Positions 1 through 64,000 of a stretch of DNA of 64,000 bases are shown here, one piece after another; positions within the stretch are counted from its first letter, which is position 1; every line of letters starts with the position of its first letter. This DNA comes from an uncultured bacterium (GTDB taxonomy: Bacteria > Patescibacteriota > Gracilibacteria > Absconditabacterales > Absconditicoccaceae): contig CAUSVV010000002.1 in the NCBI GenBank assembly GCA_963535415.1, positions 100,688 through 164,687 on the forward strand, written 5' to 3'. The translations under genes and the position numbers were made by a program. The notes under the pieces were generated by a model. That model did no database searches and was not told where the DNA came from. It was given only the letters and a program-made list of their open reading frames with translations.

Positions 1-76
1 ACAAAAAACCGCTTGAAATCGAACCTAAAATCATCATACTAAAACTGATTGTTTTATCTTAATATTTCTCAAGCTC

Positions 77-1804
77 GTGGCAAATCCTCTTATTGACGAT
101 CTTCTAGCCTCTACTGATATTGTCGAACTCATCAGTAGATACGTTCCACTCAAAAGAGCCTGAAGCAATTTTTCTGGTTGCTGTCCTTTTCATAACGAGA
201 AAACTCCATCTTTCATGGTCTCACCTACCAAGCAAATCTTCAAATGTTTTGGCTGCGGGAAAGGGGGAAACGCATTAACTTTTTTCCAAGAGATAGAAAA
301 AATTGATTTTCGAGATGCTGTAAAAGAACTTGCAAAAACCCAGCATATTGATATTGAAAAATATAATCTCAACACCCAAAAAATCAGCGATGAGAACGAC
401 CAAAAAGCAAAGCTCAAAAGAATGCATTCACTCACTCAGCAATTTTTTCTCGCTCAGCTCAAAGAATCAACTCAAGCTTTAGACTACCTAACTACTCATA
501 GAAAACTTTCAAAAAATCTGATCGAAGAATATGGTATCGGATATGCACCAGATAAGCACTACCAACTCATCCAACTCCTGAGAGAAAAAGGTTTTACAGA
601 CAATGATCTCTTAGAAGCCTCTCTAGCCAAAAAAAATGCAAATGGAGAAATTTACGCCTTTTTCAGAAATAGGATCACCTTTCCAATCTACGATACCATG
701 GGGAATATTGTTGGATTCTCAGCTAGAGTACTCAATCCTGAAGATAAACCCAAATATCTCAATAGTGCCGAACATAAAGCCTTTGAAAAATCAAAACTCC
801 TCTACGGACTAAACTTTGCCAAAAATTATATCAGAGAACAACAAAAACTGATCGTTGTGGAGGGGCAAATGGATGTCCTCTGACTAGCAAAACTTGAGAC
901 ACCAGTCTGAGTCGCAACCTCTGGGACTGCTCTCAGCCAGGATCATATCAAACTTATGAAGAGGTATACTGAAAACATCTTTCTTCTTTTTGACAACGAT
1001 AATGCAGGTCACCAGGCAACTTTAAGAGCTCTCAAACTCTTTTATCAGCAGAATATGTTCCCAAAAATTATCAAACTTCCAGAAGGATTTAAAGATGTTG
1101 ATGAACTTTCAAACACTCCAGAGGGGAAATCAGCTTTTGAAACTTGTCTCATGAATGCCGAGGATGGCTTCCTAGGAATTTATCATCAGATGAGATCAGA
1201 ACTTGATATGACCTCACCTATCGACAAACAGAAACTCATAAATACCCTCTTTGAACTCACTATCTCAGTTAATAGCCTCACCATCCAAGAACACTACAAG
1301 CAACTCCTTGCAGAAAAGCTTGGATTCGCTTTTGAAATCCTTGATGCACAGTTTAAGAGATACAAAACAACAGATGGGAAGCTTATTCTAAATCAACAAA
1401 ATAGACAACAGCAGCAAGAAAACACTGATCGTTACCAACTTCATAGAGATGAACTCGTTGTCAGTCTTTTTTACCAATGAGCACTAGAAAAATATCTCTG
1501 AGATTTTCAAGGAGCAACGACACTTTTTGATATCATTACTATCATCTGAGCATCTAAACCAGATTCCCTCCTTGCACAAGCATTAAATAATAAGCTCACA
1601 CCAGAACAAATCTCCTCTCTTAACGAACTTGGAATGTGGCGAGATGCACAGCTTGAAGAGCATCAAACCACCGAAAAAAGGTACCAAATCATTCTCCAAG
1701 CCATTCTCCCAATCCTTCAAAAATGGCTTCAACTAGCACTCAAACATTCAACACTTTCAGCTGAACAAAAAAGACAACTCCTAGAACTCAGAAAAAAACT
1801 ATAA
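77..1804 (+). CDS. dnaG: DNA primase DnaG
   Basis: Zinc ribbon CCPFHNEKTPSF..KCFGCGKGG and TOPRIM EGQMDVLGLAKLG..ATSGTAL. Track ORFs 215-883 and 956-1480 share one frame and are joined through in-frame TGA (e.g. 161-163, 881-883). GTG start at 77, TAA at 1802. Confidence 0.9.
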
Positions 1805-1820
1805 AAAAATCAGAATAAAA

Positions 1821-1850
1821 AAACTCTAAGTCTGTACTTAGAGATTTTTT
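1821..1850. terminator. Intrinsic terminator shared by convergent dnaG and the M23 peptidase gene
   Basis: Hairpin CTCTAAG-TCTGTA-CTTAGAG with an A-run before and a T-run after. Confidence 0.6.
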
Positions 1851-2914
1851 AGTATTTGCTCCAAAGCAGGATTTTGCTTTGCCTTTTCTGTCAAAAGCGT
1901 TATCATCTGCTGATCTAAAGCAAAAATTGAAAATTCCTTCAATAAACGCTCATTATAAAAAACCTTAACACGATGAAGACCAGAAACTGCAGGAATCAGA
2001 TTTATTTTTCTTTTTTCTCCCAAATAAGTAATACGATCTGGAAACACCTGCATTCCACTTCCAACTTCTACCTTGATCTCTCATTCAAGAAACCCTTGCT
2101 CTCCTCTCTTATTCTTAATCATCAATTCAATAGATTTTCCAAGCTTTACAATAGGATAAGATAATTCTCAACTAATATCCGCTGCAGTCAATAAATACGC
2201 AGCCGAACTAGCACCTTCATTTAACTGCTCTGCCTGAAAAATTCTCCCCTGTGTCTCCAAAAACAAAATCGGGTCCAAGGTATTTTTCTGGATCAATGAC
2301 CAACATTTTGCCTCATTTACAACTTGAAAAAGATTTTCTGCCTCACAATCAGTCTGCGGATAGTAAGGATGCTTTCCTTCATTAGTATCGATCTGAAAAT
2401 GAAGGTGAGGACCTGTTGTATTCCCAGTATTTCCAATTTTTCAGATCAATTGCCCCTCTCCTACTTTATCTCCTACCTGCACCAAAATTTCACTCAAATG
2501 CACATAATTTGAATAAATAAAGCGGCTTCAAATCTGATGTTTAATCGTGATAACATTTCCCCATTCACCCTTAGCGTGAGCATGAACTACTTCACCAGTT
2601 CCCATTGAATAAACTGGAGTTCCTACAGTCGATACAATATCCACTCCTTTATGTGCTCATTGCCCCATATCTCGACCTCAGACATAGGTTGCACCTCGCA
2701 AAACAGAGTATATAGAACGATGCAAAGGATTTTTTATAAAAGAAAGATAGTCCGCACCTTCAATCTTTGGCAACTGAATCTTACAAAGTTCCTGAGTACC
2801 GCAGAATTTCCCCTCCACTTCTGGAACTGGATACTGCCAAGCTCAGGCATACGAAGCCACAATTCAAATACCAAAAAAAACAGAAAAAATCAGATTTTTT
2901 ACCCTTTTTTTCAT
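1838..2914 (-). CDS. Peptidase M23 (LytM-type murein endopeptidase), secreted
   Basis: Signal-like N-terminus MKKRVKNLIFSVFFGIGIVASYA. Motifs HKGVDIV and IGKIGNTGNTTGPHLHFQID. Extends track ORF 1838-2053 upstream in the same frame through several TGA. Confidence 0.85.
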
Positions 2915-3098
2915 TTCCCCTACAAAAATTATATGTTAAAATCAGAAAAATCAGTATACTCCTCTCCTCCAGAAAAACAAGGAAAGTTTTTTGAGCTTAT
3001 GATAAATTTTGAAATTTAGGAAAAATGTCATAATTAGCATTTTTAAAAGCATTTTCAAAAAAGGGAAAGATTTCGAAAAGACAGAAAGATAGAATACT

Positions 3099-3779
3099 TT
3101 AAAAACCTAACTCATGAAGATAATCATAGCACCCTTTCCTCAAAGGTTGCATTGAAGAAAGTGAATGAGCATCACTATTAACATAAACATACTTTGCATA
3201 CTTTAGCATATAATTGAGCTTTTCAGAGATTGCGCGACCTTTACGAAAAGTTCCATAATTAAACTCCATAGCAATATCATAATAGTTTGCAAGCTCCACA
3301 ATAGGCTCAATACTCAAATATTCTCAAAGTTCATTAATATCATAAGGATGTCAAATAATCTTAATTTTTTGATGATTTTTCTCTATAGCATTTAATAACC
3401 CCTGTGTAGCAGTGACTGGCTCAGACAAATACCCATTCCAATGAACAGATAAAATAGTAAAATCACTTTCCAATTGCTGACTAACTAAACATACATTTCA
3501 ATCAGCATCCAAAACATCTGCCTCTATTCAAAAAATAACATTAACATCATTATGGACATTTTTCCAACTGTTCAAGGCATATCTCGCTCCACCAGATGGA
3601 CAAATTCCATAGCGCTCCTTAAGAATTTTAACCAGATGATCACTATGATCTGTTATCGCAATTTCTTTCATTCCGAGCACTCAAGCATATTGAACAATGT
3701 CTTCAACTGTAGCGGAACCATCTGATAAAACACTATGAATATGATAATCAGAAAAAGAATCATTCATAATTACGGACAT
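3099..3779 (-). CDS. PHP-domain phosphoesterase (histidinol-phosphatase family)
   Basis: N-terminal DYHIHSVLSDGSATVEDI..ITDHSDH pattern and C-terminal NSDAHS. Track ORF 3099-3317 extended through TGA in the same frame. Confidence 0.7.
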
Positions 3780-3922
3780 TTTATAGAATAGATTATAAAT
3801 ATCTAGAATAGGTATAGCTTAATTCAAAATAAATACAAGAAAAAATATAAAACAGGGCTCAAAATAAAGAAAAATCCTAGATATAATCTAGGATTTTCTT
3901 GCATTTTACAAAAATGCAACAA

Positions 3923-4315
3923 CTATTGTCCCGAATGCAAATGGGTTCTAGCTGTACTTATCTTAGAAATCAGGTTCCCGATCTCCAAACCGAATTGATC
4001 ACTTTCTGGTTCATCCAAGAAATCCGAAAGATGAGAGGAATCCAATCTAGAGATACGATCACATAGATGTGGATAGTCTCCCATAAATGTGATAAGATGA
4101 AAAGCATTTGTCGCTGCTAGGACCTGTGGCATACCAAAACGCTCACTAGTGCTATATTTGAATTTCTGATAAGCGATTTCCTGTTCCTCAGAAACAGTTC
4201 CACACTTTTGAAATTCACCACGCAAGTAAGATAAGACATCAATTGTGTCTTCAGTTTGAGAAGCTAAATTAAATAACTTCTCTTTCTCAATTTTGAAGTT
4301 TTTTGATTTATTCAT
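3923..4315 (-). CDS. Hypothetical protein (130 aa), stand-alone cassette
   Basis: Intact ORF with no TGA, its own consensus promoter (4359-4386) and a palindromic terminator at about 3873-3900. Confidence 0.6.
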   Translation of the reverse strand: MNKSKNFKIEKEKLFNLASQTEDTIDVLSYLRGEFQKCGTVSEEQEIAYQKFKYSTSERFGMPQVLAATNAFHLITFMGDYPHLCDRISRLDSSHLSDFLDEPESDQFGLEIGNLISKISTARTHLHSGQ

Positions 4316-4358
4316 ATGATTACTAGTAATTTTAACTTTTTTTATTTTAGGGTTTGTG

Positions 4359-4386
4359 AATATATAAATTTTGAGTAAAAAGTCAA
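4359..4386 (-). promoter_or_regulatory. Sigma70-type promoter, TTGACT-16-TATATT
   Basis: On the minus strand: cttaaaaatatcTTGACT..TATATT. The 21-nt block around the -35 box is identical to the one upstream of gene 8358-8804. Confidence 0.6.
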
Positions 4387-4463
4387 GATATTTTTAAGAA
4401 AACAAAAAACTGACTCTAACAGAATCAGCATTTTGCTTTTATCTTCTAAACCCATAACACAAT

Positions 4464-4535
4464 CAGGGCTGGCAAGAATCGAACTCGCGACGCGGAGCTT
4501 TGGAGACTCCCGCTCTACCACTGAGCTACAGCCCT
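4464..4535 (-). tRNA. trnW: tRNA-Trp (anticodon CCA)
   Basis: Cloverleaf folded by hand: acceptor AGGGCTG/CAGCCCT, anticodon loop CTCCAAA, T-arm GCGAG-TTCGATT-CTTGC. The AGGG 5' end is typical of bacterial tRNA-Trp. Confidence 0.85.
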
Positions 4536-4557
4536 ATAAAATGAATATCCCTTGATC

Positions 4558-4628
4558 CAGGGAGTGAGGGGATCGAACCCCCGACAGCGGTTCCGAAGAC
4601 CGATGTGTTACCACTACACCAACCCCCC
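4558..4628 (-). tRNA. trnR: tRNA-Arg (anticodon TCG)
   Basis: Cloverleaf: acceptor GGGGGGT/ACTCCCT (two G-U pairs), anticodon loop CTTCGGA, T-arm GGGGG-TTCGATC-CCCTC. Confidence 0.7.
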
Positions 4629-4631
4629 ATA

Positions 4632-4956
4632 CATCAGTCCAATAAGCCCGGTTCTGTATTAGGTACTATTTATCTATTACTCCTTAGAGGAGTACTATTG
4701 CACTTCCATAACAAGTATGACAAGCTTGCACGAGCTACGGTTTACCGCTCATCAGATCATCAATCTGATTGAGTGTAGGTAAGCTTAGAACTAAGCTACC
4801 CTACTGTTTCACCTTTCTCCTCCTAAGAGGATAGTTTAATCTCTGTGGCACTTTCGTTTGCCCGCAAGAGCGATGTTCCAGTATCCGTTAGATACTAGCT
4901 GTTTTTTCGTGCCGGGACTTTCCTCACCTTTGGGGTGCAGTACCTAGACTGACGGT
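4632..4956 (-). ncRNA. rnpB: RNase P RNA (bacterial type A-like)
   Basis: P4 signature GAGGAAAGTCCCGGC near the 5' end pairs with ACAGAACCGGGCTTA near the 3' end (bulged U). P1 pairing CGTCAGTC/GACTGATG. TTGATT-16-TATATA promoter just upstream at about 4963-4990. Confidence 0.85.
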
Positions 4957-5029
4957 CTATATATACTAAAATACTTCTATAAATCAACTCAAAAAAACAA
5001 AAAAATCTGATTTATATCTACGCTTCCAC

Positions 5030-5218
5030 TTATTTCCTCCTAAATATCGCATAAACGACCAAAAATGGGAAAACCAAGACCTTTTTCCAGCTCGGCTTCT
5101 GCCAAAAAAATGCTGGATATTCCTTGAAAAGCATACTCATTGCTTTCCCAAACCTGTTTTCCGGATTCTGAGTATCAAAGGGATACTTAAAAAAATCGAG
5201 CAAAAAACGTAGCATCAC
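5030..5218 (-). CDS. Possible small hydrophobic protein (62 aa)
   Basis: ORF only. It lies directly after the tig terminator and has no obvious promoter. Confidence 0.25.
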   Translation of the reverse strand: MMLRFLLDFFKYPFDTQNPENRFGKAMSMLFKEYPAFFWQKPSWKKVLVFPFLVVYAIFRRK

Positions 5219-5272
5219 ATAAAATAAAGTTAAAAAGCCCCGAAAAGTTTTCGAGGCTCTATGATCAGTTTT

Positions 5273-6544
5273 TTAGTCCTGTTTTTTTGCCTTTGCAGCA
5301 GTTTTTTTAGCAGGCTTTTTTTCTCCAGATTCGCTAGCCTCACTCAATGGACCAACAAGCTTAGTATAAAGTTGCTTTTCTACAAAAAGTGGCTCCTGTT
5401 CATTATTCCAATCAATTGTCAATCCAAGCAATTCAGTAACTTTATTGAGAATAAAGAACTTTTCAAGACTTTCCTTAGCTGCTGATTGAATTCCTTCAAT
5501 AAATTCCTTTGCTTTTTCTTCTCCGATCTGAGAAAAATATTCAGCAACCTTCTCAGCAGACCCAAATCTCTTTTCTAAATTCTGCATTCTTACCTTTAAT
5601 TCTTGATCAACCATAGTCTTAGGAATTATTACCTCAACTCCACTCTTCTTTACCTCAGAAAGATAGTTCTCAACAGTCTGAATCAAGCTATTTTCCTGCT
5701 TTTGTTTAAGAATCTCCTTTTTAATATATTCTCTAAGCTCAGCATTAGTCTTTACCTCTGCATCCTTCCCAAAAAGCTTTACGATCATTTCATCATTAAG
5801 CTCAGGAAGTACAATCTGCTTCACATCTTGAATAGTTACCTTCAAAACTTTTGCTCCTTCATGCTTTGCTTTAAGAACAGCAGGGAGCTTCTTCTCATCA
5901 TACTTAAGCTCAATCACTTCTCCTTTCTTCTTTCCCTCAAAGGTCTTTGCCCAAAACTTATCCTCAGCAAATTCTACTTCTCAAAGGTATGTTGTTCCTT
6001 TTTCAATGCTCTTGTCCTCAGCATCAAAAAATTCAAGTCCAAGCTTTGAAATAGTATCCAAAGCCACAACTTCAGCATCTTTATAATCAGCATAATTCTT
6101 CTGAATATTGAGCAAAGAATCCTCTACTTCCTGCTCTGTAGCTTCTACGCTAATTCCATCCATTTTAACCGCAGACCAGTTCTTACCTTTTACGTCAACC
6201 TCAGGATACACATCAAGAGAAAAAGTTACCGTTGTAGTTCCCTTCTCATCTTTAGTATCAAAAGCGTAAGGCTCTCCGATAAACTTAATATCAGCATTTT
6301 CAGCTAATAAAGCCTGAAGTCCCTTATTGATCAAATGTTCATTGATTGCCATACTGATATATTCAGGAGAAACCTTCTGCTCTACAATATGCAAAGGCAC
6401 TTTCCCAGCTCTAAAACCTGGAACATTCATATCCTTTGCAAAATGTTGCAAAACATGACTTCTCACTCCATTTTTTTCCTCATCAGAAAACGAAATCGTA
6501 ATAGTATAATTGCTCTGTTGAGCTTTTGCTAATTTCTTATCCAT
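5273..6544 (-). CDS. tig: Trigger factor
   Basis: N-terminal ribosome-binding motif VPGFRAGKVP. Track ORFs 5981-6544 and 5273-5917 share a frame and are joined through TGA. Terminator at about 5232-5262. Confidence 0.9.
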
Positions 6545-6773
6545 TGTCCAAAATAATGAAATAATAAAAAATTTGAAACCGAAATTAAGTCTAGCTATTC
6601 GCTCCTTGTTTTCAAGAGAAAAAATCTACTGTTCCTCCCCTCTCCCATACCCAAAGCTCTAAAAGCCCCGTGAAAGAAATGCTCTTGCTTTTATTAAGCA
6701 TATTCTTAGGATTATAGACAGAAAAAAGACAAAAAATTCTGATTTCTTTTTCTTTATTTTCAATAGATAAACA

Positions 6774-7178
6774 ATGAAAGTTTCTCATGCTCTTGGTATT
6801 GACCGAGGTAGTAAATATATTGGTCTCGCCTATACTCCGCTCAATGCGGATGTCGTTTTTCCGATTGGATATGTAATGAATGATGCAATGACCTACTACT
6901 ATATAGCAGATCTCATCCAGAGATATCACATTAGAAAAATCGTTCTCTGATGGCCCCAGAAACAAAAAGACATCCAAGAACATATCACAAAGTTTATGGA
7001 ATCTCTGAATTATATCATTGAAAATCAAAGAATCGAAATCGAAACGGTAGATGAAGATTTCAGTAGTGTGCAATCAGGAGAAATCGTTTCTGACTTCAAA
7101 AAAAATGCAACGACAGACACTATCAGTGCGATGATCATCCTTGAAAGGCGGAAACAATCAAAAAAATCTGAAAACTAA
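6774..7178 (+). CDS. ruvX: YqgF/RuvX family nuclease (pre-16S rRNA nuclease)
   Basis: N-terminus GIDRGSKYIGLAY..IVLGWP matches the GiDxGxxrIGvA..vvGlP pattern. Track ORF 6996-7178 extended upstream in frame through one TGA. Confidence 0.8.
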
Positions 7179-7208
7179 AACAGCGACCTCATACAGTCGC
7201 TGTTTTTC
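7176..7208. terminator. Bidirectional intrinsic terminator
   Basis: Hairpin CAGCGAC-loop-GTCGCTG flanked by an A-run and a T-run, between convergent ruvX and gene 7216-7635. Confidence 0.65.
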
Positions 7209-7215
7209 TAATTTC

Positions 7216-7635
7216 TCAATCCCCCTTTGGATAAAGTCGAGTAATCCAAACATTAAAAAGAGGAGCCTCAGAATGTAGTTCAAATAATCCTGGATCATCA
7301 GGGTCTCTTCGTTCTAAACTACTCTTCAGTCTCTGAATTTCTACGACTAGTGCAGAGAAATCCGGTATTCCTCCAAGCGCCAATAAAGCCTGATTACTTA
7401 CGAGCCTTAGCTTTTTTTGTCGATCAAGTTCATACACAACACTCGGTGCAATATTTACGTAGTCGTAGCGATAGAACCCATTTGCTAGCTCTCTTCTTCT
7501 CTTTGCATTAAGTGCTTCAGCATAGACTAAAATATCTTCAGCCAAAATACTAACCTCATCTAAGGAATAATGAATAATCTTTCCATTACCTAGACAACGA
7601 GCGACAAAAATCAGATTTTTTTCTTTTGTTCCCAT
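7216..7635 (-). CDS. Hypothetical protein, distant member of the small paralog family
   Basis: Intact 139-aa ORF. C-terminal DFSALVVEIQRLKSSLERRDPDDPGLF and VWITRLY blocks align with the two downstream paralogs. Confidence 0.65.
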   Translation of the reverse strand: MGTKEKNLIFVARCLGNGKIIHYSLDEVSILAEDILVYAEALNAKRRRELANGFYRYDYVNIAPSVVYELDRQKKLRLVSNQALLALGGIPDFSALVVEIQRLKSSLERRDPDDPGLFELHSEAPLFNVWITRLYPKGD

Positions 7636-7752
7636 ATCCTTTTTTATTTAATTGTGAATATATAGATAAACATTTTTAAGAAAAAGTCAAGAAATTAAAA
7701 AACAGTATCTGAGACAGATACTGTTTCCTATTCAAAGTGAATACCATCTTCC

Positions 7753-8211
7753 TCAACTTTCTAAAGAAAAAAGTTTGGGGACCCAAAGTTCAAATTTAGA
7801 AACTCCAGGAGGAAGGATTTGAGAATCTGAGAAAAGAAACTCAGGTTGCCCAGGATCTCGGAACAGATAAGATGCAGATTCTAAATAAGCCTTAAGACCT
7901 TTTTTAAACTCCAAGAAATCATCAGAAAGCATCAACTCTTTTAAAATCATAGGCTTCATACGCGCAAGTTTTTGCTCATTTGCCAATTGAGCAAGCCCAT
8001 CTTCCAAAAAGGAAGATTTACAATCATTAGAGAATAAACCAAGTTCAAGATTCTGATCTTCATACTTCTTAAGAAGTTTATTCACTCTAGTAATTGCTTT
8101 TGAAAGCTCTTTGAGATCATTGTAAGAGAGCACGATAAATGGCAACATAATTTTCTGAAGTTCGACTGAGAAAAGAGAACTCCCAATCTGATTTTGACCT
8201 TTTTTTCTCAT
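7753..8211 (-). CDS. Hypothetical protein, small paralog family
   Basis: 152-aa ORF sharing LSYNDLKELSKA, LKELMLSDDFLEFKK, RDPGQP and WVPKLFSLES with gene 8358-8804. Has its own terminator at about 7698-7730. Confidence 0.7.
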   Translation of the reverse strand: MRKKGQNQIGSSLFSVELQKIMLPFIVLSYNDLKELSKAITRVNKLLKKYEDQNLELGLFSNDCKSSFLEDGLAQLANEQKLARMKPMILKELMLSDDFLEFKKGLKAYLESASYLFRDPGQPEFLFSDSQILPPGVSKFELWVPKLFSLES

Positions 8212-8357
8212 AAAAAATGATATTTTTAGTAATGATTATTTTTATTTATATAATCTATAAAATAACATTTTTTACAAAGAAATCAAGATATTTTGGAATA
8301 CAAAAAACAGCACCTGTATATAGGTACTGTTTTCGCATCTAAATGATGCAATGTTCG

Positions 8358-8804
8358 TCAGCTTTCAATTTCGAACAACTTAGGGATCCAAGTTTCCAAC
8401 CTAGATCTAACTTTTTTACCGTTGAGGGCATAAAAGGTTATCAGGGGCTGTTCTGGATCTCGACACTCGTTCTTATAGCAAGCAATCTGATCCTTAAGCT
8501 CTCGCTTAAAATCAGAGAAATCATCACTAAGCACAAGCTCTTTAAGAGGCATAGTAGCAAGTCCAGCAACCTTACCATTGGGTAATGCAAGTGCATCAAC
8601 CACTTCTCCAACAATCTCTTTAGAAGAGACATCAGAGGCTGATTCTAATTTTTTCATCTCTTTATCCAAAGCTTTATTAACTTTAGAGAGTGCTTTAGAA
8701 ATTTCCTTGAGATCATCATAAGAAAGATCTATTGAGGCTGACAATGTTGCTTTAGGAACAACTGGGGAGATAACATCTCCTACGGAAGGATAAATCTTTT
8801 CCAT
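8358..8804 (-). CDS. Hypothetical protein, small paralog family
   Basis: 148-aa ORF with LSYDDLKEISKA, LKELVLSDDFSDFKR, RDPEQP and WIPKLFEIES. Own promoter (TTGACT at about 8871-8876) and terminator at about 8305-8335. Confidence 0.7.
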   Translation of the reverse strand: MEKIYPSVGDVISPVVPKATLSASIDLSYDDLKEISKALSKVNKALDKEMKKLESASDVSSKEIVGEVVDALALPNGKVAGLATMPLKELVLSDDFSDFKRELKDQIACYKNECRDPEQPLITFYALNGKKVRSRLETWIPKLFEIES

Positions 8805-8909
8805 AAAAAAACAATTTAATTAGTACAACTTTTTTATTTGTAAAATACAAAATAACGATTTTTTTATGAAAGTCAAGATATTTTTAAGAAAAAGTTAGAA
8901 GCCGTACTT

Positions 8910-10217
8910 CTAACTCTCATCATCTTCATCAAAATTATACTCTTCAAAATCATCATTATCATCATAGTCATCTCTTCCATAATCCTCATCATCAAGATAT
9001 TCATCTTTCTGCTTCTGAGCTGGCTTTCTTCATCTTTTCTTCTTTCCTCACTCACTATTAAGCTTTTCGATATCATCTTCAATTCCGAGCATTTTTTGAA
9101 GCCCCTGATGCTCTTTCAGTTTTTGAATAACCTTTTGCTCAATTTGTCTCACTCTTTCCCTCGTTACATCAAACTCTTCTCCAACTTGTTCAAGAGTAAA
9201 TTTCGGACCATCAATTCCATATCTCATCTTCACTATTTTAGCCTCTCTATCATCAAGCATAGCTAAAATACTATCCAAATTATTTCTAAGAGCTGCCCTC
9301 TCGGCCAACTGATCTGGTCTAAGAGTATTTCCATCCTCTAGAAGATCTGCAAGCGTATCTCTCCCTTCATCTCCAACTTCTCTATCCAGTGAAACATTTC
9401 AAAAGATCACTTCTTCCAGCTTTTTAATCTTTTTAATCGGAAATCAAAGCTTTTGTCCGATTTCTTTACTTGTCGGTTCACGACCAAGTTTTTGAAAAAG
9501 AAGCTGATAAGTTTTATTATATGAATTGATCTCATCAATCAAATGAACAGGGATTCTCACATGCCTAGTCATATCAGCAATCGCTTTTGTAATCGACTGT
9601 TTAATCCACCAAGTCGCATAAGTTGAAAACTTAAACTCCTTATCTGGATCAAATTTTTCAATAGCCTTAATAAGCCCGATATTCCCCTCCTGAATCAAAT
9701 CAGAAAAAGTCAAACGAGAACCCAAATATCTCTTAGCAATAGAAATCACAAGTCTTAAATTTGACTCAATCAGCTTTTTCTTTGCCTCCTCATCTCACTT
9801 TTTAATTCTTCTTGCAACTTCCTTTTCCTCTTCATAGTTCAAAAGTGGAATTTTTGAAATATCATTAAAATAGAGTTTGATATAATCCTTATACTGGTTA
9901 TCAACTGCATGATCCGCCTTACCATAAAGCGTAATTTTTCAAAGCTTAGTCTCTTTTTTCAAAGACTCCTGCTCTTTTTCAAGCAACTCTTCAATCGTTA
10001 CAATTTTAATTCCAAGTTTTTCTGAGAGATCATAAAACTTTTCAAGAAGCTTGATATTCCCCTCCATATCATCAATTTCAGAGATCACTTCTTCTTCCTC
10101 GATCATACCCCTATTCGCCCCAGTCTCTAAAAGAGCCTGCAGACCAGGAGTAAGCTCATTAATATCATCTTGCAACTTATCTCGCAACTGTTTTTTTGTC
10201 GAATCCATAGCCATCAT
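8910..10217 (-). CDS. rpoD: RNA polymerase sigma-70 factor RpoD with an unusual charged C-terminal tail
   Basis: Region 2 ([19 protein letters not shown]) and region 4 ([20 protein letters not shown]). Track ORFs 9939-10217, 9444-9749 and 9048-9308 share a frame. Reading continues through TGA 9048-9050 to TAG 8910-8912, which abuts the terminator at 8886-8906. Confidence 0.9.
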
Positions 10218-10317
10218 ACTCAGCTAGCAAATAAAGTAGTTCTCAACTATCAAAAACATGAAATCAAAAATCTTTCATCATTTTTGACATTTTTAAAAAA
10301 ATATATATAATATTGTC

Positions 10318-10407
10318 GTGTAGTAGAACCTTGTAAGTGAAATAAAGAGACAGCTCTGTATTTCGCGATAAAAGCAGCCTCCCTTGAAGAGTGCTGTTTT
10401 TATTTTT
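10318..10407 (+). ncRNA. Candidate small RNA (promoter and terminator bounded)
   Basis: TTGACA(10284)-16-TATAAT(10306) on the plus strand, followed about 90 nt later by stem ACAGCTCT/AGAGTGCTGT and TTTTTATTTTT. Lies between the minus-strand rpoD start and the rlmE stop. Confidence 0.3.
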
Positions 10408-11011
10408 GAGGAGAAACTCTCACGATATAGGTCTCTTTACTATTAGCACGACAGCTCTGAGGCTTAAAAAGCTTGATTGTTTTTGCTCAAAATCTCTTTT
10501 TTATCTTTGCAACAAACTCATCAAAACCAGGTCACATAAAGATTTTGATTACAAAGGTACCATCATCCCTCAACAACTCATCATACATCCAATACGTTTG
10601 CTCCAAAAGATCAATTGATCTCATCGCATCAATATCCTTAAGCCCAATAGTATTAGGAGCAATATCAGACTGAATAAAATCAAACTGAGAAAGCTGATGT
10701 TGACTAAGGATTGAATGTACTTTTTCCTGCTCTGTAATATCCTGTACATACGTACTCAATCCTGGGAAGTTTAGCTCAACTTTTTTAAGATCAAAACCGA
10801 TTACTTGATATTGCTGTACTCCAAATTTCTTAAGTTGCCCAATAGTATACTGAAGCCAACTTCATGGTGCACATCCAATATCCAAGACACTACGAGTGCT
10901 TTTAGTAATTAATCAGAATTTATCCTGTATCTCCTGAAGCTTGAAAGCACTCCTCGCCTTATATCACTCTTTTTTCGCCTTTTTAAAATAGAAATCATAG
11001 GGATTATACAT
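10400..11011 (-). CDS. rlmE: 23S rRNA 2'-O-ribose methyltransferase RlmE/FtsJ
   Basis: YKARSAFKLQEI, SAM-binding VLDIGCAPGSW, and SDIAPN..G. Track ORF 10532-10759 extended both ways through TGA. Confidence 0.85.
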
Positions 11012-11064
11012 CTCGTCTTATATCAAAAATCAAAGCACACTAAAAAAGCAAAAACAGTAGAGTT

Positions 11065-11544
11065 TTAGTCTACCGCTATAATTTTCACATCTTTTCTTCC
11101 ACCTTCATGTCTCATTTTCACCGTATCTCCAACTTTTTTTCCTCTGATTGCCTGCCCAAGCGGAGATTCAAATGAAATCTTCAAACCATCCTCGATACCA
11201 ATTTCTCAGGTACCAACGATAGAAACCTGGTATTCTTTATCATCATCTTCAATACTCACGGTCACTTTTGAACCGAAATCAACGACTTTATCAGATTTTT
11301 TGATATCTTTTTCCTTTTCTACGATCTCAACATCAGCGATAAGATTAGTAATTTCAGCAATTCTTGAATTGATAAAATCCTTATCTTCCATAGCTGATTT
11401 ATACTCAAAGTTTTCCGAAAGATCTCCCATAGCCTTTGCCTCAGCAAGTCTTTCTAAGACCGCAGGCAATTTCTCCTGTTTTAGCTCCTGAAGTTCATTA
11501 ATCAACTTATCATATCACTCTCTGGTAAGAAAATTTTTACTCAT
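11065..11544 (-). CDS. greA: Transcription elongation factor GreA
   Basis: Coiled-coil region GDLSENFEYKSAMEDK and C-terminal SFESPLGQAIRGKKVGD. Track ORF 11206-11505 extended through TGA on both sides. Confidence 0.9.
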
Positions 11545-11595
11545 AATTATTTGAATGCAATATAAAGAAACAAAGTACTCCTAAACTACTGTTTA

Positions 11596-11946
11596 CTATC
11601 TAGAGAAGATTCCCCAGAAACCAAGTACTTTTCTCTTTCGTTTATCAAATGCATGAGAAACAAGATCAGTTGCAACCTTGAATCCTTTATGATTTTCAAC
11701 TACAAATCTCTCTCCATTGTAAAGGAAAGCAAAAGTAGCCTCATAAAGTCCGCTCTTATTTTTTGTAATAGTATAGTCAATAATTACCTCTGCATCAATA
11801 TTTTTAGCGTAAATCTTTTTAAGGATAGTCTGCCCTTTGTTGGCGATCTGATGATCTACAGCCTTCTTAATATCAGCCTCCATCACCTCTGATACGTTTA
11901 CAAACTTAAACTTAACATCACTCACTTGAAGCAATTCTTGTGTCAT
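11596..11946 (-). CDS. Ribosome hibernation factor-like protein (HPF/RaiA family, tentative)
   Basis: 116-aa ORF. Length and pattern (..NIDAEVII..NGERFVVENH..ATDLVSHAFDKRKRK) resemble short HPF. Judged by eye only. Confidence 0.45.
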   Translation of the reverse strand: MTQELLQVSDVKFKFVNVSEVMEADIKKAVDHQIANKGQTILKKIYAKNIDAEVIIDYTITKNKSGLYEATFAFLYNGERFVVENHKGFKVATDLVSHAFDKRKRKVLGFWGIFSR

Positions 11947-12174
11947 TTTGCTAATGTATAGAATATAAAATCAATCTTACTTGTATTAAAATCCTCTCAA
12001 AAAGCAAGAGTGATTTCGCATTTTTTCTTCAAAAAAACAAAAAAATCAGATTTTTCATCCTTTTTACATTCTATAAAAGAAATAAATCTGAAGAGAATCA
12101 CAATTTTTCCTTGAAAATACACAAATATTTCATACACTCTCAGAAAACATTTATTTTCTTATCAGAAATAAAAG

Positions 12175-12672
12175 ATGAAATCCCTACTCAAATGACTACT
12201 TGCTATACTCATTATAGCTGCTGGAGTTTTCCTTCTCCGAAAAAATCCTTTTAAATCAGATACCATCACTGAAAAATCAATCATTACCATAAGATATTCT
12301 ACGCCATATATGAATACTCAAAATACTGATGAAGAATTCTCTGGAGTGGTTGAACATCTTCAATACAGTTCAAATGTAGCGCAAGTTTTCAATACACTTT
12401 TAGGAGCCAAAAAATGAGAAAGCAAAACTGCACTACTAACTGACCCGCTTTCTCTCCATGATGATAGCCTCATTCAAAAGATGCCAACCATGCTCCTCTC
12501 ACAGATAAACACAGACACAACAATTGGAACTGTAGTGACTCTTGATGATACAACATACACTATCACGAGCATCATCAACGAAGAAGGGGTAGAAAAAGCT
12601 GTTCTTGATCCAAATCCCGCATACACAATTCAAGAGCAAAACTGGACTTTCACGGTTGAGACTTTGCAATAG
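12175..12672 (+). CDS. Hypothetical membrane-anchored protein
   Basis: N-terminal TM helix LLAILIIAAGVFLL. Track ORF 12481-12672 extended upstream through two TGA. C-terminus VLDPNPAYTIQEQNWTFTVE faintly resembles the FKBP C-terminal strand. Confidence 0.6.
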
Positions 12673-12689
12673 TTTCTCTCAAGATAATA

Positions 12690-12720
12690 AAAAAAGAGCC
12701 AAAAATCTGGCTCTTTTTTC
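12690..12720. terminator. Bidirectional intrinsic terminator
   Basis: AAAAAAGAGCC-AAAAATC-TGGCTCTTTTTT between convergent genes. Confidence 0.7.
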
Positions 12721-12733
12721 ACTATTTGATACA

Positions 12734-14005
12734 TTAAATCTCCTCCATTTGCACAGGGACCGATTCAGATTTTTCTATCTGATTTCCATTTCCTAGTTGA
12801 TCTAAGCTGGTTGTATTCTCAGTTTCTGTTTGAACCGAAACCTGCTGATTCCCAGCACCAGATCCAGCAAAACCATCAATACTTTCAACCGGATTTTGGA
12901 CAAACTGCTTGGTTTTTTCAACAAAATTAGTTGCCCCCTGTTTGATTCCTGAGAAAACATTTTCGATAGGATTAAGCTGAACAGGAACCGATTGCGCCAC
13001 TACTTGAGTCTGAGAAGCATTCTCAGGCATTTGAAGAGGAACTGCATCTTGAATTTGTACAGGGACAGATTCAGTCGCCTGAACTGGAACTTGAAAAGGA
13101 ACTTGAACTCCTACACCCTGAACCGAATTTACAACTTGTCCTCACATCTGCTGAGCAGAAGCGACAACTTGCTGTCATGATTGCATGACTTGATTTCCTA
13201 TATTTTGGACTCCAGCCATTGGATCAGCTACAAAATTCTGAACTCCTCAAACTGGATTGCTTGCAAACTGCGAAACTCCATTCATCATCTGTCCTCACAT
13301 ATTTTGCATATTTGAAACTACTCCTCATCAAACATTCTGAACACCGTTCATTACTTGACCTCACATCTGTTGAGCAGAAGCCATCACCTGTTGCCCTGAT
13401 TGCATGACTTGATTTCCTATGTTTTGTACTCCAGCTATTGGATTAGCTACAAAATTCTGAACTCCTCAAACTGGATTGCTTGCAAAATTTTGAACATTCC
13501 CAGCAAGATTTTGTGCATTAGTCTGGATTGAATCTTTAAGCTGTCCTCACATATCAACCCCCTTATTGATCAGGTTTGTTGCCTGATTTGCAACCATTGT
13601 TGGAGCTGAAGTTATTGCACCTGCAACAGCATTCGTTTTCTCAGTAATCTTTCCAGCAATATTTGAGGTTGTGCTGGTAATACTATTAGCTACAGAAGTT
13701 GTCTTATCGAGCAAATTTTGAGTACTCGCGACTAATTTTCGAAAAAATCAAGGCTCCTGCTGAGGAACTTGTTGCACCTCAATAGGCATTTGCGCTACTC
13801 ATTCTTGATCCATCCCCTGATGAGCTGGAGCAGATTCTCCATTTTTAAGCCCAGTAATAGGATCAGGCTGCCCAGTCGCTTTAGCAATAAATCCAACAAG
13901 CTTACCAAGCATTCTATCAAAAAAAGATGGTTGCTTTGGCTCTGGAGGATTTACATGAGAGAGTGGAACTGTAGTAATGTTTTGAGCAGATACTGCTTCT
14001 GGCAT
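12734..14005 (-). CDS. Gln/Val/Gly/Asn-rich low-complexity repeat protein (423 aa)
   Basis: Track ORFs 13799-14005 and 12734-13030 share a frame. I checked every in-frame triplet between them and found no TAA/TAG and 11 TGA. Repeats of the type NPVGGVQNFVA, GNQVMQSGQQV and ASAQQMGGQV. Confidence 0.7.
13136..13487 (-). repeat. Internal tandem duplication, two ~130-bp near-identical copies with a 220-bp period
   Basis: 13136-13267 and 13356-13487 are near-identical (CCTCACATCTG.TGAGCAGAAGC...TGATTGCATGACTTGATTTCCTAT.TTTTG.ACTCCAGC.ATTGGAT.AGCTACAAAATTCTGAACTCCTCAAACTGGATTGCTTGCAAA). Confidence 0.8.
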
Positions 14006-14043
14006 CTTTTGTTTTTATAAAGAACTAAAAGTCTTCATATCTA

Positions 14044-14071
14044 AGTATAATTCTTTTTTATAAAAAGTCAA
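14044..14071 (-). promoter_or_regulatory. Sigma70-type promoter, TTGACT-16-TATACT
   Basis: Minus strand TCAGATTTTTTTGACT..TATACT upstream of the repeat-protein gene. Confidence 0.6.
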
Positions 14072-14181
14072 AAAAATCTGAAAGAAAACCATAAATATCC
14101 CTATAGAATATTTTTTGTAGTGTCTATCTTACGATTCTATAGGAATAAACGACTTGACTTATGACAGGAATTATATAATAT

Positions 14182-14982
14182 ATGAATGTAAAAAAAATTA
14201 TTTTGCATATGAAAGGAATTATTAAATTGGCTAAATCTATTTTTAGCATCGGAATCTGTTTTGTTCTCCTATGGATTGTATTCAATTATCTAATAGGGAA
14301 AGAGATCTTTAACATGTATCCAATAATTGGATACCTATTAACTGTTGTTGCCTGCCTGAATATTGCATTGTTGCTAAGCATTTTATTGCAAGCTACAATG
14401 AAGAAGGGAGGACTAAAGGAAGTAGATATTCGAGTGACCAGAACTGGTGCTCTATGGATAATATCCTTCTTGATACCATACTTCTTTATCTTTGGAACAA
14501 ATATTGGAGTGACCTACTACAGTCCTCTAATAATAACCCAAAAAGGATTAGTGACTTTGACATGCATAGGAGCGATGTGGTTATTATTAAAACTCAAAGC
14601 TCACGGTATAACATGGCTCTATTATTTATTCTTTATGATTGTTACCGGGGCTCTTATGCACCTGGTCGAACATACTAATTGGAATAGATTCATGTTAGTA
14701 GTGGCTTGCCTAGGAGTTTTTATCGCTCCTACATATATTATACGAGAACGATGGAAAAGAAGCTCTGGCGATAAAGACTGGCTTTATCTTTCTCTAATGT
14801 TTCATATCGTCTTAGCAAGTATCATTGTCATCAACCCTGTAGGGAATCTCAGTCAGATTTTTATTTACCTTTTCCTAGTTAGTCCACTTTTAGTAACTAT
14901 TTTTGTTTCAAATCACATAGAAACAACAAAGGAACAAGAAACTAAAACAAGGTTGCCAAGAAAGAATAAAAACAACAGCTAG
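14182..14982 (+). CDS. Polytopic membrane protein (about 7-8 TM), unknown function
   Basis: Intact 266-aa hydrophobic ORF. Terminator at about 15012-15045. The -10 TATAAT ends 2 nt before the first ATG, so the true start may be ATG 14209. Confidence 0.7.
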   Translation: MNVKKIILHMKGIIKLAKSIFSIGICFVLLWIVFNYLIGKEIFNMYPIIGYLLTVVACLNIALLLSILLQATMKKGGLKEVDIRVTRTGALWIISFLIPYFFIFGTNIGVTYYSPLIITQKGLVTLTCIGAMWLLLKLKAHGITWLYYLFFMIVTGALMHLVEHTNWNRFMLVVACLGVFIAPTYIIRERWKRSSGDKDWLYLSLMFHIVLASIIVINPVGNLSQIFIYLFLVSPLLVTIFVSNHIETTKEQETKTRLPRKNKNNS

Positions 14983-15151
14983 ATAAACAACAGATCTCAA
15001 CAAAACAGAAGAATAGCTAGAGAAGTTTCTTTTCTAGCTATTTTTGTTTTTATAAAATTCTTCACTGATTTGATAGCTAAGACATTTTTTCCTGTCTCTC
15101 CATCAATTCAAAACACCTCGCCTCTTTGAGTTCAATAGTTTTAAGAATCCC

Positions 15152-16984
15152 TCACAAGTGTTCGGAAAGTAAAGCAATCTCATCATAAGGCAAATCCTTA
15201 TTATCAAAGATACGACTAATTTGTTGTTTTTCATCTTCAAGTTCTTCAAGTTCCTTGATCAATTGCTGAAGCTCAATATTTTCTGCATACGAGAGCTTTT
15301 TTATTGAGGTTGATGACTCAGAAGTTTTTGAAGAAAGATCAACAGAAACCTGATGAGAAGAGTCAGTTTTTTGTTCTTTTTGCTGAGTTTGGAGCTGATT
15401 TCGCTCTGTATACGTTCCTCGAAAATCAGTTACCTTTCCCTCCCCCTCAAAAACAAACAAATGATCAACCAATCTATCCATAAATGCTCTATCATGAGAG
15501 ACAATCAGTAAACATCCACGAAACTGCAACAAAAAATCCTCTAAAATTCTGATCGTCAAAAGATCTAAATCGTTTGTTGGTTCATCTAAAATCAAAAAAT
15601 TTGGATTTGCCATCAGCGTTTTTAAAAGAAAGAGCCTCCTTTTCTCACCTCAGCTGAGGGAAGTGGCAAACTGATACTGCTGCTGAGCAGGAAACAAAAA
15701 CCTTTCCAAAAGCATTGAAGCCGATATCTTCTCTCCACCAGCCAAAACAAGATATTCACCAACATCTCTAATCACATCAATTACTCTTTTTCACTCTGGA
15801 AACTCAATCTCACCCTGCTGATAATGTCAAAACACTACAGTCTGCCCAACTTGAAGCACTCCACTATCAGGCAACTCCTCTCAGAGCAAAAGTTTTATAA
15901 AAGTCGACTTCCCAACTCCATTTTTCCCAATAATTCAAATACGCTCCTGAAACTTAAAATCATAAGAAAACTGATCTAAAATCATTTTTTGACCGAAAGC
16001 TTTTTTCAGATTTTTTATTTTAAGAATCTTAGTTCAAAGTCTCCTCTCCTGCACTGGGATATCAAGCACACCAGATTCCGAATACAAAAGCTCTTTTTGC
16101 TCATCATACTGGCTCTCTAACTGATAAAATTCTTTTTGTCTATAATTTTGTTTAGTCGCTCTTGCCCTTGGCGATTTACGCATCCAAACGAGTTCCCTTT
16201 TGAGCAGCTGACGAAGCTTTTCTATGGCAATCGATTCATTTTCTCTCCTCTCAGCTTGCTTCTGCAAAAAATAACTATAATTTCATGGATAAAAATACAG
16301 TTTTCATCTATCTAACTCATAGATCTCATCACATACACTTTCCAAAAAATACCTATCATGCGTTATCATAAACAAGGTAGAATGTTGATTTTTGAGATAA
16401 TTTTCAAGCCACTCAATCATCTGTAAATCCAAATGATTAGTTGGTTCATCAAGTACCAAAAAATCTGGTTCATCAATCAGTGTTTTCGCTAAAGCTACTC
16501 TTTTCAGCTCTCAGCCCGAGAGCGTTGAAAGCGGCTGTTGAAGAAGAGATGTCAACTGTAATCTAGAAATAATAGTGTTTACTTTAGACTCATAGTCCCA
16601 CGCCTGGATCGCATCAATTTCATCAAAAAGCTGCTGAAAACGCTCAGGATCAGTATCTGGGTTCTGTACGAGTCATTCGTATTCTCTGATCAAACTTGCA
16701 GCTGGATGAGAGATTGCAAACAACTCCTCTGCTATCGTATGATTCAGATCTCCACGAAAATCCTGAGGCAAATATCAGATTTTAAGCCCCTTTCTCCATT
16801 CTACCTTTCCATCAGTTTTATCTAGTTCTCACATAAGAAGCCTCAAAAGTGTGGTCTTTCCTCCCCCATTCTTGGCAACAAGAGCAATCTTTTGCCCCTG
16901 CTCTACAGTAAAACTTAAATGATCAATAATCGGTCTCCCAGTATAAATTTTCGTCAACTGATCTACCTTTAACTCCCAAGCCAT
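15152..16984 (-). CDS. ABC-F family ATPase (Uup/EttA-like, two ABC domains)
   Basis: Walker A NGGGKTT, signature LSGGE, Walker B LVLDEPTNHLD and ILDEPTNDLD. Track ORFs 16829-17011, 16034-16267 and 15152-15613 share a frame. In-frame triplets checked for 16268-16520. Confidence 0.85.
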
Positions 16985-17054
16985 TTTCCATTGCAATATA
17001 AAACAATCCAAGTCTAGTAATTTTCTCTATAGATACAATAAAAAATTAAAAAAT

Positions 17055-17082
17055 TTGACATCTCTTGAGCTTTAAGTATACT
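17055..17082 (+). promoter_or_regulatory. Sigma70-type promoter, TTGACA-16-TATACT
   Basis: Consensus boxes 33 nt upstream of ATG 17115. Confidence 0.6.
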
Positions 17083-17114
17083 ATAAGCAATTTAGCATCA
17101 TTTCTCATAAAAAG

Positions 17115-17816
17115 ATGAATACTCCAGGTAATGGTCCAGGACCTTCTCCAAGCGGATACCAAGAATTGAGAGATTTTTTTAAGGAAAGAAATAAACAATC
17201 TGAATTTTCTCTCCTTTTTAATAGTTTCTGTCAAACTACTCCATTTGGACAAGATCTAGAAACAATACAGAGAAACTTTATCCGTTTTCTAGATGACGTA
17301 TGGCATAAGTCTGGACACAATTTTCAAGCCGCTGTAAGATCCCTAGGGAGACAAATCCCTATGAAGGAATTAAGTACTTTTTTGTCTACCTATCTTGCTT
17401 ATCGCAAATCACTACACCCTACAGCAGAAAAAATACAAGAAACTCAATATCAGCTCGTTGAGAATATTAATACAAAAACTAACAATCAACCAGAATATAT
17501 CAGGCTCCTAAAAACAGGGAAAACAGTTCTAGACCTAACAACTGATGAGCAAAAGCTATTTGAGAAAATATGCAAAAAACATAAAGGGAAAAAGGTTATT
17601 GTAGATCTTTTTTATGAGTGTTATCTCGAGTATAAAGACACCAAAGAACCAGATTTTTCAGATGCACAAGATCTCTATCGCCCTAGAATATCAGCACACG
17701 AAGAGGTAATCCATAAATACCTCTATGCTTTTCGAAGCAAGGACTCAGGGATTAAACATGATATAATAGGTCTTTTCTACCGTATTGAGGAAAGTTTCAG
17801 AAAAAATATCAAGTAA
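17115..17816 (+). CDS. Hypothetical protein (233 aa)
   Basis: Intact ORF with a promoter and a terminator (about 17838-17873). No motif recognised. Confidence 0.65.
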   Translation: MNTPGNGPGPSPSGYQELRDFFKERNKQSEFSLLFNSFCQTTPFGQDLETIQRNFIRFLDDVWHKSGHNFQAAVRSLGRQIPMKELSTFLSTYLAYRKSLHPTAEKIQETQYQLVENINTKTNNQPEYIRLLKTGKTVLDLTTDEQKLFEKICKKHKGKKVIVDLFYECYLEYKDTKEPDFSDAQDLYRPRISAHEEVIHKYLYAFRSKDSGIKHDIIGLFYRIEESFRKNIK

Positions 17817-17881
17817 ACTTGACCTCTCAAGGCAAAAAGATAAAATTCTGAATCCAGTGTTTTATCTTTTTTATTATACCA

Positions 17882-19240
17882 ATGAATACCTTTGATAATA
17901 TTATTATTTGATTCTGAAAAGGAGGGAAAACCCTCGCAGTTGCGCTCGCAAAAAAATGAGAAACTGTAGCTCTTATTGAGCAAAATCCGGAAATGTACGG
18001 AGGAACATGTATCAATATTTGATGTATTCCATCAAAAAAACTCCTCACACTTTCTCAGGAAAAACATCCAACAACACTTCAAGAGAAATCTGAATACTAC
18101 GAGCAAGCTATAGATGAGACAACTAAGCTAACAGCTTTTCTGAGAGAAAAAAATTATGCAATGCTTGCAGCCTTTGAAAATATTCAAATCATTGATGGAA
18201 CTGCTAGCTTTATTTCTGATCATGAAATCAAAATAACTAGTCCAGAATGAGAAAGAACAATCTCAGGAGAGAAAATCTTTATCAATACCTGAGCAACAAG
18301 CAACCGCCCAGAAATCCCATGAATTGAAAACACAACAAAAGTCTATACCAGTACAGAACTCATGAAAACCAGAGAATACCCTGAACACTTAGCAATCCTA
18401 GGTGCCGGATTTATTGGACTAGAATTTGCTTCAATTTATGCAGACTTTTGATGCAAAGTTACTATCATCAATACCCATCCAAATATTCTTCCTAATGAAG
18501 ATGAAGAAGTCGTAGCAAGAATTAGAGCCGATTTTGAACAGAGAGGTATCCAGTTTCTCGACTCAACAAAGCTCACCGAAATCAACGAGGAAAACAATAA
18601 ACTCAATCTTACACTTGAGACTGAAGATCAGACAAAAAATCTGACAGCTGATGCACTTCTTCTTGCCGTTGGAAGAAGCCCTAATATCAAAGATCTCCAC
18701 CTAGAAAACACAAACATTGAAACCACAGCCAAAGGTACAATAAAAGTCAATGAACACCTTCAGACTTCTGTTCCTAATATCTATGCAATAGGAGACGTAA
18801 CAGGGAACCCACAATTTACCTATATTTCTCTTGATGACTTTAGGATCATCACAGATCAGCTCTTTGGAAAGGCTCAGAGATCGACAAAAGACAGAGAAAC
18901 ATTTGCTTATTGCTCTTTTCTCAACCCACCTTTCGCGAGAATTGGACTCACCGAAAAACAAGCACTTGAACAAGGATACAGTATAAAAGTTTGAAAACTA
19001 GAATGAGCAGCAATTCCCAAAGCAAGAATCCTTGGGAAAGCACAATGACTCTTAAAAGCAGTTATCGACGAGGAAACTGGACTCATCCTTGGAGCATCAC
19101 TGTATTGTGCAGAAACGCATGAAATGATAAATATCATCTCTCTAGCTATGAAGCGAAATCTCCCATACACTGCACTTAGTAGCCATATTTTTACTCATCC
19201 AACAATGAGTGAAGCACTAAATGACCTTTTCAAACTCTAA
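17882..19240 (+). CDS. Class I pyridine nucleotide-disulfide oxidoreductase (RclA / mercuric reductase / lipoamide dehydrogenase-like)
   Basis: FAD-binding IIIGFGKGG (both loop Gly encoded by TGA), redox-active GGTCINIGCIPSK, NAD-binding LGAGFIGLEF, AIGDV, and C-terminal HPTMSE. No track ORF because of about 15 in-frame TGA. Confidence 0.85.
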
Positions 19241-19264
19241 AAAAACACAATCTTTCAAATACAA

Positions 19265-19299
19265 AAAAATCAGTCTAAAAGGCTGATTTTTTCTCTTGT
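19265..19299 (+). terminator. Terminator; direct repeat of 20667-20702
   Basis: AAAAATCAGTCT-AAA-AGGCTGATTTTTTCTCTTGT, identical to the DJ-1 gene terminator 1.4 kb downstream. Confidence 0.7.
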
Positions 19300-19409
19300 C
19301 TTTATAGATAACCCCCGGATTCTTAAGATAAGTAATCTGCGTTCAAAATACTTCAACTCCTAAGCCATTTCCCATGACAATATACAACAATACAAGTCTA
19401 GTAATTTTT
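19300..19409 (-). pseudogene. Chimeric gene remnant: copy of the ABC-F promoter and first codons fused to a copy of the DJ-1 3' end
   Basis: 19355-19409 is about 85 percent identical to 16971-17025 (ABC-F start region). 19300-19349 matches 20791-20839 (DJ-1 C-terminal coding region) with an 88-bp internal deletion relative to the intact gene. Confidence 0.55.
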
Positions 19410-19530
19410 AAAATAAAAAATCCATATAAATATCATTCAATTTCATCTTGTTTTTTAGATAAAGAAGACTAGGATCGAAGTGTAACGAGCATTTTATAAT
19501 TTACCTTTTCCTTTGCATAAAAACATAGAG

Positions 19531-19731
19531 ATGATAAGAAATCCGAACGATTTAGAAAAAAATGAAAGTCAAAACTCTAACAAAAACAACATTGCTAATG
19601 CTATACAACCAATAACACAAAATATTTTTAATGCTATTGGTTATAAGGAATGGAGTGAAAATACAGAATTAATTCTAAGTTCAAACGCATTTAAATCAAC
19701 AAAAGATTGTTCAAGTAGACCTTATTCCTAG
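19531..19731 (+). CDS. Possible small hypothetical protein
   Basis: ORF only (first ATG within track ORF 19513-19731). Asn-rich. Confidence 0.25.
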   Translation: MIRNPNDLEKNESQNSNKNNIANAIQPITQNIFNAIGYKEWSENTELILSSNAFKSTKDCSSRPYS

Positions 19732-19783
19732 TCAAATTCTTATACAAAAAATGAAGACCTTTATCTTTTAAACAATTATAATA

Positions 19784-20209
19784 ATGGATATTAGAAAAGC
19801 AACTATTATGGATCTAGATTATATTACGAAGACAATCTCTGAATATTACAAAGATTTAAACACTAAAATCAGCCTAGAGTACTATCAAAGTTCAATAGAA
19901 AAACTAACTCCGTATATCAAAGAAAGATTAAGTGAATGAGAGAGAGTATATAAATATTTCATAGCAGAAGATTGAGGAGAAAGGATCTGAATGCTAAATC
20001 TATTTACAGGATCGTCAAAAAAGTCTGAAATTTTGCTTTGTATCGCCAATAACGAAGAAAATACATCAATTCTGTTAGATTATTGAATATCATTACTTCA
20101 AGAGGAATGACTTCCTATTTTAATTCAAACAGCAGAATCTGAAAAATACATCGCTGAAAAATTACAGAATATGAACATAAAAAAACTAGCAACAAATTGG
20201 ATCATTTAA
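19784..20209 (+). CDS. GNAT-family N-acetyltransferase-like protein (tentative)
   Basis: N-terminus MDIRKATIMDLDYI is typical of GNATs. 141 aa with five in-frame TGA. The motif A region is not clearly recognisable. Confidence 0.45.
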
Positions 20210-20224
20210 TCAAAGCACAAAAGA

Positions 20225-20428
20225 ATGCTTAATCCTATAATGGAAAATATTAAGCGAGAAAATATTTGTAAACAAATATTTCCTTCTTACAAAAATCTTT
20301 ATCCATCTCTACAAAAATATATAAGAAAAGAATTTAGAGACAACTTACTAACTCAAATTGTGGCTGATTTTTATATAATATGCAACAATAACTCCTTTCG
20401 TATTTTTTTTAAGAGAACGATTTCATAA
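20225..20428 (+). CDS. Possible small hypothetical protein (67 aa)
   Basis: ORF only. Confidence 0.3.
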   Translation: MLNPIMENIKRENICKQIFPSYKNLYPSLQKYIRKEFRDNLLTQIVADFYIICNNNSFRIFFKRTIS

Positions 20429-20666
20429 TACAGGATATTCCACTTTTTTAATATCATAGAATATGAAATAAAATAAATTCAACAAGGGATTATCCCATCA
20501 TTTTATATAAATATTCACAATTCAAAAATTAAAAATAGTTTTAACGAAATTTTATGAGAACTTACAGACATTCCTATAAATGTTTGGCTATGATTTTTTT
20601 CAGATATTGAATGACAGTTGGAATTGGCCTTAAATACAATAGAAACAATAAAATTTGATTGTTATT

Positions 20667-20702
20667 AAAAAATCAGTCTAAAAGGCTGATTTTTTCTCTT
20701 GT
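20667..20702. terminator. Bidirectional terminator; direct repeat of 19265-19299
   Basis: Same hairpin. The DJ-1 TAG stop (20678-20680) lies inside it. Confidence 0.7.
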
Positions 20703-21205
20703 AAATAATCTGCAATCATCCAAGCAAATTGCGGCGCTGCTTGTGGCCCATTTGCTGTAATCAAATTTCAATCCTGAACTACAGGCTGATCTTTATAGAT
20801 AGCCCCCTGATTCTTAAGATAAGTAATCTGCGTTCAAAACCCATCATCTCGCCCAGTCACTTGCTTGCCAACAAAGAGTCCACTATCTGAGAGTAATGTT
20901 GGAGCAATACAAATTGCCGCTATTGATTTGGCTTTTTTAGCAAGCTCAAGATAATCCGAATTTTTATAATACTGATCATAAGCACCTCCTCCACCAACAA
21001 ACACGACCATATCATACTCCTCAGCACTTACCTCAGAAAACGCCTTTGTTTCATCAATCGACTTCATACAAGCACCTCTACATCTCCCTCCAAGTCATGA
21101 AGCAATATCTATATCACACCCCTGATCAGAGAGAACCTGGTAAGGAATTCAGAATTCATCATCCTGAAATCATACATTAGCTACTACAAATAAGAGTTTT
21201 ACCAT
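20678..21205 (-). CDS. DJ-1/PfpI family protein
   Basis: Nucleophile-elbow context AAICIAPTLL and VVFVGGGG. Track ORF 20834-21067 extended through TGA both ways. Confidence 0.8.
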
Positions 21206-21234
21206 CTTTGGTTACAATAGAATTAAAAATCAGA

Positions 21235-21798
21235 CTAAAGATCCTTGATATCAATATATTCATTTACCAAATCAATCTGTATCTGACCTCTCTCTAAATA
21301 ACTTCAAATTTTCTTCTCAAGCTGAGGGACCTCCTCTTCCTTGAACCTTAAATAATCCTCCTCTGCCATCTCTCAAAGGCTAAATAAACTAATATGAGGT
21401 TCGCTCTGAGAATTCATCATTTTCACACGAAGATAATAATTTTCTTGCTCTTGAACAAGCACCAGATATACCTGATTATCAACAAACGATCTCCAAACTT
21501 TCAACTGAGAAAACCAGATTTCTGACTTCTCTTCTAGCAGAGAATCCTGTTGAGAACAAGCATCCTCTCTCCCATTCTGTCTCCCTTCATTAGCAATAAA
21601 TAACTGAGAAATCTGATCTTGAGTAACCTCAGTTAGATACGCCAGCGTCAAATGAGGATTTTCTAAAGCCCTATGTTCAATTCATCTCTCCTGCAAAAAA
21701 ATCGAAATCTCCGTCCTAATACGCTGTAAACAAGACATTGATTGCAAAGTTGGCTTAAGGTATTTCCAAACTCTCTTGGGAGATTCAGCTTTTTCCAT
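21235..21798 (-). CDS. 2H phosphoesterase superfamily protein (LigT/ThpR-like)
   Basis: Two H-x-T/S-x motifs (PHLTLAYL and PHISLFSLG). Track ORF 21373-21651 extended in frame. Confidence 0.65.
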
Positions 21799-21819
21799 CA
21801 GTTTTTACGCATATAAAAA

Positions 21820-23034
21820 CTATAAAATCTTAAGTTCCTTGAGCGTTTTTTCATAAGCCGCATATTCCTCTGGATATTGCTTATTGAGAAAGTCTCTCAA
21901 TAACTCCTTCCATCATCCAAAGGTCAAAAGACTATCCTTGTCAGGAGTTTCCAACTTTTCCAAAAGATCATTGACCTTTTTCGTTGATTTCTTAAGCCTA
22001 AAATCCGCCAATTGCTCCCTAAGCTGATCATCAATCACACTATTTACTTGATCATAATTGAGCTGTTCAACCTTAAGATTCAAAGTTGTTTTTTTGAGAT
22101 TAAGAACTTGTTTTTCAAAAGTTCACAAAGGAAAAAAATTCTGATTTTCAAACTGCTTTTTCAAAAACTCTAAACATTCCTCATGAATCTTCTCAACATC
22201 TTGAGCAACCACAGGTCTTGATTGTTCAATTTGAAAATACGAATTGACCTGCTGCTCAAAAAATCAAAGCTGCCCATCTCTCCAAGTCCAAAGCCCCTTT
22301 ACCTGATTCATCTCCAGAGGGGAAGTCGCCCAAACACTTCCTGCACAAAAATAATTTTTAAAAACAAATGGCGCATGCAGATGCCCAGAAATCAGCTTAA
22401 TATCTGGATTATCCAAAAGTTGCTCAGAAAGTGCAATATCCTTAAATGAAAAACTCGAAAGATATCATGGGAACTGCTGTTTATTGGTATAATAGTGGTG
22501 AATAATTGTCAGCTTTTTTGCTTGCTTGATATATCAGTTCAAAAGCTGATTGATCTTCCCTGAGAAAACTTCATTTTTATCCTTTGACTGCAAAAGAGCC
22601 TCAGTCAATAGTGAGCTTCCTAGCTGATATTCAGGATATTTATTTTCATCAATATCTAAGCAAAACGGCAAAAACAAAATCTTCTCTCCCTCAATCTCGG
22701 TCAACATCGGCTCTGTAATAAAGTTAAGTTTCCCAGCTGATGAACTAGACTCTAAGAGATCAAAAACCCTCTTCCCCTCTTCAAAAACAAACGAATTTCC
22801 AAGCCAATCATGATTCCCCGCCAAAATATAGAGCGACCTCCCTTGAACATAAAGTTCTAGGAACCACTCAAAGAGAGACAACAATGCAGACCTATCATAA
22901 CTAAAATGATACACAAAATCTCACAGGAAAATCAGATTTTTTTCTTCTGGATGAGCCTGCACAAACTCACGAAGTGTAAAAAGCAAATCTGTCTTAATTT
23001 TACTATTGATATGAATATCTCAGATTAGGAGCAT
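21820..23034 (-). CDS. Calcineurin-like metallophosphoesterase (SbcD/Mre11-like)
   Basis: MLLIGDIHIN, FLGDFV, LAGNHD, and GHLH later in the sequence. Track ORF 22534-22914 extended through TGA. Confidence 0.7.
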
Positions 23035-23076
23035 AGTTCAATAAAAAATTTATAAATATCCAGCATGAATAAAGGA

Positions 23077-23916
23077 TTATGAAAGCTTCTCAAATAAAAA
23101 TCCCATCCCATCTCAGAGAATCACTTTATCCATAATGATACCTAAATACTTAGGAGCTAAGGTCTGATTTTTATATATTTTTTCTCAGTCTTGAGCGAAT
23201 ATTTCTCATGGCTGCAATTCTGAGAAGTTCTGATATGATTGTAGATAATGAAAATTTAATGTTTCTGGGAATATTTCTTCAAAAAATCTGAATATTTCAG
23301 TCTTTTTATCCTGTTCATCAAGATTCAAGTCAAGCATATCCATTTTAACAAGCAAACGGAGAATACTCTGCAATGCATTCTGAGATGCAAAATCATCAGC
23401 ATGAGAACCACATTCCACGCCAAGTCCAATACCACCATTACGATTTACAAAAGAAACAACAGACCCAGCACGATCAAAGTTTTCATCAACGAGCAAAATA
23501 TCAGTCTTTAAAACGTCTTTTGCAAAATCCAAATGTTTCAAATCAGCAATCCCAATCGTCTGATGAATCTCAGTTGGTACACTATGAATATCCAATGCAA
23601 CATCAAGCTTGTTTAATATTTCCATCAACTCAAGTAGCCTCTGATCTTCATACCTTGAAATATCCTGAGAAAATTTACCGATTCTATTCATATTCACATC
23701 AATAAATCTAACCGCACTTTGATAGGCCTTTGGATTCACTTGAATGAGATACACCTGTCCTGAAGTAATTTTATTGCTATAAGCATTCAAAAATAGCTCT
23801 TGGGCATATAAACCAGCTGGTTCATTCCCATGAGTTAAGGCAAAAATTCAGACTTTTTTCCCTGGTTGTTCTGAATCAATCATAAGCCCAATGCCTGGCA
23901 GGATACTATACTTCAT
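23077..23916 (-). CDS. Succinylglutamate desuccinylase/aspartoacylase (AstE/AspA) family zinc hydrolase
   Basis: FALTHGNEPAG zinc-binding motif, DIHS, and VECGSH. Track ORF 23206-23790 extended both ways. Confidence 0.7.
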
Positions 23917-23923
23917 CAGTCAA

Positions 23924-24586
23924 TTACAAAGAAGCTAAAGCTGATCTTATCTTTTCTTCCTTTGCCTTTTCATGCTTAGGATGAATAAATAATCCACAAT
24001 GAGCATTTTTTTCAAAAACTTCCCTTCCAATCAATGGTTCAAAAAAAGCAAGTCACTCTTCATATAACTTTCATGGGAAGGCTATCTTCTCATAATTATG
24101 ACGCTCCCAGATATGTTTCATAGAAGGATTAATCGTTCATCCAATAATAGCATCAAATTCTTGCAATGCAATGTCTGTATGCATTTTTGAAAAAAGCTGA
24201 GTTCCTATCTTTTTATTTTGATGAAAAGGATGAACAACTACAGCAGAAACTTCCCCAATTTTTGCATGCTCCTCTCACAAAAGATGGAGCTTTGAGGGCA
24301 CCATCTCTGCTGGATGACAGGTCGTATTTGCAATCAATTCTCAATCCAAAACACTGACCATAGAATAACGATAATATGATCATAAAGTATCTAAAGAACG
24401 GATTGCTACAGACTTATCTCTTTCATTACTCAAAGTAAGGAGCGCCAAAAGCTGATGAGAAAAATCAGTTTTTTCTAATAAATGTTCAGCTCTCCCATAA
24501 TAAATCTTTTCTCATTTAAGCTCTTGTATCTGGATAGATGGATTATTTTCTATCTGATTTCCCCTAGTATTTACTCACTTATTCAT
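23924..24586 (-). CDS. GNAT-family acetyltransferase
   Basis: Motif A-like VVVHPFHQNKKIGTQLF. Only 7 nt upstream of the AstE-family gene, so probably one operon. Frame assembled by hand through several TGA. Confidence 0.6.
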
Positions 24587-24639
24587 ACTACAATACAAAA
24601 TATTTTACTAAATAACCAGAAGGGAGAATCAGACAACTC

Positions 24640-25875
<1,236 letters not shown>

Positions 25876-25920
25876 GGAACATATCTTTAAAAGATAAAAA
25901 AATCTGAAATATACTAGTTA

Positions 25921-25975
25921 TTGTATAGTTTTATATCCAAACTTCAAATGAAAATTCAAAAAAAGTCTGATTTCA
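25921..25975 (-). repeat. Duplicated promoter module, copy 1 (drives serS)
   Basis: About 85 percent identical to 26762-26816. Minus strand reads TCAGACTTTTTTTGAATTTTCATTTGAAG-16-TACAAT. Confidence 0.6.
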
Positions 25976-26117
25976 TAAAATGGAATCTTCTCAAAAACAA
26001 AACAAAAAAGGTAGAGTATAATACTCCACCTTACACACACCATAAAAGAAAAACATTATGGATAGTGTTTCCATATAGGAATATAGAAATAAAATACAAC
26101 ATGAATTTTACTATTTT

Positions 26118-26723
26118 TTACTCGCAAAATTTCTTGTTAAATTTCAAGTATTGCAGATGAAGATAATGAGATTCTTTCTCTCTTAAAATAGATAATGCTT
26201 TACAGTTTTCAAGTAGAGCCTCATCAAATTGTTTCCCAGAAAAATCTAAATTACAAATAGGACTTGAATAAGAAAGTTCTGCGGGGTAAATATATCAGCA
26301 GTTTTCTTCTTGGAAAACTAGACTTTGATCTAAAATAAAAGAAGAAATCATATATTCCATAGATCCACCTCCTGACTTCTTTCAAAAAAGAAAATTTAGT
26401 TTTTTGTCTTTTATTCTCAAAAGAAAGGGAACCCTATCTACGACATCTGTTTCAAATTCTTGTAATATTTGTCGATTTTCACCCCATTTTTTTATTTGTA
26501 GCAAATAAGTTTGTTCTCATCTTGTTATAACTCTTAAATACCAATCTCCTAATTGATATAATATTTCTCATGTCTGAGAGACTGAAAATGTTAAAGGAAT
26601 TCAACTTTCAACTAACCCCTTCAAATGAAATAAAGCGTCCTTTTTTTGAAACAATCTTTGATTTTGGAAGAAGCAAAAAAAAGAAAATAGCAAAAATAGA
26701 AGCCCAATAATTTTTTTTCTCAT
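26118..26723 (-). CDS. Hypothetical secreted protein (201 aa)
   Basis: Signal-like N-terminus MRKKIIGLLFLLFSFFCFF. Frame assembled through five TGA. TAA at 26118. Confidence 0.55.
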
Positions 26724-26761
26724 GTACAAAAAATTTAATACAATTGTAAAAATTGTTAACA

Positions 26762-26816
26762 TCATTATATCGTTTTATATCAAAACTTCAAATGAAAACT
26801 CAAAAAAGTCTGATTT
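26762..26816 (-). repeat. Duplicated promoter module, copy 2 (drives gene 26118-26723)
   Basis: TTGAAG-16-TATAAT in the same sequence context as copy 1. Confidence 0.6.
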
Positions 26817-26936
26817 TTTTTATTTTTAATCCTCCACAACACGAAGCACCACAATATCAACAAATTCCACAAAGAAAGTATTGACATTATTAAATAAATA
26901 CATATACATTATTAACAAAATAAAAAATAATGTATT

Positions 26937-27239
26937 ATGATCACTAAATCAAAAAAAGAGATCCTTTACTGGATTTGTGTTTGGAGACAGTTAAAAGTTC
27001 ATTGCTTTAAAGTAAGATTATGGTGGGCATCACTAGTATCTGGTAGCTTGATTACTCTGATGTTCTTAATTGAAAACGCAGAAAATCCCTCAAGATCGCC
27101 TGATATCCTCCTAGTACCGATCTTGCTTTGTACTATTATAGTCATTATAAAAATAGCAGATACATTTGTTAAAGCAAACGAGCTCCATAGTAGACTTATC
27201 TCAATCATGGAAATAAGATTCTCCAAAAAAAGTCTATAG
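26937..27239 (+). CDS. Small membrane protein (100 aa, 2 TM)
   Basis: Intact ORF followed by terminator AGTCTATAGCG-TTTT-CGCTGTAGACTTTT at about 27226-27262. Confidence 0.55.
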   Translation: MITKSKKEILYWICVWRQLKVHCFKVRLWWASLVSGSLITLMFLIENAENPSRSPDILLVPILLCTIIVIIKIADTFVKANELHSRLISIMEIRFSKKSL

Positions 27240-27301
27240 CGTTTTCGCTGTAGACTTTTCTGATTAAGAAGAAAGAAATCTGACTTTCCTCCTCTGTTTA
27301 C

Positions 27302-27931
27302 TTATTTCCCATTTACTGAAACAATCTGCTGGTTGTATTTATTCTGCTCAATTAAATCGACCATTGCTAATGCATAATCTGCATAACTAATAGCACTTTC
27401 TCCTCTGCTATTCAATGCAAATTCACCATTTCAGAGGCTATAAGCTCCTCTATTCTCAATCTCAGGTCTAAAGTCAGCTGGTGGGCAAACATAAATCCAA
27501 TTTACATTAGCCCTTTCTCTAAGCTCTAGAAAAGCTTCTGCCTCAACATCAGCTAAAACCTTAAATTCAGCTGGGAAATCTGGAGAGTCAACCAATCTAA
27601 CTCCCTTTTCCTTATCTACAATCAAACTTCCTGCTCATCAAACTATGAATAACTTACCATTTTGTCACTCCACAAGATCTGCAAGGTGTCTAAGAGAAGT
27701 AATATGAAAAGGAAATTGTTCCTCATTCCACACACCGAAAGCATCTACAACAGCATCAAATCCCTGCAAATCCTCACGGGTCAAGGCAAAAAGATCCTTT
27801 TGTAAAACATGCTGTGCTTGAGACTGATTTTCACTGCGGACAATAGCCGTTACATCAAATCCTCTTTTTACCGCCTCATTTGCGATCAATTTACCAGCTT
27901 TCCCATTCGCTCCAATTACTGCAATTTTCAT
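27302..27931 (-). CDS. NAD(P)H-binding NmrA/YwnB-like atypical SDR
   Basis: MKIAVIGANGKAGK Rossmann motif and GGAGSL (both Gly encoded by TGA). Track ORFs 27665-27931 and 27431-27625 share a frame. Confidence 0.8.
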
Positions 27932-28133
27932 TATTTTAATATTCTTTAATAAAGTAAATCACTTTCTTTTGTAAAGTTAAGTGTTGGCGTACTTATAGTG
28001 AAAAAAATAAAATTTTCAATAGGCGAAAGACAATCTACTTACCAAAAAGTAAGCACGAGAAAAACAACTTTACTTTTTACACTAAATTACTATAGTCAAG
28101 TAACTATCTTTTAGTTCAAAAAAGAAAAATCTG

Positions 28134-28451
28134 ATGGAATCCTCTATTCAAGCACGGTCAAGCGAATGTCCAATTTATCAGCTTTTTGAAACCTTTGGTA
28201 AAAAGCGGACCCTCCATATTCTCCAAACACTATCTGAGGGGATTTCCAGCTTCTCAGGCATCATGAGAAGACTCCCACAAATAAACTCAAAAGTGCTCAC
28301 TGAAAGATTGGACCTTTTATTAGAAAAAAACCTGATTATCAGAGAAGTTTCTCAGTCAAAGCCGCTAAAAATCAATTACTATCTCAGCCCAGAGTGAAAA
28401 GCTCTCCAAGAACAGCTCAATCAGCTCGCAAACCGAGTCTTATCCAAATAA
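28134..28451 (+). CDS. HxlR-family transcriptional regulator
   Basis: CPIYQLFETFGKKRTLHILQTL..SKVLTERLDLLLEKNLIIRE..INYYLSPEG. Divergent from the NmrA-like gene, a pairing typical of this family. Confidence 0.8.
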
Positions 28452-28474
28452 AAAAGAAAAATCTGACTTTCCCG

Positions 28475-29080
28475 CTATTTTTTCCTAATTTCTTCGACTA
28501 GCTCAGGAAACTCAGCCTGATTAAAATGTCCCCTATCTTCAAACATTCTCAGCTGAGAACCAGCAATCTGCGATTGAATACGCACACTATGCTGATAAGG
28601 AACCACTGGATCATCTTTTGAACTCCAAATCACAATCTTCTCCGCTTTTCACGAGATATTTTTCACGGTAGCAAAATCATAGGCGAAATCTCATAAATAA
28701 TTATCCCCCTCTGGTAATCCCTCAGCATCCAGCACAGGAGCGACCAAATGCAACTGAGCGACCTTTTTTGGAAACTGATTTTCAGCAAAATATTTGACCA
28801 AAAACATCGCGCCAAGCGAATGCCCAATCAAAATCAGCTCTTCATCATCCAAAAACTGAAAATACTTCTCAAACCAAAGCTTCCAAGTGCTATAACGTGC
28901 CATATCTTTATTTGGCATTTCAGGTTTTATAACGACAAACTCAGGCAACCTTTCCTGTAAAACCAGTCTTCGCCTCTTTTTTTCTTCAAAAGGATTCACC
29001 TCCCAAGTTTGCATGACTTTTAGAAGTTCATCATTATCTTTTATCAAATTTCACCCATGAATAAATACAATTTGCCTCAT
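28475..29080 (-). CDS. Alpha/beta hydrolase (YdeN/RBBP9-like serine hydrolase)
   Basis: FIHGG, nucleophile elbow GHSLGA, and C-terminal DRGHF. Track ORF 28691-29047 extended in frame. Confidence 0.75.
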
Positions 29081-29189
29081 CTTGCAAAAAAAAGATAAAA
29101 AATCTGAATTTCAGTCTACTATTTCCTCTCAATAAATCAAGGACAAAAAAACATCTTGACATTTAAGAGTAATTCCTTATTTCTAAAAG

Positions 29190-29272
29190 TAGAATGAAGT
29201 TTTTTCTAATCACAACATTCTAAAAGAGTTCCTTATTCACGAAAATCCTCAGTTTTCTACTGAGGATTTTTT
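29190..29272 (+). ncRNA. Candidate short transcript 1 (weak promoter, clear terminator)
   Basis: TTGACA at 29156 with a poor -10. Terminator ATCCTCAG-loop-CTGAGGATTTTTT at 29245-29272. No upstream plus-strand gene it could terminate. Contains a 9-codon ORF, MKFFLITTF. Confidence 0.3.
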
Positions 29273-29356
29273 CATATAATAACTTAAAATAAAGGCAAAG
29301 ATCTGAATCTTTGTTTTTATACTTGACTTTTAAAAGAAATTTCATATATTCATCAA

Positions 29357-29443
29357 ACAATGATCCATACATAAATTAAGTAAATTAGTACATTAAAAAC
29401 AGTTGAACTTCTCAAGTATTCTTGGGAAGTTTTCCTTTATTTT
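29357..29443 (+). ncRNA. Candidate short transcript 2
   Basis: TTGACT(29323)-16-TATATT(29345), then hairpin AACTTCTCAAG-TATT-CTTGGGAAGTT and a T-rich tail ending at about 29443. A separate TTGCAA-17-TATAAT promoter (29470-29498) serves the downstream CDS. Confidence 0.35.
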
Positions 29444-29528
29444 AAAAACAAAATTCTAAACCTGAAAACTTGCAAAACAAAAGCAATACCTATATAATTA
29501 AAGTAAACTTTTATTTGCTTGGATACTC

Positions 29529-29921
29529 ATGATAAACACAGCCCAGAGTTCAGAAGAAATTATGCATCAAGTTATCAAAAAATTCTCAAAAGAGAAAGGG
29601 TTTCCTGAAGACTACTGCAATGTTGCAAGCAAAGAACTTTTTGATATTCTTAAAACTAAAGGGAAAGATGTCAGACTTCAGTTTTCATACCTCGAAAAAG
29701 GGGAAGGTCACCGCTTTGTAGTAGAAAAAGACTGAGATAAAGAAACAATCCTTGATCCCACCTATGCTCAATATGATAAAAACTATACAAAAGGTTTCAG
29801 TGGAGAAAAATTTCCAGAGCAAACTCTAGAGGGAAATAGATCTGAACCAGAAGAATTTATGAAACTTCAGAAAAAATGGTTTGAGGAGTGAGTTTATGAA
29901 GACATCTTCAAAAATAAATAA
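29529..29921 (+). CDS. Small transglutaminase-like (Cys-His-Asp) protein, tentative
   Basis: 130 aa. YCNVASKELFDILKTKGKDVRLQFSY..GEGHRFVVEKDGDKETILDPTY fits the transglutaminase-core C..H..D spacing. Track ORF 29529-29735 extended through two TGA. Confidence 0.5.
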
Positions 29922-30102
29922 ACCTGACTTGATTTTTGTACCAATTTCATATATCTTATATACTACGTAATTGATCATATGTTTGATTTTTGTAGTTTTC
30001 AGACAAAATCCTCAAGAATACTTGAGGATTTTTTTGATTATCAGTTGCAATCTGAAAACATTTTTTTATACTCAGAAACTGATTTACTTACTTATCAAGC
30101 TG

Positions 30103-31683
30103 ATGTTTCAACTCAAGGCGAGCTACCTTCCTGCTGGAGACCAACCCAAAGCGATTGATCAGATTTCTCGTGCCTTTGATGAGTGAAAACATCATCTAAC
30201 TCTACTATGAGCGACAGGAACTGGTAAAACCTTTACCATGGCAAATATTATCCAAAAAGTTCAAAAGCCGACCCTGGTGATTTCTCACAACAAAACCCTA
30301 GCTGCTCAGCTCGCAACCGAATTCAAATCATTTTTTCCTGATAACGCAGTACATTACTTTGTTTCCTACTTTGATTATTACCAGCCAGAAAGCTACCTCC
30401 CAAGCTCTGGAACCTACATTGAAAAAGAAGCTACTATCAACCAAGAAATCGAGATGTACAGACTCGCAACAATGGCATCACTCCTCAGTAGACCAGATGT
30501 GATCGTAGTTGCATCTGCATCATCACTCTATGGACTTGGACAGAGTAGATTCTTTGAAGAAAACTGTCTCCAGCTCTATGTAAACCACAAATATAGCTTT
30601 GATGCGATCAAAAAACAGCTCCTTCATATGCAATACAAACCTATCCAAGGGAAAATAGAAGCAGGAATGTTTGAGATCAAATGAGATATCCTTGATATTT
30701 TCTCCTCTACAGAAAAATGTCTCTACCGCTGCTTTTTTGATGAAGAGACACTTGAGAGGATAGAAAAGAGAGATTCATTAAGCTATGAGCTCCTAGAACC
30801 TGTCCAGAAAACCATGCTCTGGCCAGCCACACAATACCTTCAAGATGTATCAGACCTGGAAAAAATCCTCCAACAAATGGATGCCGAAAAAGAGCTCAGA
30901 GTTAAAGAATTTGAGAAAATGGGAATGGCTCTAGAGGCAGAAAGGATTAAGAAAAAAGTAGAATATGACATTAGAATGATCAGAGAAACCTGATTTGTCA
31001 ACGGAATCGAAAACTACTCTCTCTACTTTGACCAAAGACTCCCTGGAGAACCACCAAATACAATTTTTGATTATTTCCCAGATGATTTCTTGATGATTGT
31101 AGACGAGTCTCATATGACAATCCCTCAGCTCAGAGCAATGGCTGAAGGAGATAGAGCGAGAAAAAATAATCTTATCCGCTATGGATTCCGCTTACCTTCA
31201 GCAATTGATCATAGACCACTGAGATTTGAGGAACTTGAGGTTTCTCTTTGACGAAAATCTCTAGATACCGTAAAACTTGATCAAGCGACTCAAGACCTAG
31301 AGCTTGTTTCAACCGCTCATCAGCAGGTACTTGATACCTCATCAATCATCAAAAGCGAGGCAAGAAAAGCAAATCACTACTCTAGCCTCAAACAAAAAAT
31401 AAAAAGCTGATCAAAGGCCATCTTTCTTTCAGCAACTCCAGCTGAATATGAATTAGAGCTTTCTGAACAGGTTGTTGAGCAGATCATTAGGCCAACAGGA
31501 TTACTTGATCCAATTACCTATGTCTATCCAAAATCCTGAGATTACGCGATGCTGATAGACTCTCTAGATCCTCTTCTCAAAAAGAAGCCGCACTTAGATA
31601 CCTATCTAGAGACCCCTCCTAGTGAGGAACAAAACTCAAGTGAACTCCAGCATCTCTTTGAAGATATGGCTTCTGTTGAATAA
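30103..31683 (+). CDS. uvrB: Excinuclease ABC subunit B, lacking the C-terminal helicase domain and UvrC-binding domain
   Basis: [11 protein letters not shown], Walker [50 protein letters not shown] and [10 protein letters not shown]. The ORF then ends at TAA 31681 after about 40 unrelated residues. Confidence 0.85.
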
Positions 31684-31764
31684 AAATAAAAAACTAAATC
31701 AAAAATCTGGTTTCTTTCTTTTTTTGAAATCAAATCGCTTGGTTTTAGCTTTTGAATACCCAAG

Positions 31765-32820
31765 ATGTGAATTATCACCTCAGAAAATAGTTACATAAGC
31801 ATCACAGCTGCTCAAAAGGAGAAAATAGCACAGCTCAACTATCTCACAAATAAATTATCCCTCATGAAAAACGAATATCAAGTCCAACATGGGATTTGGA
31901 TCTTAATTGATGAAATAGAAAAATCTCAAACTCCTTATACCATAGATGAATACTGATTTATGCTAACTATCCATCTTCCAAACGGACAAAATAGGATCAT
32001 CTATCACGCAGACTATGGTTTTGATAGTTCGACACTGAGAAGAATCTTTGAGGACAAAATCTACACCTCAAAAATTCTTAAAAAAAACTGATTTTTAGTC
32101 GCGGAAGATATGCTCGTTGCTAGAGAAAATACAAGATATAGCAACCCAGACAATACTACTTCTGCCTGTATCCAATTTGCAGAAAAATACGGATATCCAC
32201 TAATATTCAAACCAAATGATGGAAGCCTCTGATCTTGAGTTTCAAAGATATTTGATAAAAATCAGTTATTAGCTACGCTTTCTCATTTCAATCAGAGCAA
32301 TAAAGGTATGCATCTCTTGCAAACCTACATTCCAGGTAGAGATTATAGAATACTCTATTTGGATGGAGAGATCCTAGTTGCCTACGAGAGAATCCCGCCA
32401 ACCATTACAGGAGATGGACAAAATACAATTAAAAACCTGATTGAAAAAGACTTTCCAACGATCAACCAGAAAAAAGTTGAACACTACCTCGAACCCCAAG
32501 GAATCAAGACAGAAACAATCTTACAAAAAAACAAGGCACTGTCTCTCCTACCAACTGCAAACATTGCAACCTGAGGGACAATCAGAGAGATCAAACACAC
32601 AGACCGTGATACTACATTTCTAAGGAAAATCGCAGCAGCTTTCTGAGCAAGATACTTCTGAATTGATATCATCTCAGAGGGAGAACTAGCTGATGGATAT
32701 ATCCTAGAGATCAATAAGTCTCCAATCACAAAATGAATCTGCGAATACTCACCAGCTTTCAAAAACCTTTTCTCAACAAAAATACGAACCACCATACAAA
32801 AAGATGAAAAACTCATCTAA
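31765..32820 (+). CDS. ATP-grasp domain protein (RimK / cyanophycin-synthetase-like)
   Basis: YPLIFKPNDGSLGSGVSKI, LLQTYIPGRDYRILYLDGEILVAYER, and FGIDII..ILEINKSP. Track ORF 32308-32574 extended in frame. Confidence 0.7.
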
Positions 32821-32856
32821 TCCAAAATATCCAGCTTTATTTCTAGTCAATTTTGT

Positions 32857-34440
32857 ATGAAAACTCTCACAAAAATCGTCAATATTTTAATCAAAGTCTT
32901 CCTGATTGGACTCTTTCTCCAATTTTTTCTCCATACCCTCCTCACTTACAAGTTCTGACGAAGCGAAGGTATCCGAAACTGAGTCCGACTACGAAAAGAA
33001 GCACTCATTTTCATCTTTATGCTCATTGCTGGGCAGCTCCTAGTACAAAAATACCTTTTATCATGAGAGGAAACCCGAAAAATATCTCGAAAACAGCTCT
33101 TGCAGACCTCTTTTTTCAGATTTATTTGTTGATTTCTAATCCTCTGCATAGTTACAGCATTCCTCGCAGTCATTGTTCAAAAAGTCAGTATCTCAACCTA
33201 TATTCTCTCAGCAAAGTATGACCTAATCTGATTCCTCATATTTATTCTCTGAGGACTACTCGCCCGAGCACTCCCTATCAATAGTAAATTTCACAAGCGA
33301 TACGAAAACCTTTTTAAATGAGCAATTTATGGAGGAGTAATTTGGTGGGCAATCATTGAACTACTTCCGAGCTTTCTTAAACTCTTTGGTTATTCTCGTG
33401 ATAGTTTTGAGGGAACGCTGACTGGAAACCCTCCTGCCGTTTACTACACACAGATCAACCAATGACTCGCAAGAAATCAATTCCTCTTTGAGAGACCTAT
33501 CAGCTTTGGTTTCTGGTTGATCGCATTCTGGCCACTTTTTGCTCTCACCTACCTTAGAAAACAGTCTAGAAGAACTCAAATCTGACGAACTATCGCAACA
33601 GGAGCAATCGTTCTCTCAACGTATTCAAGAGCCGCCATCGGAGTATGGATCATTCAAACAGCAGTCCTTATCCTCCTTCTTCATCGAAAAGACGCGAAAA
33701 AAATTATTATAAAAATCTGAATTCCAGCTTTTATCCTCTTACTTTGAGCGTTTTTCTACTTTAGAGGAGCATTCGCCAGAGAGCACAGCAATACCGGACA
33801 TATTAAACTCCTCGAAGCTGGTATTGAACTAGGATTACAAAATCCTCTCTTTGGACGAGGAGCAGGATACTCTGGACCAGCCTCACATCAGCTCTGCCTA
33901 AACGCAACTACAGATACAAGATGCGCTACCATCACTGAAATCAACCAAAAATATAGCATGGATACTCCAGGTTTCAATCCAGAAAACCAATATGTGCAGA
34001 TCTTTATGGAATATGGGATACTCGGCTTCATCCCATGGATATTTTGTTTTGGACGACTCCTTTGGCAAGGACTCAAAGAAATCAGAACCTACCTAATAGA
34101 AGTCAAAAAATGAAAAAAAGCTGATCAAAAAAAACTAACTCAAATACTGATAGCAATCGGGCTTGGACTCTGACTCTTCGGACTCGCTATTGAGGGACTG
34201 GTACTGCATTCCTTTGTTGATAGAATGATCGTCTATCCATTTATGCTCATCTTCTGAATTCGATATGGACAAAGACTAGCAGATAATCAAGTCTTCAACT
34301 GAGAAGATCTCGAGAATCCTAATACACCTACTTTAGAGAAAAATTCCTGAACAAAACCAACGCAGTGAAAAAAATCAACACAATGAACAAAGTCTAAAGC
34401 AAAGAAAAAGAACAATAAGAAAAAATCAAAGAGAAAATAA
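32857..34440 (+). CDS. O-antigen ligase/polymerase (Wzy_C)-like polytopic membrane protein
   Basis: About 10 hydrophobic segments, central loop NPLFGRGAGYSGPASH..ENQYVQIFMEYGILGF, and a Lys-rich C-terminal tail. About 17 in-frame TGA, so it is absent from the track. Confidence 0.65.
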
Positions 34441-34450
34441 TCTTTAAATC

Positions 34451-34487
34451 AAAAAAACCTGATATACTCAGGTTTTTCTTTTTTTAT
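34451..34487. terminator. Bidirectional intrinsic terminator
   Basis: AAAAAAACCTGA-TATAC-TCAGGTTTTTCTTTTTTT. Confidence 0.7.
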
Positions 34488-34495
34488 CATAAAGC

Positions 34496-34951
34496 CTAAT
34501 TTTCAACTTTAAACTTCTCTTTAAATTCCTCAGTCTTTAAGCTAAACGTCTCATCATCAAAATACTCACGATCATCTCTATTTCCAATAGCAGTGACTGC
34601 AACCTTAGGAATCAAATGAAAATGAAGATGATTAACACTTTTTCCCAATTCTCAACCAGTCAATCCATCTCTCAAAAGTAGCGTCAATCAAGGATATGTC
34701 TCATGAAGTTTTGCAGTCCATTTCGTAATCAATGTCATCGCAGCATCTAACTGGGCAGAACTAAGTTCGTTGAGGAAAATCACATGATTTTTGGGAACTA
34801 TCAACAAATGATCCGCTGTATAAGGAGCCCTCGCCAAAACCACATAAAAATGTTCATTTTCATCTACAAAAGGTTCAGATGGGAATCCACAAAAAAAACA
34901 CGGACTTGCAGACTGCTCCTTCAAAAAATCATCATAATTCATGCTTCTCAA
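34496..34951 (-). CDS. HIT-family nucleotide hydrolase/transferase
   Basis: Histidine triad NHLHFHLIP and N-terminal CFFC. Track ORF 34688-34951 extended through TGA. Confidence 0.8.
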
Positions 34952-34988
34952 CGTTCAAAATAAATAAAATGCTGACTATCTCAACATA

Positions 34989-36311
34989 CTAATGCAAAGG
35001 GACTTCTTGCTCTTCTCAGCTCTGCATATTTTTGAGCTTATAAATTCATTTTTCCCTTTCTCCCTCCCCATAAATAACCACAAAAGGAATTCCTTTTTTA
35101 TCTGCATAGGCAAACTGCTTTCAAAGCTTTTCTGCATAAGGGTAAATCTCAAAACATTTCCCCCCAGCTAAAAATCTAGCTCCTACAGCAAGCGAATCAG
35201 CCATTCCTCCCTCAAACTGCAGGATCAAGTAATCCGCAACGGTCTGTTTTCTTGTCTCCTGAACAGAGAAAACCCTACTAAGAATCCTACTAATTCAAAT
35301 ACTACCTCAGACTCCGCAATATTCATTTCTCTTTGGATCAATATAACCAGTTAGATTCTGATATCTTCCACCTCAACAAATTGAGCCGAGCTGCGGTTCA
35401 TTTTCAAAAACCGCCTCAAAAATAGTACCAGTATAATAGTCTAGCCCTCTAATGATCTGCATATCAAATACCCAGTGAAAGACCAATCAAAGACTCTTTT
35501 GAAAATCCTGAATCAAGGTCAAAACTGATCTTAATTCAAAAATTCATACCAAAAAATCCTCATTCTGAGAAAAAAGCAAAAGCTGATCCAAATCCTCAAT
35601 TTTATCAGAAGACAGCTGAATAAATTTCAGAATTTTTTGCTGTTTTTCCGCGTCAAATCAAAAATCCTCCTGCAAACTTGCCAAAAACTTCTCCTGACCA
35701 ATCTTTGCATATTTATCAATTAGATTTCATAGATCTTGAGCTTTATCTCAAGCAATTTCCTGCAAAAAAGCTCTAATAATCTTTTTATTATTGATATGAA
35801 AACATACCGAATCCTGAATATTAACTGCAGCTAAAACCTCAGTCAAAGTCTTACCTAATACAGCAATAATTTCTGCATCATAATAAAAATAATCCTTTTC
35901 TCCCTTCCAGATAGCATCAATATCACACTGAAAGAACTCTCTAAATCTCCCCTTCTGTGCCCTTTCTCATCTCCAAACAGGTTGAATCTGATACCTCTTG
36001 AACGGAAAAGTAAGCTGATGTTCCCAATCTAGCGTATATCTTGCAAATGGCACTGTCAGATCAAAATGCAAACCGTACTCTTTCAAATCTTCAGCTCCTT
36101 GAGCCATTCCATACAGTCAAAAAATCTGTTTCCCTGTTTCTTCTCAGTTTTTTGCGAGTAGAACATCATTTTTTTCCACTGCCGGAGTATGAATATGAGT
36201 ATATCAAAATTGCTGATACTGCGACTGAATAATACCCACAATCTGATCAAAAACCAGCTGCTCTGCTGGAGTATACTCAGGAAATCCACTTGGACGAAGC
36301 TCTGCCATCAT
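34989..36311 (-). CDS. hisS: Histidyl-tRNA synthetase
   Basis: [30 protein letters not shown], and GGGRYQNL. Assembled by hand through about 17 TGA. Start and stop share a frame. Confidence 0.88.
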
Positions 36312-36508
36312 ACCAAAAAATCTAAAAAAACTGACTCTATTTGTACTGAAATCATCCTAAAAAGCAACGGATAAATGCCAAGTCCTCCCCAAAAACAAAG
36401 CCAAAAAATCATCAAATATTTTTTTGACAAAAGAATGTTGTCAGATTTTTACTTGATTTTCAAAAAGAAAAGAATACAAAAAAATAACTTTTATCAAACA
36501 AATATATC

Positions 36509-37504
36509 ATGCTACCAGAACTCATCGCCTACAGTAGCCAACCAGAACTCAAGCTCTCAGACTTCAAAAAAGGCAATTATGATATACAAAACTTAGACCA
36601 AAAACTGATTAACTACTGTCAAGAGCACAATATTTTAGGGATCACGCAAAAAGACGACTGATACCCTGCTCAACTCAGAAATTATAGCGATAGCCCCTAC
36701 CTTTTTTATTACCAAGGAAATCTCGATCTCCTCAAAGAAAAAAAACTCTGAATCGTATGACCAAGACTCCCCTCTTCCTATGCACTAGAAGTGATGGAAC
36801 TTTTCTTCAAATCTGCAGAAAAATACCAAATTGCTACAATTTCTGGCTTTGCTAGAGGAATAGACCAATTAGCACACGAACTCTCCCTCAAACACAAACT
36901 CCCAACAATCGCCGTCCTTGGCTGAGGATTTCAACATTATCATAAATCTAAGGACCGCCTATTTCTAGAAAAAATCCTAGAAAACTGAGGACTAATTATT
37001 TCACAATTCAAAATCTGATTTGAGCCAACAAAACGAAGTTTCCCACAGAGAAATAAACTTTTAGCTCAACTTGCAGATATCCTCTTTCTCCCCGAGGCAA
37101 AAGAAAAATCTTGAAGTCTTATTACAACAGATTTCGCGCACCAATATCACAAAAAAGTCTACTCTGTTCCTGCCCAACTTTTCAGTTCCTCTAGTGCTGG
37201 TATTTTCCAAAAAATGACTGAAAATAAAATCGAACTTATATCAGATTTTGACTATCATCTCTCGCAGCACTTTCAAAAAAAATCTGATTTTTCTCCCTAT
37301 TGTATTCCAGCAGCTACTATCTCAGAACTCACTCCATCTCAACTCAAAATTTACAATCATCTCAATACTACTCCTGCCTCCTTTGAGGAGTTATTGGTAA
37401 GTACACAGCTCGAGTATTCTTCACTCTTGCAAGAAATAACCCTCCTCCTACTCAACAGCACTATTAAAGAAACTAGTCCTGGATACTATTTTTTACAAAA
37501 ATAA
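36509..37504 (+). CDS. dprA: DNA processing protein DprA (Smf)
   Basis: GFARGIDQLAHE..TIAVLGGGF..FPQRNKLLAQLAD..EAKEKSGSLITT. Same frame as track ORF 37214-37504. Confidence 0.85.
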
Positions 37505-37566
37505 AAAAAATCTGATTCACTCAGATTTTTACTTGACATTTTATCAGAAAAACATATATACATAGC

Positions 37567-37641
37567 ACTAAAGTAGTTATTTTTCAAATAATTAAGTGTT
37601 TTTTTATTCCTCTCTGGAAGTTTTTCTTTCCAGAGAGTTTT
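37567..37641 (+). ncRNA. Candidate small RNA between dprA and adk
   Basis: dprA has its own terminator (37503-37530). A new TTGACA(37533)-16-TATATA(37555) follows, and about 75 nt later comes hairpin CTCTCTGGAA/TTCCAGAGAG plus TTTT. The T-run lies on the plus strand only, so this is not the adk terminator. Confidence 0.4.
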
Positions 37642-37642
37642 G

Positions 37643-38287
37643 TTAATTCAAAATTAGTTCCTTAATTTGTGCATAGATAGCTTCTATACTCTGCATTCCA
37701 TCAATCTTTACAAGCAATCAAAGCTTATTCACATAATCCAAAGCCGGGATAGTTTCTTTTTTATACTCAGCGATTCTCGTCTCAACAGCAGTACTATCTG
37801 CATCATCAGCACGAACATAGAGTTCTCATCAACATTTTTGACACTGTTGAATCTCTGGACTTAAGAGTGTTGAGTGAATTTTCCCGCAATTTTTACACAT
37901 TTTACGATGAGAGAGCCTTTTATATACCTCCTCTTCGGGAATTTCAAGCTGAACAACTATCGGCTTTCTGCCTTTTTCTAACAAAGCATCAAGGATTCCC
38001 TTTGTCTGCCCAAGCCTCCTCAGACTTCCATCTCATAAAACAGACTTATTATCCAAGGTCTCCAAAAAAACCTTAAAAAGTCAGACTACAACCTCATCTT
38101 TTACCAAACGCCCTCCATTCACAAGATCTCTTAAATACTGACCAATAGCATTTTCATTGCTCATCAGTGCCCTTAGAATATTCCCCGTCTCAAAGTACTG
38201 AACCTGTGCTCCAAATTCCTCAAGCAAAAGCTGAGCTTGTGTTCCCTTTCCACTTCACTGAATTCCTGCCAAAATAAGATCTCTCAT
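37643..38287 (-). CDS. adk: Adenylate kinase (zinc-lid type)
   Basis: P-loop GIQGSGKGTQ (the Gly before SGKGT is encoded by TGA 38255-38257) and lid CKNCGKIH..CQKC. Confidence 0.9.
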
Positions 38288-38361
38288 AGTGCAATATGAA
38301 TATAAAAATTCTAGCGACTCATACTAAAGATCAGTCAAAAAAATGCAAGCCAGATTTTTAA

Positions 38362-38817
38362 TTAAGCTATCTTAGTAGCTCATGCTGGAAGAGTATTCTT
38401 TGATTCAATTGATTTATCTGAAGCTTCAGGTGTTGGCTCCTTACTTTGAGTATTAAACATCTTTCATTGAGCAGATGGATCATAATTTATATATCAATTT
38501 TTTTGAAGAACATTAGCAATAGTTGGAGTATCCAAAATTTTATTTTCCAAATTAATTGAGAGATTTCATTTAAGAGTTTCTACTTCTTTTTTGAGACTCA
38601 CAAACTGCTCTCTCAAATCCATAATTTCCTGAGAAATAGTTCCTCCCAAAGTTTTCGGACCATCTATAACATTTGAAACAAAGGTATTAGCATCCTTATA
38701 CTCTTTCCAATGGAAGAGCCTAGCAAGAGTGTTAAGTGCTTTTTCATCCTTCTTATCAATCTTGTCTTTATAGTCATACACATCTACTTTCATACCTAGA
38801 TTTTCTGCTCCACTCAT
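38362..38817 (-). CDS. Hypothetical protein E (151 aa)
   Basis: Track ORF 38566-38817 extended through three TGA to TAA 38362. I checked every in-frame triplet. Confidence 0.6.
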
Positions 38818-38844
38818 CTTCTTTTTATATCAGCAAATAAAATA

Positions 38845-39366
38845 TTAATGATCATAATGCATCTTAAAAGTTTTATTTTCTTGGATCAATTGGTAGGTAA
38901 ATTCAATATTATTGATTGCAAGCTTATAATGATTATCTCACTCTGGGAGTTCATAAATATTCGCCTCTCCATCAGACTGCACATTGAGAACAAGCAGAAT
39001 CGTTCTCCTCTGCCCATCATACCAGAAATTCACTGGGATAATACAGTCTCCATTAGGAGTTAAAGTCGGGATCACGTCTACACCGAGCCCCTCAAAACCA
39101 AAATCCTTATCATCTCTCTTCCCACTTTCAAAAGACAAAAAATCTGGATTTTGAATATCTTTTTTTGTCCTTTCCAAAAGAGCCTTTATTTGTGACGGAC
39201 TGAGTTTTTTTTCATTTTTTGTCAACTTAGATTCAAAATCCAAAAGCCCCTCTAATCCGCTTCCAGACTTAGAATTTTGGATCAGATCCAAGATCCCTTG
39301 ATCTAAGTTCATATTTGAAGGCTGAGTTCCTCCAAGGATTGTCTGCTTTTCTTCACTCATCTGCAT
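38845..39366 (-). CDS. Hypothetical protein F (173 aa)
   Basis: Track ORF 38938-39366 extended through one TGA to TAA 38845. Confidence 0.6.
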
Positions 39367-39387
39367 TTTCTTGTTAGGAACTAAAAA

Positions 39388-39666
39388 TTACAATGTTTCA
39401 AACATTGCTTCTAAATCAACCTGATCAGATTCATTTTGAGCTCTTTCCTGAAGTTTCAAAGCCTCAGAATTCAAAAGCCTCTCCTTAAATTGAAGTTTCT
39501 CGTATTGAGAATAGGTCGAATGGACATTTTCCCTAAAAATCTGATACAATTTCTCAAAAGTATCAGGCTCTAGCTGATTATTTTCAATAAGTGGCTTAAG
39601 TCCCCATCCCATCTTCCAATCAGGAAGAAAAGCAATCACTTGAAGCATAAATTCCTTTTTTGTCAT
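39388..39666 (-). CDS. Hypothetical protein G (92 aa)
   Basis: ATG 39666 lies 35 nt downstream of the consensus promoter. The longer track ORF (to 39762) would overlap that promoter. Confidence 0.55.
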   Translation of the reverse strand: MTKKEFMLQVIAFLPDWKMGWGLKPLIENNQLEPDTFEKLYQIFRENVHSTYSQYEKLQFKERLLNSEALKLQERAQNESDQVDLEAMFETL

Positions 39667-39700
39667 ACGATACCAAGAAGTAAAATAAAGGTTTTTACTA

Positions 39701-39728
39701 AGTATACTCAGTTTTTTTAATTTGTCAA
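39701..39728 (-). promoter_or_regulatory. Sigma70-type promoter, TTGACA-16-TATACT
   Basis: Consensus boxes upstream of the G-F-E operon. Confidence 0.65.
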
Positions 39729-39887
39729 AAAACAAAAAAGAATTTATTCGCCTACTTAGCAAATAAAAATTTTCACATTATCGAGAATATCCACCAAGCA
39801 ATAAAAATCCAATATTACGATTTCCCTTGTAAATATGCATAAATTCACTATAGTTTTTCTGAAAATTTATTCCTCATTTTCAAAAAA

Positions 39888-41210
39888 ATGAAAGCGCTCC
39901 TAAAAAAACTCATCGCTTATGACAAACTCTACCCACTTTTACAAAATTCAGCCTTTTACCACTTCTTCAAAAGAACTCAGGCATCAGTGGCTCGTAGCCT
40001 CTACGGAAATCCAGCTGAGGGATTTTTTCTTATCGGTGTAACCTGAACAAACGGAAAAACAACCACGGTGAATCTCATTCACCAAATTCTCAATGATAAT
40101 CTTGCTCCTGCTGTCGCAGTAAGCACTGCAAATATAAAAATCTGAAATAAAAATCTCAATAACCTCAAAAAAATGACCTCTCTAGATGCTTTTGACCTTC
40201 AAGCGCTTCTCTCTACTGCAAAAAATAATGGCTGCAAAATAGCAATCCTAGAAGCCAGTTCTCAAGGTCTCGATCAACACAGATTTGAAGGTGTGGATTT
40301 TGATGTAGCGGTACTGACAAATATTACCCATGATCATCTTGACTATCATGGAACTATGGAAAACTACGCTGAGAGCAAAAAAAAACTTTTCAAATGAGTG
40401 CTCAACAATAAAAAACAAAATAAATTCTGAATTTTCCCAAGCGATGACAGTTATGGAAGAAAATGGTTTGAAGAAATGCCTTTTGATAAAAAGATTAATT
40501 ATGCCCTCCAAGCATCTGCTATCCTCAAGGCCACTCAGATCATCGAATACATAGATCATACCGAATTCACTTTTTCATACCTAGGAAAACTTTATCGTAG
40601 CTCTACAAAACTGCTCTGAACCTACAATATCAGCAACATCCTTGCTGCAATATCAGTTGGTATTCAGATCTGACTAAGCATGGATAGTATCCTCGCTTCA
40701 GTAGAAAGATTTGAAGGTATTGAATGAAGAATGCAGAACTTTACGATCAATGGGGTTCAGTATTTTGTTGATTTTGCACACACACCTGATGGACTGGAAA
40801 AAACACTTACCTTTCTTCATAACCAAAAAGGAGACTGAAAGCTGATTACTGTTTTTGGTGCCCCAGGGAATAGAGACAAAGCAAAAAGACCTATCATGTG
40901 AGAAATCGCAGGGCAATATTCGGATATCCTTATTGCAACTGATGATGATCCAAGTAGCGAAAATAGACTTGAGATCCTCGATCAGCTCACAAGTCAAATC
41001 CAGACAAAACTCTTTTCACAAGGGAAAGAACTCTTTATCATTCCAGAAAGACTCTATGCTATTAAACTCGCTAGAGATCTCGCAAAACCATGAGATATCG
41101 TCTTGATCGCAGGGAAAGGACATGAAAAAGTCCAACTCACAAATTTTGGGAAAAGAGAACGAAGCGACCAAGTCGTAGTCAAATCCTTTGCACAAAATAC
41201 AAACCAATAA
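39888..41210 (+). CDS. murE: UDP-N-acetylmuramoyl-tripeptide synthetase MurE
   Basis: GVTGTNGKTTT, ILEASSQGL, TNITHDHLDYHG, DFAHTPD, and GKGHE. Same frame as track ORF 40173-40397. Confidence 0.9.
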
Positions 41211-41241
41211 AAAAATCTGACTTTTTATCTTTTTTACAAAG

Positions 41242-41802
41242 ATGCCAATTCCTTTGCTATATTTGGTTGTCATTCTGATAGCAATTATTCTCTTAGGACT
41301 TCTATCAGCAGAAAAACTGATCAAAATCACGTTTGCGAGCTATGTTATGCTTGCAATTTCGCTTGCACTAGGGACAATGCTGATCACGTATTCCTGAACA
41401 CTTAATACCAATCCAGAACTAACATTTTTAGGAATCCGCTACGGAGCATACGCAAATTTCCTCACCAATGCACAACCAACAATCATTCTCGTACTTTCTG
41501 GTCTTTTATTATGGTTCTTTGCTCAAAACTCACATTTGCAAATCTCATTCTCAATGATTAGTTGAAAATTGCAAGCTTTAGTTTGGCTACCACTCTGCAT
41601 TGGAAGTCTGATTTCTTATCTTTTTTTCACCCTAAGCTATTTTAAAGGAGGAATTTATGAATGGCTATTTATGAACCCAGAAATTCTCGCTTATACACAG
41701 TATTTGCCACTTTTTTGTTGTGTCGTTGGACTGCTAGTGATCATCTGTTCTTCTCATATCAATATCAAACTTACTATCTCAAAAGACGAACCAACACTCT
41801 AA
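41242..41802 (+). CDS. Membrane protein (about 5 TM), unknown function
   Basis: Hydrophobic throughout. Track ORF 41569-41802 extended upstream through two TGA. Confidence 0.6.
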
Positions 41803-41827
41803 TTTTTAAAGAGTCCAAAACTGAATA

Positions 41828-42532
41828 ATGTCGCTGATTGATCTGATTTTCCCGCGTGAATGCCTTGGTTGCGGTAAACAGGGATCCTATCTCTGTTTTG
41901 AGTGCAAAAAGAAACTCACTCCCCACCCAGAACTATGTCCTTTCTGCCATAGTCCTCAAAAAGATTTCAAGACTTGCCACCTCTGCAAATCCAACTGAGA
42001 AACTGCTCTTGAATGAGTACTTATCTGTTTCTCCTATCAAACACTCATCAAAAAACTAATTCTTAAGCTCAAATTTTATCATAAAAAAGATATTTGACTT
42101 TTCTTGGCTCAGAGGCTCAGCCTTTTGACTCAAACACACCAAACGCTCAGTGAAGCATTAAACCAGGGAAATCTCATTATCTCATTTATCCCTTCACATC
42201 GATGGAGACACTACTTTGAGAAAGGATATAATCAATCTGAACTTTTAGCAAAGCATCTCGCTAAAGAGCTTAATATCCCAGTTTTGCAACTTGCAAAAAA
42301 GGGCAAACACACTGCATCTCAACTCAAGCTTTCTAGATCACAAAGACAAAAAAATCTGAATTCAGCCTTCTCTCCACTACACCTTGAAAAAATACCAAAA
42401 GACTTCCATATACTCCTAGTAGATGACGTCACGACTACAGCATCCACACTCAAAGAGGTTGCAACTTGTATTAAATCAAATAGACCTGATCTCAAGATTC
42501 GATGAGGAGTTCTTGCAAGGCATACCTGATAA
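41828..42532 (+). CDS. comFC: ComF family protein (ComFC, phosphoribosyltransferase-like)
   Basis: N-terminal zinc finger CLGCG..CFEC..CPFC..CHLC and C-terminal PRT motif ILLVDDVTTTASTL. Same frame as track ORF 42104-42505. Confidence 0.8.
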
Positions 42533-42577
42533 TTTTATTCAACGCATGTAATTTTTATAATTTTTCCAAAGATAAGC

Positions 42578-42826
42578 ATGGTATTCACAAAGGAAGAAAG
42601 AGAAGAGCTCCTTGCTATCAAGTGAGTCGGGAACACTTTCATAGATCGCTTAGAAGAAATAGGCTTCTGATCAGTAGAAAAACTTAAAAATACCTCTATA
42701 GAACAAATAATTACCCGCTGAGCGAAAATAACATGAAGCTCTTGCTATAAGAATAGTCCGCAGGCAAAAAATGCCGCACAAAATGCAATCCTCCGGGCAA
42801 AACAGAAGAGTAAAAAATAATAGTTA
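42578..42826 (+). CDS. Small helix-hairpin-helix protein (82 aa)
   Basis: LLAIKGVGNTFIDRLEEIGFGSVEKL looks like an HhH motif. Three in-frame TGA. Confidence 0.45.
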
Positions 42827-42888
42827 AACAAGGGATCTCTAGATATCCTTGCATTTTCAGACTGATTGACTAATATTTTACTCTGCAA

Positions 42889-42959
42889 AAGAGCATAGTG
42901 CAGTGGTAGCACGCCAATCTCCGAAGTTGGAGGTGTAGGTTCGATTCCTACTGCTCTTG
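42889..42959 (+). tRNA. trnR: tRNA-Arg (anticodon CCG)
   Basis: Acceptor AAGAGCA/TGCTCTT, anticodon loop CTCCGAA, T-arm GTAGG-TTCGATT-CCTAC. Confidence 0.8.
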
Positions 42960-43168
42960 AATATTTTGGAAGAAATAAAAAACTGACCACAAAAGTCAGA
43001 TTTTTTGTTTTCTCTCTCACTATAACTATCTAAAAAAATCAACTTCATATAAGAGGAGTCTGTTTTTAACAATAAGATTTTAAGCCTACCAGAATAATTC
43101 TCATTTCCAATTGAAACCAAAAGCCCTTTCCTTATTATCATAAAAAACTTTAACCAAGCGAAACTATA

Positions 43169-44122
43169 ATGGATATCTCTACAATCCTCGCTGAGGCAAA
43201 AACCACAATCAGCGATTTCAAAGATCAAAATCCTGACGGAACAGTCATTATCTGGTGAGCAACTGCAACAGGGAAAACCAAGCTTTCGGTTTTATTATCA
43301 GATTTTTTTGATATTGAGGTGATTTCAAGCGACAGTAGACAAATCTTCAGAAAAATGGACATCTGAACTGATAAAATCAGCAAAGAAATTAGGGAAAAAC
43401 TACCCCATCATCAGATAGATATTGTAGATCCAGATGAAACCTATACTGCATGAGAACGAAAAGAAACAACAGATCAGCTTGTCAATCAAATCTTAACAAA
43501 AGGGAAAATCCCTTTTATCGTAGGAGGAACCTGACTCTATATCGACACAATTTATAAAAATTTCTCTATGCCTGAGTGTGCTCCTGACTATACTCTCAGA
43601 GCAGACTTAGAAAAAAAAGAAGCTGAAAAACCTGGTTTTCTCCACGAACAACTTAAAGCCATTGATCCAGAAGAAGCTCAGAAACTGCATCCAAATTCTA
43701 CCAGATACCTCATTAGAGCTCTAGAAATCTTTTATCTCACAGGAAAAACAAAAACGGAGGGCTATATTCAGCAACCCGTTTCACATCCGCTACTTATGCT
43801 AGGACTCCGAAGAGACAAAGAATCCACAAACCAACTCATCAATCAAAGAATCAAACAAATGTTCAAAGATGGACTCATTGATGAAGTAGAAGGCTTACTC
43901 AAAGAAGGCTATAGTCCAAACCTTCAATCTATGCAAGGGATCTGATACAAAGAAGTTGTAAACTACCTCAACTGAGACTACGGACGTGAAAAGATGGAGG
44001 AACTCCTAAAAAGGAACACGCATCATCTGGCGAAAAAACAAAGGACTTGGTTTAGAAGATATATTGCTGAGGGGATTCAAACACCAAAAGCTTGAGTTGA
44101 ATACAAAGTTCGGGAATTATAA
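43169..44122 (+). CDS. miaA: tRNA dimethylallyltransferase MiaA
   Basis: P-loop GATATGKT (first Gly encoded by TGA), SSDSRQIFRKMDIGT, and HHQID. Same frame as track ORF 43568-43945. Confidence 0.9.
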
Positions 44123-44155
44123 AAAAGAGAAATCAGATTTCTCTTTTCTTTTTTT
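44123..44155. terminator. Bidirectional terminator shared by miaA and the A-D operon
   Basis: AAAAAAGAGAAATC-AGA-TTTCTCTTTTCTTTTTTT. Confidence 0.7.
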
Positions 44156-44168
44156 ATATAAAATAAAT

Positions 44169-45242
44169 TTAAGCCACCAGTTCCTTCTTTGTATCTGGAG
44201 AAACTCTACCAGCTGATGCAATAAGCTGCTGCCTATCACCAGAAGCCTGATGCCTAGCCAACTGCAGATAATACGGTGGACGCCCAAAATGACGATATCC
44301 AGTAATCTCTCTCACTCTATATCAAACTCAGCTCTTACTTGTCTTTTGTCCATTGAGATCTAAAACTCACTTATCAGTTGAAGAGCCGATTGTTTTCACA
44401 TACCATTTCCCATTCTCCTGATACGGCTGTCCAACGACCATTTCAATATGATAGATTGGATTATGTCTCTTCTTAACTGGCTGTTCATCCCAATACATAA
44501 AATCTCAAACTCTGACTTCTTCTTTTGGAATATTAACATCACTAGCTTCAAAAGCCGCTGCCGTAAAACGAGAATCAAACTTAATCCCTTGCTCCTGAAA
44601 AGCCCAATTCCAAAGTCCTGAACAATCAAATCCACTTGGACCTGTAGCTCACCATTGATATGGCTTTCCAATTTGCCCCTCCGCAGACTTGATTGTCGCC
44701 TCAATGTATGGAATCTGCTCACTCGGTCGATTTTTAATCTCATGATGAGAATCTAGAGATTGCACCTTATGTTCCTGTGGAGAAACTCCCCCAGTAGTGG
44801 AAGAAGCTGAAGAATTCTGATTTCTTTCATTTTTCTGATCTTGAGAAGTATTTTCCTCAGTCTCTCAAGCAGAATCTTGACTTCATTCAGATTTTTCATC
44901 TATTTTACTCAAAACCTCGGCTCTGAGCTGATCAAGTTGTTCCTTAGTATCAACCTTTTTTAGTTTTTCCCTAATCTCTGAAAGCAATCCATGTAAAGAA
45001 CTTAGCTCAAGCGCCTTTCCCATCATATTATCCTTGATCGCATCAAAAAATCACTCAGAAACCAGATAATCAACTACCATATCATCTGCGATACCAAGGA
45101 TAGAAAGCGGATCTTTCTCCTTCATCTTTTCAACAACAGTTTTTGCTAAGTCAGTTTTGAGTTCAACAAGTTCTTCCTGAGTAGAACTAGCCTCTCAGCT
45201 CACAGCATCAATAAACTGTCCTAAATGATCTAATGTTCACAT
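44169..45242 (-). CDS. NlpC/P60 cell-wall endopeptidase with a helical N-terminal domain and no signal peptide (protein D)
   Basis: GKPYQWGATGPSGFDCSGLWNWAFQEQGI (catalytic Cys) and downstream HIEMVVG (His). Track ORF 44396-44743 is the wrong frame. ATG-TGA start at 45242, TAA at 44169. Confidence 0.85.
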
Positions 45243-45266
45243 TCTTTGTAATATAAGCATATAAAA

Positions 45267-48200
45267 TTATAAAAGCTCTTTTGTCAGCCAATCAGCTAAC
45301 TTTTGCACCATTGTATCATCTTTTAAGGCGCCACACTTTGCTTCTAAATCTGATCTCTTCACGAGTGTTGTTCCATCAATAACGAGCGTCGGCTGAAATC
45401 TAAACTTCAAAATCTCCAAACTTGTAAAATCAGTCTTAAATTCAACCTTTTGCCCACGATATTTCGACACACATCGATTTCTCAAGTTCGCTAGCCAAAG
45501 CATTTCATGTAAAGAAAGCTCCAAAGATAAACCTGACAATATAAAGTTATCAGCCTTTTGTTCAAATTTTACCTTATGACCTCGACTTTTAATCTCTGAA
45601 CTCTTTGGTAGATACTCGATATTTCATCTTTTCCCCTGCCAAACGACAGTATCTTTCTGATTTTCAATCTGATTTTGCAAACCTCCAAGTCCTCCAATAA
45701 CCGCTTCCTCAGGCTGAGAAAGTGTTTTAATTTCATAGGTGCACTGAGGGATTTTTGTATCATCAATATACGAAACTACCTCAAGAGAAGAGATCTGCTC
45801 CTGAATACGCTTATCAATTTGAGCGAAAAGTCACTGATTCAGATTCATTTTAGTAATATTCATCTTCGTAGTTCAAATATTTCTCAGCATCCATCACTCC
45901 AAGATCTTTTCAATCACAAGATTTGAAGCACGCAAAGCCAACTTATGTTCCTCAGATTTATCAGACGCCCAAAGTGATTTAAGCGACTTCTCTTCTCCAT
46001 TGATCTTAAGTTTAAGACTTTCTAACTTCTTCACATAGAACTCTTTAATTGGTTGCTGATCTAACGGAGAATCCTTTTCTAAACTCAGATTTCCTTCTTT
46101 ATCAAAAATATTCTGTTGACCAAGCCTAACTGCTTCTTGAAAACTTCCAAAATCATCAATATCATTAGTCAACTTAAACTGACTCACTCTCAAAAGTAAA
46201 CCTTTATATAAATTTTCAAAATACTGAGCATATTCCTCTGATTGCCTCAATGTCAAAGACGCCGCAGTTCACGGAGCATACACCAATAGATTTGCCTTAA
46301 CTTGCTCTCGATCTTTATATTTCTGACTGATGATAAGCTCAAGTTCCCTCGGCAAATCTAAATCATCCTCAAAGCCAAAGCTTCCATCGATTCCCCTCAA
46401 GTCCTCTAACTTTTTATGAGCCAGCTCCACGCGATCAATACATTTCTGCTGTTCAGGACTATATTTTGTCCTATCAGATACTAGATATTGCTTCTCAACT
46501 CCAGCAAAAGCATCTAACCCTCCTATTTCTGAACTCATCGAACAAATCTTCATTTTCCCCGCGTCCCAAGTGAAAAACTTTCTCTGCAGATCACCAAGTC
46601 CAGCTCTTTTCGCCTCAATAATCAGATAATACGGCAATTCCAAATACTCTCCATTAGAAGCATAATTTTTAACAAAAGTAGAAATCTGATTTTTGACCTT
46701 TGTTTGCTCCTCTAAAGTTTTGACCATAAGCTCCTCAGTCAAAATCTCTCTAAGCACTTTCTCAAACTCTTGTTGTAAATAAGGATCAATCGCCTCAGTC
46801 TTGGTATCAATATTTGAGCCACGAATAGCACTAATCAAGCGATCAACCAATCCAGGCACATCCGCTGATTTTATTTCCTTGGGAAGCTGCTGCGATAATG
46901 CACGATCTATCAGCCAATCTCTATTGATCTTCCACTCACTAGTATAGTAAATACCATGAACTCCTCACTTATCCTCTGAAAAGAAAGCCATCAACTCCTC
47001 TGCTGAATTCGCTCCCTCATAGCCATAAAGTCTCTTTGCCAGTTGATACTTTACATTTTGACTTACATCATCAGAATACTCTAAATCTGAATTCCTCTCT
47101 TTAGCAAACTGAACAATATCAACTAATTCGTCCTTATTCAAAGTTTGAAACTGTAATTTCTGCTCATCAAAACCATTTTCAATCAACTTTTCAAGCATAG
47201 CCATATTTCTATTAGTATCCTGAGGAGAAAAGTGTGATACTTCCTCACTTCTCTGCTCAAGACTGAGCCATTCCCTATATTTTTTGATCAACTGTAAATT
47301 CTGACTATACTCAGGAGAATCTCCCTCTGCCATCAAAGAATCAAAATCAGTAACCGAAATAAGCTCCTCAAAAAGAAAACGATTATTCTTTCTCAAATCC
47401 TCAAGCTTTTTAACTTTTTCTCTCGGAAAGTCTGCAAAAAATTCTGATTTAAACTGTGCTAGATTCTTGGCATAATCAAGGTTCTCATCCCATTTTTTAG
47501 CTTCAAACATCTTCAAGTATCCAGCAGACTCTGCAACTAGATCAATCAAACCTGAGGTACCTGCTCAGCTTTTTAGCTTATTCATCAGATTCGGATTTTT
47601 AAACTGCTCAGTTAAATATTTAGTCCTAACAGCAATTTTCTCCTTAACTTTTTTCAAAGAAGTAGTAAACGCCTCAGCTTGCTCTGGGGACAAATCTTTC
47701 AAAAAATCTGACTCAGATTTCCTAGAAGCGATATAATAATGAAGCATCTCATCTGTACTATCTCTCATCTCTTCAATAAAAAGGAGCGAATACAGAGCTT
47801 CATCCAGGTTTTTAGATTTTACATTATCTGCAGGAGCACCAATTTTCTCATTCCAAGACTGGTTTCAAAACTTTTGAGTATGTAAACCTTGCAAAACTGC
47901 TTGCCTAAGCTCAGCTCTACTCTGCCTCAAGAAATCCTCTCTATTCTGCAGATAAAAATCATGCGTATCAAAATACAAGGCATCAGCTCCAATACTCACA
48001 GCCGCAGTCACTGCTCAAACCGCAAGTCAAACAACCACTCCAGGAGCACCACCTACAGCTCCAATCCCACCGCAAATAATAATTGCCTCTATCGCAAAAG
48101 AAGAAAGTCAAACCGCAAGCTGGAAGTTTGCCTGATTTTTCTTGTTTTCTGCCCTTGTTTGATTAACCTTTGCGATCAATTCCGCTTCATCCATCGTCTC

Positions 48201-49313
48201 AAGGTAAGTCCACACATCTAGCCCAAGACATGCCACATCAATCATCATAGCAGCTTTCAAACTTTTTGCCCACTGTGTTAATTTTTTACCTTTTGAGAGG
48301 ACATTACTCATCGCTCGGAACTCCTGCGCATCCTTAGCGGATGCTAAAAGCTTCAGGACATCATCGCTGAGTTCCATATCAACTTTTTTCAATTTCATAA
48401 TCTCGCGAATCTCTGCAGGCGTTTTTCCAATCAATTCATCTGCATATGGAGTAAGCTTTGAAAATTGTCTAGGATGCATGCCAGCAGCAGTCAATAACTC
48501 ATCTGGGATCTGTCCTTTAAGACTATTCCACTGTTTAAACGCCACAAGTCCCTCATCATCCAAAGATTCAAATCCTGAACTCATCTTTTGAATCGTTTTA
48601 TCAATATTTTTGATTTGTCTTTTACTCAAACGAGAACTCAATGCTTTTTTCTCATTTTCCAAATTCTCAATAAGATCATGCATTCCAGATTTCATCTTCG
48701 CTGCATCAATATTATTCAGATTGCGAGCCTCAGCCTGCTTAATCAACCTATCCACAGTCTCAATTCCCCCAACTCCAAGTAGTGAAGTTCAAGCTCCATA
48801 CCCAATATTATGCCAAGAATTTCCTAAAGTATTTGTAGAACTCTCAGGGGAGCTTCCACTAGTCTGCCCCTCTAGACCTACACCTGAAGACGTACTTCAA
48901 GAATGTTGATCTGTGGAAGATGAAGCAGAATGTGAACTTCAAGAAGAATTAGAATTCTGATCTATACTTTCTGTCCCATCAGCTACAGGAGCTTCTCAGA
49001 GAATTTCAGCTTTAAGTCTAGAAAGTTCCTCTTGAGTATTTCTTTTTTCAATCTCTATTCTTTTTGCTTTCATAAATTCGAAAATCTCTTTTGCAGTCGA
49101 AGGCGCTACAAAATCAATAATATATCTCCACCAACCAAACTCCTTTGCCTCATCAAAGTGCTTTGGTAGCTCAGTTTTCCCAACGATAATATCCTTCACT
49201 TTGCTCTCAATAGGCAAAAGTGCTATTGATTTAAACCATCAAAGCTCTTTTTTGAAATCCTCAAGATAATACCCGGAAATTTCCTGTTTAAGTGTTTCTA
49301 CCTGAGTTGACAT
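45267..49313 (-). CDS. Giant orphan protein C (1348 aa): helical, with a Ser/Gly linker and a Gly-zipper-like TM segment
   Basis: Track ORFs 48996-49217, 48108-48755, 47565-47768, 46965-47549, 46269-46859, 45894-46256 and 45267-45539 all lie in one frame. I checked every junction triplet by triplet and found only TGA between them. Confidence 0.75.
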
Positions 49314-49341
49314 AAGACTTTTTTTATTTCATTACATAAAA

Positions 49342-50580
49342 CTAGCTAATCTTAGCTGCAAACTTAAAGAGAGATTTTACACAAGTTACAAACTCATCAG
49401 CATTTTTTATTGCCTTTTTAAATCCATCAGCTTTAATAGTTTTGAAAGTTTTAATCAAACTATCTAATTCTGAATCCAGCACTCAACCAACTTTCTTATT
49501 GAGCAGTTTTGATAATTCATCAACATCAAGATTTTTCAAAATATCATCAAAATTAGAAACCAGTTTATTTCAATTAGCATCTACCGCATCCTGAAGACGA
49601 GAAAGAGTTTTTAACTTTTTGATCGCTGCAAGAGAAAGCCCAGCATCTTGAAATGGTCAAAACATATCTAAAACATCAACTATTTGAGCAACTTCTGAAG
49701 TCGTTTTTCAAGACAACATATCTAAAAATTCATCACAAGAATCAAGTTGTTGCTTGATCTTTAGCTTTCCAGCATCTGAACTAGCTTTTTCTAACTGTTT
49801 TGATAATGAAACTTTTGAATTAAGAGTTCTTTGGACAAGTCCCTTATACTCAGGACTATCCAAGAGCTGCTGAATACCCTTAAAATCAACAGGCAATCCC
49901 TTATTGAATTTATCAACTCCGATCTGCAGTGCATCTGGACTTACACCCGTCCTCACTGCCTCTCTAATATCTGAAGAATGATCAAAGTATTTTACAAGAT
50001 CATCATACAGATTTCTATGATTATTTCTCAGATCTAAGAGATATTGTTGCCCGTTCTTTCTTGTTACATAGGTATCAAAAATCTTAGCAAGATAGTCCTC
50101 TTTCTTGGTATCTTTGGATATATTAAACATCTTGAGCCACTCTTCTCTTTTATTTACATCCATAAATGGTGCATGGCTCTTTCTACTCAAAATACGCTCA
50201 ACTTTTTCAAGAGAAATATCTCAGTTATCAAGTGCCGTAAGCAATTTTTCTTGTCCAAGTTCACCTCTAAAGAAAAGATTTGACTGTACCCAGCTTGGAG
50301 ACCCATAGATCATTTTATTTCTGAGTCTGCTTCCAATCGCAGTTTTGTCCATCAACTTATTCATCACAAAAAGCGGTACTGTCAACGGAGCACCCGCTGT
50401 TTTAAGTCCAAAAATCACAGTTTTATTGCTCCTCATAAGCACTCCTGCAGCACTAATCACAATTCCAGTTCCCAAAAGCGAACCCATAAAAGTAGAAAAA
50501 CCTGACAAATATTCTCAGTTATACACTTGTTTGAGACTCTTTCATAAATTCTTTATCGATCCAAGCAAAAATCCTGGCAC
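49342..50580 (-). CDS. Orphan protein B (~412 aa) with an N-terminal hydrophobic segment
   Basis: Track ORFs 50221-50508 and 49708-50190 share a frame, extended to TAG 49342. Start uncertain: GTG 50580 (adjacent to the stop of A), TTG 50508, or an internal ATG. Confidence 0.65.
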
Positions 50581-52518
50581 TCTATAGATAATATTTCAGT
50601 TCTCATCGATATCTTTTTGGATAGTCATCTGTCCGAGGAAACATTCCTTTTTGAGTGCTAAAAGATCATTCATCACCTGAGCAGTAGCTTTAAGCTCCTC
50701 TGTAGGAATTTCCTCTCAATTCGCCAAACGCTGCTTTTGTTGTTCGAGAAAAGTCTGAGAACCACGGAGTATCTCATGAAGACCAGATTTTTCAATATAT
50801 TCTCTTAAACATGCATTATCTGTTGCAAATAGATCTCCATACATATTTAATACACTCTCCTCAACAGCATCAATCAATTCTTCATCAATATCTTTCGCAA
50901 CATTTTCACATGCCGATTGAAGGTTCTTTTTCTCATCCTGAGTGAATGCTTCTCCAGACTTTTTATTATATGCTACTTGCAAAATATCCGACTTTCCACT
51001 CTGAGCATCCAAGAGCTCATCTCTTCTCTGATCAAGTTTCTGAATCTCATCTTTAAGATCTTGTGAAACATCTGCTGAATCAAGCCCACATTTTTTGAGA
51101 ATATTCATCGCACTAGCAATTGGAGCATCCACAAATGCCTGATAATCAGGATCCTTTGCAATATACTTCTCAAAATTGTCACTATCAGATAGAAGCTCTT
51201 TCTTAGAAATATTAAGGGTCTTAGATTTTTTCTGCGCGATAGCATCAGCAAGCTGATCCTTCTTTTCAAAAAGGAAAGTCTGAACTCTGATCCCTTGCCT
51301 AAAAAAATACTTTAATTCATTTTGGGCCTCCTCACTATTCTCTCACCAGGCCTTAATCTTATCTACGATTGATCCTTCAATATTTTCAACCAATTTCCAA
51401 GACGGCAACTTACTAAAAAATGATTCCACTAGAACAGCAAGTTTCTCGGTACTCCAGCTAAGAATATGATTCTTCATCTTAGCAAATCCCTCTCCTAACA
51501 AGCTCTTAAATGAACTATTTTGCTCCAAAATAGCTGCAACACTTCCATATTGATTATCCAGACAAAAAGGGATGATTCACTTATAATTTTTAGCATCAGG
51601 ATTAGATTTTTTCATTTCATTAGAGATTCTCTGCATTTCTAGCTCATCCTGATATCCAGCATCAAGTTCCTTTTGATAAAAAGTTGAATATAAAACATCG
51701 ATATTCTCTCCAATGGTCTCATAATTTTCAGCCTTTTCCTTATTTTCTGGATTAGAGTGAAACTTATTATATCCATTGTATTTATCACCTCATGACGCTT
51801 CTTTTCATGGTTCAGGATCACCATTAAACCAGTTCCAGAGCTTACTAATCCCCCAAATTGAACCAACAGTTATTCCTCCCCATTTTAGAGCCTTTCAAAA
51901 CCAGCTATTCCAAAATCAGCCTTTTTTCTCTTTTTTTGATTTTGATTCTTCTTTGGTATTTTCCTCCTTTTCTTCCTCCTCATCACTACCAAAGAGCCAC
52001 TTAACGCCCTTATACACAAGTGCAACAGCACCAACTCCTGTAGCTACAAAACCAGCAGTACGAAGAATATTTTTCCCAGGTTCTTTACTCCAAGTTTCCT
52101 TACTACGCACCGCATCTCGCTGCTCTCCAGTAAAATGCTTGAGAGATGCCCAACTTCACTCCTCTTTTTTCTGAGTTAATGTTTTATCTTTCCCATTATC
52201 TGGATTCATAGTCCTAGAATCCTGGTCCGCTTGATCTTTCCCTTGAGAAACCACATCTTCTAGTTTTCAAAGCTCTTTTGAAAAATCAGAAACCTTAGAT
52301 TGCACCTCTGCAATCTTCTCTTTTACATTTTGATCTTTCTCCCTCTCAAACTGAACTTTTGCCAGCTCCTGAACAACCTGAATAGATTGGTAAAGTTCAA
52401 GCTTTTTCTGAGCCTTTTCCTTACTTTCTGTCAGTTTTTTTAAAGCATCAAGATCCGCCTTGATCTTATCAGTCTCAGACTGCAAACTCTTTAAAACATC
52501 AATAGAATTTTGAACCAT
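50581..52518 (-). CDS. Orphan protein A (645 aa): coiled-coil-like with a TM segment and a Trp/Gly-rich patch
   Basis: Track ORFs 52267-52617, 51916-52110, 51343-51528 and 50716-51132 share one frame, joined through TGA (checked triplet by triplet), ending at TAG 50581. ATG 52518 (MVQNSIDVL) is preferred over the upstream Phe/Cys-rich extension. Confidence 0.65.
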
Positions 52519-52743
52519 AACTACAAAAATACAAATAAAATTTTCCATATAAGTATACATAAAAGTACAAAAAAAATAAAATTCTGACTTCTGTTTCTCT
52601 TGTTTATAGCTTGACATTTTTATTTTTTATGATTAGAGCATTATAATTGACTTGCAATCTCTCCTGAGAAAAAATATACTTAGAGTCAGTTTTGAACAAA
52701 AAAACTCAAGAAAACTCTTGTGCTTTAATTCCCCTCAGGAAAA

Positions 52744-53832
52744 ATGTCAACATTAGCAAACATAATCTGAATTCTAACCTATTCCTTGATCAGTATTGGA
52801 CTAGCTATGCTGCTCTATCCACTGTATATCAAGCTCCTTAGAAAACTCAAAGCAGGAAAAACTATCCGTGAAAACAACGCCACTGGAGAAAAATCCGAAA
52901 TATTTGCAAAACTCCACTCTCACAAAGCAGGAACTCCAACGATGGGATGAGGACTCTTCATGGTGATTATGCTAATCATGATCTGACTTTCCTTTATCCT
53001 ACAAAAAAAAGGAATCATCACCTACTCACTGCGAAATAGCAAAGAAACCTATATTATTCTCTTCGGTTTTTTTAGCATGTGATTGATTGGACTAGTTGAT
53101 GACTGGCTTAATATCAAAAACTTCTGAAAGATCAAGTGATTAAGCGCAAAGGCAAAAATGACAGGGATGATCCTCTTTTCAGCCTTCATCTCCTATTGGT
53201 TTTATGTAAAACTAGGTATCGACTATATCAATCTACGACCCCTTTGATGAAAAATAGAAATCTGAATCTTCTTCCCAATTTTAACCTTCCTCACAACAAT
53301 TGGAATCGTTAATGCCATCAACATCACAGATGGGCTTGATGGACTAGCTGGTGGACTCATCATCATCGTCCTTTGATGCCTTGGTATCTCAACCTTCCTC
53401 AATGGAACCTATATCGCGACGACAATTATCTCAATTCTCATTTCAGTTTTAGTAGCTTTCCTCTTCTACAATATCAATCCAGCAAAAGTCTTTATGGGTG
53501 ATAGCTGAGCTTTCGCACTAGGAGGAATTGTTGCATCACTTCTCTACCTGCTCAATATGAGATTTTGAATCATTATCCCCTTCATCATAATTTTCTGAGT
53601 TTTCATCTTAGAATTCCTCTCAAGCGGGCTCCAAATCTTCTGGAAAAAAATCCTCAAAAGAAAGCTCTTCGCAGTAGCACCTTTTCATCATCTGCTTGAA
53701 TACAAAGGAATGCAAGAGTCTACAATCGTAATGAAAATCTGGCTCATCCAAGCGATCCTAGGTATTATCTGAGTTATTTTCATCCTTGTGCAGTACTTAA
53801 CTCTTAAACATCCTATCATCTATATTTCTTAG
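52744..53832 (+). CDS. mraY: Phospho-N-acetylmuramoyl-pentapeptide transferase MraY
   Basis: NAINITDGLDGLAGG, VFMGDSGAFALGG, and APFHHLLE. About 15 in-frame TGA, so it is absent from the track. Confidence 0.9.
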
Positions 53833-53856
53833 ATACTAATCAAAAAGCTCAATTAC

Positions 53857-53886
53857 TGTCCTATGAGTTACATAGGACTTTTTTTT
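53857..53886 (+). terminator. mraY terminator; inverted copy of 54752-54772
   Basis: GTCCTATG-AGTTA-CATAGGAC followed by a T-run. Confidence 0.75.
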
Positions 53887-54040
53887 AATCAAAAAAAATC
53901 TGACTTTATGTTGACTTTTTATAGAAATTACGTATAAGATAAAATATAAATCTAAAGAAAAAATATTTCTTTCAGATTTAGGATCATTAACAAAAATCAC
54001 AATTATTAACAAAAATAAATAAAGTTAAATTTTTACAAAA

Positions 54041-54670
54041 ATGAGAAAAATCATCCAACTCATGACAAACAAAGTGAAGACAGTAGCTTTGTTTCTCGCA
54101 ACCCTTGTAATAGTATCTCTCACAACTTCTTGCCAAAAAGAAGATGTCGAAGATACAAATCAATCTACAGAAAAAAACACCCCTCAAGTCCTATTTTCCC
54201 CACCTCAGGTTTCTATTACAAACCATGTAGAATGGGAAAGTGAATTAGATATGACTAAAACAGAAGAAGGATATCTAACACTCAGGATAAAAATCCCACA
54301 CAAGAAGGCTAACGATGGAAAGATATATGATTTAGAGTATATTGAAGACATCACATTAGCCGGACAATGGGAAATAGTAGGCGATGGAGTCAGTATTAGA
54401 GGTTTAGAAGTACTAACACTTTCTACTGATAAAAATTCTTTTAATATCACACAAGATCATCCAAAACCAGAAGGCTCGTTCATATACCTAGAACGCCAGT
54501 ATGGTCTAAGCAAAAGATTATCTAAAGGATATTGGAAGATAGAAAAACAGTGGATTAGAGGTAAGGTAAAGTATAGAGATACTGCTCCTCTAGACTTAAA
54601 TACAAATCCCAAGCCTAAAGAAGAGGTAAAAAAGGAGAAGAAAAAAACTCCGGTCCCAATAAGGGATTAG
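54041..54670 (+). CDS. Lipoprotein (209 aa), unknown function
   Basis: Lipobox LTTSC after a hydrophobic N-terminus. Intact ORF with its own TTGACT..TATAAG promoter at about 53911-53938. Confidence 0.7.
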   Translation: MRKIIQLMTNKVKTVALFLATLVIVSLTTSCQKEDVEDTNQSTEKNTPQVLFSPPQVSITNHVEWESELDMTKTEEGYLTLRIKIPHKKANDGKIYDLEYIEDITLAGQWEIVGDGVSIRGLEVLTLSTDKNSFNITQDHPKPEGSFIYLERQYGLSKRLSKGYWKIEKQWIRGKVKYRDTAPLDLNTNPKPKEEVKKEKKKTPVPIRD

Positions 54671-54751
54671 ATTGATTGGCTACAAAAGTACAAGAGCTCT
54701 ATTTTATTTAATCAATAAGATAGAACTCTTGTACATCTAACAGTTTAAAAT

Positions 54752-54778
54752 GTCCTATGTAACTCATAGGACTTTTTT
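54752..54778 (+). terminator. Lipoprotein gene terminator; exact reverse complement of the mraY terminator hairpin
   Basis: GTCCTATG-TAACT-CATAGGAC followed by a T-run. Confidence 0.75.
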
Positions 54779-54877
54779 CAACCAAAAAAATCTGATTCTT
54801 TCTCCTTGATTTTATATCGCAAATAAATATAAAAGATCAGCATTCCCCTTGAGGAGGAAATTTTTGCGTATGCTCAA

Positions 54878-54949
54878 GCTCTCGTAGTTCAATGGATAGA
54901 ATAGGCCCGTCCTAAGGGTTAGATGTAGGTTCGATTCCTACCGAGAGTA
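54878..54949 (+). tRNA. trnR: tRNA-Arg (anticodon CCT)
   Basis: Acceptor GCTCTCG/CGAGAGT, anticodon loop GTCCTAA, T-arm GTAGG-TTCGATT-CCTAC. Confidence 0.75.
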
Positions 54950-55025
54950 CGTGGACATTCCGAAAAAGGCAATTTGCTTTTGGGTTTGTTCAGAATTCTT
55001 TTTATTTTTATAAGTGGTTTGTTTA

Positions 55026-55277
55026 ATGGCAAAAACACAGGAAAATGTATTTCAGAGACACGAGAGAGATACTGGGTCTCCACAAATGCAAATCGGTCTT
55101 TTATCTGATCAAATCGCAATGTTGCAAGCACATGTTGCAACTAATGCAAAAGATTATGATGCAAAGAGAAGTCTTTTGAAGAAGGTAGCAAAGAGAAGAT
55201 CTTTCTTGAGATACCTTAAGACAAAGGATCTAGATGCTTACACAAAAATCAGTAAAAAAATCTGACTTAAGGTCTAA
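55026..55277 (+). CDS. rpsO: 30S ribosomal protein S15
   Basis: HERDTGSPQMQIGLLSDQI..HVATNAKDYDAKRSLLKKVAKRRSFLRYL. Continues through TGA 55263 for 4 codons to a TAA stop. Confidence 0.9.
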
Positions 55278-55314
55278 TTATTCTTAATTTTATTTATTTA
55301 ATTTTACATCATTA

Positions 55315-56463
55315 ATGGCTAAAAAAGCTACTGCCCCAGCGGCAAGCCAGTTCACAGTTCCTCTTATCAAGGAAGGGCAAAAAGTAAAGTGAACAATCCT
55401 TAAAGAAATTGAAAACGGAGTTCTTGTAAACTGCGAAAATGGAGCATTTACTGGTATCATCCTTTCAAAAGAAGCTAAGGAACTTAAAAGATCACAGTTT
55501 GATCTTAACCCATCTACAGAACTTGAGCTTGAGATTATCAATCCAGCTGTAAGACACGAAGATGGATACTACATCGTTTCAGTAACTAGACTACTCCAAT
55601 ACGACGTATGGAAGTCAGTTATTGCAAAGTTCGAAAAGGATGAAATCATCACTGTTGTTCCTACTGAGGCAAACCTTGGAGGACTTTTGATCGATATGCA
55701 TGGTATCAAGGGATTCATCCCATTGTCTCAACTTGCTCCTATCCACTACCCTAGAGTAGAAGATGGAGATCAAGAAGCTATCTTTGATAAACTTCTTGAA
55801 CTTATCGGACAGGAAATCAAGGTAAGAGTGATCAATATCGATGAAGAAGACAGAAGAATCATCCTTTCTGAAAGAGAAGCTCTCAAAGAAGAAAGAGAAA
55901 AGGTTCTTGCTGAACTTGAAGTTGGAAAGGTATTTGATGGAGTTGTTTCAGGAATCTCTTCATACGGACTTTTCGTGACTATCGGAGGTACTGTTGAAGG
56001 TCTCGTTCACATCTCAGAAATTACTTACGGACACGTAAATGATATTGATAGACTTGGAAAGATCGGAGACAAGATGCAAGTTAAAGTAATTGGTCTTGAA
56101 AACGGAAAGATATCTCTTTCAAGCAAACAGCTCAAAGGAGATCCTTGGTCAGAGCTTCCAAAGAAGTACAAGGTTGGAGATATCATCGAAGGAGAAATCA
56201 TCAGATTTGTACCTTATGGAGTATTCGTGAGAGTATTTGACGATATCAATGGACTCGTTCACCTTAGCGAGCTTTCTCAAAAAGCAGTTAACAATCCAAA
56301 TGAAATCGTAAAACTTGGACAAATTGTAAAGGCTAAGCTTATCCTCATCGATCCTAAAAACAGAAAGATCGGACTTTCAATGAAACACTTGGAAGATAAA
56401 GCTGAAGGAGAAACTACAAAAAAAACTCCTAAAGCAAAAGAAGCTACGGAAGATGCAGAATAA
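55315..56463 (+). CDS. rpsA: 30S ribosomal protein S1 (four S1 domains)
   Basis: Repeated S1 OB-fold motifs (GFIPLSQL, GLVHISEI, GLVHLSEL). Same frame as track ORF 55687-56463. One TGA near the N-terminus. Confidence 0.9.
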
Positions 56464-56483
56464 TTTGTCATTAAATAATGAGG

Positions 56484-56512
56484 AAAACCTGAATCAATCT
56501 CAGGTTTTTTTC
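56484..56512 (+). terminator. rpsA terminator; 27-nt direct repeat of 58687-58713
   Basis: AAAACCTGA-ATCAATC-TCAGGTTTTTT. Confidence 0.8.
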
Positions 56513-56600
56513 TTTTTCTCTAAAATCCTCTCAAAAAGTTGCAAAATAAAAAAATCTAAATATAATCAGCCTTAGCTTTATATTCTATACAAAATAAAAT

Positions 56601-58061
56601 ATGTCAAACGTAAAAGACCTTTTACCAACACTTAATGATCATCAATTGGCTTATGTCAATCTTGATCTCCCAAATCCAAAAAATGGACAATATATGCTTG
56701 TTGCAGCTCACTTTCAACCTGGAAAATCAATGAACATTCTCCAGGCAGCTTGTGAAGTTGCAGCTGAATCATCTACTGGAACAAATTTCCTAGTTGAGAC
56801 GGAAACAGCCTTTTCAAAAGAAATGAATGCCCTTGTTTACAAGGTGGATGTAGAAAAAGAGCTTATCTGGATCGCATACCCATGGAGACTTTTTGATAGA
56901 GGTTGAAATATTCAGAATATTCTAACCTATATTGCAGGAAATGTCTTTGGAATGAAGGAAGTAAAAGCATTAAAAATTCTTGATGTATGGTTTCCACCTG
57001 CAATGCTTGAACAATACGACGGACCAAGCTATACCCTAGCAGACATGAGAAAATACCTCAATGTTTACAATAGACCAATCCTAGGAACCATCATCAAACC
57101 AAAGATGGGACTTACCTCTGCTGAATACGCTGAGGTGTGTTACGATTTTTGGGTATGAGGAGGAGACTTTGTAAAAAATGATGAACCACAAGCAAATCAG
57201 GATTTTTGTCCTTATGATAAAATGGTCAAACACGTAAAGGAAGCTATGGACAAAGCAGTAAAAGAAACCTGACAGAAAAAGGTACACTCTTTCAATGTAT
57301 CAGCTGCTGATTACGATACCATGATCGAAAGATGTGAAATGATTAGAAACGCAGGATTTGAACCAGGATCTTATGCATTCCTAATTGATGGTACAACAGC
57401 AGGTTGGATGGCAGTTCAAACCTTGAGAAGAAAATATCCAGATGTATTTATCCACTTTCATAGAGCTGGGCATGGTGCATTCACTAGACCAGAAAACCCT
57501 ATTGGATACTCAGTTTTAGTCCTTTCAAAATTTGCAAGACTCGCTGGAGCTTCTGGAATCCATACAGGAACTGCAGGAGTTGGGAAAATGGCTGGAGATA
57601 AAGCAGAAGATGTAACTGCAGCAGAAGGTATCAGATATATGAAAAAGACTGGACATATCTTTGAACAGTCTTGGGGAACAATTCCTGAAACGGATAAAGA
57701 CTTTGTAACGCTCGTACAAAGAGACGAAGATAACGAAGAAGTACTTACTGATGATAGCTGGAGAGCAATCAAGACCTGCTGCCCTATCATCTCCGGAGGT
57801 CTTAACCCAACTCTTCTCAAACCTTTCATTGATCTCATGGGAAATGTAGACTTCATCACAACAATGGGTGCGGGATGTCACGCTCATCCAAAGGGAACTC
57901 AGTCAGGAGCTAAAGCTCTTGTGCAAGCCTGTGAAGCATATCAAAAAGGAGTAGATATTCATGAATATGCTAAAAATAAGCCTGAACTCGCTGAAGCAAT
58001 TGCATTCTTTGAAAAACCATCTACAAAAGAAAAGATGAAAACACTTAGAATTGCAGCATAA
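56601..58061 (+). CDS. rbcL: RuBisCO large subunit, form II/III-like
   Basis: GTIIKPKMGL, GGDFVKNDEPQ (carbamylated Lys and metal ligands), HFHRAGHGA, SGIHTGT, SGGL and GAGCHAHPKG. Track ORFs 56601-56906, 56952-57158 and 57321-58061 share one frame. An insertion EQSWGTIPETDKDFVTLVQRDEDNEEVL lies before SGGL. Confidence 0.9.
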
Positions 58062-58097
58062 TAAAAAATCTGACTTTTAAACCAACGAAAAACAAAA

Positions 58098-58634
58098 ATG
58101 AGCCAACTACAACAGGTCGTTCAGTTCGCTATTGAAAAATCAGCAACCACACTACTCAATCACTTCAAAAACCAATACGGAAGTCTGATTTTTCTTCCCC
58201 TATGAGTAAACGACCAGACTCCTCATAAAATTGCACCTAAAGTTGCTGAAAGTATTTTCACATCAGGACTCTTAACTCAAAAAGCTGACTGAAAATACCT
58301 ACTCTCTTTTACCGATGAAAAGGTCTGAATCGTATACGATAGCTTTCTAACAAGCTTTATCGACACGCTAAACTTTATCGCAAAAGGAGTAATGAGTACA
58401 CTGGGAATGAAAATGTTCTGGAGTGATTTTGCTCGCCTCTTAGCTGAGAAAAAAATAACTAACCCAGCAACTTATGAAAAACGAAAGACAAATCTGAAAA
58501 TCATCCTCGATACTTGCTTTGTACAGTTGGTGACTGATCTTCAATCGCAAGGGCTTCAAACAGAAATTACCAATGGAGAAACTCTTTTCCCAACAGTAAA
58601 CGAAGCAAGCTCAAGCCTCAGAATCTTTCAATAA
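58098..58634 (+). CDS. Hypothetical protein (178 aa) co-oriented with RuBisCO
   Basis: Track ORF 58392-58634 extended upstream through three TGA. 36 nt after the rbcL stop. Confidence 0.6.
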
Positions 58635-58686
58635 TAAACAAATATGAGGAGCACATAAGATAATTAAAAAAAATCAATAGATCAAA

Positions 58687-58714
58687 AAAACCTGAATCAA
58701 TCTCAGGTTTTTTC
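58687..58714. terminator. Terminator; 27-nt direct repeat of 56484-56510
   Basis: Identical AAAACCTGAATCAATCTCAGGTTTTTT. The nusB stop abuts it on the other strand. Confidence 0.8.
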
Positions 58715-59326
58715 TTATTTCTTATCTATCAAAATGGCATTCAACAGTCCATTTACCAATTTTGGAGCTCCATCATCAGAATATCTCTTTGCCAGCTCAA
58801 CCATCTCATTGATCACCACAGCAGGCGGCGTATCCATTACCTTTACCTCTAAATACCCCTGCAAAAGACATACCTGATCCATAATATCCATCTGCTCATA
58901 TTGGAAAGTTTGCGTATTCTGATTAACCTTCTCAATCAATTCTTCTTCATAACGAGAAATAGCAGAAGTCACCTTAAAAACATAATCTGTATCAATCTCC
59001 TCAAGTTGCCACTGATCAAAACCATACTTCATCAAATACCCAGCATCCTCCTCCGGACTCTGATTGATCAAATACTCAGTAACTTGTGCCTGGACATATT
59101 CATCAATATGCTCTTGCTGCTGTTTTTTTGATGCTACTTGTTTGAGAAATTCAGCATCAAAAAATGAATTTTCAGCTGGAGTATCAGGAGAAGAAATCTG
59201 ATCTCATGCTTCAGCAACTTTAGATGGCTGAACAATCAGATTTTTTTGCATTGCAGAAAAAAAACAATGCTCGTAAATATAGGATAATACCACTTTCCTC
59301 GCATTGATTCTTTTTCTAATATCCAT
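58715..59326 (-). CDS. nusB: Transcription antitermination factor NusB (long form)
   Basis: N-terminus RINARKVVLSYIY and C-terminus VVINEMVELAKRYSDDGAPKLVNGLLNAI. Track ORF 58715-59071 extended through one TGA. Confidence 0.8.
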
Positions 59327-59360
59327 AGGAATAATCTTCCAGAGCTAAATAATAAGGAGA

Positions 59361-59591
59361 CTAAGCGTCTACTACAGTATCCTTAGCCTTTGACTTAATA
59401 GTAAGAACTTGCTTACCATTATAATATCCACAAGATGGACAAACTCTATGATTTAGTCTATTAGCACCACAGTTTGGACACTTTGCAGTTTGATAAGTAT
59501 TTTCTAATCTCTTAAGATTAATAGATTTCCAAGTTGAGTGTCTTTTACGAGATTGCACTTTACTCACCTTTTTCTTTGGACCAATTGTCAT
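59361..59591 (-). CDS. rpmF: 50S ribosomal protein L32
   Basis: KKKVSKVQSRKRHSTWK and zinc ribbon CPNCG..CPSCG. Confidence 0.9.
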   Translation of the reverse strand: MTIGPKKKVSKVQSRKRHSTWKSINLKRLENTYQTAKCPNCGANRLNHRVCPSCGYYNGKQVLTIKSKAKDTVVDA

Positions 59592-59634
59592 TTGATAAGT
59601 TGTGATTAGTAAATTAAAAAATTATCACTTAATA

Positions 59635-60042
59635 TTACTCAGCCTTTGCCTTTTTTGCAGGAGCCTTCTTTGGAGCTGCTGCTTTCTTAGCTGGAGCTTT
59701 TTTTGCAGGAGCCTTAGCTGTTTTTTCAGCCTTTGGTGCATCCTCTTTTACCTTCAATAGCTCTTCTGGAGAAACTACCTCAACAACAGTCTTAAGATAA
59801 GTTCTTCCATTGAATTTCTTAAAGTTCTTCTTTCTGAATGCAACTACTCCATCAATTGCAGCATGTACTGAAAAATCTGCAGCTTCATAAGTATTTTTTC
59901 CGCATTCATATTTAGAACCTTTTTGTCTAATAATAATATTCCCAGCTAAAACTGGCTGTCCTCCAAAGACCTTGACTCCACGATATTTTGGTTGTGAGTC
60001 CTTTAGATTTTTAACCGAACCAGCGGCTTTTTTGTGTGCCAT
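59635..60042 (-). CDS. rpmA: 50S ribosomal protein L27 with a Lys/Ala-rich C-terminal extension
   Basis: MAHKKAAGS..GNIIIRQKGSK..G.N followed by about 45 extra residues ending AKAPAKKAPAKKAAAPKKAPAKKAKAE. Confidence 0.9.
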   Translation of the reverse strand: MAHKKAAGSVKNLKDSQPKYRGVKVFGGQPVLAGNIIIRQKGSKYECGKNTYEAADFSVHAAIDGVVAFRKKNFKKFNGRTYLKTVVEVVSPEELLKVKEDAPKAEKTAKAPAKKAPAKKAAAPKKAPAKKAKAE

Positions 60043-60308
60043 TATTCCTCAAACAATATAAAAATTTGACTGAAGACCTTTATAGTGATTGGCGATAGAT
60101 AATCAAGAGAAAATAACACAGTTTTTAATTTTCAGCAAAAAACATCAAATAAAAAGCTGAATATATCAGATTTTTTAACTATTTTCTTTAGACATAAAAT
60201 CAAGAGAAAAATAAAGATAAAAAAATCTCTCATTTGAAATTGAAACTCAGAGTAGATTTCATACAATCTGAAATCAGATTTTTACCACTTTTGACATAAA
60301 ATATAAAT

Positions 60309-62609
60309 ATGCAACTCAAAGACTATATCGCCTCAAATCTCAATGATGAACAAACTGCTGCGGCTCTCCATACCAACACATCAGCTCTGATTATCGCTGG
60401 TGCTGGAAGTTGAAAAACAAGGGTACTTACTTACAAGATCGCATATCTAATCTGGTGAAAAAATATCAAAGTAGAGAGAATCTTAGCGGTAACCTTCACC
60501 AACAAAGCAGCAAACGAGATGAAAGAGAGACTGATCAAGCTTTGAGACGAAATTTCTAGCCAATCATTTACAAATGAAGAACAAAAATCTGACTCAGACT
60601 TTTGAGATTTTCTCAATAAAATGAATACAACCACTCCGAGCTCAATGCCGCGCCTTGATTCAAGAAAACTCAAATGGATTGGAACTTTCCACTCAATTTT
60701 CCTCAAAATTCTTAAAGAAGATATCGAAAGGTTGGAAATGAAATACAATAAAAACTTTGGAATCTTAGACGCCGATGATAGCGCAAAAATCATCAGAGAC
60801 ATTCTCAAAAGATATGCAATGGCAGATACCTTCAAACCCCAAGAAGTAAAAAGCTTTATTTCAAAGCAAAAAAACGAAGGAAGAACTGCAGAACTCTTCC
60901 TCAAATATAGCAACGGAAACTATGAAGATCAAATGGGGAAACTCTACCAAGAATACGAAAAGGAACTCGAAAAATCAAACAGCCTTGATTTTGATGATTT
61001 ACTACTCCTCCCCTATCAACTCTTCAAAAAAAATCCTGAAGTCCTTCAAAAATGGCAAAACAGCTTTGACTATATTCTCGTAGATGAAGCTCAAGATACC
61101 AACTGGATCCAATTTGAACTGATGAAAATGATGAGCTGAGAATGAGCAAATATCACACTCATTGGAGATGATTTTCAGAGTATCTATGGACGAAGAGGTG
61201 CACTTATGGAGAACTTTCTCAATGTAAAACAATACTGGCCAGATATCCAAATGTTTAAGCTCCAAACCAATTATCGTTCAAAAGCGCATATCGTCTCAGC
61301 AGGTAATGCTGTTATCAAGCAAAATAAAAACCAATACGAAAAAAACATCATCGCGTATAGAGAATGAAACGACAAAATTACTGTTCTCACGTACAATACC
61401 GATATTGATGAAGCAGCAAATACGATTGATCTCATCAAACAAATGAAAGATAAAGGGAAACTAAAATCACGAGGACAGGTAGCAATCCTCTACAGAACAA
61501 ACTCTCAATCTCAGAATTTTGAATCTCTTTTTGTTCAAGAAGGAATCCCCTACAAAATCTATGGAGCATTTAAATTTTTTGAAAGAAAAGAAATCAAGGA
61601 TATCCTTGCCTATCTCAAAGTGATCAATAATCCGTTTGATACAGTATCGCTCAAGAGAGTGCTGAATATTCCAAACAGAAAAATCTGAAAAACTTCCCTT
61701 GAAAGACTAGAATCCTATGCCTTAGAAATGGGAGTGAGCCTGTATGAAATATTACTCACACTTTCTGAAATGGGAACGACAAAAATAATTGAACAAGAAT
61801 GCTGAATCAAACTGACAACTCCAGCACTCGATGGGATCAAAGATTTTATTGAACTTTTCAATCAATTAACAACAGCGATCAAAACACTTAATCCAGCAGA
61901 TCTTACCGAATATCTTGTCAAAAAAATTGATTATAAAGGCTACCTTATCAAGGAAGAAGACAGTGAACAAACTGCAGAAGAAAAATACGAAAACATTGGA
62001 CAGCTGATCAACATGGCGAGCAAATATGAATTTTGAACCGCAAATGCAAATGAAGAAATCATCAGTTCTGGAGAAGAGTTACTGAGACGATTTTTGGAAG
62101 AAGTAACCCTAATGGTAGATACTATTGAAAATACAGATGAGAATTCTGACGCAGTCAAACTCATGACGATCCACTCTAGTAAAGGACTAGAGTTCCCGGC
62201 TGTCTTTATCGTAGGTGCAGAGGACAATATCTTTCCGCTTGCAAACTCTCTTCTCGAGCCAAAAATGCTAGAAGAAGAAAGGAGACTAATGTATGTCGCA
62301 ATTACTAGAGCCAAAGACGCGCTCTTCATCTCGCATGCAAACAGCAGAATGACCCGAGGACAAACCAAGATGAATCCTGTCAGCAGATTTCTCCAGGAAA
62401 TCCCGAACGATCTGCTCAAATTCTACGACCTTACCAAAGGCTGAGGAGCCCAGCATCAATCTTCAATCACTGAATGAGCAACTGTAAGGCATAAGCTCTT
62501 TGGAACTGGATATGTGCTTGAAATATGGAATAATCTCGGAATTGTAAAATTTCATAATCCAAAATTCTGACTCAGAAAGGTTGAACTCAGATTTTTGGAA
62601 GAATGTTAA
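60309..62609 (+). CDS. pcrA: ATP-dependent DNA helicase PcrA/UvrD
   Basis: AGAGSGKT (Walker A Gly encoded by TGA), TFTNKAANEM, GTFHS, VDEAQDT, TNYRS, LYRTN, MTIHSSKGLEF and YVAITRA. Track ORFs 60621-61139, 61443-61688 and 62094-62444 share one frame. Confidence 0.9.
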
Positions 62610-62643
62610 AACTCCTCTTTTTAGAACCTAGAAAAATCTCAAT

Positions 62644-63687
62644 ATGCAACTGTGCTTTGCACCGATGGATGGGATCACAAATTGTGCAACCCGCCTGATC
62701 ACGAAAAACATTTTTGATCGTTATAAAAATCAAAACGATACCCTACAGCTACGAACTGAGTTTATGAATGCTGATGGTTTTATCATCAATCCAAGCAAAG
62801 TCATCAGGCATATCTTGACCACACCTGAACAACTCCCAATCGCTCAGATCTACTGAGGGAATGAAGCAACACTCCTGCAAACCGCCAAGATCTTAGTTGA
62901 AAAATATGCCGACCAATTCTCAGGGATCGAGCTCAATACCTGATGTCCATCAAACACCGTCATGAAATGTGGTGGTGGCTCTGATATGCTTAGACACCGT
63001 GAAAAAACTATCACAATCATCCAAAATCTTTCAAAAATCGTAAAAAAAAATTCTGATTTATCTTTTTCTGTAAAATCCAGAGCAGGACTTCATGAAGAAG
63101 ACAAACCTGAACAGCTCGACTTCCTAAAAAGTATCGCACCAAGCTGCGATCTGATTAGTATTCACGGGAGAACCCTCAAACAACTCTATACAGGAGATGC
63201 TGATTTTTGATTTATACACCAGGTCAAACAATCGCTCCCCTGCAAAGTTGTCGCCAACTGAGGCATCACCTCTTATCAAATGGCTAAAGAAGTACTTGAT
63301 CAACGGAAATTTGACGGGATCATGATTGGACAAGGCGCTATAGGAAATCCCCGAATCTTCACGCAACATCTCCCATCACTCAGCGAAAAACTAGAGACCA
63401 TGCAAGAACACCTACTCATGATGATAGCCTGCGATCTACGATTTGAACAATGGTGAGAAAAGGTAGATAACTACGCTCTCAACCAACCAACACTCGAAGA
63501 TTTAGAAAAACAAAAAAAACTGATTGATTTTTCAAAAGAATATCGTTCAGTTGTAGAATTTAGAAAATACCTTTTTCAATATATAAAGGGGATACCAGAT
63601 ACTCGCGAACGAAAGCAAAAGGTCATACCTATCAAAACTGTAGGAGAACTTTTCTCTGCATTTGAAGAATTAGCCTCTCATAGATAA
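62644..63687 (+). CDS. dus: tRNA-dihydrouridine synthase
   Basis: APMDGITN, GIELNTGCP, GGGSDML, ISIHGRT and GIMIGQGAIGNP. Track ORFs 62644-62856 and 62962-63210 share one frame. Confidence 0.85.
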
Positions 63688-63805
63688 AACTAACTATCAT
63701 TGCAAGATTTCACTCAAGATGGCATTGCGAACCCAGTGAAGCTATCTAGATAAAATCAAACTTGCTGACTATAATATCTCCACAGCTTCACCTCACAATG
63801 CCTCA

Positions 63806-63838
63806 AGAAAAATCTGAACAAAAATCAGATTTTTTTTC
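63806..63838 (+). terminator. Intrinsic terminator built from an inverted pair of the AAAAATCTGA motif
   Basis: AAAAATCTGA-ACAAAAA-TCAGATTTTTTTT. Confidence 0.65.
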
Positions 63839-63910
63839 TTGTTAAGACTTGTATTCTCTATAAAAAACACTATAAATCAGATAATTTACTTTTTCATATA
63901 TTCATTCAAA

Positions 63911-64000
63911 ATGCAAACGACAAGTATCAAAACGATCTATAAAAGCTACGAATCACTTATCGGAAGCAAGATCATCGTAAACGGACGAGTAAGAAGTCTC
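63911..64000 (+). CDS. Class IIb aminoacyl-tRNA synthetase N-terminus (Asn/Asp/Lys type), partial at the window edge
   Basis: MQTTSIKTIYKSYESLIGSKIIVNGRVRSL resembles the start of the anticodon-binding OB fold. Only 30 codons are visible. Confidence 0.35.
   Translation, partial: MQTTSIKTIYKSYESLIGSKIIVNGRVRSL

What the first reader, a model, noticed from the sequence alone, without database searches (positions are those of the whole stretch)
2884..63838. Strongly over-represented 10-mer AAAAATCTGA / TCAGATTTTT found in most intergenic regions, often as inverted pairs (uptake-signal-like or promoter/terminator word)
By hand I count at least 30 copies of AAAAATC(T/A)GA(T/C/A)TT or one-mismatch variants in 64 kb. 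Examples lie near 2884, 5000, 6731, 7160, 7606, 12040, 14070, 16001, 22927, 25896, 25958, 26802, 27275, 28123, 28455 and 29095. Further examples lie near 37275, 37503, 41209, 42991, 44127, 53891, 54783, 58063, 58181, 59234, 60155, 60266, 60583, 63043 and 63808. A rough base-composition estimate predicts about one chance occurrence of a given 10-mer of this composition on both strands. Some copies form inverted pairs that make terminator hairpins (37503-37530, 60155-60177, 60266-60285, 63806-63838). Others are single copies fused to a -35 box (TCAGATTTTTTTGACT at about 14066-14081). A few lie inside coding sequence, where they encode K-N-L-I-F (2884-2900, 7606-7620, 22927-22943). High density, both orientations, frequent inverted pairs at terminators and occasional in-CDS copies together match the pattern known for DNA uptake sequences in Neisseria and Pasteurellaceae. 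The window also encodes the competence proteins DprA and ComFC. Alternative explanations are a lineage-specific UP-element or terminator word, or the binding site of a global regulator.
Basis: partly seen in the sequence, partly recalled or inferred. Interest (0 to 1): 0.7.

Follow-up and report, generated by a model that had tools for sequence, protein, structure and literature searches.

The report
Uptake-sequence-like DNA word in oral SR1
The 10-base word AAAAATCTGA occurs about once every 1.5 kb in the genome of an uncultured human-mouth SR1 (Absconditabacteria) bacterium, in a pattern otherwise known only from the 'DNA uptake sequences' by which Neisseria and Haemophilus recognise their own DNA; if uptake experiments confirm it, this would be the first such tag in the candidate phyla radiation.

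Summary
AAAAATCTGA occurs 43 times in 64 kb, against 1.4-2.9 expected. It is the most over-represented word at every length from 8 to 12. The window uses genetic code 25 (TGA = Gly) and comes from a human oral SR1/Absconditabacteria genome. Twenty-one copies lie inside well-supported genes, in all three frames and both orientations. There the word arises through codon choice (21 observed, 3.1 expected, using the rarest Leu codon, CTG). These copies are also more conserved than other 10-mers among ~95%-identical relatives. The other 22 copies sit in the ~15% non-coding or uncertain DNA. They occur in promoter-only, terminator-only and tandem spacers, and some form inverted pairs after gene ends. 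The word shows no replication-strand polarity. It is specific to one clade: oral SR1 lineages have it, while environmental SR1 of the same GC content do not. Other lineages carry variants (AAAAAGCTGA, AAGAATCTGA). It is 3-5 times rarer in SR1 phages than in the host chromosome. DprA, ComFC and type IV pilin genes are present. The best reading, unproven (~0.5), is a DNA-uptake-sequence analogue. No paper in the library reports one for this group.

The parts
512..521 (+). exact copy inside dnaG (sense; encodes K-N-L-I)
2890..2899 (-). exact copy in codons 6-9 of the M23 peptidase gene (sense; K-N-L-I-F in the signal-peptide region)
5001..5010 (+). exact copy in non-coding DNA, 46 nt upstream of RNase P RNA (4627-4955, -)
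7162..7171 (+). exact copy in a region where the ORF call is uncertain
7611..7620 (-). exact copy, either non-coding or at the start of ORF 7120-7635
11291..11300 (-). exact copy inside greA (sense; K-S-D frame)
12046..12055 (-). exact copy in a tandem spacer; in relative L005 the central base is changed, which puts the word on the other strand
12765..12774 (-). exact copy near the 3' end of the Q/N-rich gene g16 (sense)
14072..14081 (+). exact copy in a divergent (promoter-only) spacer; it abuts TTGACT on the - strand
14853..14862 (-). exact copy inside g17 (antisense)
16006..16015 (-). exact copy inside the ABC-F ATPase gene (sense)
18635..18644 (+). exact copy inside the disulfide oxidoreductase gene (sense)
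22932..22941 (-). exact copy inside the SbcD-like metallophosphoesterase gene (sense); the position and the rare CTG codon are conserved in the HOT-345 clade
23282..23291 (+). exact copy inside g25 (antisense), with an imperfect inverted partner
25898..25907 (+). exact copy in non-coding DNA upstream of serS
28125..28134 (+). exact copy in a divergent spacer; its last base is the A of the g32 start codon
28457..28466 (+). exact copy in the convergent spacer between g32 and g33; no stable hairpin forms
29098..29107 (+). exact copy in the divergent spacer between g33 and g34
33711..33720 (+). exact copy inside the Wzy_C/O-antigen-ligase-like gene (sense; K-I-G, with TGA read as Gly)
34453..34477 (.). 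perfect inverted pair of the variant AAAAACCTGA, 12 nt after the g37 stop
36441..36450 (-). exact copy in the divergent spacer between hisS and dprA
36509..37504 (+). dprA (transformation gene); it contains one copy and is followed by a pair
37278..37287 (+). exact copy inside dprA (sense; K-S-D frame)
37506..37530 (.). perfect inverted pair (loop of 5) starting 1 nt after the dprA stop; RNA hairpin of -8.8 kcal/mol; identical in 9 of 9 close relatives
39535..39544 (+). exact copy in a region where the small-ORF call is uncertain
40136..40145 (+). exact copy inside the Mur ligase gene (sense; K-I-G, TGA = Gly)
41211..41220 (+). exact copy immediately after the Mur ligase stop codon (tandem spacer)
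41828..42532 (+). comFC-like gene (double zinc ribbon plus PRTase domains)
42350..42359 (+). exact copy inside comFC (sense; K-N-L-N)
42977..43005 (.). hairpin AAAAAACTGAC-loop-GTCAGATTTTTT starting 18 nt after tRNA-Arg; includes the exact copy at 42996-43005 (-)
43298..43307 (-). exact copy inside miaA (antisense)
44887..44896 (-). exact copy inside the NlpC/P60 gene (sense)
47702..47711 (+). exact copy inside the 1349-aa gene g50 (antisense); the only copy in 7.3 kb of giant genes
53894..53903 (+). exact copy in non-coding DNA after mraY; it follows a GC-richer hairpin
54786..54795 (+). exact copy in non-coding DNA, 82 nt upstream of tRNA-Arg; it follows the second copy of the same hairpin
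55256..55265 (+). exact copy in the last codons of the S15-like gene (K-I-G-L-K-V-stop, TGA = Gly)
56484..56509 (.). variant hairpin AAAACCTGAATCAATCTCAGGTTTT, 19 nt after the S1 gene stop
58064..58073 (+). exact copy 2 nt after the RuBisCO stop codon
58686..58712 (.). second copy of the same variant hairpin, after the g57 stop (convergent spacer)
59236..59245 (-). exact copy inside the nusB-like gene (sense)
60151..60175 (.). imperfect pair AAAAAGCTGA / TCAGATTTTT in the divergent L27-like/uvrD spacer; includes the exact copy at 60166-60175 (-)
60274..60283 (-). exact copy in the same divergent spacer, 25 nt upstream of the uvrD/pcrA start
60583..60592 (+). exact copy inside uvrD/pcrA (sense)
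61679..61688 (+). exact copy inside uvrD/pcrA (sense)
62587..62596 (-). exact copy inside uvrD/pcrA (antisense)
63808..63834 (.). perfect inverted pair (loop of 7) about 120 nt after the dus gene stop; RNA hairpin of -11 kcal/mol

Best explanation
AAAAATCTGA (more loosely AAAAA-N-CTGA, with T preferred at N) is a double-strand DNA recognition word that this oral SR1 lineage keeps at about one copy per 1.5 kb. It most likely serves as a self-tag for natural transformation, that is, as a functional analogue of the Neisseria DUS and the Pasteurellaceae USS.

Inferred mechanism: a surface component of the type IV pilus/Com machinery, by analogy a minor pilin, binds extracellular double-stranded DNA that carries the word in preference to other DNA. 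The DNA is pulled in through ComEC, handled by ComFC and DprA, and recombined. Fragments with the word are taken up more often, so alleles carrying it replace alleles that lack it (molecular drive and/or selection). The word therefore accumulates wherever it is tolerated: in spacers, and inside genes through synonymous or conservative codon choices. Inverted pairs in 3' spacers are additionally retained because they can fold as weak bidirectional terminator hairpins.

Shown here: the word is enriched; the pressure acts at the DNA level and is symmetric with respect to strand; copies inside genes are conserved more than background; the word is clade-specific and has variants; it is depleted in phage; and dprA, comFC and pilin genes are present.

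Inferred, not shown: that SR1 is competent; that uptake is sequence-biased; and the identity of the receptor.
For: (1) Enrichment. There are 43 copies against 1.4-2.9 expected, and this is the top word for k = 8 to 12. Mean spacing is 1507 nt. The Neisseria DUS is spaced at about 1150-1500 nt (PMC2397512).

(2) DNA-level pressure inside genes. Among peptides that could encode the word, there are 16 sense copies against 2.2 expected from codon usage, and 5 antisense copies against 1.0. All three frames are used. K-N-L is encoded as AAA AAT CTG in 7 of 12 cases although CTG makes up only 7% of Leu codons. Among 60 control words of the same composition, the motif ranks first (z = 10.6), and the controls have a mean z of 0.3. 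The result was repeated in the HOT-345 clade (11 observed/1.6 expected and 8/1.4) and in L033 with that lineage's own word.

(3) Copies inside genes are conserved in 93% of comparisons with ~95%-identical relatives, against 64% for background 10-mers (P = 0.0004) and 71% for AT-matched 10-mers (P = 0.006). The copy in the SbcD-like gene is conserved across clades that share only 60% amino-acid identity.

(4) There is no replication-strand polarity: 25 copies on + and 18 on -, across a window with uniform GC skew.

(5) Copies occur in divergent, convergent and tandem spacers. Thirteen of 43 have an inverted partner, against about 4 expected by chance. Hairpins of the word family sit directly after six gene or tRNA ends.

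(6) Clade specificity. The family occurs at 6-11 copies per 10 kb in oral SR1 lineages, and at 0-1.5 in environmental SR1 of the same GC content. Variant words are AAAAAGCTGA in L033 and AAGAATCTGA in L031. All variants keep CTGA; all Neisseriaceae DUS dialects likewise keep CTG (PMC3630211).

(7) SR1 phage contigs that use code 25 carry 4-5 copies per 21-22 kb. About 15 would be expected at the host density.

(8) dprA and comFC are in the window. Prepilin-type genes occur in motif-bearing SR1 loci. Com genes and type IV pili are conserved across the candidate phyla radiation. Natural transformation through ComEC has been shown in Saccharibacteria (PMC10633639). ComEC, ComEA and type IV pili are reported in the Absconditabacterium Vampirococcus (PMC8080830).
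Against: There is no functional evidence: competence has never been shown for SR1, and no receptor is known.

Relative enrichment is only about 15-30-fold. By my recollection the figure for DUS/USS is in the hundreds, because those words are unlike their genomic background. An A-run plus TCTGA in a 36% GC genome discriminates less well against other AT-rich DNA.

One-mismatch variants are also strongly enriched (105 observed, 42 expected), so the signal is fuzzier than a strict word.

Copies outside genes are not significantly more conserved than background (0.72 against 0.62, P = 0.18).

Segments of the window that are missing from some close relatives have the same motif density as shared segments. 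This is my own count, and the numbers are small.

L013 falls within the motif-bearing clade on a single-gene tree yet lacks the word.

No comEC or comEA gene lies in the DNA available here.

The hairpins are weak (-5 to -15 kcal/mol), and a stronger GC-rich terminator follows dprA as well.
Confidence: 0.5

Rival explanations
1. The word is the binding or recognition site of an intracellular double-strand DNA system unrelated to uptake. Candidates are a nucleoid-associated or chromosome-organising protein, or a methyltransferase- or repair-linked iterated word such as cyanobacterial HIP1. In this view selection keeps the word throughout the chromosome.
For: The pressure acts at the DNA level, is symmetric with respect to strand, and reaches into genes. 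Intragenic copies are conserved. The word is clade-specific. The extended forms AAAAATC(T/A)GATTTT are nearly palindromic, as expected for a dimeric binding protein. Lower density in phage is also compatible with a chromosome-specific function.
Against: No candidate protein or cognate methyltransferase was found. The core word itself is asymmetric, and only about 8 of 43 copies carry the palindromic extension. To my knowledge, known nucleoid or segregation sites (matS, SlmA and Noc sites, parS) number tens per genome, not about one per 1.5 kb, and are not written into genes by codon choice. HIP1 is a strict palindrome.
Confidence: 0.25
2. The word is mainly a transcription signal. The A-tract plus CTGA stem would form half of the lineage's preferred bidirectional intrinsic terminator, and the A-tract would sometimes act as a UP element. 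Single copies would then be decayed or incipient half-sites.
For: Hairpins of the form A5-6-N-CTGA / TCAG-N-T5-6 sit directly after six gene or tRNA ends. Three of these are perfect pairs of the variant AAAAACCTGA, in which position 6 changes in a compensating way on both arms. The SR1 phages place a perfect pair between convergent genes. Density in non-coding DNA is 5.8 times that in genes. Two copies abut TTGACT boxes.
Against: Twenty-one copies lie inside genes. They are created by non-preferred codons, are enriched about equally in sense (7-fold) and antisense (5-fold), and are conserved. A terminator or promoter half-site inside genes should be selected against, not for. Thirty of 43 copies have no partner. 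Six copies lie in divergent, promoter-only spacers and three in a convergent spacer, with varying orientation and spacing. The hairpins are weak, and conventional GC-richer terminators also exist.
Confidence: 0.12
3. The word is a Chi-like recombination hotspot, or a KOPS-like polar chromosome signal.
For: Such words are also lineage-specific short sequences, enriched in core genes by codon choice and conserved. There is a mild excess of the A-rich orientation on the C-rich strand (about 59% over all loci).
Against: The 25:18 split in a window with uniform GC skew is compatible with 50:50 and with the AT skew of the strand. It lies well below the ~75% or greater skew that I recall for Chi and KOPS. 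Perfect inverted pairs are not expected for a polar signal.
Confidence: 0.05
4. The copies are remnants of a miniature mobile palindromic element (REP- or MITE-like) that spread through the genome.
For: Identical hairpin-containing repeats flank variable cassettes (19264-19299 / 20667-20702, 53858-53883 / 54747-54772, 56484 / 58687).
Against: Similarity between copies does not extend beyond about 10-12 nt plus A/T-richness. Half of the copies are in frame inside conserved genes. No RAYT-type or other transposase gene is in the window.
Confidence: 0.05

Closest known systems
Neisseriaceae DNA uptake sequence (DUS, GCCGTCTGAA and its dialects; receptor: the minor pilin ComP)
   Same: A 10-mer at about one copy per 1.1-1.5 kb. 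Found in both orientations, in genes and in spacers. Often arranged as inverted pairs after genes. Related lineages carry variant 'dialects' that keep a CTG(A) core. By coincidence or not, the two words share the pentamer TCTGA. (PMC2397512 and PMC3630211.)
   Different: The phylum is different (candidate phyla radiation, genetic code 25). The word is AT-rich and has a low-complexity 5' half. Relative enrichment is far lower. One-off variants are common. The hairpins are weak. No ComP homologue was looked for or is known here, and uptake bias is untested.
Pasteurellaceae uptake signal sequence (USS, AAGTGCGGT / ACAAGCGGT, with AT-rich flanks)
   Same: The density is similar. Many copies lie inside genes, in all frames, at positions where the encoded peptide is tolerated. 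The flanks are AT-rich. Two subtypes occur in related clades (PMC3630211 introduction).
   Different: The sequence is unrelated, the receptor is unknown in both cases, and the host lineage is different.
Cyanobacterial HIP1 (GCGATCGC), a highly iterated palindrome
   Same: A short word at about one copy per kb that is written into genes by codon choice and whose function is unproven (from my own knowledge of the literature, not checked here).
   Different: HIP1 is a strict palindrome linked to a cognate methyltransferase. The SR1 word is asymmetric, and no methyltransferase link was found.
Chi sites and KOPS/AIMS polar words
   Same: Lineage-specific short words that are over-represented in core DNA.
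   Different: Those words are strongly co-oriented with replication. The SR1 word is not, and it forms inverted pairs.

Membership tests
DNA uptake sequences (DUS/USS class) | A short (9-12 bp) word that is massively over-represented, at about one copy per 1-1.5 kb | tested here: met
   43 copies in 64 kb against 1.4-2.9 expected. Mean spacing 1507 nt. Comparable density (3-7 per 10 kb) in loci from related genomes. Only 64 kb of this genome, plus loci of about 20 kb from its relatives, were available.
DNA uptake sequences (DUS/USS class) | Found on both strands, in genes and in spacers. Copies inside genes arise at the DNA level, not from peptide selection | tested here: met
   25 copies on +, 18 on -. 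21 copies in secure coding sequence, in all three frames and both orientations. Codon test: 21 observed against 3.1 expected, first among 60 control words, and repeated in two other clades.
DNA uptake sequences (DUS/USS class) | Frequent inverted pairs downstream of genes that can act as terminators | tested here: met
   Two perfect pairs, and 13 of 43 copies with a partner within 2 mismatches (about 4 expected by chance). Six hairpins of the word family lie directly after gene or tRNA ends. Terminator activity itself was not tested.
DNA uptake sequences (DUS/USS class) | Lineage-specific, with related 'dialects' in sister lineages | tested here: met
   Present in oral SR1 clades and absent from environmental SR1 of the same GC content. 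L033 uses AAAAAGCTGA (10 observed/0.5 expected) and L031 uses AAGAATCTGA (5/0.2). The tree rests on a single gene, and each lineage contributes only about 20 kb.
DNA uptake sequences (DUS/USS class) | Rare in recently acquired or foreign DNA such as phage; conserved in the core genome | tested here: inconclusive
   SR1 phage contigs carry 4-5 copies per 21-22 kb, against about 15 at host density. Those contigs were found through a motif pair, and they are related to one another. Intragenic copies are conserved above background (P = 0.0004), but copies outside genes are not (P = 0.18). Segments that vary between strains show no depletion.
DNA uptake sequences (DUS/USS class) | The organism has the uptake and transformation machinery (type IV pilus, ComEA/ComEC, DprA, ComFC) | tested here: inconclusive
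   dprA and comFC are in the window. N_methyl prepilin genes occur in motif-bearing SR1 loci. No comEC or comEA was seen in the DNA held here. For the phylum as a whole they are known from the literature only (PMC8080830, PMC10633639).
DNA uptake sequences (DUS/USS class) | DNA carrying the word is preferentially bound, taken up and used in transformation, through a specific receptor | not testable with these tools
   This requires uptake or transformation assays in an SR1 co-culture. The feature is the one that defines the class, so membership remains unproven.
Chi / KOPS polar words | Strong co-orientation with the direction of replication | tested here: not met
   25:18 in a window with uniform GC skew of -0.18. 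About 59% when pooled over all loci, no more than the strand's composition skew would predict.
Intrinsic terminator / UP-element word | Confined to 3' spacers (terminator) or to a fixed position upstream of -35 boxes (UP element), and oriented with transcription | tested here: not met
   21 copies lie inside genes. Six lie in divergent spacers, three in a convergent spacer and about ten in tandem spacers. Both orientations occur.
REP / MITE-type mobile palindromes | A longer conserved element that lies outside genes and is often associated with a transposase | tested here: not met
   Similarity is limited to about 10-12 nt. Half of the copies are inside genes. No transposase domain was found in the genes scanned.

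The most novel reading that the evidence does not exclude
Host-associated Absconditabacteria (SR1) have evolved a DNA uptake sequence system independently of Proteobacteria. The self-tag AAAAA-N-CTGA, with lineage-specific dialects, would be read by their type IV pilus/Com machinery. These obligate epibionts would then take up and recombine DNA of their own kind selectively, rather than scavenging any DNA for nucleotides. This would be the first uptake sequence outside Neisseriaceae and Pasteurellaceae, and the first in the candidate phyla radiation.
Probability: 0.5. Interest if true: 0.85.

Novelty: new variant of a known kind. Interest (0 to 1): 0.72.

Why it matters
Uptake sequences are so far established in only two proteobacterial families. 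Finding an analogue in SR1 would have three consequences.

First, it would show that sequence-selective transformation evolved convergently in the candidate phyla radiation.

Second, it would bear on an open question: whether the Com system that is conserved across this group serves nucleotide scavenging or genetic exchange. A self-tag only makes sense for genetic exchange.

Third, it would give a practical handle. Adding AAAAATCTGA to transforming DNA could make oral SR1 genetically tractable. To my recollection SR1 has been grown in co-culture, although this was not checked here. So far, genetic manipulation in this group has been achieved only in Saccharibacteria (PMC10633639).

Even if the uptake reading is wrong, something acts on double-stranded DNA strongly enough to override codon preference in a reduced 36% GC genome with an altered genetic code, and that would still need an explanation.

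Tried and rejected
1. Standard-code ORF calling gave only short ORFs (the longest 270 aa). I rejected it in favour of code 25.

2. An exact-protein look-up of a window gene without TGA codons found nothing.

3. A first conservation test with five relatives was inconclusive (28-30 of 42 conserved, against 0.58-0.66 for background). With 17 relatives it became significant for copies inside genes only.

4. I compared motif density in segments that are absent from some close relatives with density in shared segments. Both came to about 0.5 per kb, so this gave no support either way.

5. I scanned metagenome and viral collections for the perfect pair. In 94 of 132 loci only the pair was present, which are chance palindromes in AT-rich DNA. 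One locus (L125) is an unrelated satellite-like array. Only loci with the code-25 signature showed real enrichment.

6. The peptide explanation (K-N-L-I-F) was rejected, because all three frames and the antisense strand are used.

7. Chi/KOPS, pure UP element or terminator, and REP/MITE were each rejected on the membership tests listed above.

8. An IHF-like site (WATCAR-N4-TTR) was considered. It was rejected because the dominant word has CTG, not CAG, at the critical positions.

9. A bias toward genome-maintenance genes was considered. My tally is 7 of 21 intragenic copies in dnaG, the sbcD-like gene, dprA, comFC and uvrD, against about 3.5 expected. This is suggestive only.

10. A search of the available loci for comEC found no large multi-pass membrane ORF.

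11. Literature searches for the motif string, and for uptake sequences in SR1 or the candidate phyla radiation, found nothing.

Full report

Yes. AAAAATCTGA and its complement occur 43 times in the 64-kb window, 25 on the + strand and 18 on the - strand. Dinucleotide-preserving shuffles give 1.39 +/- 1.23 copies, and never more than 6. A third-order Markov model expects 2.9 and a fifth-order model 8.4. The word and its overlapping shifts are the most over-represented k-mers at every length from 8 to 12. With one mismatch allowed there are 148 matches against 31 +/- 5.5 expected.

The boundaries of the word are sharp on the 5' side. Of the AAAATCTGA copies, 93% are preceded by a further A, after which only general A-richness remains. 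On the 3' side the next base is anything but G, followed by a T-rich stretch. Positions 1, 3, 4 and 7 are nearly invariant. Position 6 is tolerant: T 43, A 11, C 8, G 10, where each is expected 1-3 times. The changes 5T, 8A, 2G and 10G are also enriched. A fair description is AAAAA-N-CTGA, with T preferred at N.

**2. What the window is**

Under the standard code the longest ORF is 270 aa. If TGA is read as a sense codon, ORFs reach 1348 aa and cover 88% of the window. In a disulfide oxidoreductase, 9 of 11 in-frame TGA codons align with glycine in a solved homologue. The code is therefore 25 (TGA = Gly).

A scan of species-representative genomes using the seryl-tRNA synthetase placed the window among human oral 'candidate division SR1' (Absconditabacteria) genomes assembled from metagenomes, at 98% identity. 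The next clade, at 74-79% identity, includes 'SR1 bacterium human oral taxon HOT-345'.

Genes identified by Pfam include dnaG, rpoD, trigger factor, greA, nusB, serS, hisS, uvrB, uvrD/pcrA, an SbcD-like phosphoesterase, murE-like, mraY, miaA, S1, RuBisCO, dprA and a comFC-like gene. Four tRNAs and RNase P RNA are also present.

Twenty-one of the 43 copies lie in secure coding sequence (0.39 per kb). The other 22 lie in the remaining 9.7 kb of non-coding or uncertain DNA (2.26 per kb). In five sense copies the TGA of the word is an in-frame glycine codon, for example at the C-terminus of the S15-like protein, K-I-G-L-K-V.

**3. Is the signal protein, RNA or DNA?**

Sense copies inside genes use all three frames (K-N-L, K-S-D/E and K-I-G), and there are also antisense copies.

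I took every peptide in the window's genes that could encode the word and calculated, from the window's own codon usage, how often it should do so.
- Sense: 16 observed against 2.2 expected.
- Antisense: 5 observed against 1.0 expected.
- K-N-L-x is written AAA AAT CTG A in 7 of 12 cases, although CTG is the rarest leucine codon at 7%.

Among 60 control words of identical composition (A5 followed by a permutation of TCTGA), the motif ranks first with z = 10.6. Second and third are its own shift and a family variant. The controls average z = 0.3.

The test repeats in independent clades:
- HOT-345-like loci: 11 observed/1.6 expected (sense) and 8/1.4 (antisense).
- A second set of loci: 8/0.9 and 4/0.85.
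- L033, tested with its own word: 6/0.8 and 4/0.2.
- 200 kb of environmental SR1: no signal.

Enrichment is about equal in sense and antisense (5- to 7-fold). The force therefore acts on double-stranded DNA, not on protein or mRNA.

Copies inside genes are also conserved. Across 17 relatives at ~95% DNA identity, they are intact in 93% of comparisons. The figure is 64% for background 10-mers (P = 0.0004) and 71% for AT-matched 10-mers (P = 0.006). Copies outside genes are not significantly better conserved (72% against 62%, P = 0.18). The copy in the SbcD-like gene sits at the same position, with the same CTG codon, in clades that share only 60% protein identity.

**4. Where the non-coding copies are, and what the hairpins do**

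Non-coding copies occur in all three types of spacer:
- divergent, promoter-only: 14072, 28125, 29098, 36441, 60166, 60274;
- convergent: 28457, and the pair 37506/37521;
- tandem: about ten copies.

This rules out a purely terminator or purely promoter role.

Thirteen of 43 copies have an inverted partner within 25 nt and 2 mismatches, against about 4 expected by chance. Two pairs are perfect. Hairpins of the form A5-6-N-CTGA ... TCAG-N-T5-6 sit directly after tRNA-Trp, g37, dprA, tRNA-Arg, the S1 gene and g57. Three of them are perfect pairs of the variant AAAAACCTGA.

The predicted RNA hairpins are weak, at -5 to -15 kcal/mol. A conventional GC-richer terminator also follows dprA. A secondary role as bidirectional terminators is plausible but untested.

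**5. Polarity**

The window has uniformly negative GC skew, so it lies within one replication arm. The 25:18 split, and about 59% pooled over all loci, is no more than the strand's composition skew would predict. Perfect inverted pairs are also unexpected for a polar signal. This argues against Chi- or KOPS-type words.

**6. Phylogenetic distribution**

The word is the top 10-mer in loci from the window's species group (up to 7 copies per 10 kb) and in the HOT-345 clade. It is at background level in environmental Absconditabacterales of the same GC content and in a Gracilibacteria locus.

Other lineages carry related words that keep CTGA:
- L033: AAAAAGCTGA (10 observed, 0.5 expected);
- L031: AAGAATCTGA (5 observed, 0.2 expected);
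- L073: T, A and G at position 6 in nearly equal numbers.

On a single-gene (SerRS) neighbour-joining tree, the motif-bearing lineages group together. L013 and L011 fall inside that group with few or no copies, and L033 branches outside it.

In a metagenome scan for the perfect pair, only contigs with the code-25 ORF signature and GC of 0.35-0.37 showed real enrichment.

**7. Phage**

Three IMG/VR contigs show the code-25 signature. A locus from one of them (L198, from UViG_3300007119_000013) carries tail-like and tape-measure-like genes. L202 and L206, from the other two contigs, have the same arrangement of ORF sizes around the motif pair. I take these contigs to be SR1 phages.

They hold 4-5 exact copies per 21-22 kb, including a perfect pair between convergent genes. 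About 15 would be expected at the host density and about 1 by chance.

These contigs were found through the pair, and they are related to one another, so the result is only indicative. Still, a 3- to 5-fold depletion argues against a general mutational bias of the host. It fits a signal that accumulates in chromosomal DNA.

**8. Machinery and literature**

dprA and comFC are in the window. Prepilin-type (N_methyl) genes occur in motif-bearing SR1 loci. No comEC or comEA gene lies in the DNA I could hold.

From the literature:
- Com genes and type IV pili are conserved across the candidate phyla radiation. Saccharibacteria are naturally transformable in a ComEC-dependent way. Transformation has not been tested outside Saccharibacteria (PMC10633639).
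- The Absconditabacterium Vampirococcus encodes ComEC, ComEA and type IV pili (PMC8080830).
- For Neisseria, DUS are spaced about 1150-1500 nt apart. They often form inverted pairs that act as terminators. They are enriched in the core genome and rare in acquired genes (PMC2397512).
- All DUS dialects keep a CTG core that is needed for uptake (PMC3630211).
- No paper in the library mentions this word, or an uptake sequence in SR1 or the candidate phyla radiation.

**9. Interpretation**

The combination of features matches the signature of DNA uptake sequences point for point, and I know of no other class that shares all of them:
- density of about one copy per 1.5 kb;
- strand symmetry;
- copies written into genes against codon preference;
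- conservation of those copies;
- a higher density where constraint is low;
- inverted pairs after genes;
- clade-specific dialects with a conserved core;
- depletion in phage;
- presence of transformation genes.

I therefore take a DUS/USS-like self-tag for natural transformation as the best explanation, with confidence of about 0.5. The defining property, sequence-biased uptake through a receptor, cannot be tested here.

Several features weaken the case. The word is AT-rich and of low complexity. Its relative enrichment is modest (15- to 30-fold). One-off variants are common. Non-coding copies are not demonstrably conserved.

The main rival, at about 0.25, is an unknown intracellular double-strand DNA recognition system: a nucleoid-associated protein, or a HIP1-like iterated word. 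A primary terminator or UP-element role (about 0.12), a Chi/KOPS-like word (about 0.05) and REP/MITE-like elements (about 0.05) each fail at least one direct test.

**10. Novelty and verdict**

The element works like a known kind (uptake sequences). It occurs in a new phylum, with an unrelated host biology, an altered genetic code and presumably a different receptor. I classify it as a new variant of a known kind.

It is worth following up. The prediction can be tested directly in SR1 co-cultures, and if it holds it would give a tool for genetic work on these organisms.

Noticed in passing
window 1-64000: The window uses genetic code 25 (TGA = Gly). Standard-code ORFs are at most 270 aa long. 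With TGA read as sense, ORFs reach 1348 aa and cover 88% of the window. In one enzyme, 9 of 11 in-frame TGA codons align with Gly in a solved structure. The source is a human oral SR1/Absconditabacteria genome.
   Followed up: yes
window 19264-19299 and 20667-20702: Two identical 36-nt repeats, each containing the hairpin AAAAAATCAG...CTGATTTTTT, flank a 1.37-kb cassette (19299-20667, which includes ORF g21). Relatives L002, L003 and L005 lack the cassette and keep a single repeat copy; L004 has it. It looks like gain or loss of a cassette by recombination between terminator-like repeats.
   Followed up: partly
window 53858-53883 and 54747-54772: Two copies (96% complementary) of a GC-richer hairpin, GTCCTATG...CATAGGAC followed by a T-run, flank the small secreted-protein-like gene g53. 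Each is followed within about 15 nt by an exact motif copy (53894 and 54786). A repeated 'terminator plus motif' module appears to bracket a single gene.
   Followed up: no
window 56484-56509 and 58686-58712: The same hairpin, AAAACCTGAATCAATCTCAGGTTTT, occurs twice, on either side of the RuBisCO-g57 gene pair. RuBisCO is 92% identical in protein sequence to its homologue in L009, whereas other shared genes are 37-78% identical.
   Followed up: no
window 45267-52617 (- strand): Two adjacent giant genes (1349 and 1092 aa). They are rich in coiled-coil and low-complexity sequence. They were not scanned against Pfam here, and the precomputed annotation of the homologue of the 1349-aa gene in the syntenic loci L070 and L071 lists no Pfam family. 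Together they hold only one exact motif copy in 7.3 kb. Giant surface proteins are reported as typical of Absconditabacteria (PMC8080830).
   Followed up: no
window 12734-14005 (- strand); repeats at 13113-13267 and 13332-13486: Gene g16 encodes a Q/N/G/V-rich repetitive protein (repeated 'GVQN...MGGQ' units) with an internal 155-nt repeat at 86% identity. It has no Pfam match.
   Followed up: no
window 1-64000: GC skew is unusually strong and uniform (-0.07 to -0.28 per 4 kb, -0.18 overall), and AT skew is mostly positive, even though genes lie on both strands.
   Followed up: no
L198, L202, L206, L208-L210 (IMG/VR UViG_3300007119_000013, 3300008746_000188, 3300008680_000247): Siphovirus-like phage contigs with the code-25 ORF signature, presumably SR1 phages. 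L198 has genes matching minor tail/Dit PHROGs, a tape-measure-like gene and a peptidase gene. A perfect motif pair lies between two convergent genes.
   Followed up: partly
L075 10001-12294 (Gracilibacteria GCA_021734475.1): In this motif-free relative, dprA is followed directly by two N_methyl (pilin-like) genes. A dprA-pilin gene cluster of this kind could help in looking for a DNA receptor.
   Followed up: no
L009 and L022: L009 carries about nine copies of a repeat containing TAACTTCTAAAC, possibly a CRISPR array or a tandem repeat. L022 (an environmental Absconditabacterales genome) has ATGAATAAT-type repeats clustered in several spacers.
   Followed up: no
L125 (metagenome contig Ga0126342_10131118): An unrelated 1.6-kb contig at 28% GC carries a satellite-like tandem array built from AAAATCTGAAAA(T/A)TTCAGATTTTCAG units. 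It is a chance carrier of the word, not SR1.
   Followed up: no

Follow-up and report, generated by a model that had tools for sequence, protein, structure and literature searches.

To our knowledge, there is no account of the means by which Absconditabacteria and Gracilibacteria fasten onto their bacterial hosts, breach them and drain them. In the sole organism-level study, a fused homologue of two of the proteins described here is listed as an uncharacterised giant 'hypothetical protein' (PMC8080830). The locus that we analysed encodes giant helical membrane proteins next to a peptidoglycan endopeptidase, and it raises the question of what such a combination does in the envelope of these cells; a first-pass annotation had inferred a wall-breaching or attachment role. 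The window (the whole stretch of DNA analysed, 64,000 nucleotides) comes from an uncultured SR1 (Absconditabacteria) bacterium of the human mouth.

Gene content and boundaries of the unit

The unit lies on the minus strand and consists of three genes, AB, C and D, not four as first annotated. We read it in code 25 (table 25), in which TGA encodes glycine. This recoding had been proposed before and was borne out by TGA codons at the P-loop glycines of Adk, MurE, MiaA and UvrD and at the GGDF glycine of RuBisCO. Under this code, the minus strand has open frames at 49342-52626, 45267-49331 and 44169-45266, with 17, 17 and 10 in-frame TGA codons, respectively. At 36% GC we estimate that TAA or TAG should occur at roughly 5% of codons, and therefore open frames of 1058 and 1348 codons are not attributable to chance. 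The boundary previously placed between genes A and B at 50580/50581 is absent: the codons there read ...TAT AGA GTG CCA..., with TAG only out of frame, and A and B together form one ORF of 1058 aa starting from the ATG at 52518. The homologues are all single genes as well, with orthologues of 1028-1146 aa directly upstream of a C homologue. Because A and B are one ORF and the homologues are single genes, we conclude that the unit has three genes. Its features are as follows.

52519..52728, no strand, divergent intergenic region between AB and mraY, presumed promoter region by position only
49342..52518, minus strand, gene AB (earlier A and B), all-helical orphan membrane protein of 1058 aa, one frame without TAA or TAG
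52234..52518, minus strand, N-terminal coiled-coil handle of AB (aa 1-95; AF2 helices 2-28, 32-59 and 63-95), followed by a low-complexity linker
51823..52071, minus strand, anchor module of AB (aa 150-232), from Kyte-Doolittle segments and conserved columns
50362..50502, minus strand, second hydrophobic hairpin of AB (aa 673-719) with a short basic turn (MRSNK), from Kyte-Doolittle and AF2
45267..49313, minus strand, gene C, orphan protein of 1348 aa, adjacent to AB in all loci
48984..49313, minus strand, N-terminal handle domain of C (aa 1-110), a dense run of invariant columns
48759..48998, minus strand, Ser/Gly/Thr-rich low-complexity linker of C (aa 106-185), from the translation; variable in the alignment, AF2 pLDDT below 50
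47970..48131, minus strand, Gly/Ala/Val-rich hydrophobic helix-break-helix of C (aa 395-448), Kyte-Doolittle maximum 2.07
44169..45242, minus strand, gene D, handle, linker and NlpC/P60 domain (PF00877), 357 aa
44895..45242, minus strand, N-terminal handle of D (D-N, aa 1-116), with invariant VVDYLVxEG
44451..44669, minus strand, NlpC/P60 catalytic core (aa 192-264 by Pfam, domain to about aa 330), from Pfam and the PDB match
44124..44150, no strand, AT-rich inverted repeat in the gap between D and miaA, which converge, candidate bidirectional terminator

The genes are co-directional, as annotated earlier, and the gaps of 28 and 24 nt stood, while the 0-nt junction disappeared with the A/B boundary. 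No internal terminator had been noticed earlier, and the 9 internal terminator-like sites that we found are no excess over shuffled sequences (6.1 +/- 2.5). The shared bidirectional terminator placed at 44123-44155 was recovered as a hairpin at 44124-44150 with T-runs on both strands, but it is weak (13-bp stem, dG -11.1 kcal/mol, z -1.87), and a GC-dependent consensus terminator scan did not call it. The neighbours are indeed miaA (43154-44122, plus strand) and mraY (52729-53832, plus strand), and a Mur ligase, a comF-like gene, adk and dprA are also among the neighbouring genes. There is no local anomaly in GC content at the unit. Promoter-like matches in the AB/mraY intergenic region are not evidence of function.

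Orphan proteins, a wall hydrolase and related handles

AB and C are orphans, as had been claimed, with no match in Pfam, NCBIfam, PHROG, PADLOC, PDB sequences or Foldseek. The Foldseek search with the AF2 proxy of AB returned no match with E below 1, and that with C returned nothing significant against PDB and BFVD. The best PHROG match of AB and C lay over the hydrophobic hairpin, came from a family without known function and was not significant (E 8e-4), and AB, C and D were all without a match to the PADLOC defence-system models. An AB profile recovered 313 clusters among 1.84e9 representatives, nearly all from TGA-recoded genomes. The C homologues comprised 14 full-length proteins (35-92% identity), none of which has a Pfam domain.

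Confidence in the AF2 models is low (pLDDT 61), and they were built on proxies, which carried Trp at the TGA positions or were a 43%-identical homologue. The model of P0015, which is 94% identical to AB, is all-helical (pLDDT 61), and that of P0009, the proxy for C, has pLDDT 61 and pTM 0.50. One hydrophobic Gly/Ala-rich segment had been annotated in each of A, B and C; the positions held, but the count did not, because AB has an N-terminal hydrophobic helix pair plus a second hairpin. The anchor module of AB contains a hydrophobic helix (ILRTAGFVATGVGAVALVY), a charged K/E loop with a conserved KKEKK and a Trp/Gly-rich second helix, with conserved columns at K196, K198, K199, F202 and W203. 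In the second hairpin, the Kyte-Doolittle segments are at 673-697 and 700-719 and the AF2 helices at 670-694 and 698-725. The module made up of aa 1-235 of AB recurs joined to other C-termini, including a YkuD_2 domain in the paralogue P0084 (E 1e-18). In C, the hydrophobic segment was modelled as two helices broken at GGP, and its conserved flanks, basic on the N-terminal side and acidic on the C-terminal side, contain invariant residues; its sole database echo was SseD, which was not significant (E 0.05). The best-conserved part of C is its handle, with the terminal motif T-x-E-E-L-x-x-L-K-A-E-I-L-G.

D is a leaderless NlpC/P60 protein, in agreement with the first-pass annotation. It matched PF00877 over aa 192-264 (49.4 bits, curated cutoff 23, E 5e-13) and has neither a signal peptide nor a hydrophobic segment. 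It also matched the NCBIfam RipC-type domain (E 2e-15), and its best PDB match was RipC in the FtsEX-RipC entry 8idc (E 1.7e-9). Its catalytic Cys and His, in FDCSGL and IYHIE, align with the catalytic positions of RipC and CD1368. The third catalytic polar residue of NlpC/P60 enzymes is usually His, whereas in D a manual alignment places the Lys of YVKTIGSS at this position, the Pfam match ending at profile position 71/105. The same Lys is conserved in a standalone 164-aa NlpC/P60 protein of another locus (L038), which is 57% identical. The D protein ends in ...ELVA, and a hydrophobic-Ala C-terminus was found in 13 of 15 handle-bearing enzymes, representing five catalytic folds, compared with 3 of 120 background ORFs.

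The D-N type of handle, a conserved region of about 115 aa, heads enzymes with NlpC/P60, YkuD_2, M15 or orphan Cys/His domains, and its terminal helix reads T-x-E-x-L-x-x-L-K/R-A-E-I/V-L. No handle-bearing enzyme has a signal peptide, whereas the M23 peptidase of the same window has a classical one. Comparison of D-N with the N-domain of C (C-N) by hhalign gave a probability of 84%, and in reciprocal HMM searches of about 5200 ORFs, C-N and D-type N-domains matched only each other. The D-motif HMM ranked D-like proteins first and C N-termini after them, and the only non-C matches of the C-N HMM were D-like proteins, with the L053 match at E 3.9e-5 over 119 positions. In locus L050, a single handle type is present on AB, C and three paralogues; C bears the handle of AB in place of its own, and the two are 49% identical (E 3e-30).

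Conservation of the AB-C pair and the variable enzyme slot

Conserved synteny, which the first-pass annotation had put forward as a test, was borne out more strongly than expected. AB is directly upstream of C in every locus recovered by C or AB searches (L001-L018, L020, L038-L043, L050 and L053), which span SR1 and one MAG labelled Ca. Gracilibacteria. The flanking genes vary with lineage, and the contexts are always core genes. In addition, AB and C are joined to give one protein of 1700-2044 aa in six representative clusters: the C profile was also matched by 6 of the 9 long AB-family representatives, and the fusion ORF of L051 is continuous across 2044 aa. One fusion, 1723 aa long, is annotated as a 'hypothetical protein' in the predator Vampirococcus lugosii; it has the size and annotation of VAMP_54_69, one of that predator's ten largest proteins, which were inferred to be membrane-located (PMC8080830). 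The fusion proteins are without the N-terminal handle domain of C, as would be expected if the job of that domain is docking.

Wall enzymes recur downstream of the pair. The particular NlpC/P60 gene, which had been taken for a fixed member, is not conserved, but the slot that it occupies is filled by different handle-bearing wall enzymes: NlpC/P60 (in the window), YkuD_2 (E 1e-33 to 1e-35), Peptidase_M15_4 (E 8e-17), VanY-like M15 or a conserved Cys/His orphan domain, sometimes as an array of two to four genes. Even between close lineages the catalytic fold in the slot differs. No recognisable wall enzyme directly follows C in L001/L015/L018, L003 or Vampirococcus (L052), and some D-N enzymes are unlinked to AB-C (L046/L047). 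Identity between lineages is 26-43% for AB, C and D-N, against 72-79% for MiaA and MraY on either side of the unit; AB, C and D-N diverge at two to three times the rate of these core neighbours. The oral SR1 lineage is common in human samples, where its 90% clusters hold 714 and 1035 sequences.

A proposed envelope apparatus and its alternatives

We tentatively propose, while stopping short of calling it probable, that AB, C and D form a single envelope apparatus, peculiar to their lineage, by which interchangeable wall hydrolases are docked or exported, probably where the cell touches its host. The apparatus would be specific to TGA-recoded Patescibacteria (SR1/Absconditabacteria and relatives labelled Gracilibacteria). 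Gene linkage, gene fusion, common handles, enzyme identities, lack of signal peptides and fast divergence were all observed; what we infer is the topology, that docking is physical, that export takes place and that the target is the host wall. AB and C would act as one physical unit of giant helical proteins, held in the membrane by their short Gly-rich hydrophobic helices. Because of the basic and acidic flanks of these helices, the N-terminal handles are predicted to be cytoplasmic and most of the AB-C mass to be outside the cell, a topology read solely from charge heuristics; if the hydrophobic segments are taken naively as hairpins, everything would lie in the cytoplasm, D as well. The wall enzymes, each composed of a handle, a flexible low-complexity linker and one peptidoglycan-active domain, would be interchangeable cargo or accessory subunits. 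Since they have no Sec signal, the handle may be what recruits them to AB-C, with export or surface presentation to follow. Once outside they would open peptidoglycan, the most likely target being the host's, at the point where this epibiotic or predatory lineage attaches; the lineage includes a documented predator that attaches to and consumes its host (PMC8080830). We found no ATPase or other energy source in or beside the unit, and therefore the export mechanism is not evident. A bolder version, which we consider unlikely, makes AB-C a contact-dependent delivery or feeding machine of code-25 Patescibacteria. The handles would recruit leaderless hydrolases, the host membrane would be entered or disturbed by the Gly-rich hairpins and by the juxtamembrane helix rich in Trp, and first the prey wall and then the membrane would be opened, by a new interbacterial secretion or translocon class without homology to types I-XI.

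Several known systems resemble the unit in part. Polymorphic effectors (T7SSb LXG toxins, T6SS Tae/Tlde1 and X-T4SS wall-degrading effectors) are also leaderless, with a conserved N-terminal domain and variable C-terminal enzymatic domains, and they share arrays beside apparatus genes and wall-active cargo, including an L,D-transpeptidase fold. Unlike these, the unit has no LXG, WXG, PAAR, VgrG or XVIPCD domain, no secretion ATPase and no immunity-like gene, and its apparatus protein C bears a handle too. We rejected type VII/LXG membership, as D-N had no Pfam match to LXG/WXG100 and no EssC/EccC FtsK-type ATPase is near the unit. With so few residues, the invariant YxxxE of VVDYLVxEG does not amount to T7SS evidence. 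In monoderm conjugative T4SS (PrgK, TcpG, Tn916 Orf14), an NlpC/P60- or CHAP-type hydrolase likewise accompanies a membrane machine; however, no VirB4, VirD4, VirB6 or VirB3 was found within about +/-8 kb in the window or +/-10 kb in its close relatives L006/L007, and an MPF-FATA module was rejected. The first-pass annotation had likewise found no phage, T4SS or T7SS hallmark among the neighbours. Patescibacteria do carry a repurposed MPF-FATA T4SS, for which no component like AB or C was reported (bioRxiv 10.1101/2025.01.22.634366). T3SS translocators (SseD/IpaB) and colicin pore domains are leaderless and coiled-coil-rich, with a buried Gly/Ala-rich helical hairpin, but AB and C exceed them three- to fivefold in size, and there is no T3SS. 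This candidate was also rejected, the matches being faint and not significant (SseD, as above; colicin Ib, E 0.001 outside the hairpin; colicin Ia, Foldseek E 2.7).

Own-wall remodelling is the main rival of the host-wall reading, although we regard it as rather doubtful. AB-C would then be a housekeeping scaffold for the endopeptidase, L,D-transpeptidase and carboxypeptidase that act on the cell's own peptidoglycan, organising or activating them in growth and division, a functional analogue of FtsEX with PcsB, CwlO or RipC. RipC and CwlO join a helical N-domain through a linker to NlpC/P60 at the C-terminus, a layout that D resembles, and FtsEX-controlled hydrolases (RipC, CwlO, PcsB, EnvC) as a group pair such a hydrolase with a membrane complex. 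RipC also provides the top NCBIfam and PDB matches of D, 8idc included, but this likeness is limited to the catalytic domain. AB and C are unrelated to FtsE and FtsX and contain no ABC domain, no FtsE ATPase, FtsX or like ABC component is adjacent, and D has no signal peptide for Sec export; on these features of the locus we rejected membership in the FtsEX-hydrolase systems. Genomic context favours the scaffold, as in this lineage the unit adjoins mraY with a Mur ligase close by, and in all lineages sampled AB-C is kept among core genes. Enzymes of the NlpC/P60, L,D-transpeptidase-fold and M15 types are, moreover, the normal toolkit of own-wall maturation, which, together with mraY and the Mur ligase, counts against a host target. 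In contrast, the enzymes lack the signal peptide that the secreted M23 peptidase has, and a slot that swaps its catalytic fold between close lineages, combined with fast divergence of AB, C and D-N, is a pattern unusual for a housekeeping complex.

It is quite unlikely that AB and C serve as giant adhesins or fibres on the cell surface by which the host is recognised, with wall enzymes merely tethered nearby or co-regulated and no export or conduit. The two proteins are long, helical, low-complexity and fast-diverging, and giant membrane proteins of Vampirococcus were ascribed to its fibrous surface and host attachment (PMC8080830). Such a role leaves unexplained both the N-terminal handle that C shares with leaderless enzymes and the enzymes fused to the anchor of AB, and we found no Ig, FN3, PKD or similar adhesion-type domains. 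We consider it improbable that the enzymes stay inside the cell, docked to AB-C from the cytoplasmic side, and shorten host muropeptides that have been taken up for recycling. The naive topology, with hydrophobic hairpins and no signal peptides, does place everything in the cytoplasm, and VanX-type M15 dipeptidases are cytoplasmic. Leaderless cytosolic NlpC/P60 recycling enzymes such as YkfC exist (PMC9928106), and the lineage is unable to make most building blocks itself (PMC8080830). However, D has none of YkfC's SH3b domains, neither AB nor C has a detectable transporter domain, and the Ser/Thr-rich linkers, tandem arrays of different enzymes and membrane-anchored YkuD_2 better fit extracytoplasmic enzymes. 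A phage or mobile-element remnant, either a tape-measure-like protein with a tail-associated lysin or a conjugation hydrolase, is extremely unlikely. Phage modules do combine very long helical proteins bearing internal Gly-rich hydrophobic segments with an NlpC/P60 lysin, and the catalytic domain of D matched PHROG 'minor tail protein' families (E 3e-16) and, in PDB, Tn916-like hydrolases and a hub-hydrolase. Yet a tblastn search of 50,697 phage records with AB and C found nothing, and the best BFVD Foldseek match had E 0.028 with TM below 0.13, tape-measure proteins being among the non-significant matches (one at E 0.057, TM 0.08). With no similarity in sequence or fold to tape-measure families and no capsid, portal, tail, VirB4 or VirD4 genes nearby, we rejected AB and C as tape-measure proteins. 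The pair is chromosomal and vertically conserved across the lineage in differing core contexts, and GC content shows no local anomaly.

Returning to the envelope apparatus, AB-C and its leaderless, handle-sharing enzymes may be an undescribed envelope machine with which the host wall is opened. The module is a concrete, testable candidate, with two apparatus proteins, a docking domain, assayable cargo enzymes and a C-terminal tail motif. If the apparatus does export leaderless wall hydrolases, this would be a new secretion logic, and these reduced genomes' large share of 'orphan' genes would in part be explained. If AB-C is instead a housekeeping scaffold, it would represent a new way to control autolysins.

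Gene layout and reading of TGA

The first-pass annotation had described a four-gene operon, A to D, at 44169-52518. We found three minus-strand stop-to-stop frames in this interval (49342-52626, 45267-49331 and 44169-45266). At the supposed A/B boundary the codons at 50586-50575 read TAT AGA GTG CCA, with a TAG only out of frame, and the four-gene model is ruled out because no stop separates A from B. A and B are a single 1058-aa ORF, here called AB, with its start ATG at 52518, and each AB homologue is likewise one gene, of 1028-1146 aa. C and D were as previously described, and the start of D is backed by alignment with its homologues. The genes of the unit are:

49342-52518 (-): AB, 1058 aa
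45267-49313 (-): C, 1348 aa
44169-45242 (-): D, 357 aa, a NlpC/P60 protein

The intergenic gaps of 28 and 24 nt were correct, but the 0-nt gap between A and B is not real. The unit is indeed flanked by miaA (convergent) and mraY (divergent); farther neighbours are genes for a ComF-like phosphoribosyltransferase, a membrane protein and a Mur ligase, adk, and dprA. The proposed shared terminator corresponds to a hairpin at 44124-44150, but this is AT-rich and only modestly stable. Terminator-like sites inside the unit did not exceed shuffle expectation, in agreement with the reported lack of an internal terminator. One related locus (BNJS01003833.1) is the window's locus split into many frame-shifted pieces, most likely reflecting an error-rich assembly rather than pseudogenisation.

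The GC content of the window is 36%, and long open frames appear only with TGA as a sense codon. TGA occupies the P-loop Gly of Adk (GIQ#SGKGT, # being TGA), MurE (GVT#TNGKT), MiaA and UvrD (AGAGS#KT), and also encodes the GGDF Gly of RuBisCO. From these conserved positions we conclude that the genome uses code 25 (TGA as Gly), not code 4 (TGA as Trp). In public collections these proteins appear as code-4 calls, with Trp at TGA positions; median Trp content among AB-family profile matches is 5.2%. Human-oral MAGs contain near-identical loci (92-96%), and one of these MAGs is labelled 'candidate division SR1 bacterium ... ORAL'. The tRNA-Gly(UCA) needed for reading TGA is absent from the 64-kb window, where genes for tRNA-Trp(CCA), tRNA-Arg(TCG), RNase P RNA, tRNA-Arg(CCG) and tRNA-Arg(CCT) lie within 4463-4955 (-), 42889-42959 (+) and 54878-54950 (+).

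Elsewhere in the window we observed:

7648-8235 and 8226-8819 (-): neighbouring small paralogous orphans sharing the motifs SY-DLKE-SKA...W-PKLF--ESG, neither with a Pfam match
12734-14014 (-): 427-codon frame for a protein rich in Gln, Gly, Asn and Val that contains long internal repeats (NPVGGVQNFVA-P-AGVQNIGNQVMQSGQQV...), without a Pfam match; the complementary strand is open as well, albeit with 30 TGA codons
56598-58061 (+): RuBisCO large-subunit homologue beside S1 and NusB-like genes, called from the Pfam annotation of the syntenic gene in a related locus (L006); these lineages are known to carry such a homologue

Linkage, fusion and features of AB and C

Searches recovered 14 full-length homologues of C and 12 of AB. 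At all loci found through either search an AB homologue lies directly upstream of a C homologue. The surrounding genes vary (hisS/gyrA...glyS in locus L001; sigma-70...uvrC in L003); the mraY...miaA setting is found in the window, L008, L013 and L016. A Gracilibacteria-labelled genome (L053) carries AB, C, a wall enzyme and convergent miaA in the window's gene order.

The AB-family profile matched 313 clusters among 1.84 billion representatives, 98 of them with E <= 1e-30. Of the family's nine members above 1500 aa, six match the C profile in their C-terminal half. One such fusion, at 4450-10584 of L051, is an unbroken 2044-codon AB-C frame with 62 in-frame TGA codons, as checked on the DNA. 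These fusions are a classic 'Rosetta stone' signal of physical association. The L051 fusion gene is part of a run of eight orphan genes on the same strand (L051 99-19584; products of 1439, 2044, 404 [a Cys/His enzyme], 308, 107, 1304, 354 and 412+ aa), perhaps an enlarged form of the AB-C system. Another fusion, of 1723 aa (P0098), is annotated as a 'hypothetical protein' in Candidatus Vampirococcus lugosii. It has the size and annotation of VAMP_54_69, one of that organism's ten largest proteins, for all of which a membrane location was inferred by the authors (PMC8080830). Other named AB-family members belong to Ca. Gracilibacteria bacterium and Ca. Absconditicoccaceae bacterium. Our literature search found no description of the AB-C family: the fused homologue appears in the Vampirococcus study only as a giant hypothetical protein (PMC8080830), and a survey of patescibacterial T4SS does not include the family (bioRxiv 10.1101/2025.01.22.634366).

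Profile and fold checks upheld the earlier description of these proteins as orphans. Neither AB nor C had a significant match among Pfam, PHROGs, NCBIfam or PADLOC profiles. PDB sequence searches with family profiles gave no match for C, for the N-terminal domain of D (D-N) or for a Cys/His domain described below, and for AB only colicin Ib, over a coiled-coil stretch (E 0.001). AlphaFold2 models were made of stand-ins for AB and C, namely an AB orthologue (P0015, 94% identical) and the first 1018 aa of a C homologue (P0009, 43% identical). Both models were almost wholly helical, with mediocre confidence (pLDDT 61; pTM 0.29 and 0.50, respectively), and in Foldseek searches E stayed at or above 0.7 for PDB matches and at or above 0.028 for viral matches in BFVD (TM-score <= 0.13 in the top ten). 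Curated libraries yielded no detectable relative of AB, C, D-N or the Cys/His domain. A paralogue relationship between AB and C was rejected, as the two show no detectable kinship (hhalign probability 29%). Their hydrophobic segments are:

AB, aa 150-172: first segment, followed by a K/E-rich loop with conserved KKEKK
AB, aa ~200-232: second helix, Trp/Gly-rich, after the KKEKK loop
AB, aa 673-719: second hydrophobic hairpin, with a basic turn
C, aa 395-448: single 54-residue segment, a Gly/Ala/Val-rich helix-break-helix

Both flanks of the C segment, basic on the N side and acidic on the C side, are highly conserved. C also has an invariant AGLGDLQR-x-FF motif (aa ~908-915, window 46570-46593), sufficiently strong for use as a search pattern, whose GLGD may resemble the carboxylate-binding GLGF loop of PDZ domains. 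An LWNWF patch may likewise be MPER-like, and YxxxE may recall a T7SS signal; none of these three resemblances counts as evidence here.

The enzyme slot and its shared handle

D matches NlpC/P60 (PF00877, E 5e-13), and its catalytic Cys and His align with those of RipC and other solved enzymes. It has neither a hydrophobic segment nor a signal peptide and is, as first described, leaderless. An NlpC/P60 domain follows C in the window, but other peptidoglycan-active domains take its place in other lineages. Across lineages, the gene or genes after C encode the conserved ~115-aa helical D-N (invariant VVDYLVxEG), or handle, a low-complexity linker, and then differing catalytic domains. The third position is a slot with varying content rather than one constant gene.

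Domains behind the handle
Window: NlpC/P60
L008, L038a, L042b, L044-L049: YkuD_2 (PF13645, E 1e-33 to 1e-35)
L042a: Peptidase_M15_4 (E 8e-17)
L053: VanY-like M15
L013, L016, L038b: conserved orphan domain in which a Cys and a His are invariant (the L051 copy lies behind a different N-domain)

L038 holds an array of D-N-YkuD_2, a standalone YkuD-like gene, D-N-Cys/His and a standalone NlpC/P60 gene, the last 57% identical to D's catalytic domain. The standalone YkuD-like gene was considered as an immunity decoy and rejected, as its His and Cys residues are kept. No slot enzyme, those of the L038 array included, has a signal peptide. A peptidase M23 in the window itself, at 1838-2935 (-) (PF01551, E 6e-27), has a classical N-terminal signal/anchor, which indicates that this organism uses the ordinary export route for other wall hydrolases. 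Only a small unknown protein follows C in L001/L015/L018 and L003, signal-peptide proteins of unknown function follow the Vampirococcus fusion, and some D-N enzymes do not adjoin AB-C. The D-N family was recovered by a pattern scan of metagenomes; a word-indexed search with D-N gave three fragments only.

The first ~105 residues are the most conserved part of C, and they end in T-x-E-E-L-x-x-L-K-A-E-I-L-G directly before a low-complexity linker, much as D-N does. Three tests support kinship of the two domains by sequence: hhalign paired them with a probability of 84%; a D-motif HMM run against 5198 ORFs had C N-termini as its first non-D matches (E about 2e-3); and the sole non-C matches of a C N-domain HMM were D-like proteins (L053, E 3.9e-5 over positions 4-122). 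The C N-domain is absent from AB-C fusion proteins. In L050, a low-GC (29%) relative, C has instead a coiled-coil N-terminus common to AB and three paralogues (49% identity, E 3e-30). Five or six genes in a run there (3928-16040) are all headed by this type of handle, and those before AB and C include short handle-and-anchor-only proteins and another protein with a weak Rib-domain match; the handle family is expanded in this locus. The N-terminal module of AB (coiled coil plus two hydrophobic helices, aa 1-235) recurs in many shorter proteins and in P0084 is fused directly to YkuD_2. Wall enzymes are therefore tied to AB-C in two ways: either they have a handle in common with C, or they are fused to the AB anchor.

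In 13 of 15 handle-bearing enzymes, spanning five catalytic folds, the C-terminus is Ala-COOH preceded by a small or hydrophobic residue (ELVA, TAVA, KLVA, RQLA, DQVA, QSIA, YMNA, RLVA, SYTA, SIMA, SMAA, FTMA and GFTA); among 120 other ORFs of the same loci, only 3 end in Ala (Fisher p 1e-13, for sequences that are not phylogenetically independent). The tally comprised the D C-terminus (window 44169-44180) and D-like genes in L008, L013, L014, L016, L019, L038, L042, L044, L048, L051 and L053; two handle-less standalone enzymes lack the tail. The tail may resemble those by which ssrA/ClpXP or Prc/Ctp substrates are recognised at their C-termini; degron, PDZ ligand and export tail are candidate roles for it. 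When the window is compared with L008, L013 and L016, identity is 72-79% for MiaA and 77% for MraY; the corresponding values are 26-34% for AB, about 40% for C and 36-43% for D-N.

Candidate roles of the AB-C module

The main rival to a role at the host interface is that AB-C would scaffold the cell's own wall enzymes in a housekeeping role, as an analogue of FtsEX with RipC, CwlO or PcsB. The unit adjoins mraY and the enzyme repertoire fits; however, the enzymes lack signal peptides, no FtsEX was found in or next to the unit, and the variability of the unit does not fit. We regard this scaffold as somewhat less likely than the host-interface role. Lesser alternatives are that AB and C are pure adhesins, or that the enzymes serve cytoplasmic muropeptide salvage, for which cytosolic YkfC is a precedent (PMC9928106). 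A prophage or tape-measure origin was ruled out by phage-record and viral-structure searches, which for practical purposes also exclude a remnant of a phage or mobile element.

Taken together, linkage, fusions and handle sharing lead us to conclude that AB, C and the wall enzymes are one functional module. A charge heuristic suggests a tentative topology in which the handles would be cytoplasmic and the bodies external, given KKEKK before AB's second helix, the basic turn in its second hairpin and the oppositely charged flanks of the C segment. We favour docking or export because enzymes with an extracytoplasmic substrate lack Sec signals, catalytic domains are swapped on a constant handle, tandem arrays occur, divergence is fast, and the lineage is predatory or epibiotic (PMC8080830). 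It is thus possible, if still tentative, that AB-C is an apparatus by which wall hydrolases would be docked or exported at the host interface.

What the first reader, a model, noticed from the sequence alone, without database searches (positions are those of the whole stretch)
44169..45242. NlpC/P60 endopeptidase with no signal peptide or TM segment and a TGA as its second codon
The C-terminal half has the canonical NlpC/P60 core GKPYQWGATGPSGFDCSGLWNWAFQEQGI ... HIEMVVG. The N-terminal ~170 residues are acidic, helical-looking sequence followed by a Ser/Gln/Asn-rich linker. I see no Sec or lipoprotein signal, although the substrate (peptidoglycan) lies outside the membrane. This implies export by a non-classical route, possibly the co-encoded A-C proteins, or action on another cell's wall after delivery. 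The listed track ORF 44396-44743 is in the wrong frame and hides this domain.
Basis: partly seen in the sequence, partly recalled or inferred. Interest (0 to 1): 0.7.

Follow-up and report, generated by a model that had tools for sequence, protein, structure and literature searches.

The report
Leaderless swappable cell-wall hydrolase in SR1
This gene from a human-oral SR1 (Absconditabacteria) bacterium encodes an intact NlpC/P60 cell-wall peptidase with no export signal; it belongs to an undescribed family in which one N-terminal helical module and one short C-terminal tail flank many interchangeable wall-cutting enzymes, and in the oral SR1 lineages examined it sits just behind two giant membrane-protein genes, which suggests an unknown way of delivering wall hydrolases.

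Summary
A 357-codon gene lies on the minus strand at 44169-45242 and is readable only with TGA = Gly (10 in-frame TGA, one as codon 2). It encodes an NlpC/P60 domain with invariant Cys207 and His265 and has no signal peptide or TM segment. None of the 120 listed homologues has one either.

New findings:
- The ~118-aa acidic helical N-terminal domain is an orphan module: no Pfam, PDB or BFVD match, and only 88 clusters among 1.84 billion representatives.
- It always sits at the N-terminus of ~280-410-aa leaderless proteins. Their C-terminal halves vary: NlpC/P60, YkuD_2, M23, M15_4, VanY, SLT, C39-like and unknown domains.
- Most end in a shared tail finishing in hydrophobic-Ala (31/47 versus 3/57 window ORFs).
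- In 10 of the 11 distinct arrangements where the upstream DNA could be read (the window, L001-L004, L006-L017), one to four such genes directly follow two giant hairpin-anchored membrane proteins (1058 and 1348 aa here). These are fused into one protein in L006.
- The hydrolase array differs between related strains.
- A Sec-dependent M23 hydrolase exists in the same window.

Best reading: a polymorphic leaderless hydrolase docked to or exported by the giant proteins. Export itself and the target (host wall or own wall) remain inferred.

The parts
44169..45242 (-). Whole gene, 357 codons plus TAA (table 25). Leaderless NlpC/P60 hydrolase made of an N-terminal module, a linker, a catalytic domain and a C-terminal tail.
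44889..45242 (-). N-terminal module ('N-dom', aa 1-118). Acidic (net -10), six to seven helices, most conserved motif DYL[VI]xE. An orphan domain shared with other peptidoglycan-active enzymes.
   Evidence: AF2 models. Profile search gave 88 clusters, always N-terminal. No Pfam, PDB or BFVD match. Charge.
44727..44888 (-). Disordered Ser/Gln/Asn/Glu-rich linker (aa 119-172).
   Evidence: pLDDT below 50 over residues 119-171. Poorly aligned and of variable length in orthologues.
44238..44726 (-). NlpC/P60 catalytic domain (aa 173-335). Cys207 codon at 44622-44624 and His265 codon at 44448-44450. Family-specific invariant KTIGSSTD and YRHFGRPPYY motifs.
   Evidence: Pfam, PDB, invariant columns, Foldseek NlpC/P60 hits
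44169..44237 (-). C-terminal tail (aa 336-357, ...QQLIASAGRVSPDTKKELVA) plus stop. The pattern [LI][LIA]A[ST]-x(~12)-hydrophobic-hydrophobic-Ala is shared across catalytic classes.
   Evidence: C-terminal Ala in 31/47 family representatives versus 3/57 window ORFs.
44121..44149 (.). 13-bp hairpin flanked by A/T runs between the convergent miaA and hydrolase genes. Likely a bidirectional terminator that ends the operon.
   Evidence: -11.1 kcal/mol, z = -1.9; sequence
45267..49313 (-). Giant B, 1348 aa, 24 nt upstream of the hydrolase on the same strand. No signal peptide. Gly/Ala-rich TM hairpin at about aa 399-443 and no known domain.
   Evidence: synteny
49342..52518 (-). Giant A, about 1058 aa from the Met that matches orthologue starts (the first ATG at 52617 would give 1091 aa). 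It has an N-terminal coiled coil, a TM at aa ~151-169, an acidic/Lys-rich spacer, a weaker amphipathic Trp/Gly-rich segment, and a TM hairpin at aa ~677-719. No known domain.
   Evidence: synteny; fused with giant B in L006

Best explanation
The gene encodes a catalytically competent NlpC/P60 (C40) peptidoglycan peptidase. It is one member of a family restricted to TGA-recoded relatives of SR1 (Absconditabacteria and kin). The family consists of leaderless, modular wall hydrolases.

Each member has four parts:
- a conserved acidic helical N-terminal module of ~118 aa;
- a disordered linker;
- an exchangeable peptidoglycan-active catalytic domain (here NlpC/P60);
- a conserved ~20-aa tail ending in hydrophobic-Ala.

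The gene is the last in an operon with two giant membrane proteins anchored by hydrophobic hairpins.

Proposed mechanism (inferred): the N-terminal module, and perhaps the tail, acts as the address that docks the hydrolase to the giant proteins. The giants either move it across the SR1 membrane or are deployed with it at the cell surface or contact site. There the enzyme cuts peptide stems of peptidoglycan.

I lean slightly (about 55:45) towards the wall of the host bacterium as the target, rather than SR1's own wall.

Shown: domain identity, conserved absence of a leader, the modular family, and the gene linkage and fusion. Inferred: export, docking, bond specificity and target.
For: 1. Enzyme: Pfam NLPC_P60 at E = 5e-13. 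Closest solved relatives are RipC, the diffocin hub-hydrolase, and the LytE, Acd24020 and Tn916-type wall hydrolases. Cys207 and His265 are invariant.
2. No leader: no hydrophobic segment in the window protein, in any of the 120 listed homologues, or in nearly all of the 88 N-module proteins. The window also holds a Peptidase_M23 (1838-2914) and a lipoprotein (54041-54670) with classical signals, so Sec signals look normal in this genome.
3. Modular family: a profile of the N-module alone finds 88 clusters among 1.84e9 representatives. All matches are at the N-terminus of 280-410-aa proteins or fragments of them.
4. Variable catalytic halves: the C-terminal halves fall into at least 11 unrelated groups, namely NlpC/P60, YkuD_2, M23, M15_4, VanY, SLT, C39_2-like and four unknown. 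Every group that could be identified, apart from the C39_2-like one, is a known peptidoglycan-active family. Several (SLT, M23) would have no polymeric substrate in the cytoplasm.
5. Shared C-terminal tail: Ala is the last residue in 31/47 representatives versus 3/57 window ORFs.
6. Linkage: in the window, L001-L004, L006 and L007-L017, one to four such genes directly follow giant A and giant B on the same strand. In L006 the two giants are one 1628-aa protein followed by an N-module-M23 gene.
7. Turnover: arrays differ between related strains. L003 has NlpC only, while L004 has YkuD_2 plus NlpC. N-module similarity follows lineage rather than catalytic class (57% versus 36%), which indicates cassette exchange. 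Short catalytic-only genes lie downstream in L001, L014 and L016.
Against: - No ATPase or known secretion component lies in the operon, and no Walker A motif was found in giant A.
- By hydropathy and the positive-inside rule, both giants would be mostly cytoplasmic with hairpin anchors. That does not resemble a known translocon.
- In the two distant family members whose upstream DNA could be read (L018 and L019), no detectable giant homologue is adjacent. In L020 the upstream DNA is cut off by the contig end. The giants therefore cannot be the universal partner of the N-module.
- No immunity-like gene follows the hydrolase.
- The position aligned to the canonical third catalytic residue is Val/Ile across the family (alignment), so full activity is not guaranteed.
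- Both AF2 models are only moderately confident (pLDDT 62 and 67). 'No fold match' for the N-module is therefore weak evidence.
- Signal-peptide absence was judged by hydropathy, not by SignalP.
Confidence: 0.55

Rival explanations
1. Housekeeping autolysin set. The N-module hydrolases remodel SR1's own wall during growth and division. The giant membrane proteins would be regulators or scaffolds that position or activate them, analogous to FtsEX with CwlO, PcsB or RipC.
For: - The architecture of a helical N-terminal part, a linker and a C-terminal NlpC/P60 domain resembles CwlO and RipC. RipC is the best NCBIfam and PDB hit.
- The enzyme classes (DL-endopeptidase-type, LD-transpeptidase-like, M23, M15, SLT) are those used for wall growth.
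- The operon lies next to mraY here and in L001.
- There is no immunity gene.
Against: - CwlO, PcsB and RipC carry signal peptides (established knowledge), so this reading still needs an unexplained export step.
- The RipC model scores 57 bits against a cut-off of 425, and only over the catalytic domain.
- The N-module is modelled as a compact bundle, not a long coiled coil.
- Strain-to-strain gain, loss and swapping of catalytic cassettes is unusual for core growth enzymes.
- A separate Sec-dependent M23 exists in the window.
Confidence: 0.25
2. There is no dedicated export. The enzymes stay in the cytoplasm and reach peptidoglycan only on membrane damage or lysis (as with pneumococcal LytA or phage endolysins), or through a holin-like lesion.
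For: - Leaderless wall hydrolases with a shared non-catalytic module and varied catalytic domains are typical of endolysins and of LytA (established knowledge).
- PHROGs hits are to tail and endolysin families.
Against: - The phage hits cover only the catalytic core. The N-module is absent from 50,697 phage records and from BFVD.
- The locus sits among housekeeping genes in every genome seen, with no phage genes.
- Tight linkage to the giants, and the fusion of the giants, would be left unexplained.
Confidence: 0.1
3. The enzymes have a cytoplasmic role, trimming imported or recycled muropeptides scavenged from the host.
For: - There is no export signal, and SR1 depends on host-derived building blocks (PMC8080830).
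- Some NlpC/P60 and LD-carboxypeptidase relatives act on soluble muropeptides (established knowledge).
Against: - The same module is fused to SLT, M23 and YkuD_2 domains, which act on polymeric wall.
- A conserved N-module, a disordered linker and a C-terminal tail are not expected for metabolic enzymes.
- There is no transporter linkage.
Confidence: 0.05

Closest known systems
NlpC/P60 (MEROPS C40, Pfam PF00877) DL-endopeptidases such as B. subtilis LytE/CwlO, M. tuberculosis RipC and C. difficile Acd24020
   Same: Same catalytic fold and Cys/His motifs. As in CwlO and RipC, the catalytic domain is C-terminal, behind a helical N-terminal part and a linker.
   Different: - No signal peptide or anchor.
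- The N-terminal part is an unrelated orphan module.
- The domain carries family-specific insertions and invariant motifs (QPYQENG hairpin, KTIGSSTD, YRHFGRPPYY) and a conserved C-terminal tail.
- The canonical third catalytic position is hydrophobic.
Polymorphic toxin/effector systems (LXG toxins of the type VII system, Rhs/CDI, type VI Tae/Tge wall-degrading effectors; Zhang et al. 2012, PMC3482391)
   Same: - A conserved N-terminal module is joined to many unrelated C-terminal enzymatic domains.
- No Sec signal.
- Arrays differ between strains.
- Truncated catalytic-only cassettes lie downstream.
- All identifiable payloads but one (the C39_2-like group) are known peptidoglycan-active families, as with the Tae, Tge and Tse effectors.
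   Different: - No match to LXG, WXG100, PAAR, VgrG, Rhs or any known trafficking domain.
- No known secretion ATPase nearby.
- No immunity genes.
- The partners are two giant hairpin-anchored membrane proteins of unknown fold.
- Every family member also carries a shared C-terminal tail.
Cell-wall hydrolases of monoderm conjugation/type IV secretion (Tn916 Orf14-type, PrgK, TcpG), and the peptidase and lysozyme genes next to virB4 that are essential in the Patescibacterium Southlakia (PMC12102498)
   Same: An NlpC/P60 hydrolase is encoded beside large membrane proteins of a presumed envelope-spanning apparatus. Tn916-type hydrolases are among the nearest solved relatives.
   Different: - No VirB4, VirD4 or VirB6 genes were identified in the operon or its flanking genes; the rest of the window was not screened.
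- Conjugative hydrolases are membrane-anchored, and this one is not.
- The polymorphic N-module family has no counterpart there.
Phage tape-measure or ejection proteins with muralytic domains (e.g. T5 Pb2), and endolysin/holin pairs
   Same: Long helical proteins with Gly-rich hydrophobic hairpins work together with leaderless wall hydrolases to breach an envelope (this comparison rests on recalled knowledge).
   Different: No phage genes are present, the chromosomal position between housekeeping genes is conserved, and neither the giants nor the N-module match phage families.

Membership tests
NlpC/P60 (PF00877, MEROPS C40) | Match to the family profile above the curated threshold | tested here: met
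   49.4 bits against a gathering score of 23, E = 5e-13, residues 198-270 of the 363-aa form. PDB NlpC/P60 chains match down to E = 1.8e-9.
NlpC/P60 (PF00877, MEROPS C40) | Catalytic Cys at the start of the core helix (DCSG-type motif) | tested here: met
   Cys207 in FDCSGL is invariant in 24 and 32 aligned orthologues. Its codon lies at 44622-44624.
NlpC/P60 (PF00877, MEROPS C40) | Catalytic His on the following beta-strand | tested here: met
   His265 in YHIEM is invariant and aligns with the catalytic His of CD1368 and Acd24020.
NlpC/P60 (PF00877, MEROPS C40) | Third polar residue (His/Asn/Gln/Asp/Glu) completing the triad | tested here: inconclusive
   The Pfam match stops at profile position 71 of 105. 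In the Acd24020 alignment the canonical position falls on Val282, which is hydrophobic across the family. Invariant T284, S287, S288, T289 and D290 lie nearby. No coordinates were available to decide.
FtsEX-activated hydrolases (CwlO/PcsB/RipC type) | Equivalog-level match, a signal peptide, a long N-terminal coiled coil, and an FtsEX partner | tested here: not met
   The NCBIfam RipC model scores 57 bits against a cut-off of 425, over the catalytic part only. There is no signal peptide. The N-module is modelled as a compact 6-7-helix bundle. No FtsE or FtsX was recognised among the operon genes and immediate flanks that were annotated.
Type VII LXG/WXG100 polymorphic toxins | An LXG or WXG100 N-terminal domain and an EssC-type ATPase locus | tested here: not met
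   No Pfam hit other than NLPC_P60 at E <= 0.01. The N-module has no PDB fold match. No FtsK-like ATPase was recognised in the operon or its flanking genes. A YxxxD/E string (DYLVSE) is present, but it carries too little information to count.
Polymorphic effector systems in the broad sense | A conserved N-terminal module joined to unrelated C-terminal enzymatic domains, with strain-variable arrays | tested here: met
   There are 88 N-module clusters, and 47 full-length representatives fall into at least 11 C-terminal groups. Arrays differ between L003 and L004 and in L016. N-module identity follows lineage rather than payload.
Polymorphic effector systems in the broad sense | A cognate immunity gene directly downstream of each toxin | tested here: not met
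   In the window the gene is followed by a terminator and the convergent miaA. Where downstream ORFs were identified in relatives, they are further hydrolase genes.
Phage endolysin or virion-associated lysin | Phage or prophage context, and the module shared with phage proteins | tested here: not met
   Only residues ~182-295 match phage records. The N-module has no BFVD match. The flanks are miaA, mraY and other housekeeping genes in all loci.
Type IV secretion VirB1-like hydrolase (monoderm) | Linkage to virB4, virD4 or virB6, and a membrane anchor | tested here: not met
   No such genes were called in the operon or the 10-kb flanks of the related loci by precomputed Pfam. There is no TM segment.

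The most novel reading that the evidence does not exclude
The two giant hairpin-anchored proteins and the N-module/C-tail hydrolases form a previously unknown, lineage-specific protein-delivery or envelope-breaching apparatus of SR1 epibionts. The N-module would be its targeting signal, the tail a second signal or degron, and the giants would insert into a membrane (SR1's own or the host's) to carry interchangeable wall-cutting enzymes to the host cell wall. This would be a new secretion or attack system outside types I-XI.
Probability: 0.25. Interest if true: 0.9.

Novelty: new variant of a known kind. Interest (0 to 1): 0.66.

Why it matters
- SR1/Absconditabacteria are obligate epibionts or predators, and how they attach and feed is unknown. 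Cultured relatives kill their hosts by draining the cytoplasm (PMC8080830).
- A strain-variable arsenal of wall hydrolases that bypasses Sec and is genetically tied to giant membrane proteins is a concrete candidate for the machinery that opens the host envelope. Alternatively, it could be an unusual way of controlling SR1's own autolysins.
- The finding gives testable parts: an address module, a tail motif, two partner proteins and a defined enzyme.
- It also shows that standard (table 11 or table 4) annotation hides or garbles these genes. Most public copies carry Trp at every TGA-encoded Gly.

Tried and rejected
- Upstream start adding a signal peptide: rejected. An in-frame TAA lies at 45267-45269, and the alternative ATG adds only six non-hydrophobic residues.
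- Table 4 (TGA = Trp): rejected in favour of table 25.
- Prophage or endolysin origin: rejected (and the gene contexts).
- Anti-phage defence system: no PADLOC hit apart from a coiled-coil artefact to JetC.
- Known identity for the N-module: none found. Pfam, NCBIfam and PHROGs gave nothing, nor did the PDB profile search or Foldseek against PDB and BFVD (best E > 1).
- Known identity for the giants: none found. Pfam, NCBIfam, PHROGs and PADLOC gave nothing for either. Sequence and profile searches of the PDB were run for giant B only and returned only chance hits, such as TAF6 at E = 2e-4 over a helical stretch and Med21. Giant B has only 14 homologue clusters, all unnamed.
- Second NlpC/P60 paralogue in the window: none.
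I modelled P0001 instead. It is 93% identical but carries Trp at TGA sites, which may have lowered confidence.
- The search for related loci with the N-module alignment: failed, because no stretch was conserved enough.
- Literature: searches found no description of this module or operon.
- Universality of the giant linkage: rejected for the distant members L018 and L019; untestable in L020, where the contig ends just upstream of the gene.
Full report
**What is in the sequence**

The finding lies on the minus strand. Read with the standard code, the interval breaks into 43-48-aa pieces.

Treating TGA as a sense codon triples the ORF coverage of the window, from 36 kb to 111 kb. It also gives one open frame from ATG 45242 to TAA 44169. 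That frame has 357 codons, ten of them TGA, including codon 2.

TGA stands for glycine, not tryptophan:
- Codon 198 falls on the glycine of the PYxW-G motif that aligns with RipC, CD1368 and Acd24020.
- Across orthologues, TGA positions alternate with GGN glycine codons. They appear as Trp in metagenome gene calls made with table 4 and as Gly in NCBI records made with table 25.

The closest genomes are human-oral 'candidate division SR1' MAGs at 92-95% identity.

**The start codon and the missing leader**

A second ATG at 45260 would add only MLILQR. An in-frame TAA, the stop of the upstream gene at 45267-45269, excludes any longer extension.

Orthologues begin M-x-x-[LF]-[ED], in register with the 45242 start. 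The 24-nt gap to the upstream gene is the same in locus L001.

The maximum 19-residue hydropathy of the protein is 1.14. In the same window, a Peptidase_M23 at 1838-2914 and a lipoprotein at 54041-54670 have classical hydrophobic N-termini. None of the 120 listed homologues has a hydrophobic segment either. The lack of a leader is therefore a conserved property and not an annotation artefact. This was judged by hydropathy; SignalP was not available.

**The enzyme**

Pfam NLPC_P60 is matched at 49.4 bits against a threshold of 23. The nearest solved relatives are RipC, the diffocin hub-hydrolase, LytE, Acd24020 and Tn916-type wall hydrolases. The modelled C-terminal half retrieves NlpC/P60 structures.

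Cys207 (FDCSGL) and His265 (YHIEM) are invariant.

The position that aligns with the canonical third catalytic residue is Val/Ile throughout the family. The invariant residues T284, S287, S288, T289 and D290 follow it. Whether the enzyme works as a Cys-His dyad or uses another third residue is unresolved.

The AF2 model of the 93%-identical P0001 has pLDDT 62. It shows six helices (residues 5-117), a disordered stretch (119-171), the catalytic domain, and a short C-terminal helix. The N-terminal 118 residues carry a net charge of -10, and the linker is rich in Ser, Gln, Asn and Glu.

**The N-terminal module is the key**

A profile of the first ~118 residues alone was searched against 1.84 billion representative proteins. 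It returned only 88 clusters. In every one the match lies at the N-terminus of a ~280-410-aa protein or a fragment of one.

Most of these proteins lack the DCSG motif. Clustering and Pfam scans of their C-terminal halves gave the following groups among 47 full-length representatives:

| C-terminal group | Representatives |
|---|---|
| NlpC/P60 or CHAP-like | 10 |
| YkuD_2 | 10 |
| Unknown Cys/His domain ending KSHFY | 6 |
| Peptidase_M15_4 | 6 |
| Peptidase_M23 | 5 |
| VanY | 3 |
| Peptidase_C39_2-like | 2 |
| Unknown | 2 |
| SLT | 1 |
| Other singletons | 2 |

Every group that could be identified, apart from the C39_2-like one, is a known peptidoglycan-active family. Hardly any member has a hydrophobic segment that could serve as a signal or anchor.

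The proteins also share a ~20-residue C-terminal tail of the form [LI][LIA]A[ST]-x(~12)-hydrophobic-hydrophobic-Ala. Alanine is the last residue in 31 of 47 representatives, against 3 of 57 ORFs in the window.

The module has no match in Pfam, NCBIfam or PHROGs, and none in the PDB by profile. A second AF2 model from 67 diverse sequences (pLDDT 67, six to seven helices) has no Foldseek match better than E = 1 in PDB or BFVD. It is also absent from 50,697 phage records.

**Gene neighbourhood**

The hydrolase is the last gene of a same-strand trio:
- Giant A: 49342-52518, about 1058 aa from the Met that matches orthologues.
- Giant B: 45267-49313, 1348 aa, starting 28 nt after giant A ends.
- The hydrolase: starting 24 nt after giant B ends.

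A hairpin flanked by A/T runs follows, just before the convergent miaA. mraY lies divergently upstream.

Neither giant has a signal peptide or any known domain. For giant B, PDB sequence and profile searches and a homologue search also found nothing named. Both giants carry hydrophobic, Gly/Ala-rich hairpins. By the positive-inside rule, most of each protein would face the cytoplasm.

The same order recurs in every related locus examined, down to 35% identity: giant A, giant B, then one to four hydrolase genes. The hydrolase content varies:

| Locus | Hydrolase genes after the giants |
|---|---|
| Window, L013 | N-module-NlpC/P60 |
| L015 | N-module-NlpC/P60, then an unidentified 384-aa leaderless ORF ending ...THAA |
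| L004 | N-module-YkuD_2, then N-module-NlpC/P60 |
| L003 (L004's close relative) | N-module-NlpC/P60 only |
| L016, L017 | N-module-YkuD_2, a 223-aa gene, N-module-KSHFY, a short NlpC/P60 |
| L001, L014 | N-module-NlpC/P60, then catalytic-only YkuD_2 and NlpC/P60 genes |

In the more distant L006, one 1628-aa protein combines a giant-A-like N-terminal part (residues 1-840) with a giant-B-like C-terminal part (residues 1210-1626). An N-module-M23 gene follows it. This fusion argues that the two giants act together.

N-module similarity follows lineage rather than payload. The L004 NlpC protein is 57% identical in this module to the L016 KSHFY protein, but only 36% identical to the window protein. 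That is the signature of cassette exchange.

The linkage is not universal. In the two distant members whose upstream DNA could be read (L018 and L019), no detectable giant homologue is adjacent. In L020 the contig ends just upstream of the gene.

**Interpretation**

The set of payloads includes lytic transglycosylase and M23 domains, which act on polymeric wall. This argues that these proteins work outside the cytoplasmic membrane.

The conserved absence of a leader, in a genome that uses ordinary signal peptides for another wall hydrolase, argues for a separate route.

The shared N-module and tail flanking exchangeable payloads are the architecture of polymorphic effector families. The tight and ancient linkage to two giant membrane proteins, and their fusion, makes those proteins the best candidates for the docking or export partner.

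I therefore rate 'leaderless polymorphic wall hydrolase addressed to the giant-protein apparatus' as most likely, at 0.55.

Whether the target is the host's wall or SR1's own wall cannot be settled here:
- For host attack: strain-level cassette turnover, and the presence of a separate Sec-dependent M23.
- For a housekeeping role: the absence of immunity genes, the position next to mraY, and a CwlO/RipC-like layout.

The hydrophobic-Ala C-terminus resembles both C-terminal secretion signals and the non-polar degrons read by ClpXP or tail-specific proteases that control wall hydrolases in other bacteria. That comparison comes from recalled knowledge and was not tested.

**Comparison with known systems and novelty**

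The protein is a member of NlpC/P60 by profile, Cys and His; the third catalytic residue is inconclusive. It is not a member of any of these:
- the RipC/CwlO equivalogs;
- LXG/WXG100 toxins;
- type VI Tae effectors;
- VirB1-like conjugative hydrolases;
- phage lysins.

In each case a defining feature was tested and not met.

It works most like a polymorphic effector family. It differs from all described ones in its orphan address module, its shared C-terminal tail, its lack of immunity genes, and its giant hairpin-anchored partners.

Full-text searches found no description of the module or the operon. The Vampirococcus genome paper mentions only secreted hydrolases and unexplained 'giant proteins' (PMC8080830).

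I classify the finding as a new variant of a known kind. There is a 0.25 chance that it marks a truly new delivery apparatus.

Noticed in passing
window 1838-2914 (-): A 358-aa Peptidase_M23 (94 bits) with a classical N-terminal signal or anchor (MKKRVKNLIFSVFFGIGIVASYAGA). It is a Sec-dependent wall hydrolase in the same genome and a useful contrast to the leaderless family.
   Followed up: partly
window 56601-58061 (+): A 486-aa RuBisCO large-subunit homologue (RuBisCO_large at 311 bits plus the N-terminal domain) in a reduced SR1 genome. It ends in ...RIAA.
   Followed up: no
window 12734-14005 (-): A 423-aa protein made largely of Gln/Val/Asn/Gly-rich internal repeats (GVQNFVANPxAGVQNIGNQVMQSGQQV...). 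It has no Pfam match and no signal peptide.
   Followed up: no
window 7648-8211 and 8226-8804 (-): Two adjacent paralogous genes of 187 and 192 aa that share motifs such as LSYxDLKExSKA and LSDDF. The one scanned (7648-8211) has no Pfam match.
   Followed up: no
window 45243-45269: The TAA stop of giant B is in frame with the hydrolase gene, 24 nt upstream. L001 has the same spacing and frame, but L003 has a 47-nt gap. This is probably coincidence; read-through was not examined.
   Followed up: partly
L001 454-2514; L001 11120-12262; L014 6996-8142; L016 10976-11497: Some relatives carry a 686-aa paralogue of the giant-A N-terminal region upstream of the operon. They also carry short catalytic-only YkuD_2 and NlpC/P60 genes downstream that lack both the N-module and the tail. 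These resemble the orphan cassettes of polymorphic toxin loci.
   Followed up: partly
L019 1107-6380; L018 8390-9136: In distant Absconditabacteria-like contigs, a 1757-aa protein ends ...GYYSGMAA and a leaderless 248-aa lysozyme-like protein ends ...KTNMA. Hydrophobic-Ala C-termini may therefore mark a wider class of proteins than the N-module family.
   Followed up: no
public protein collections (P0001-P0207): Most public copies of these SR1 proteins were translated with table 4, so they carry Trp at every TGA-encoded Gly, including inside catalytic motifs. Others are truncated at TGA. This weakens domain detection and structure prediction for the whole lineage.
   Followed up: partly
window 54001-58000: GC skew turns positive here (+0.04 to +0.05) while the rest of the window is negative (-0.08 to -0.32). 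This coincides with a block of plus-strand genes.
   Followed up: no
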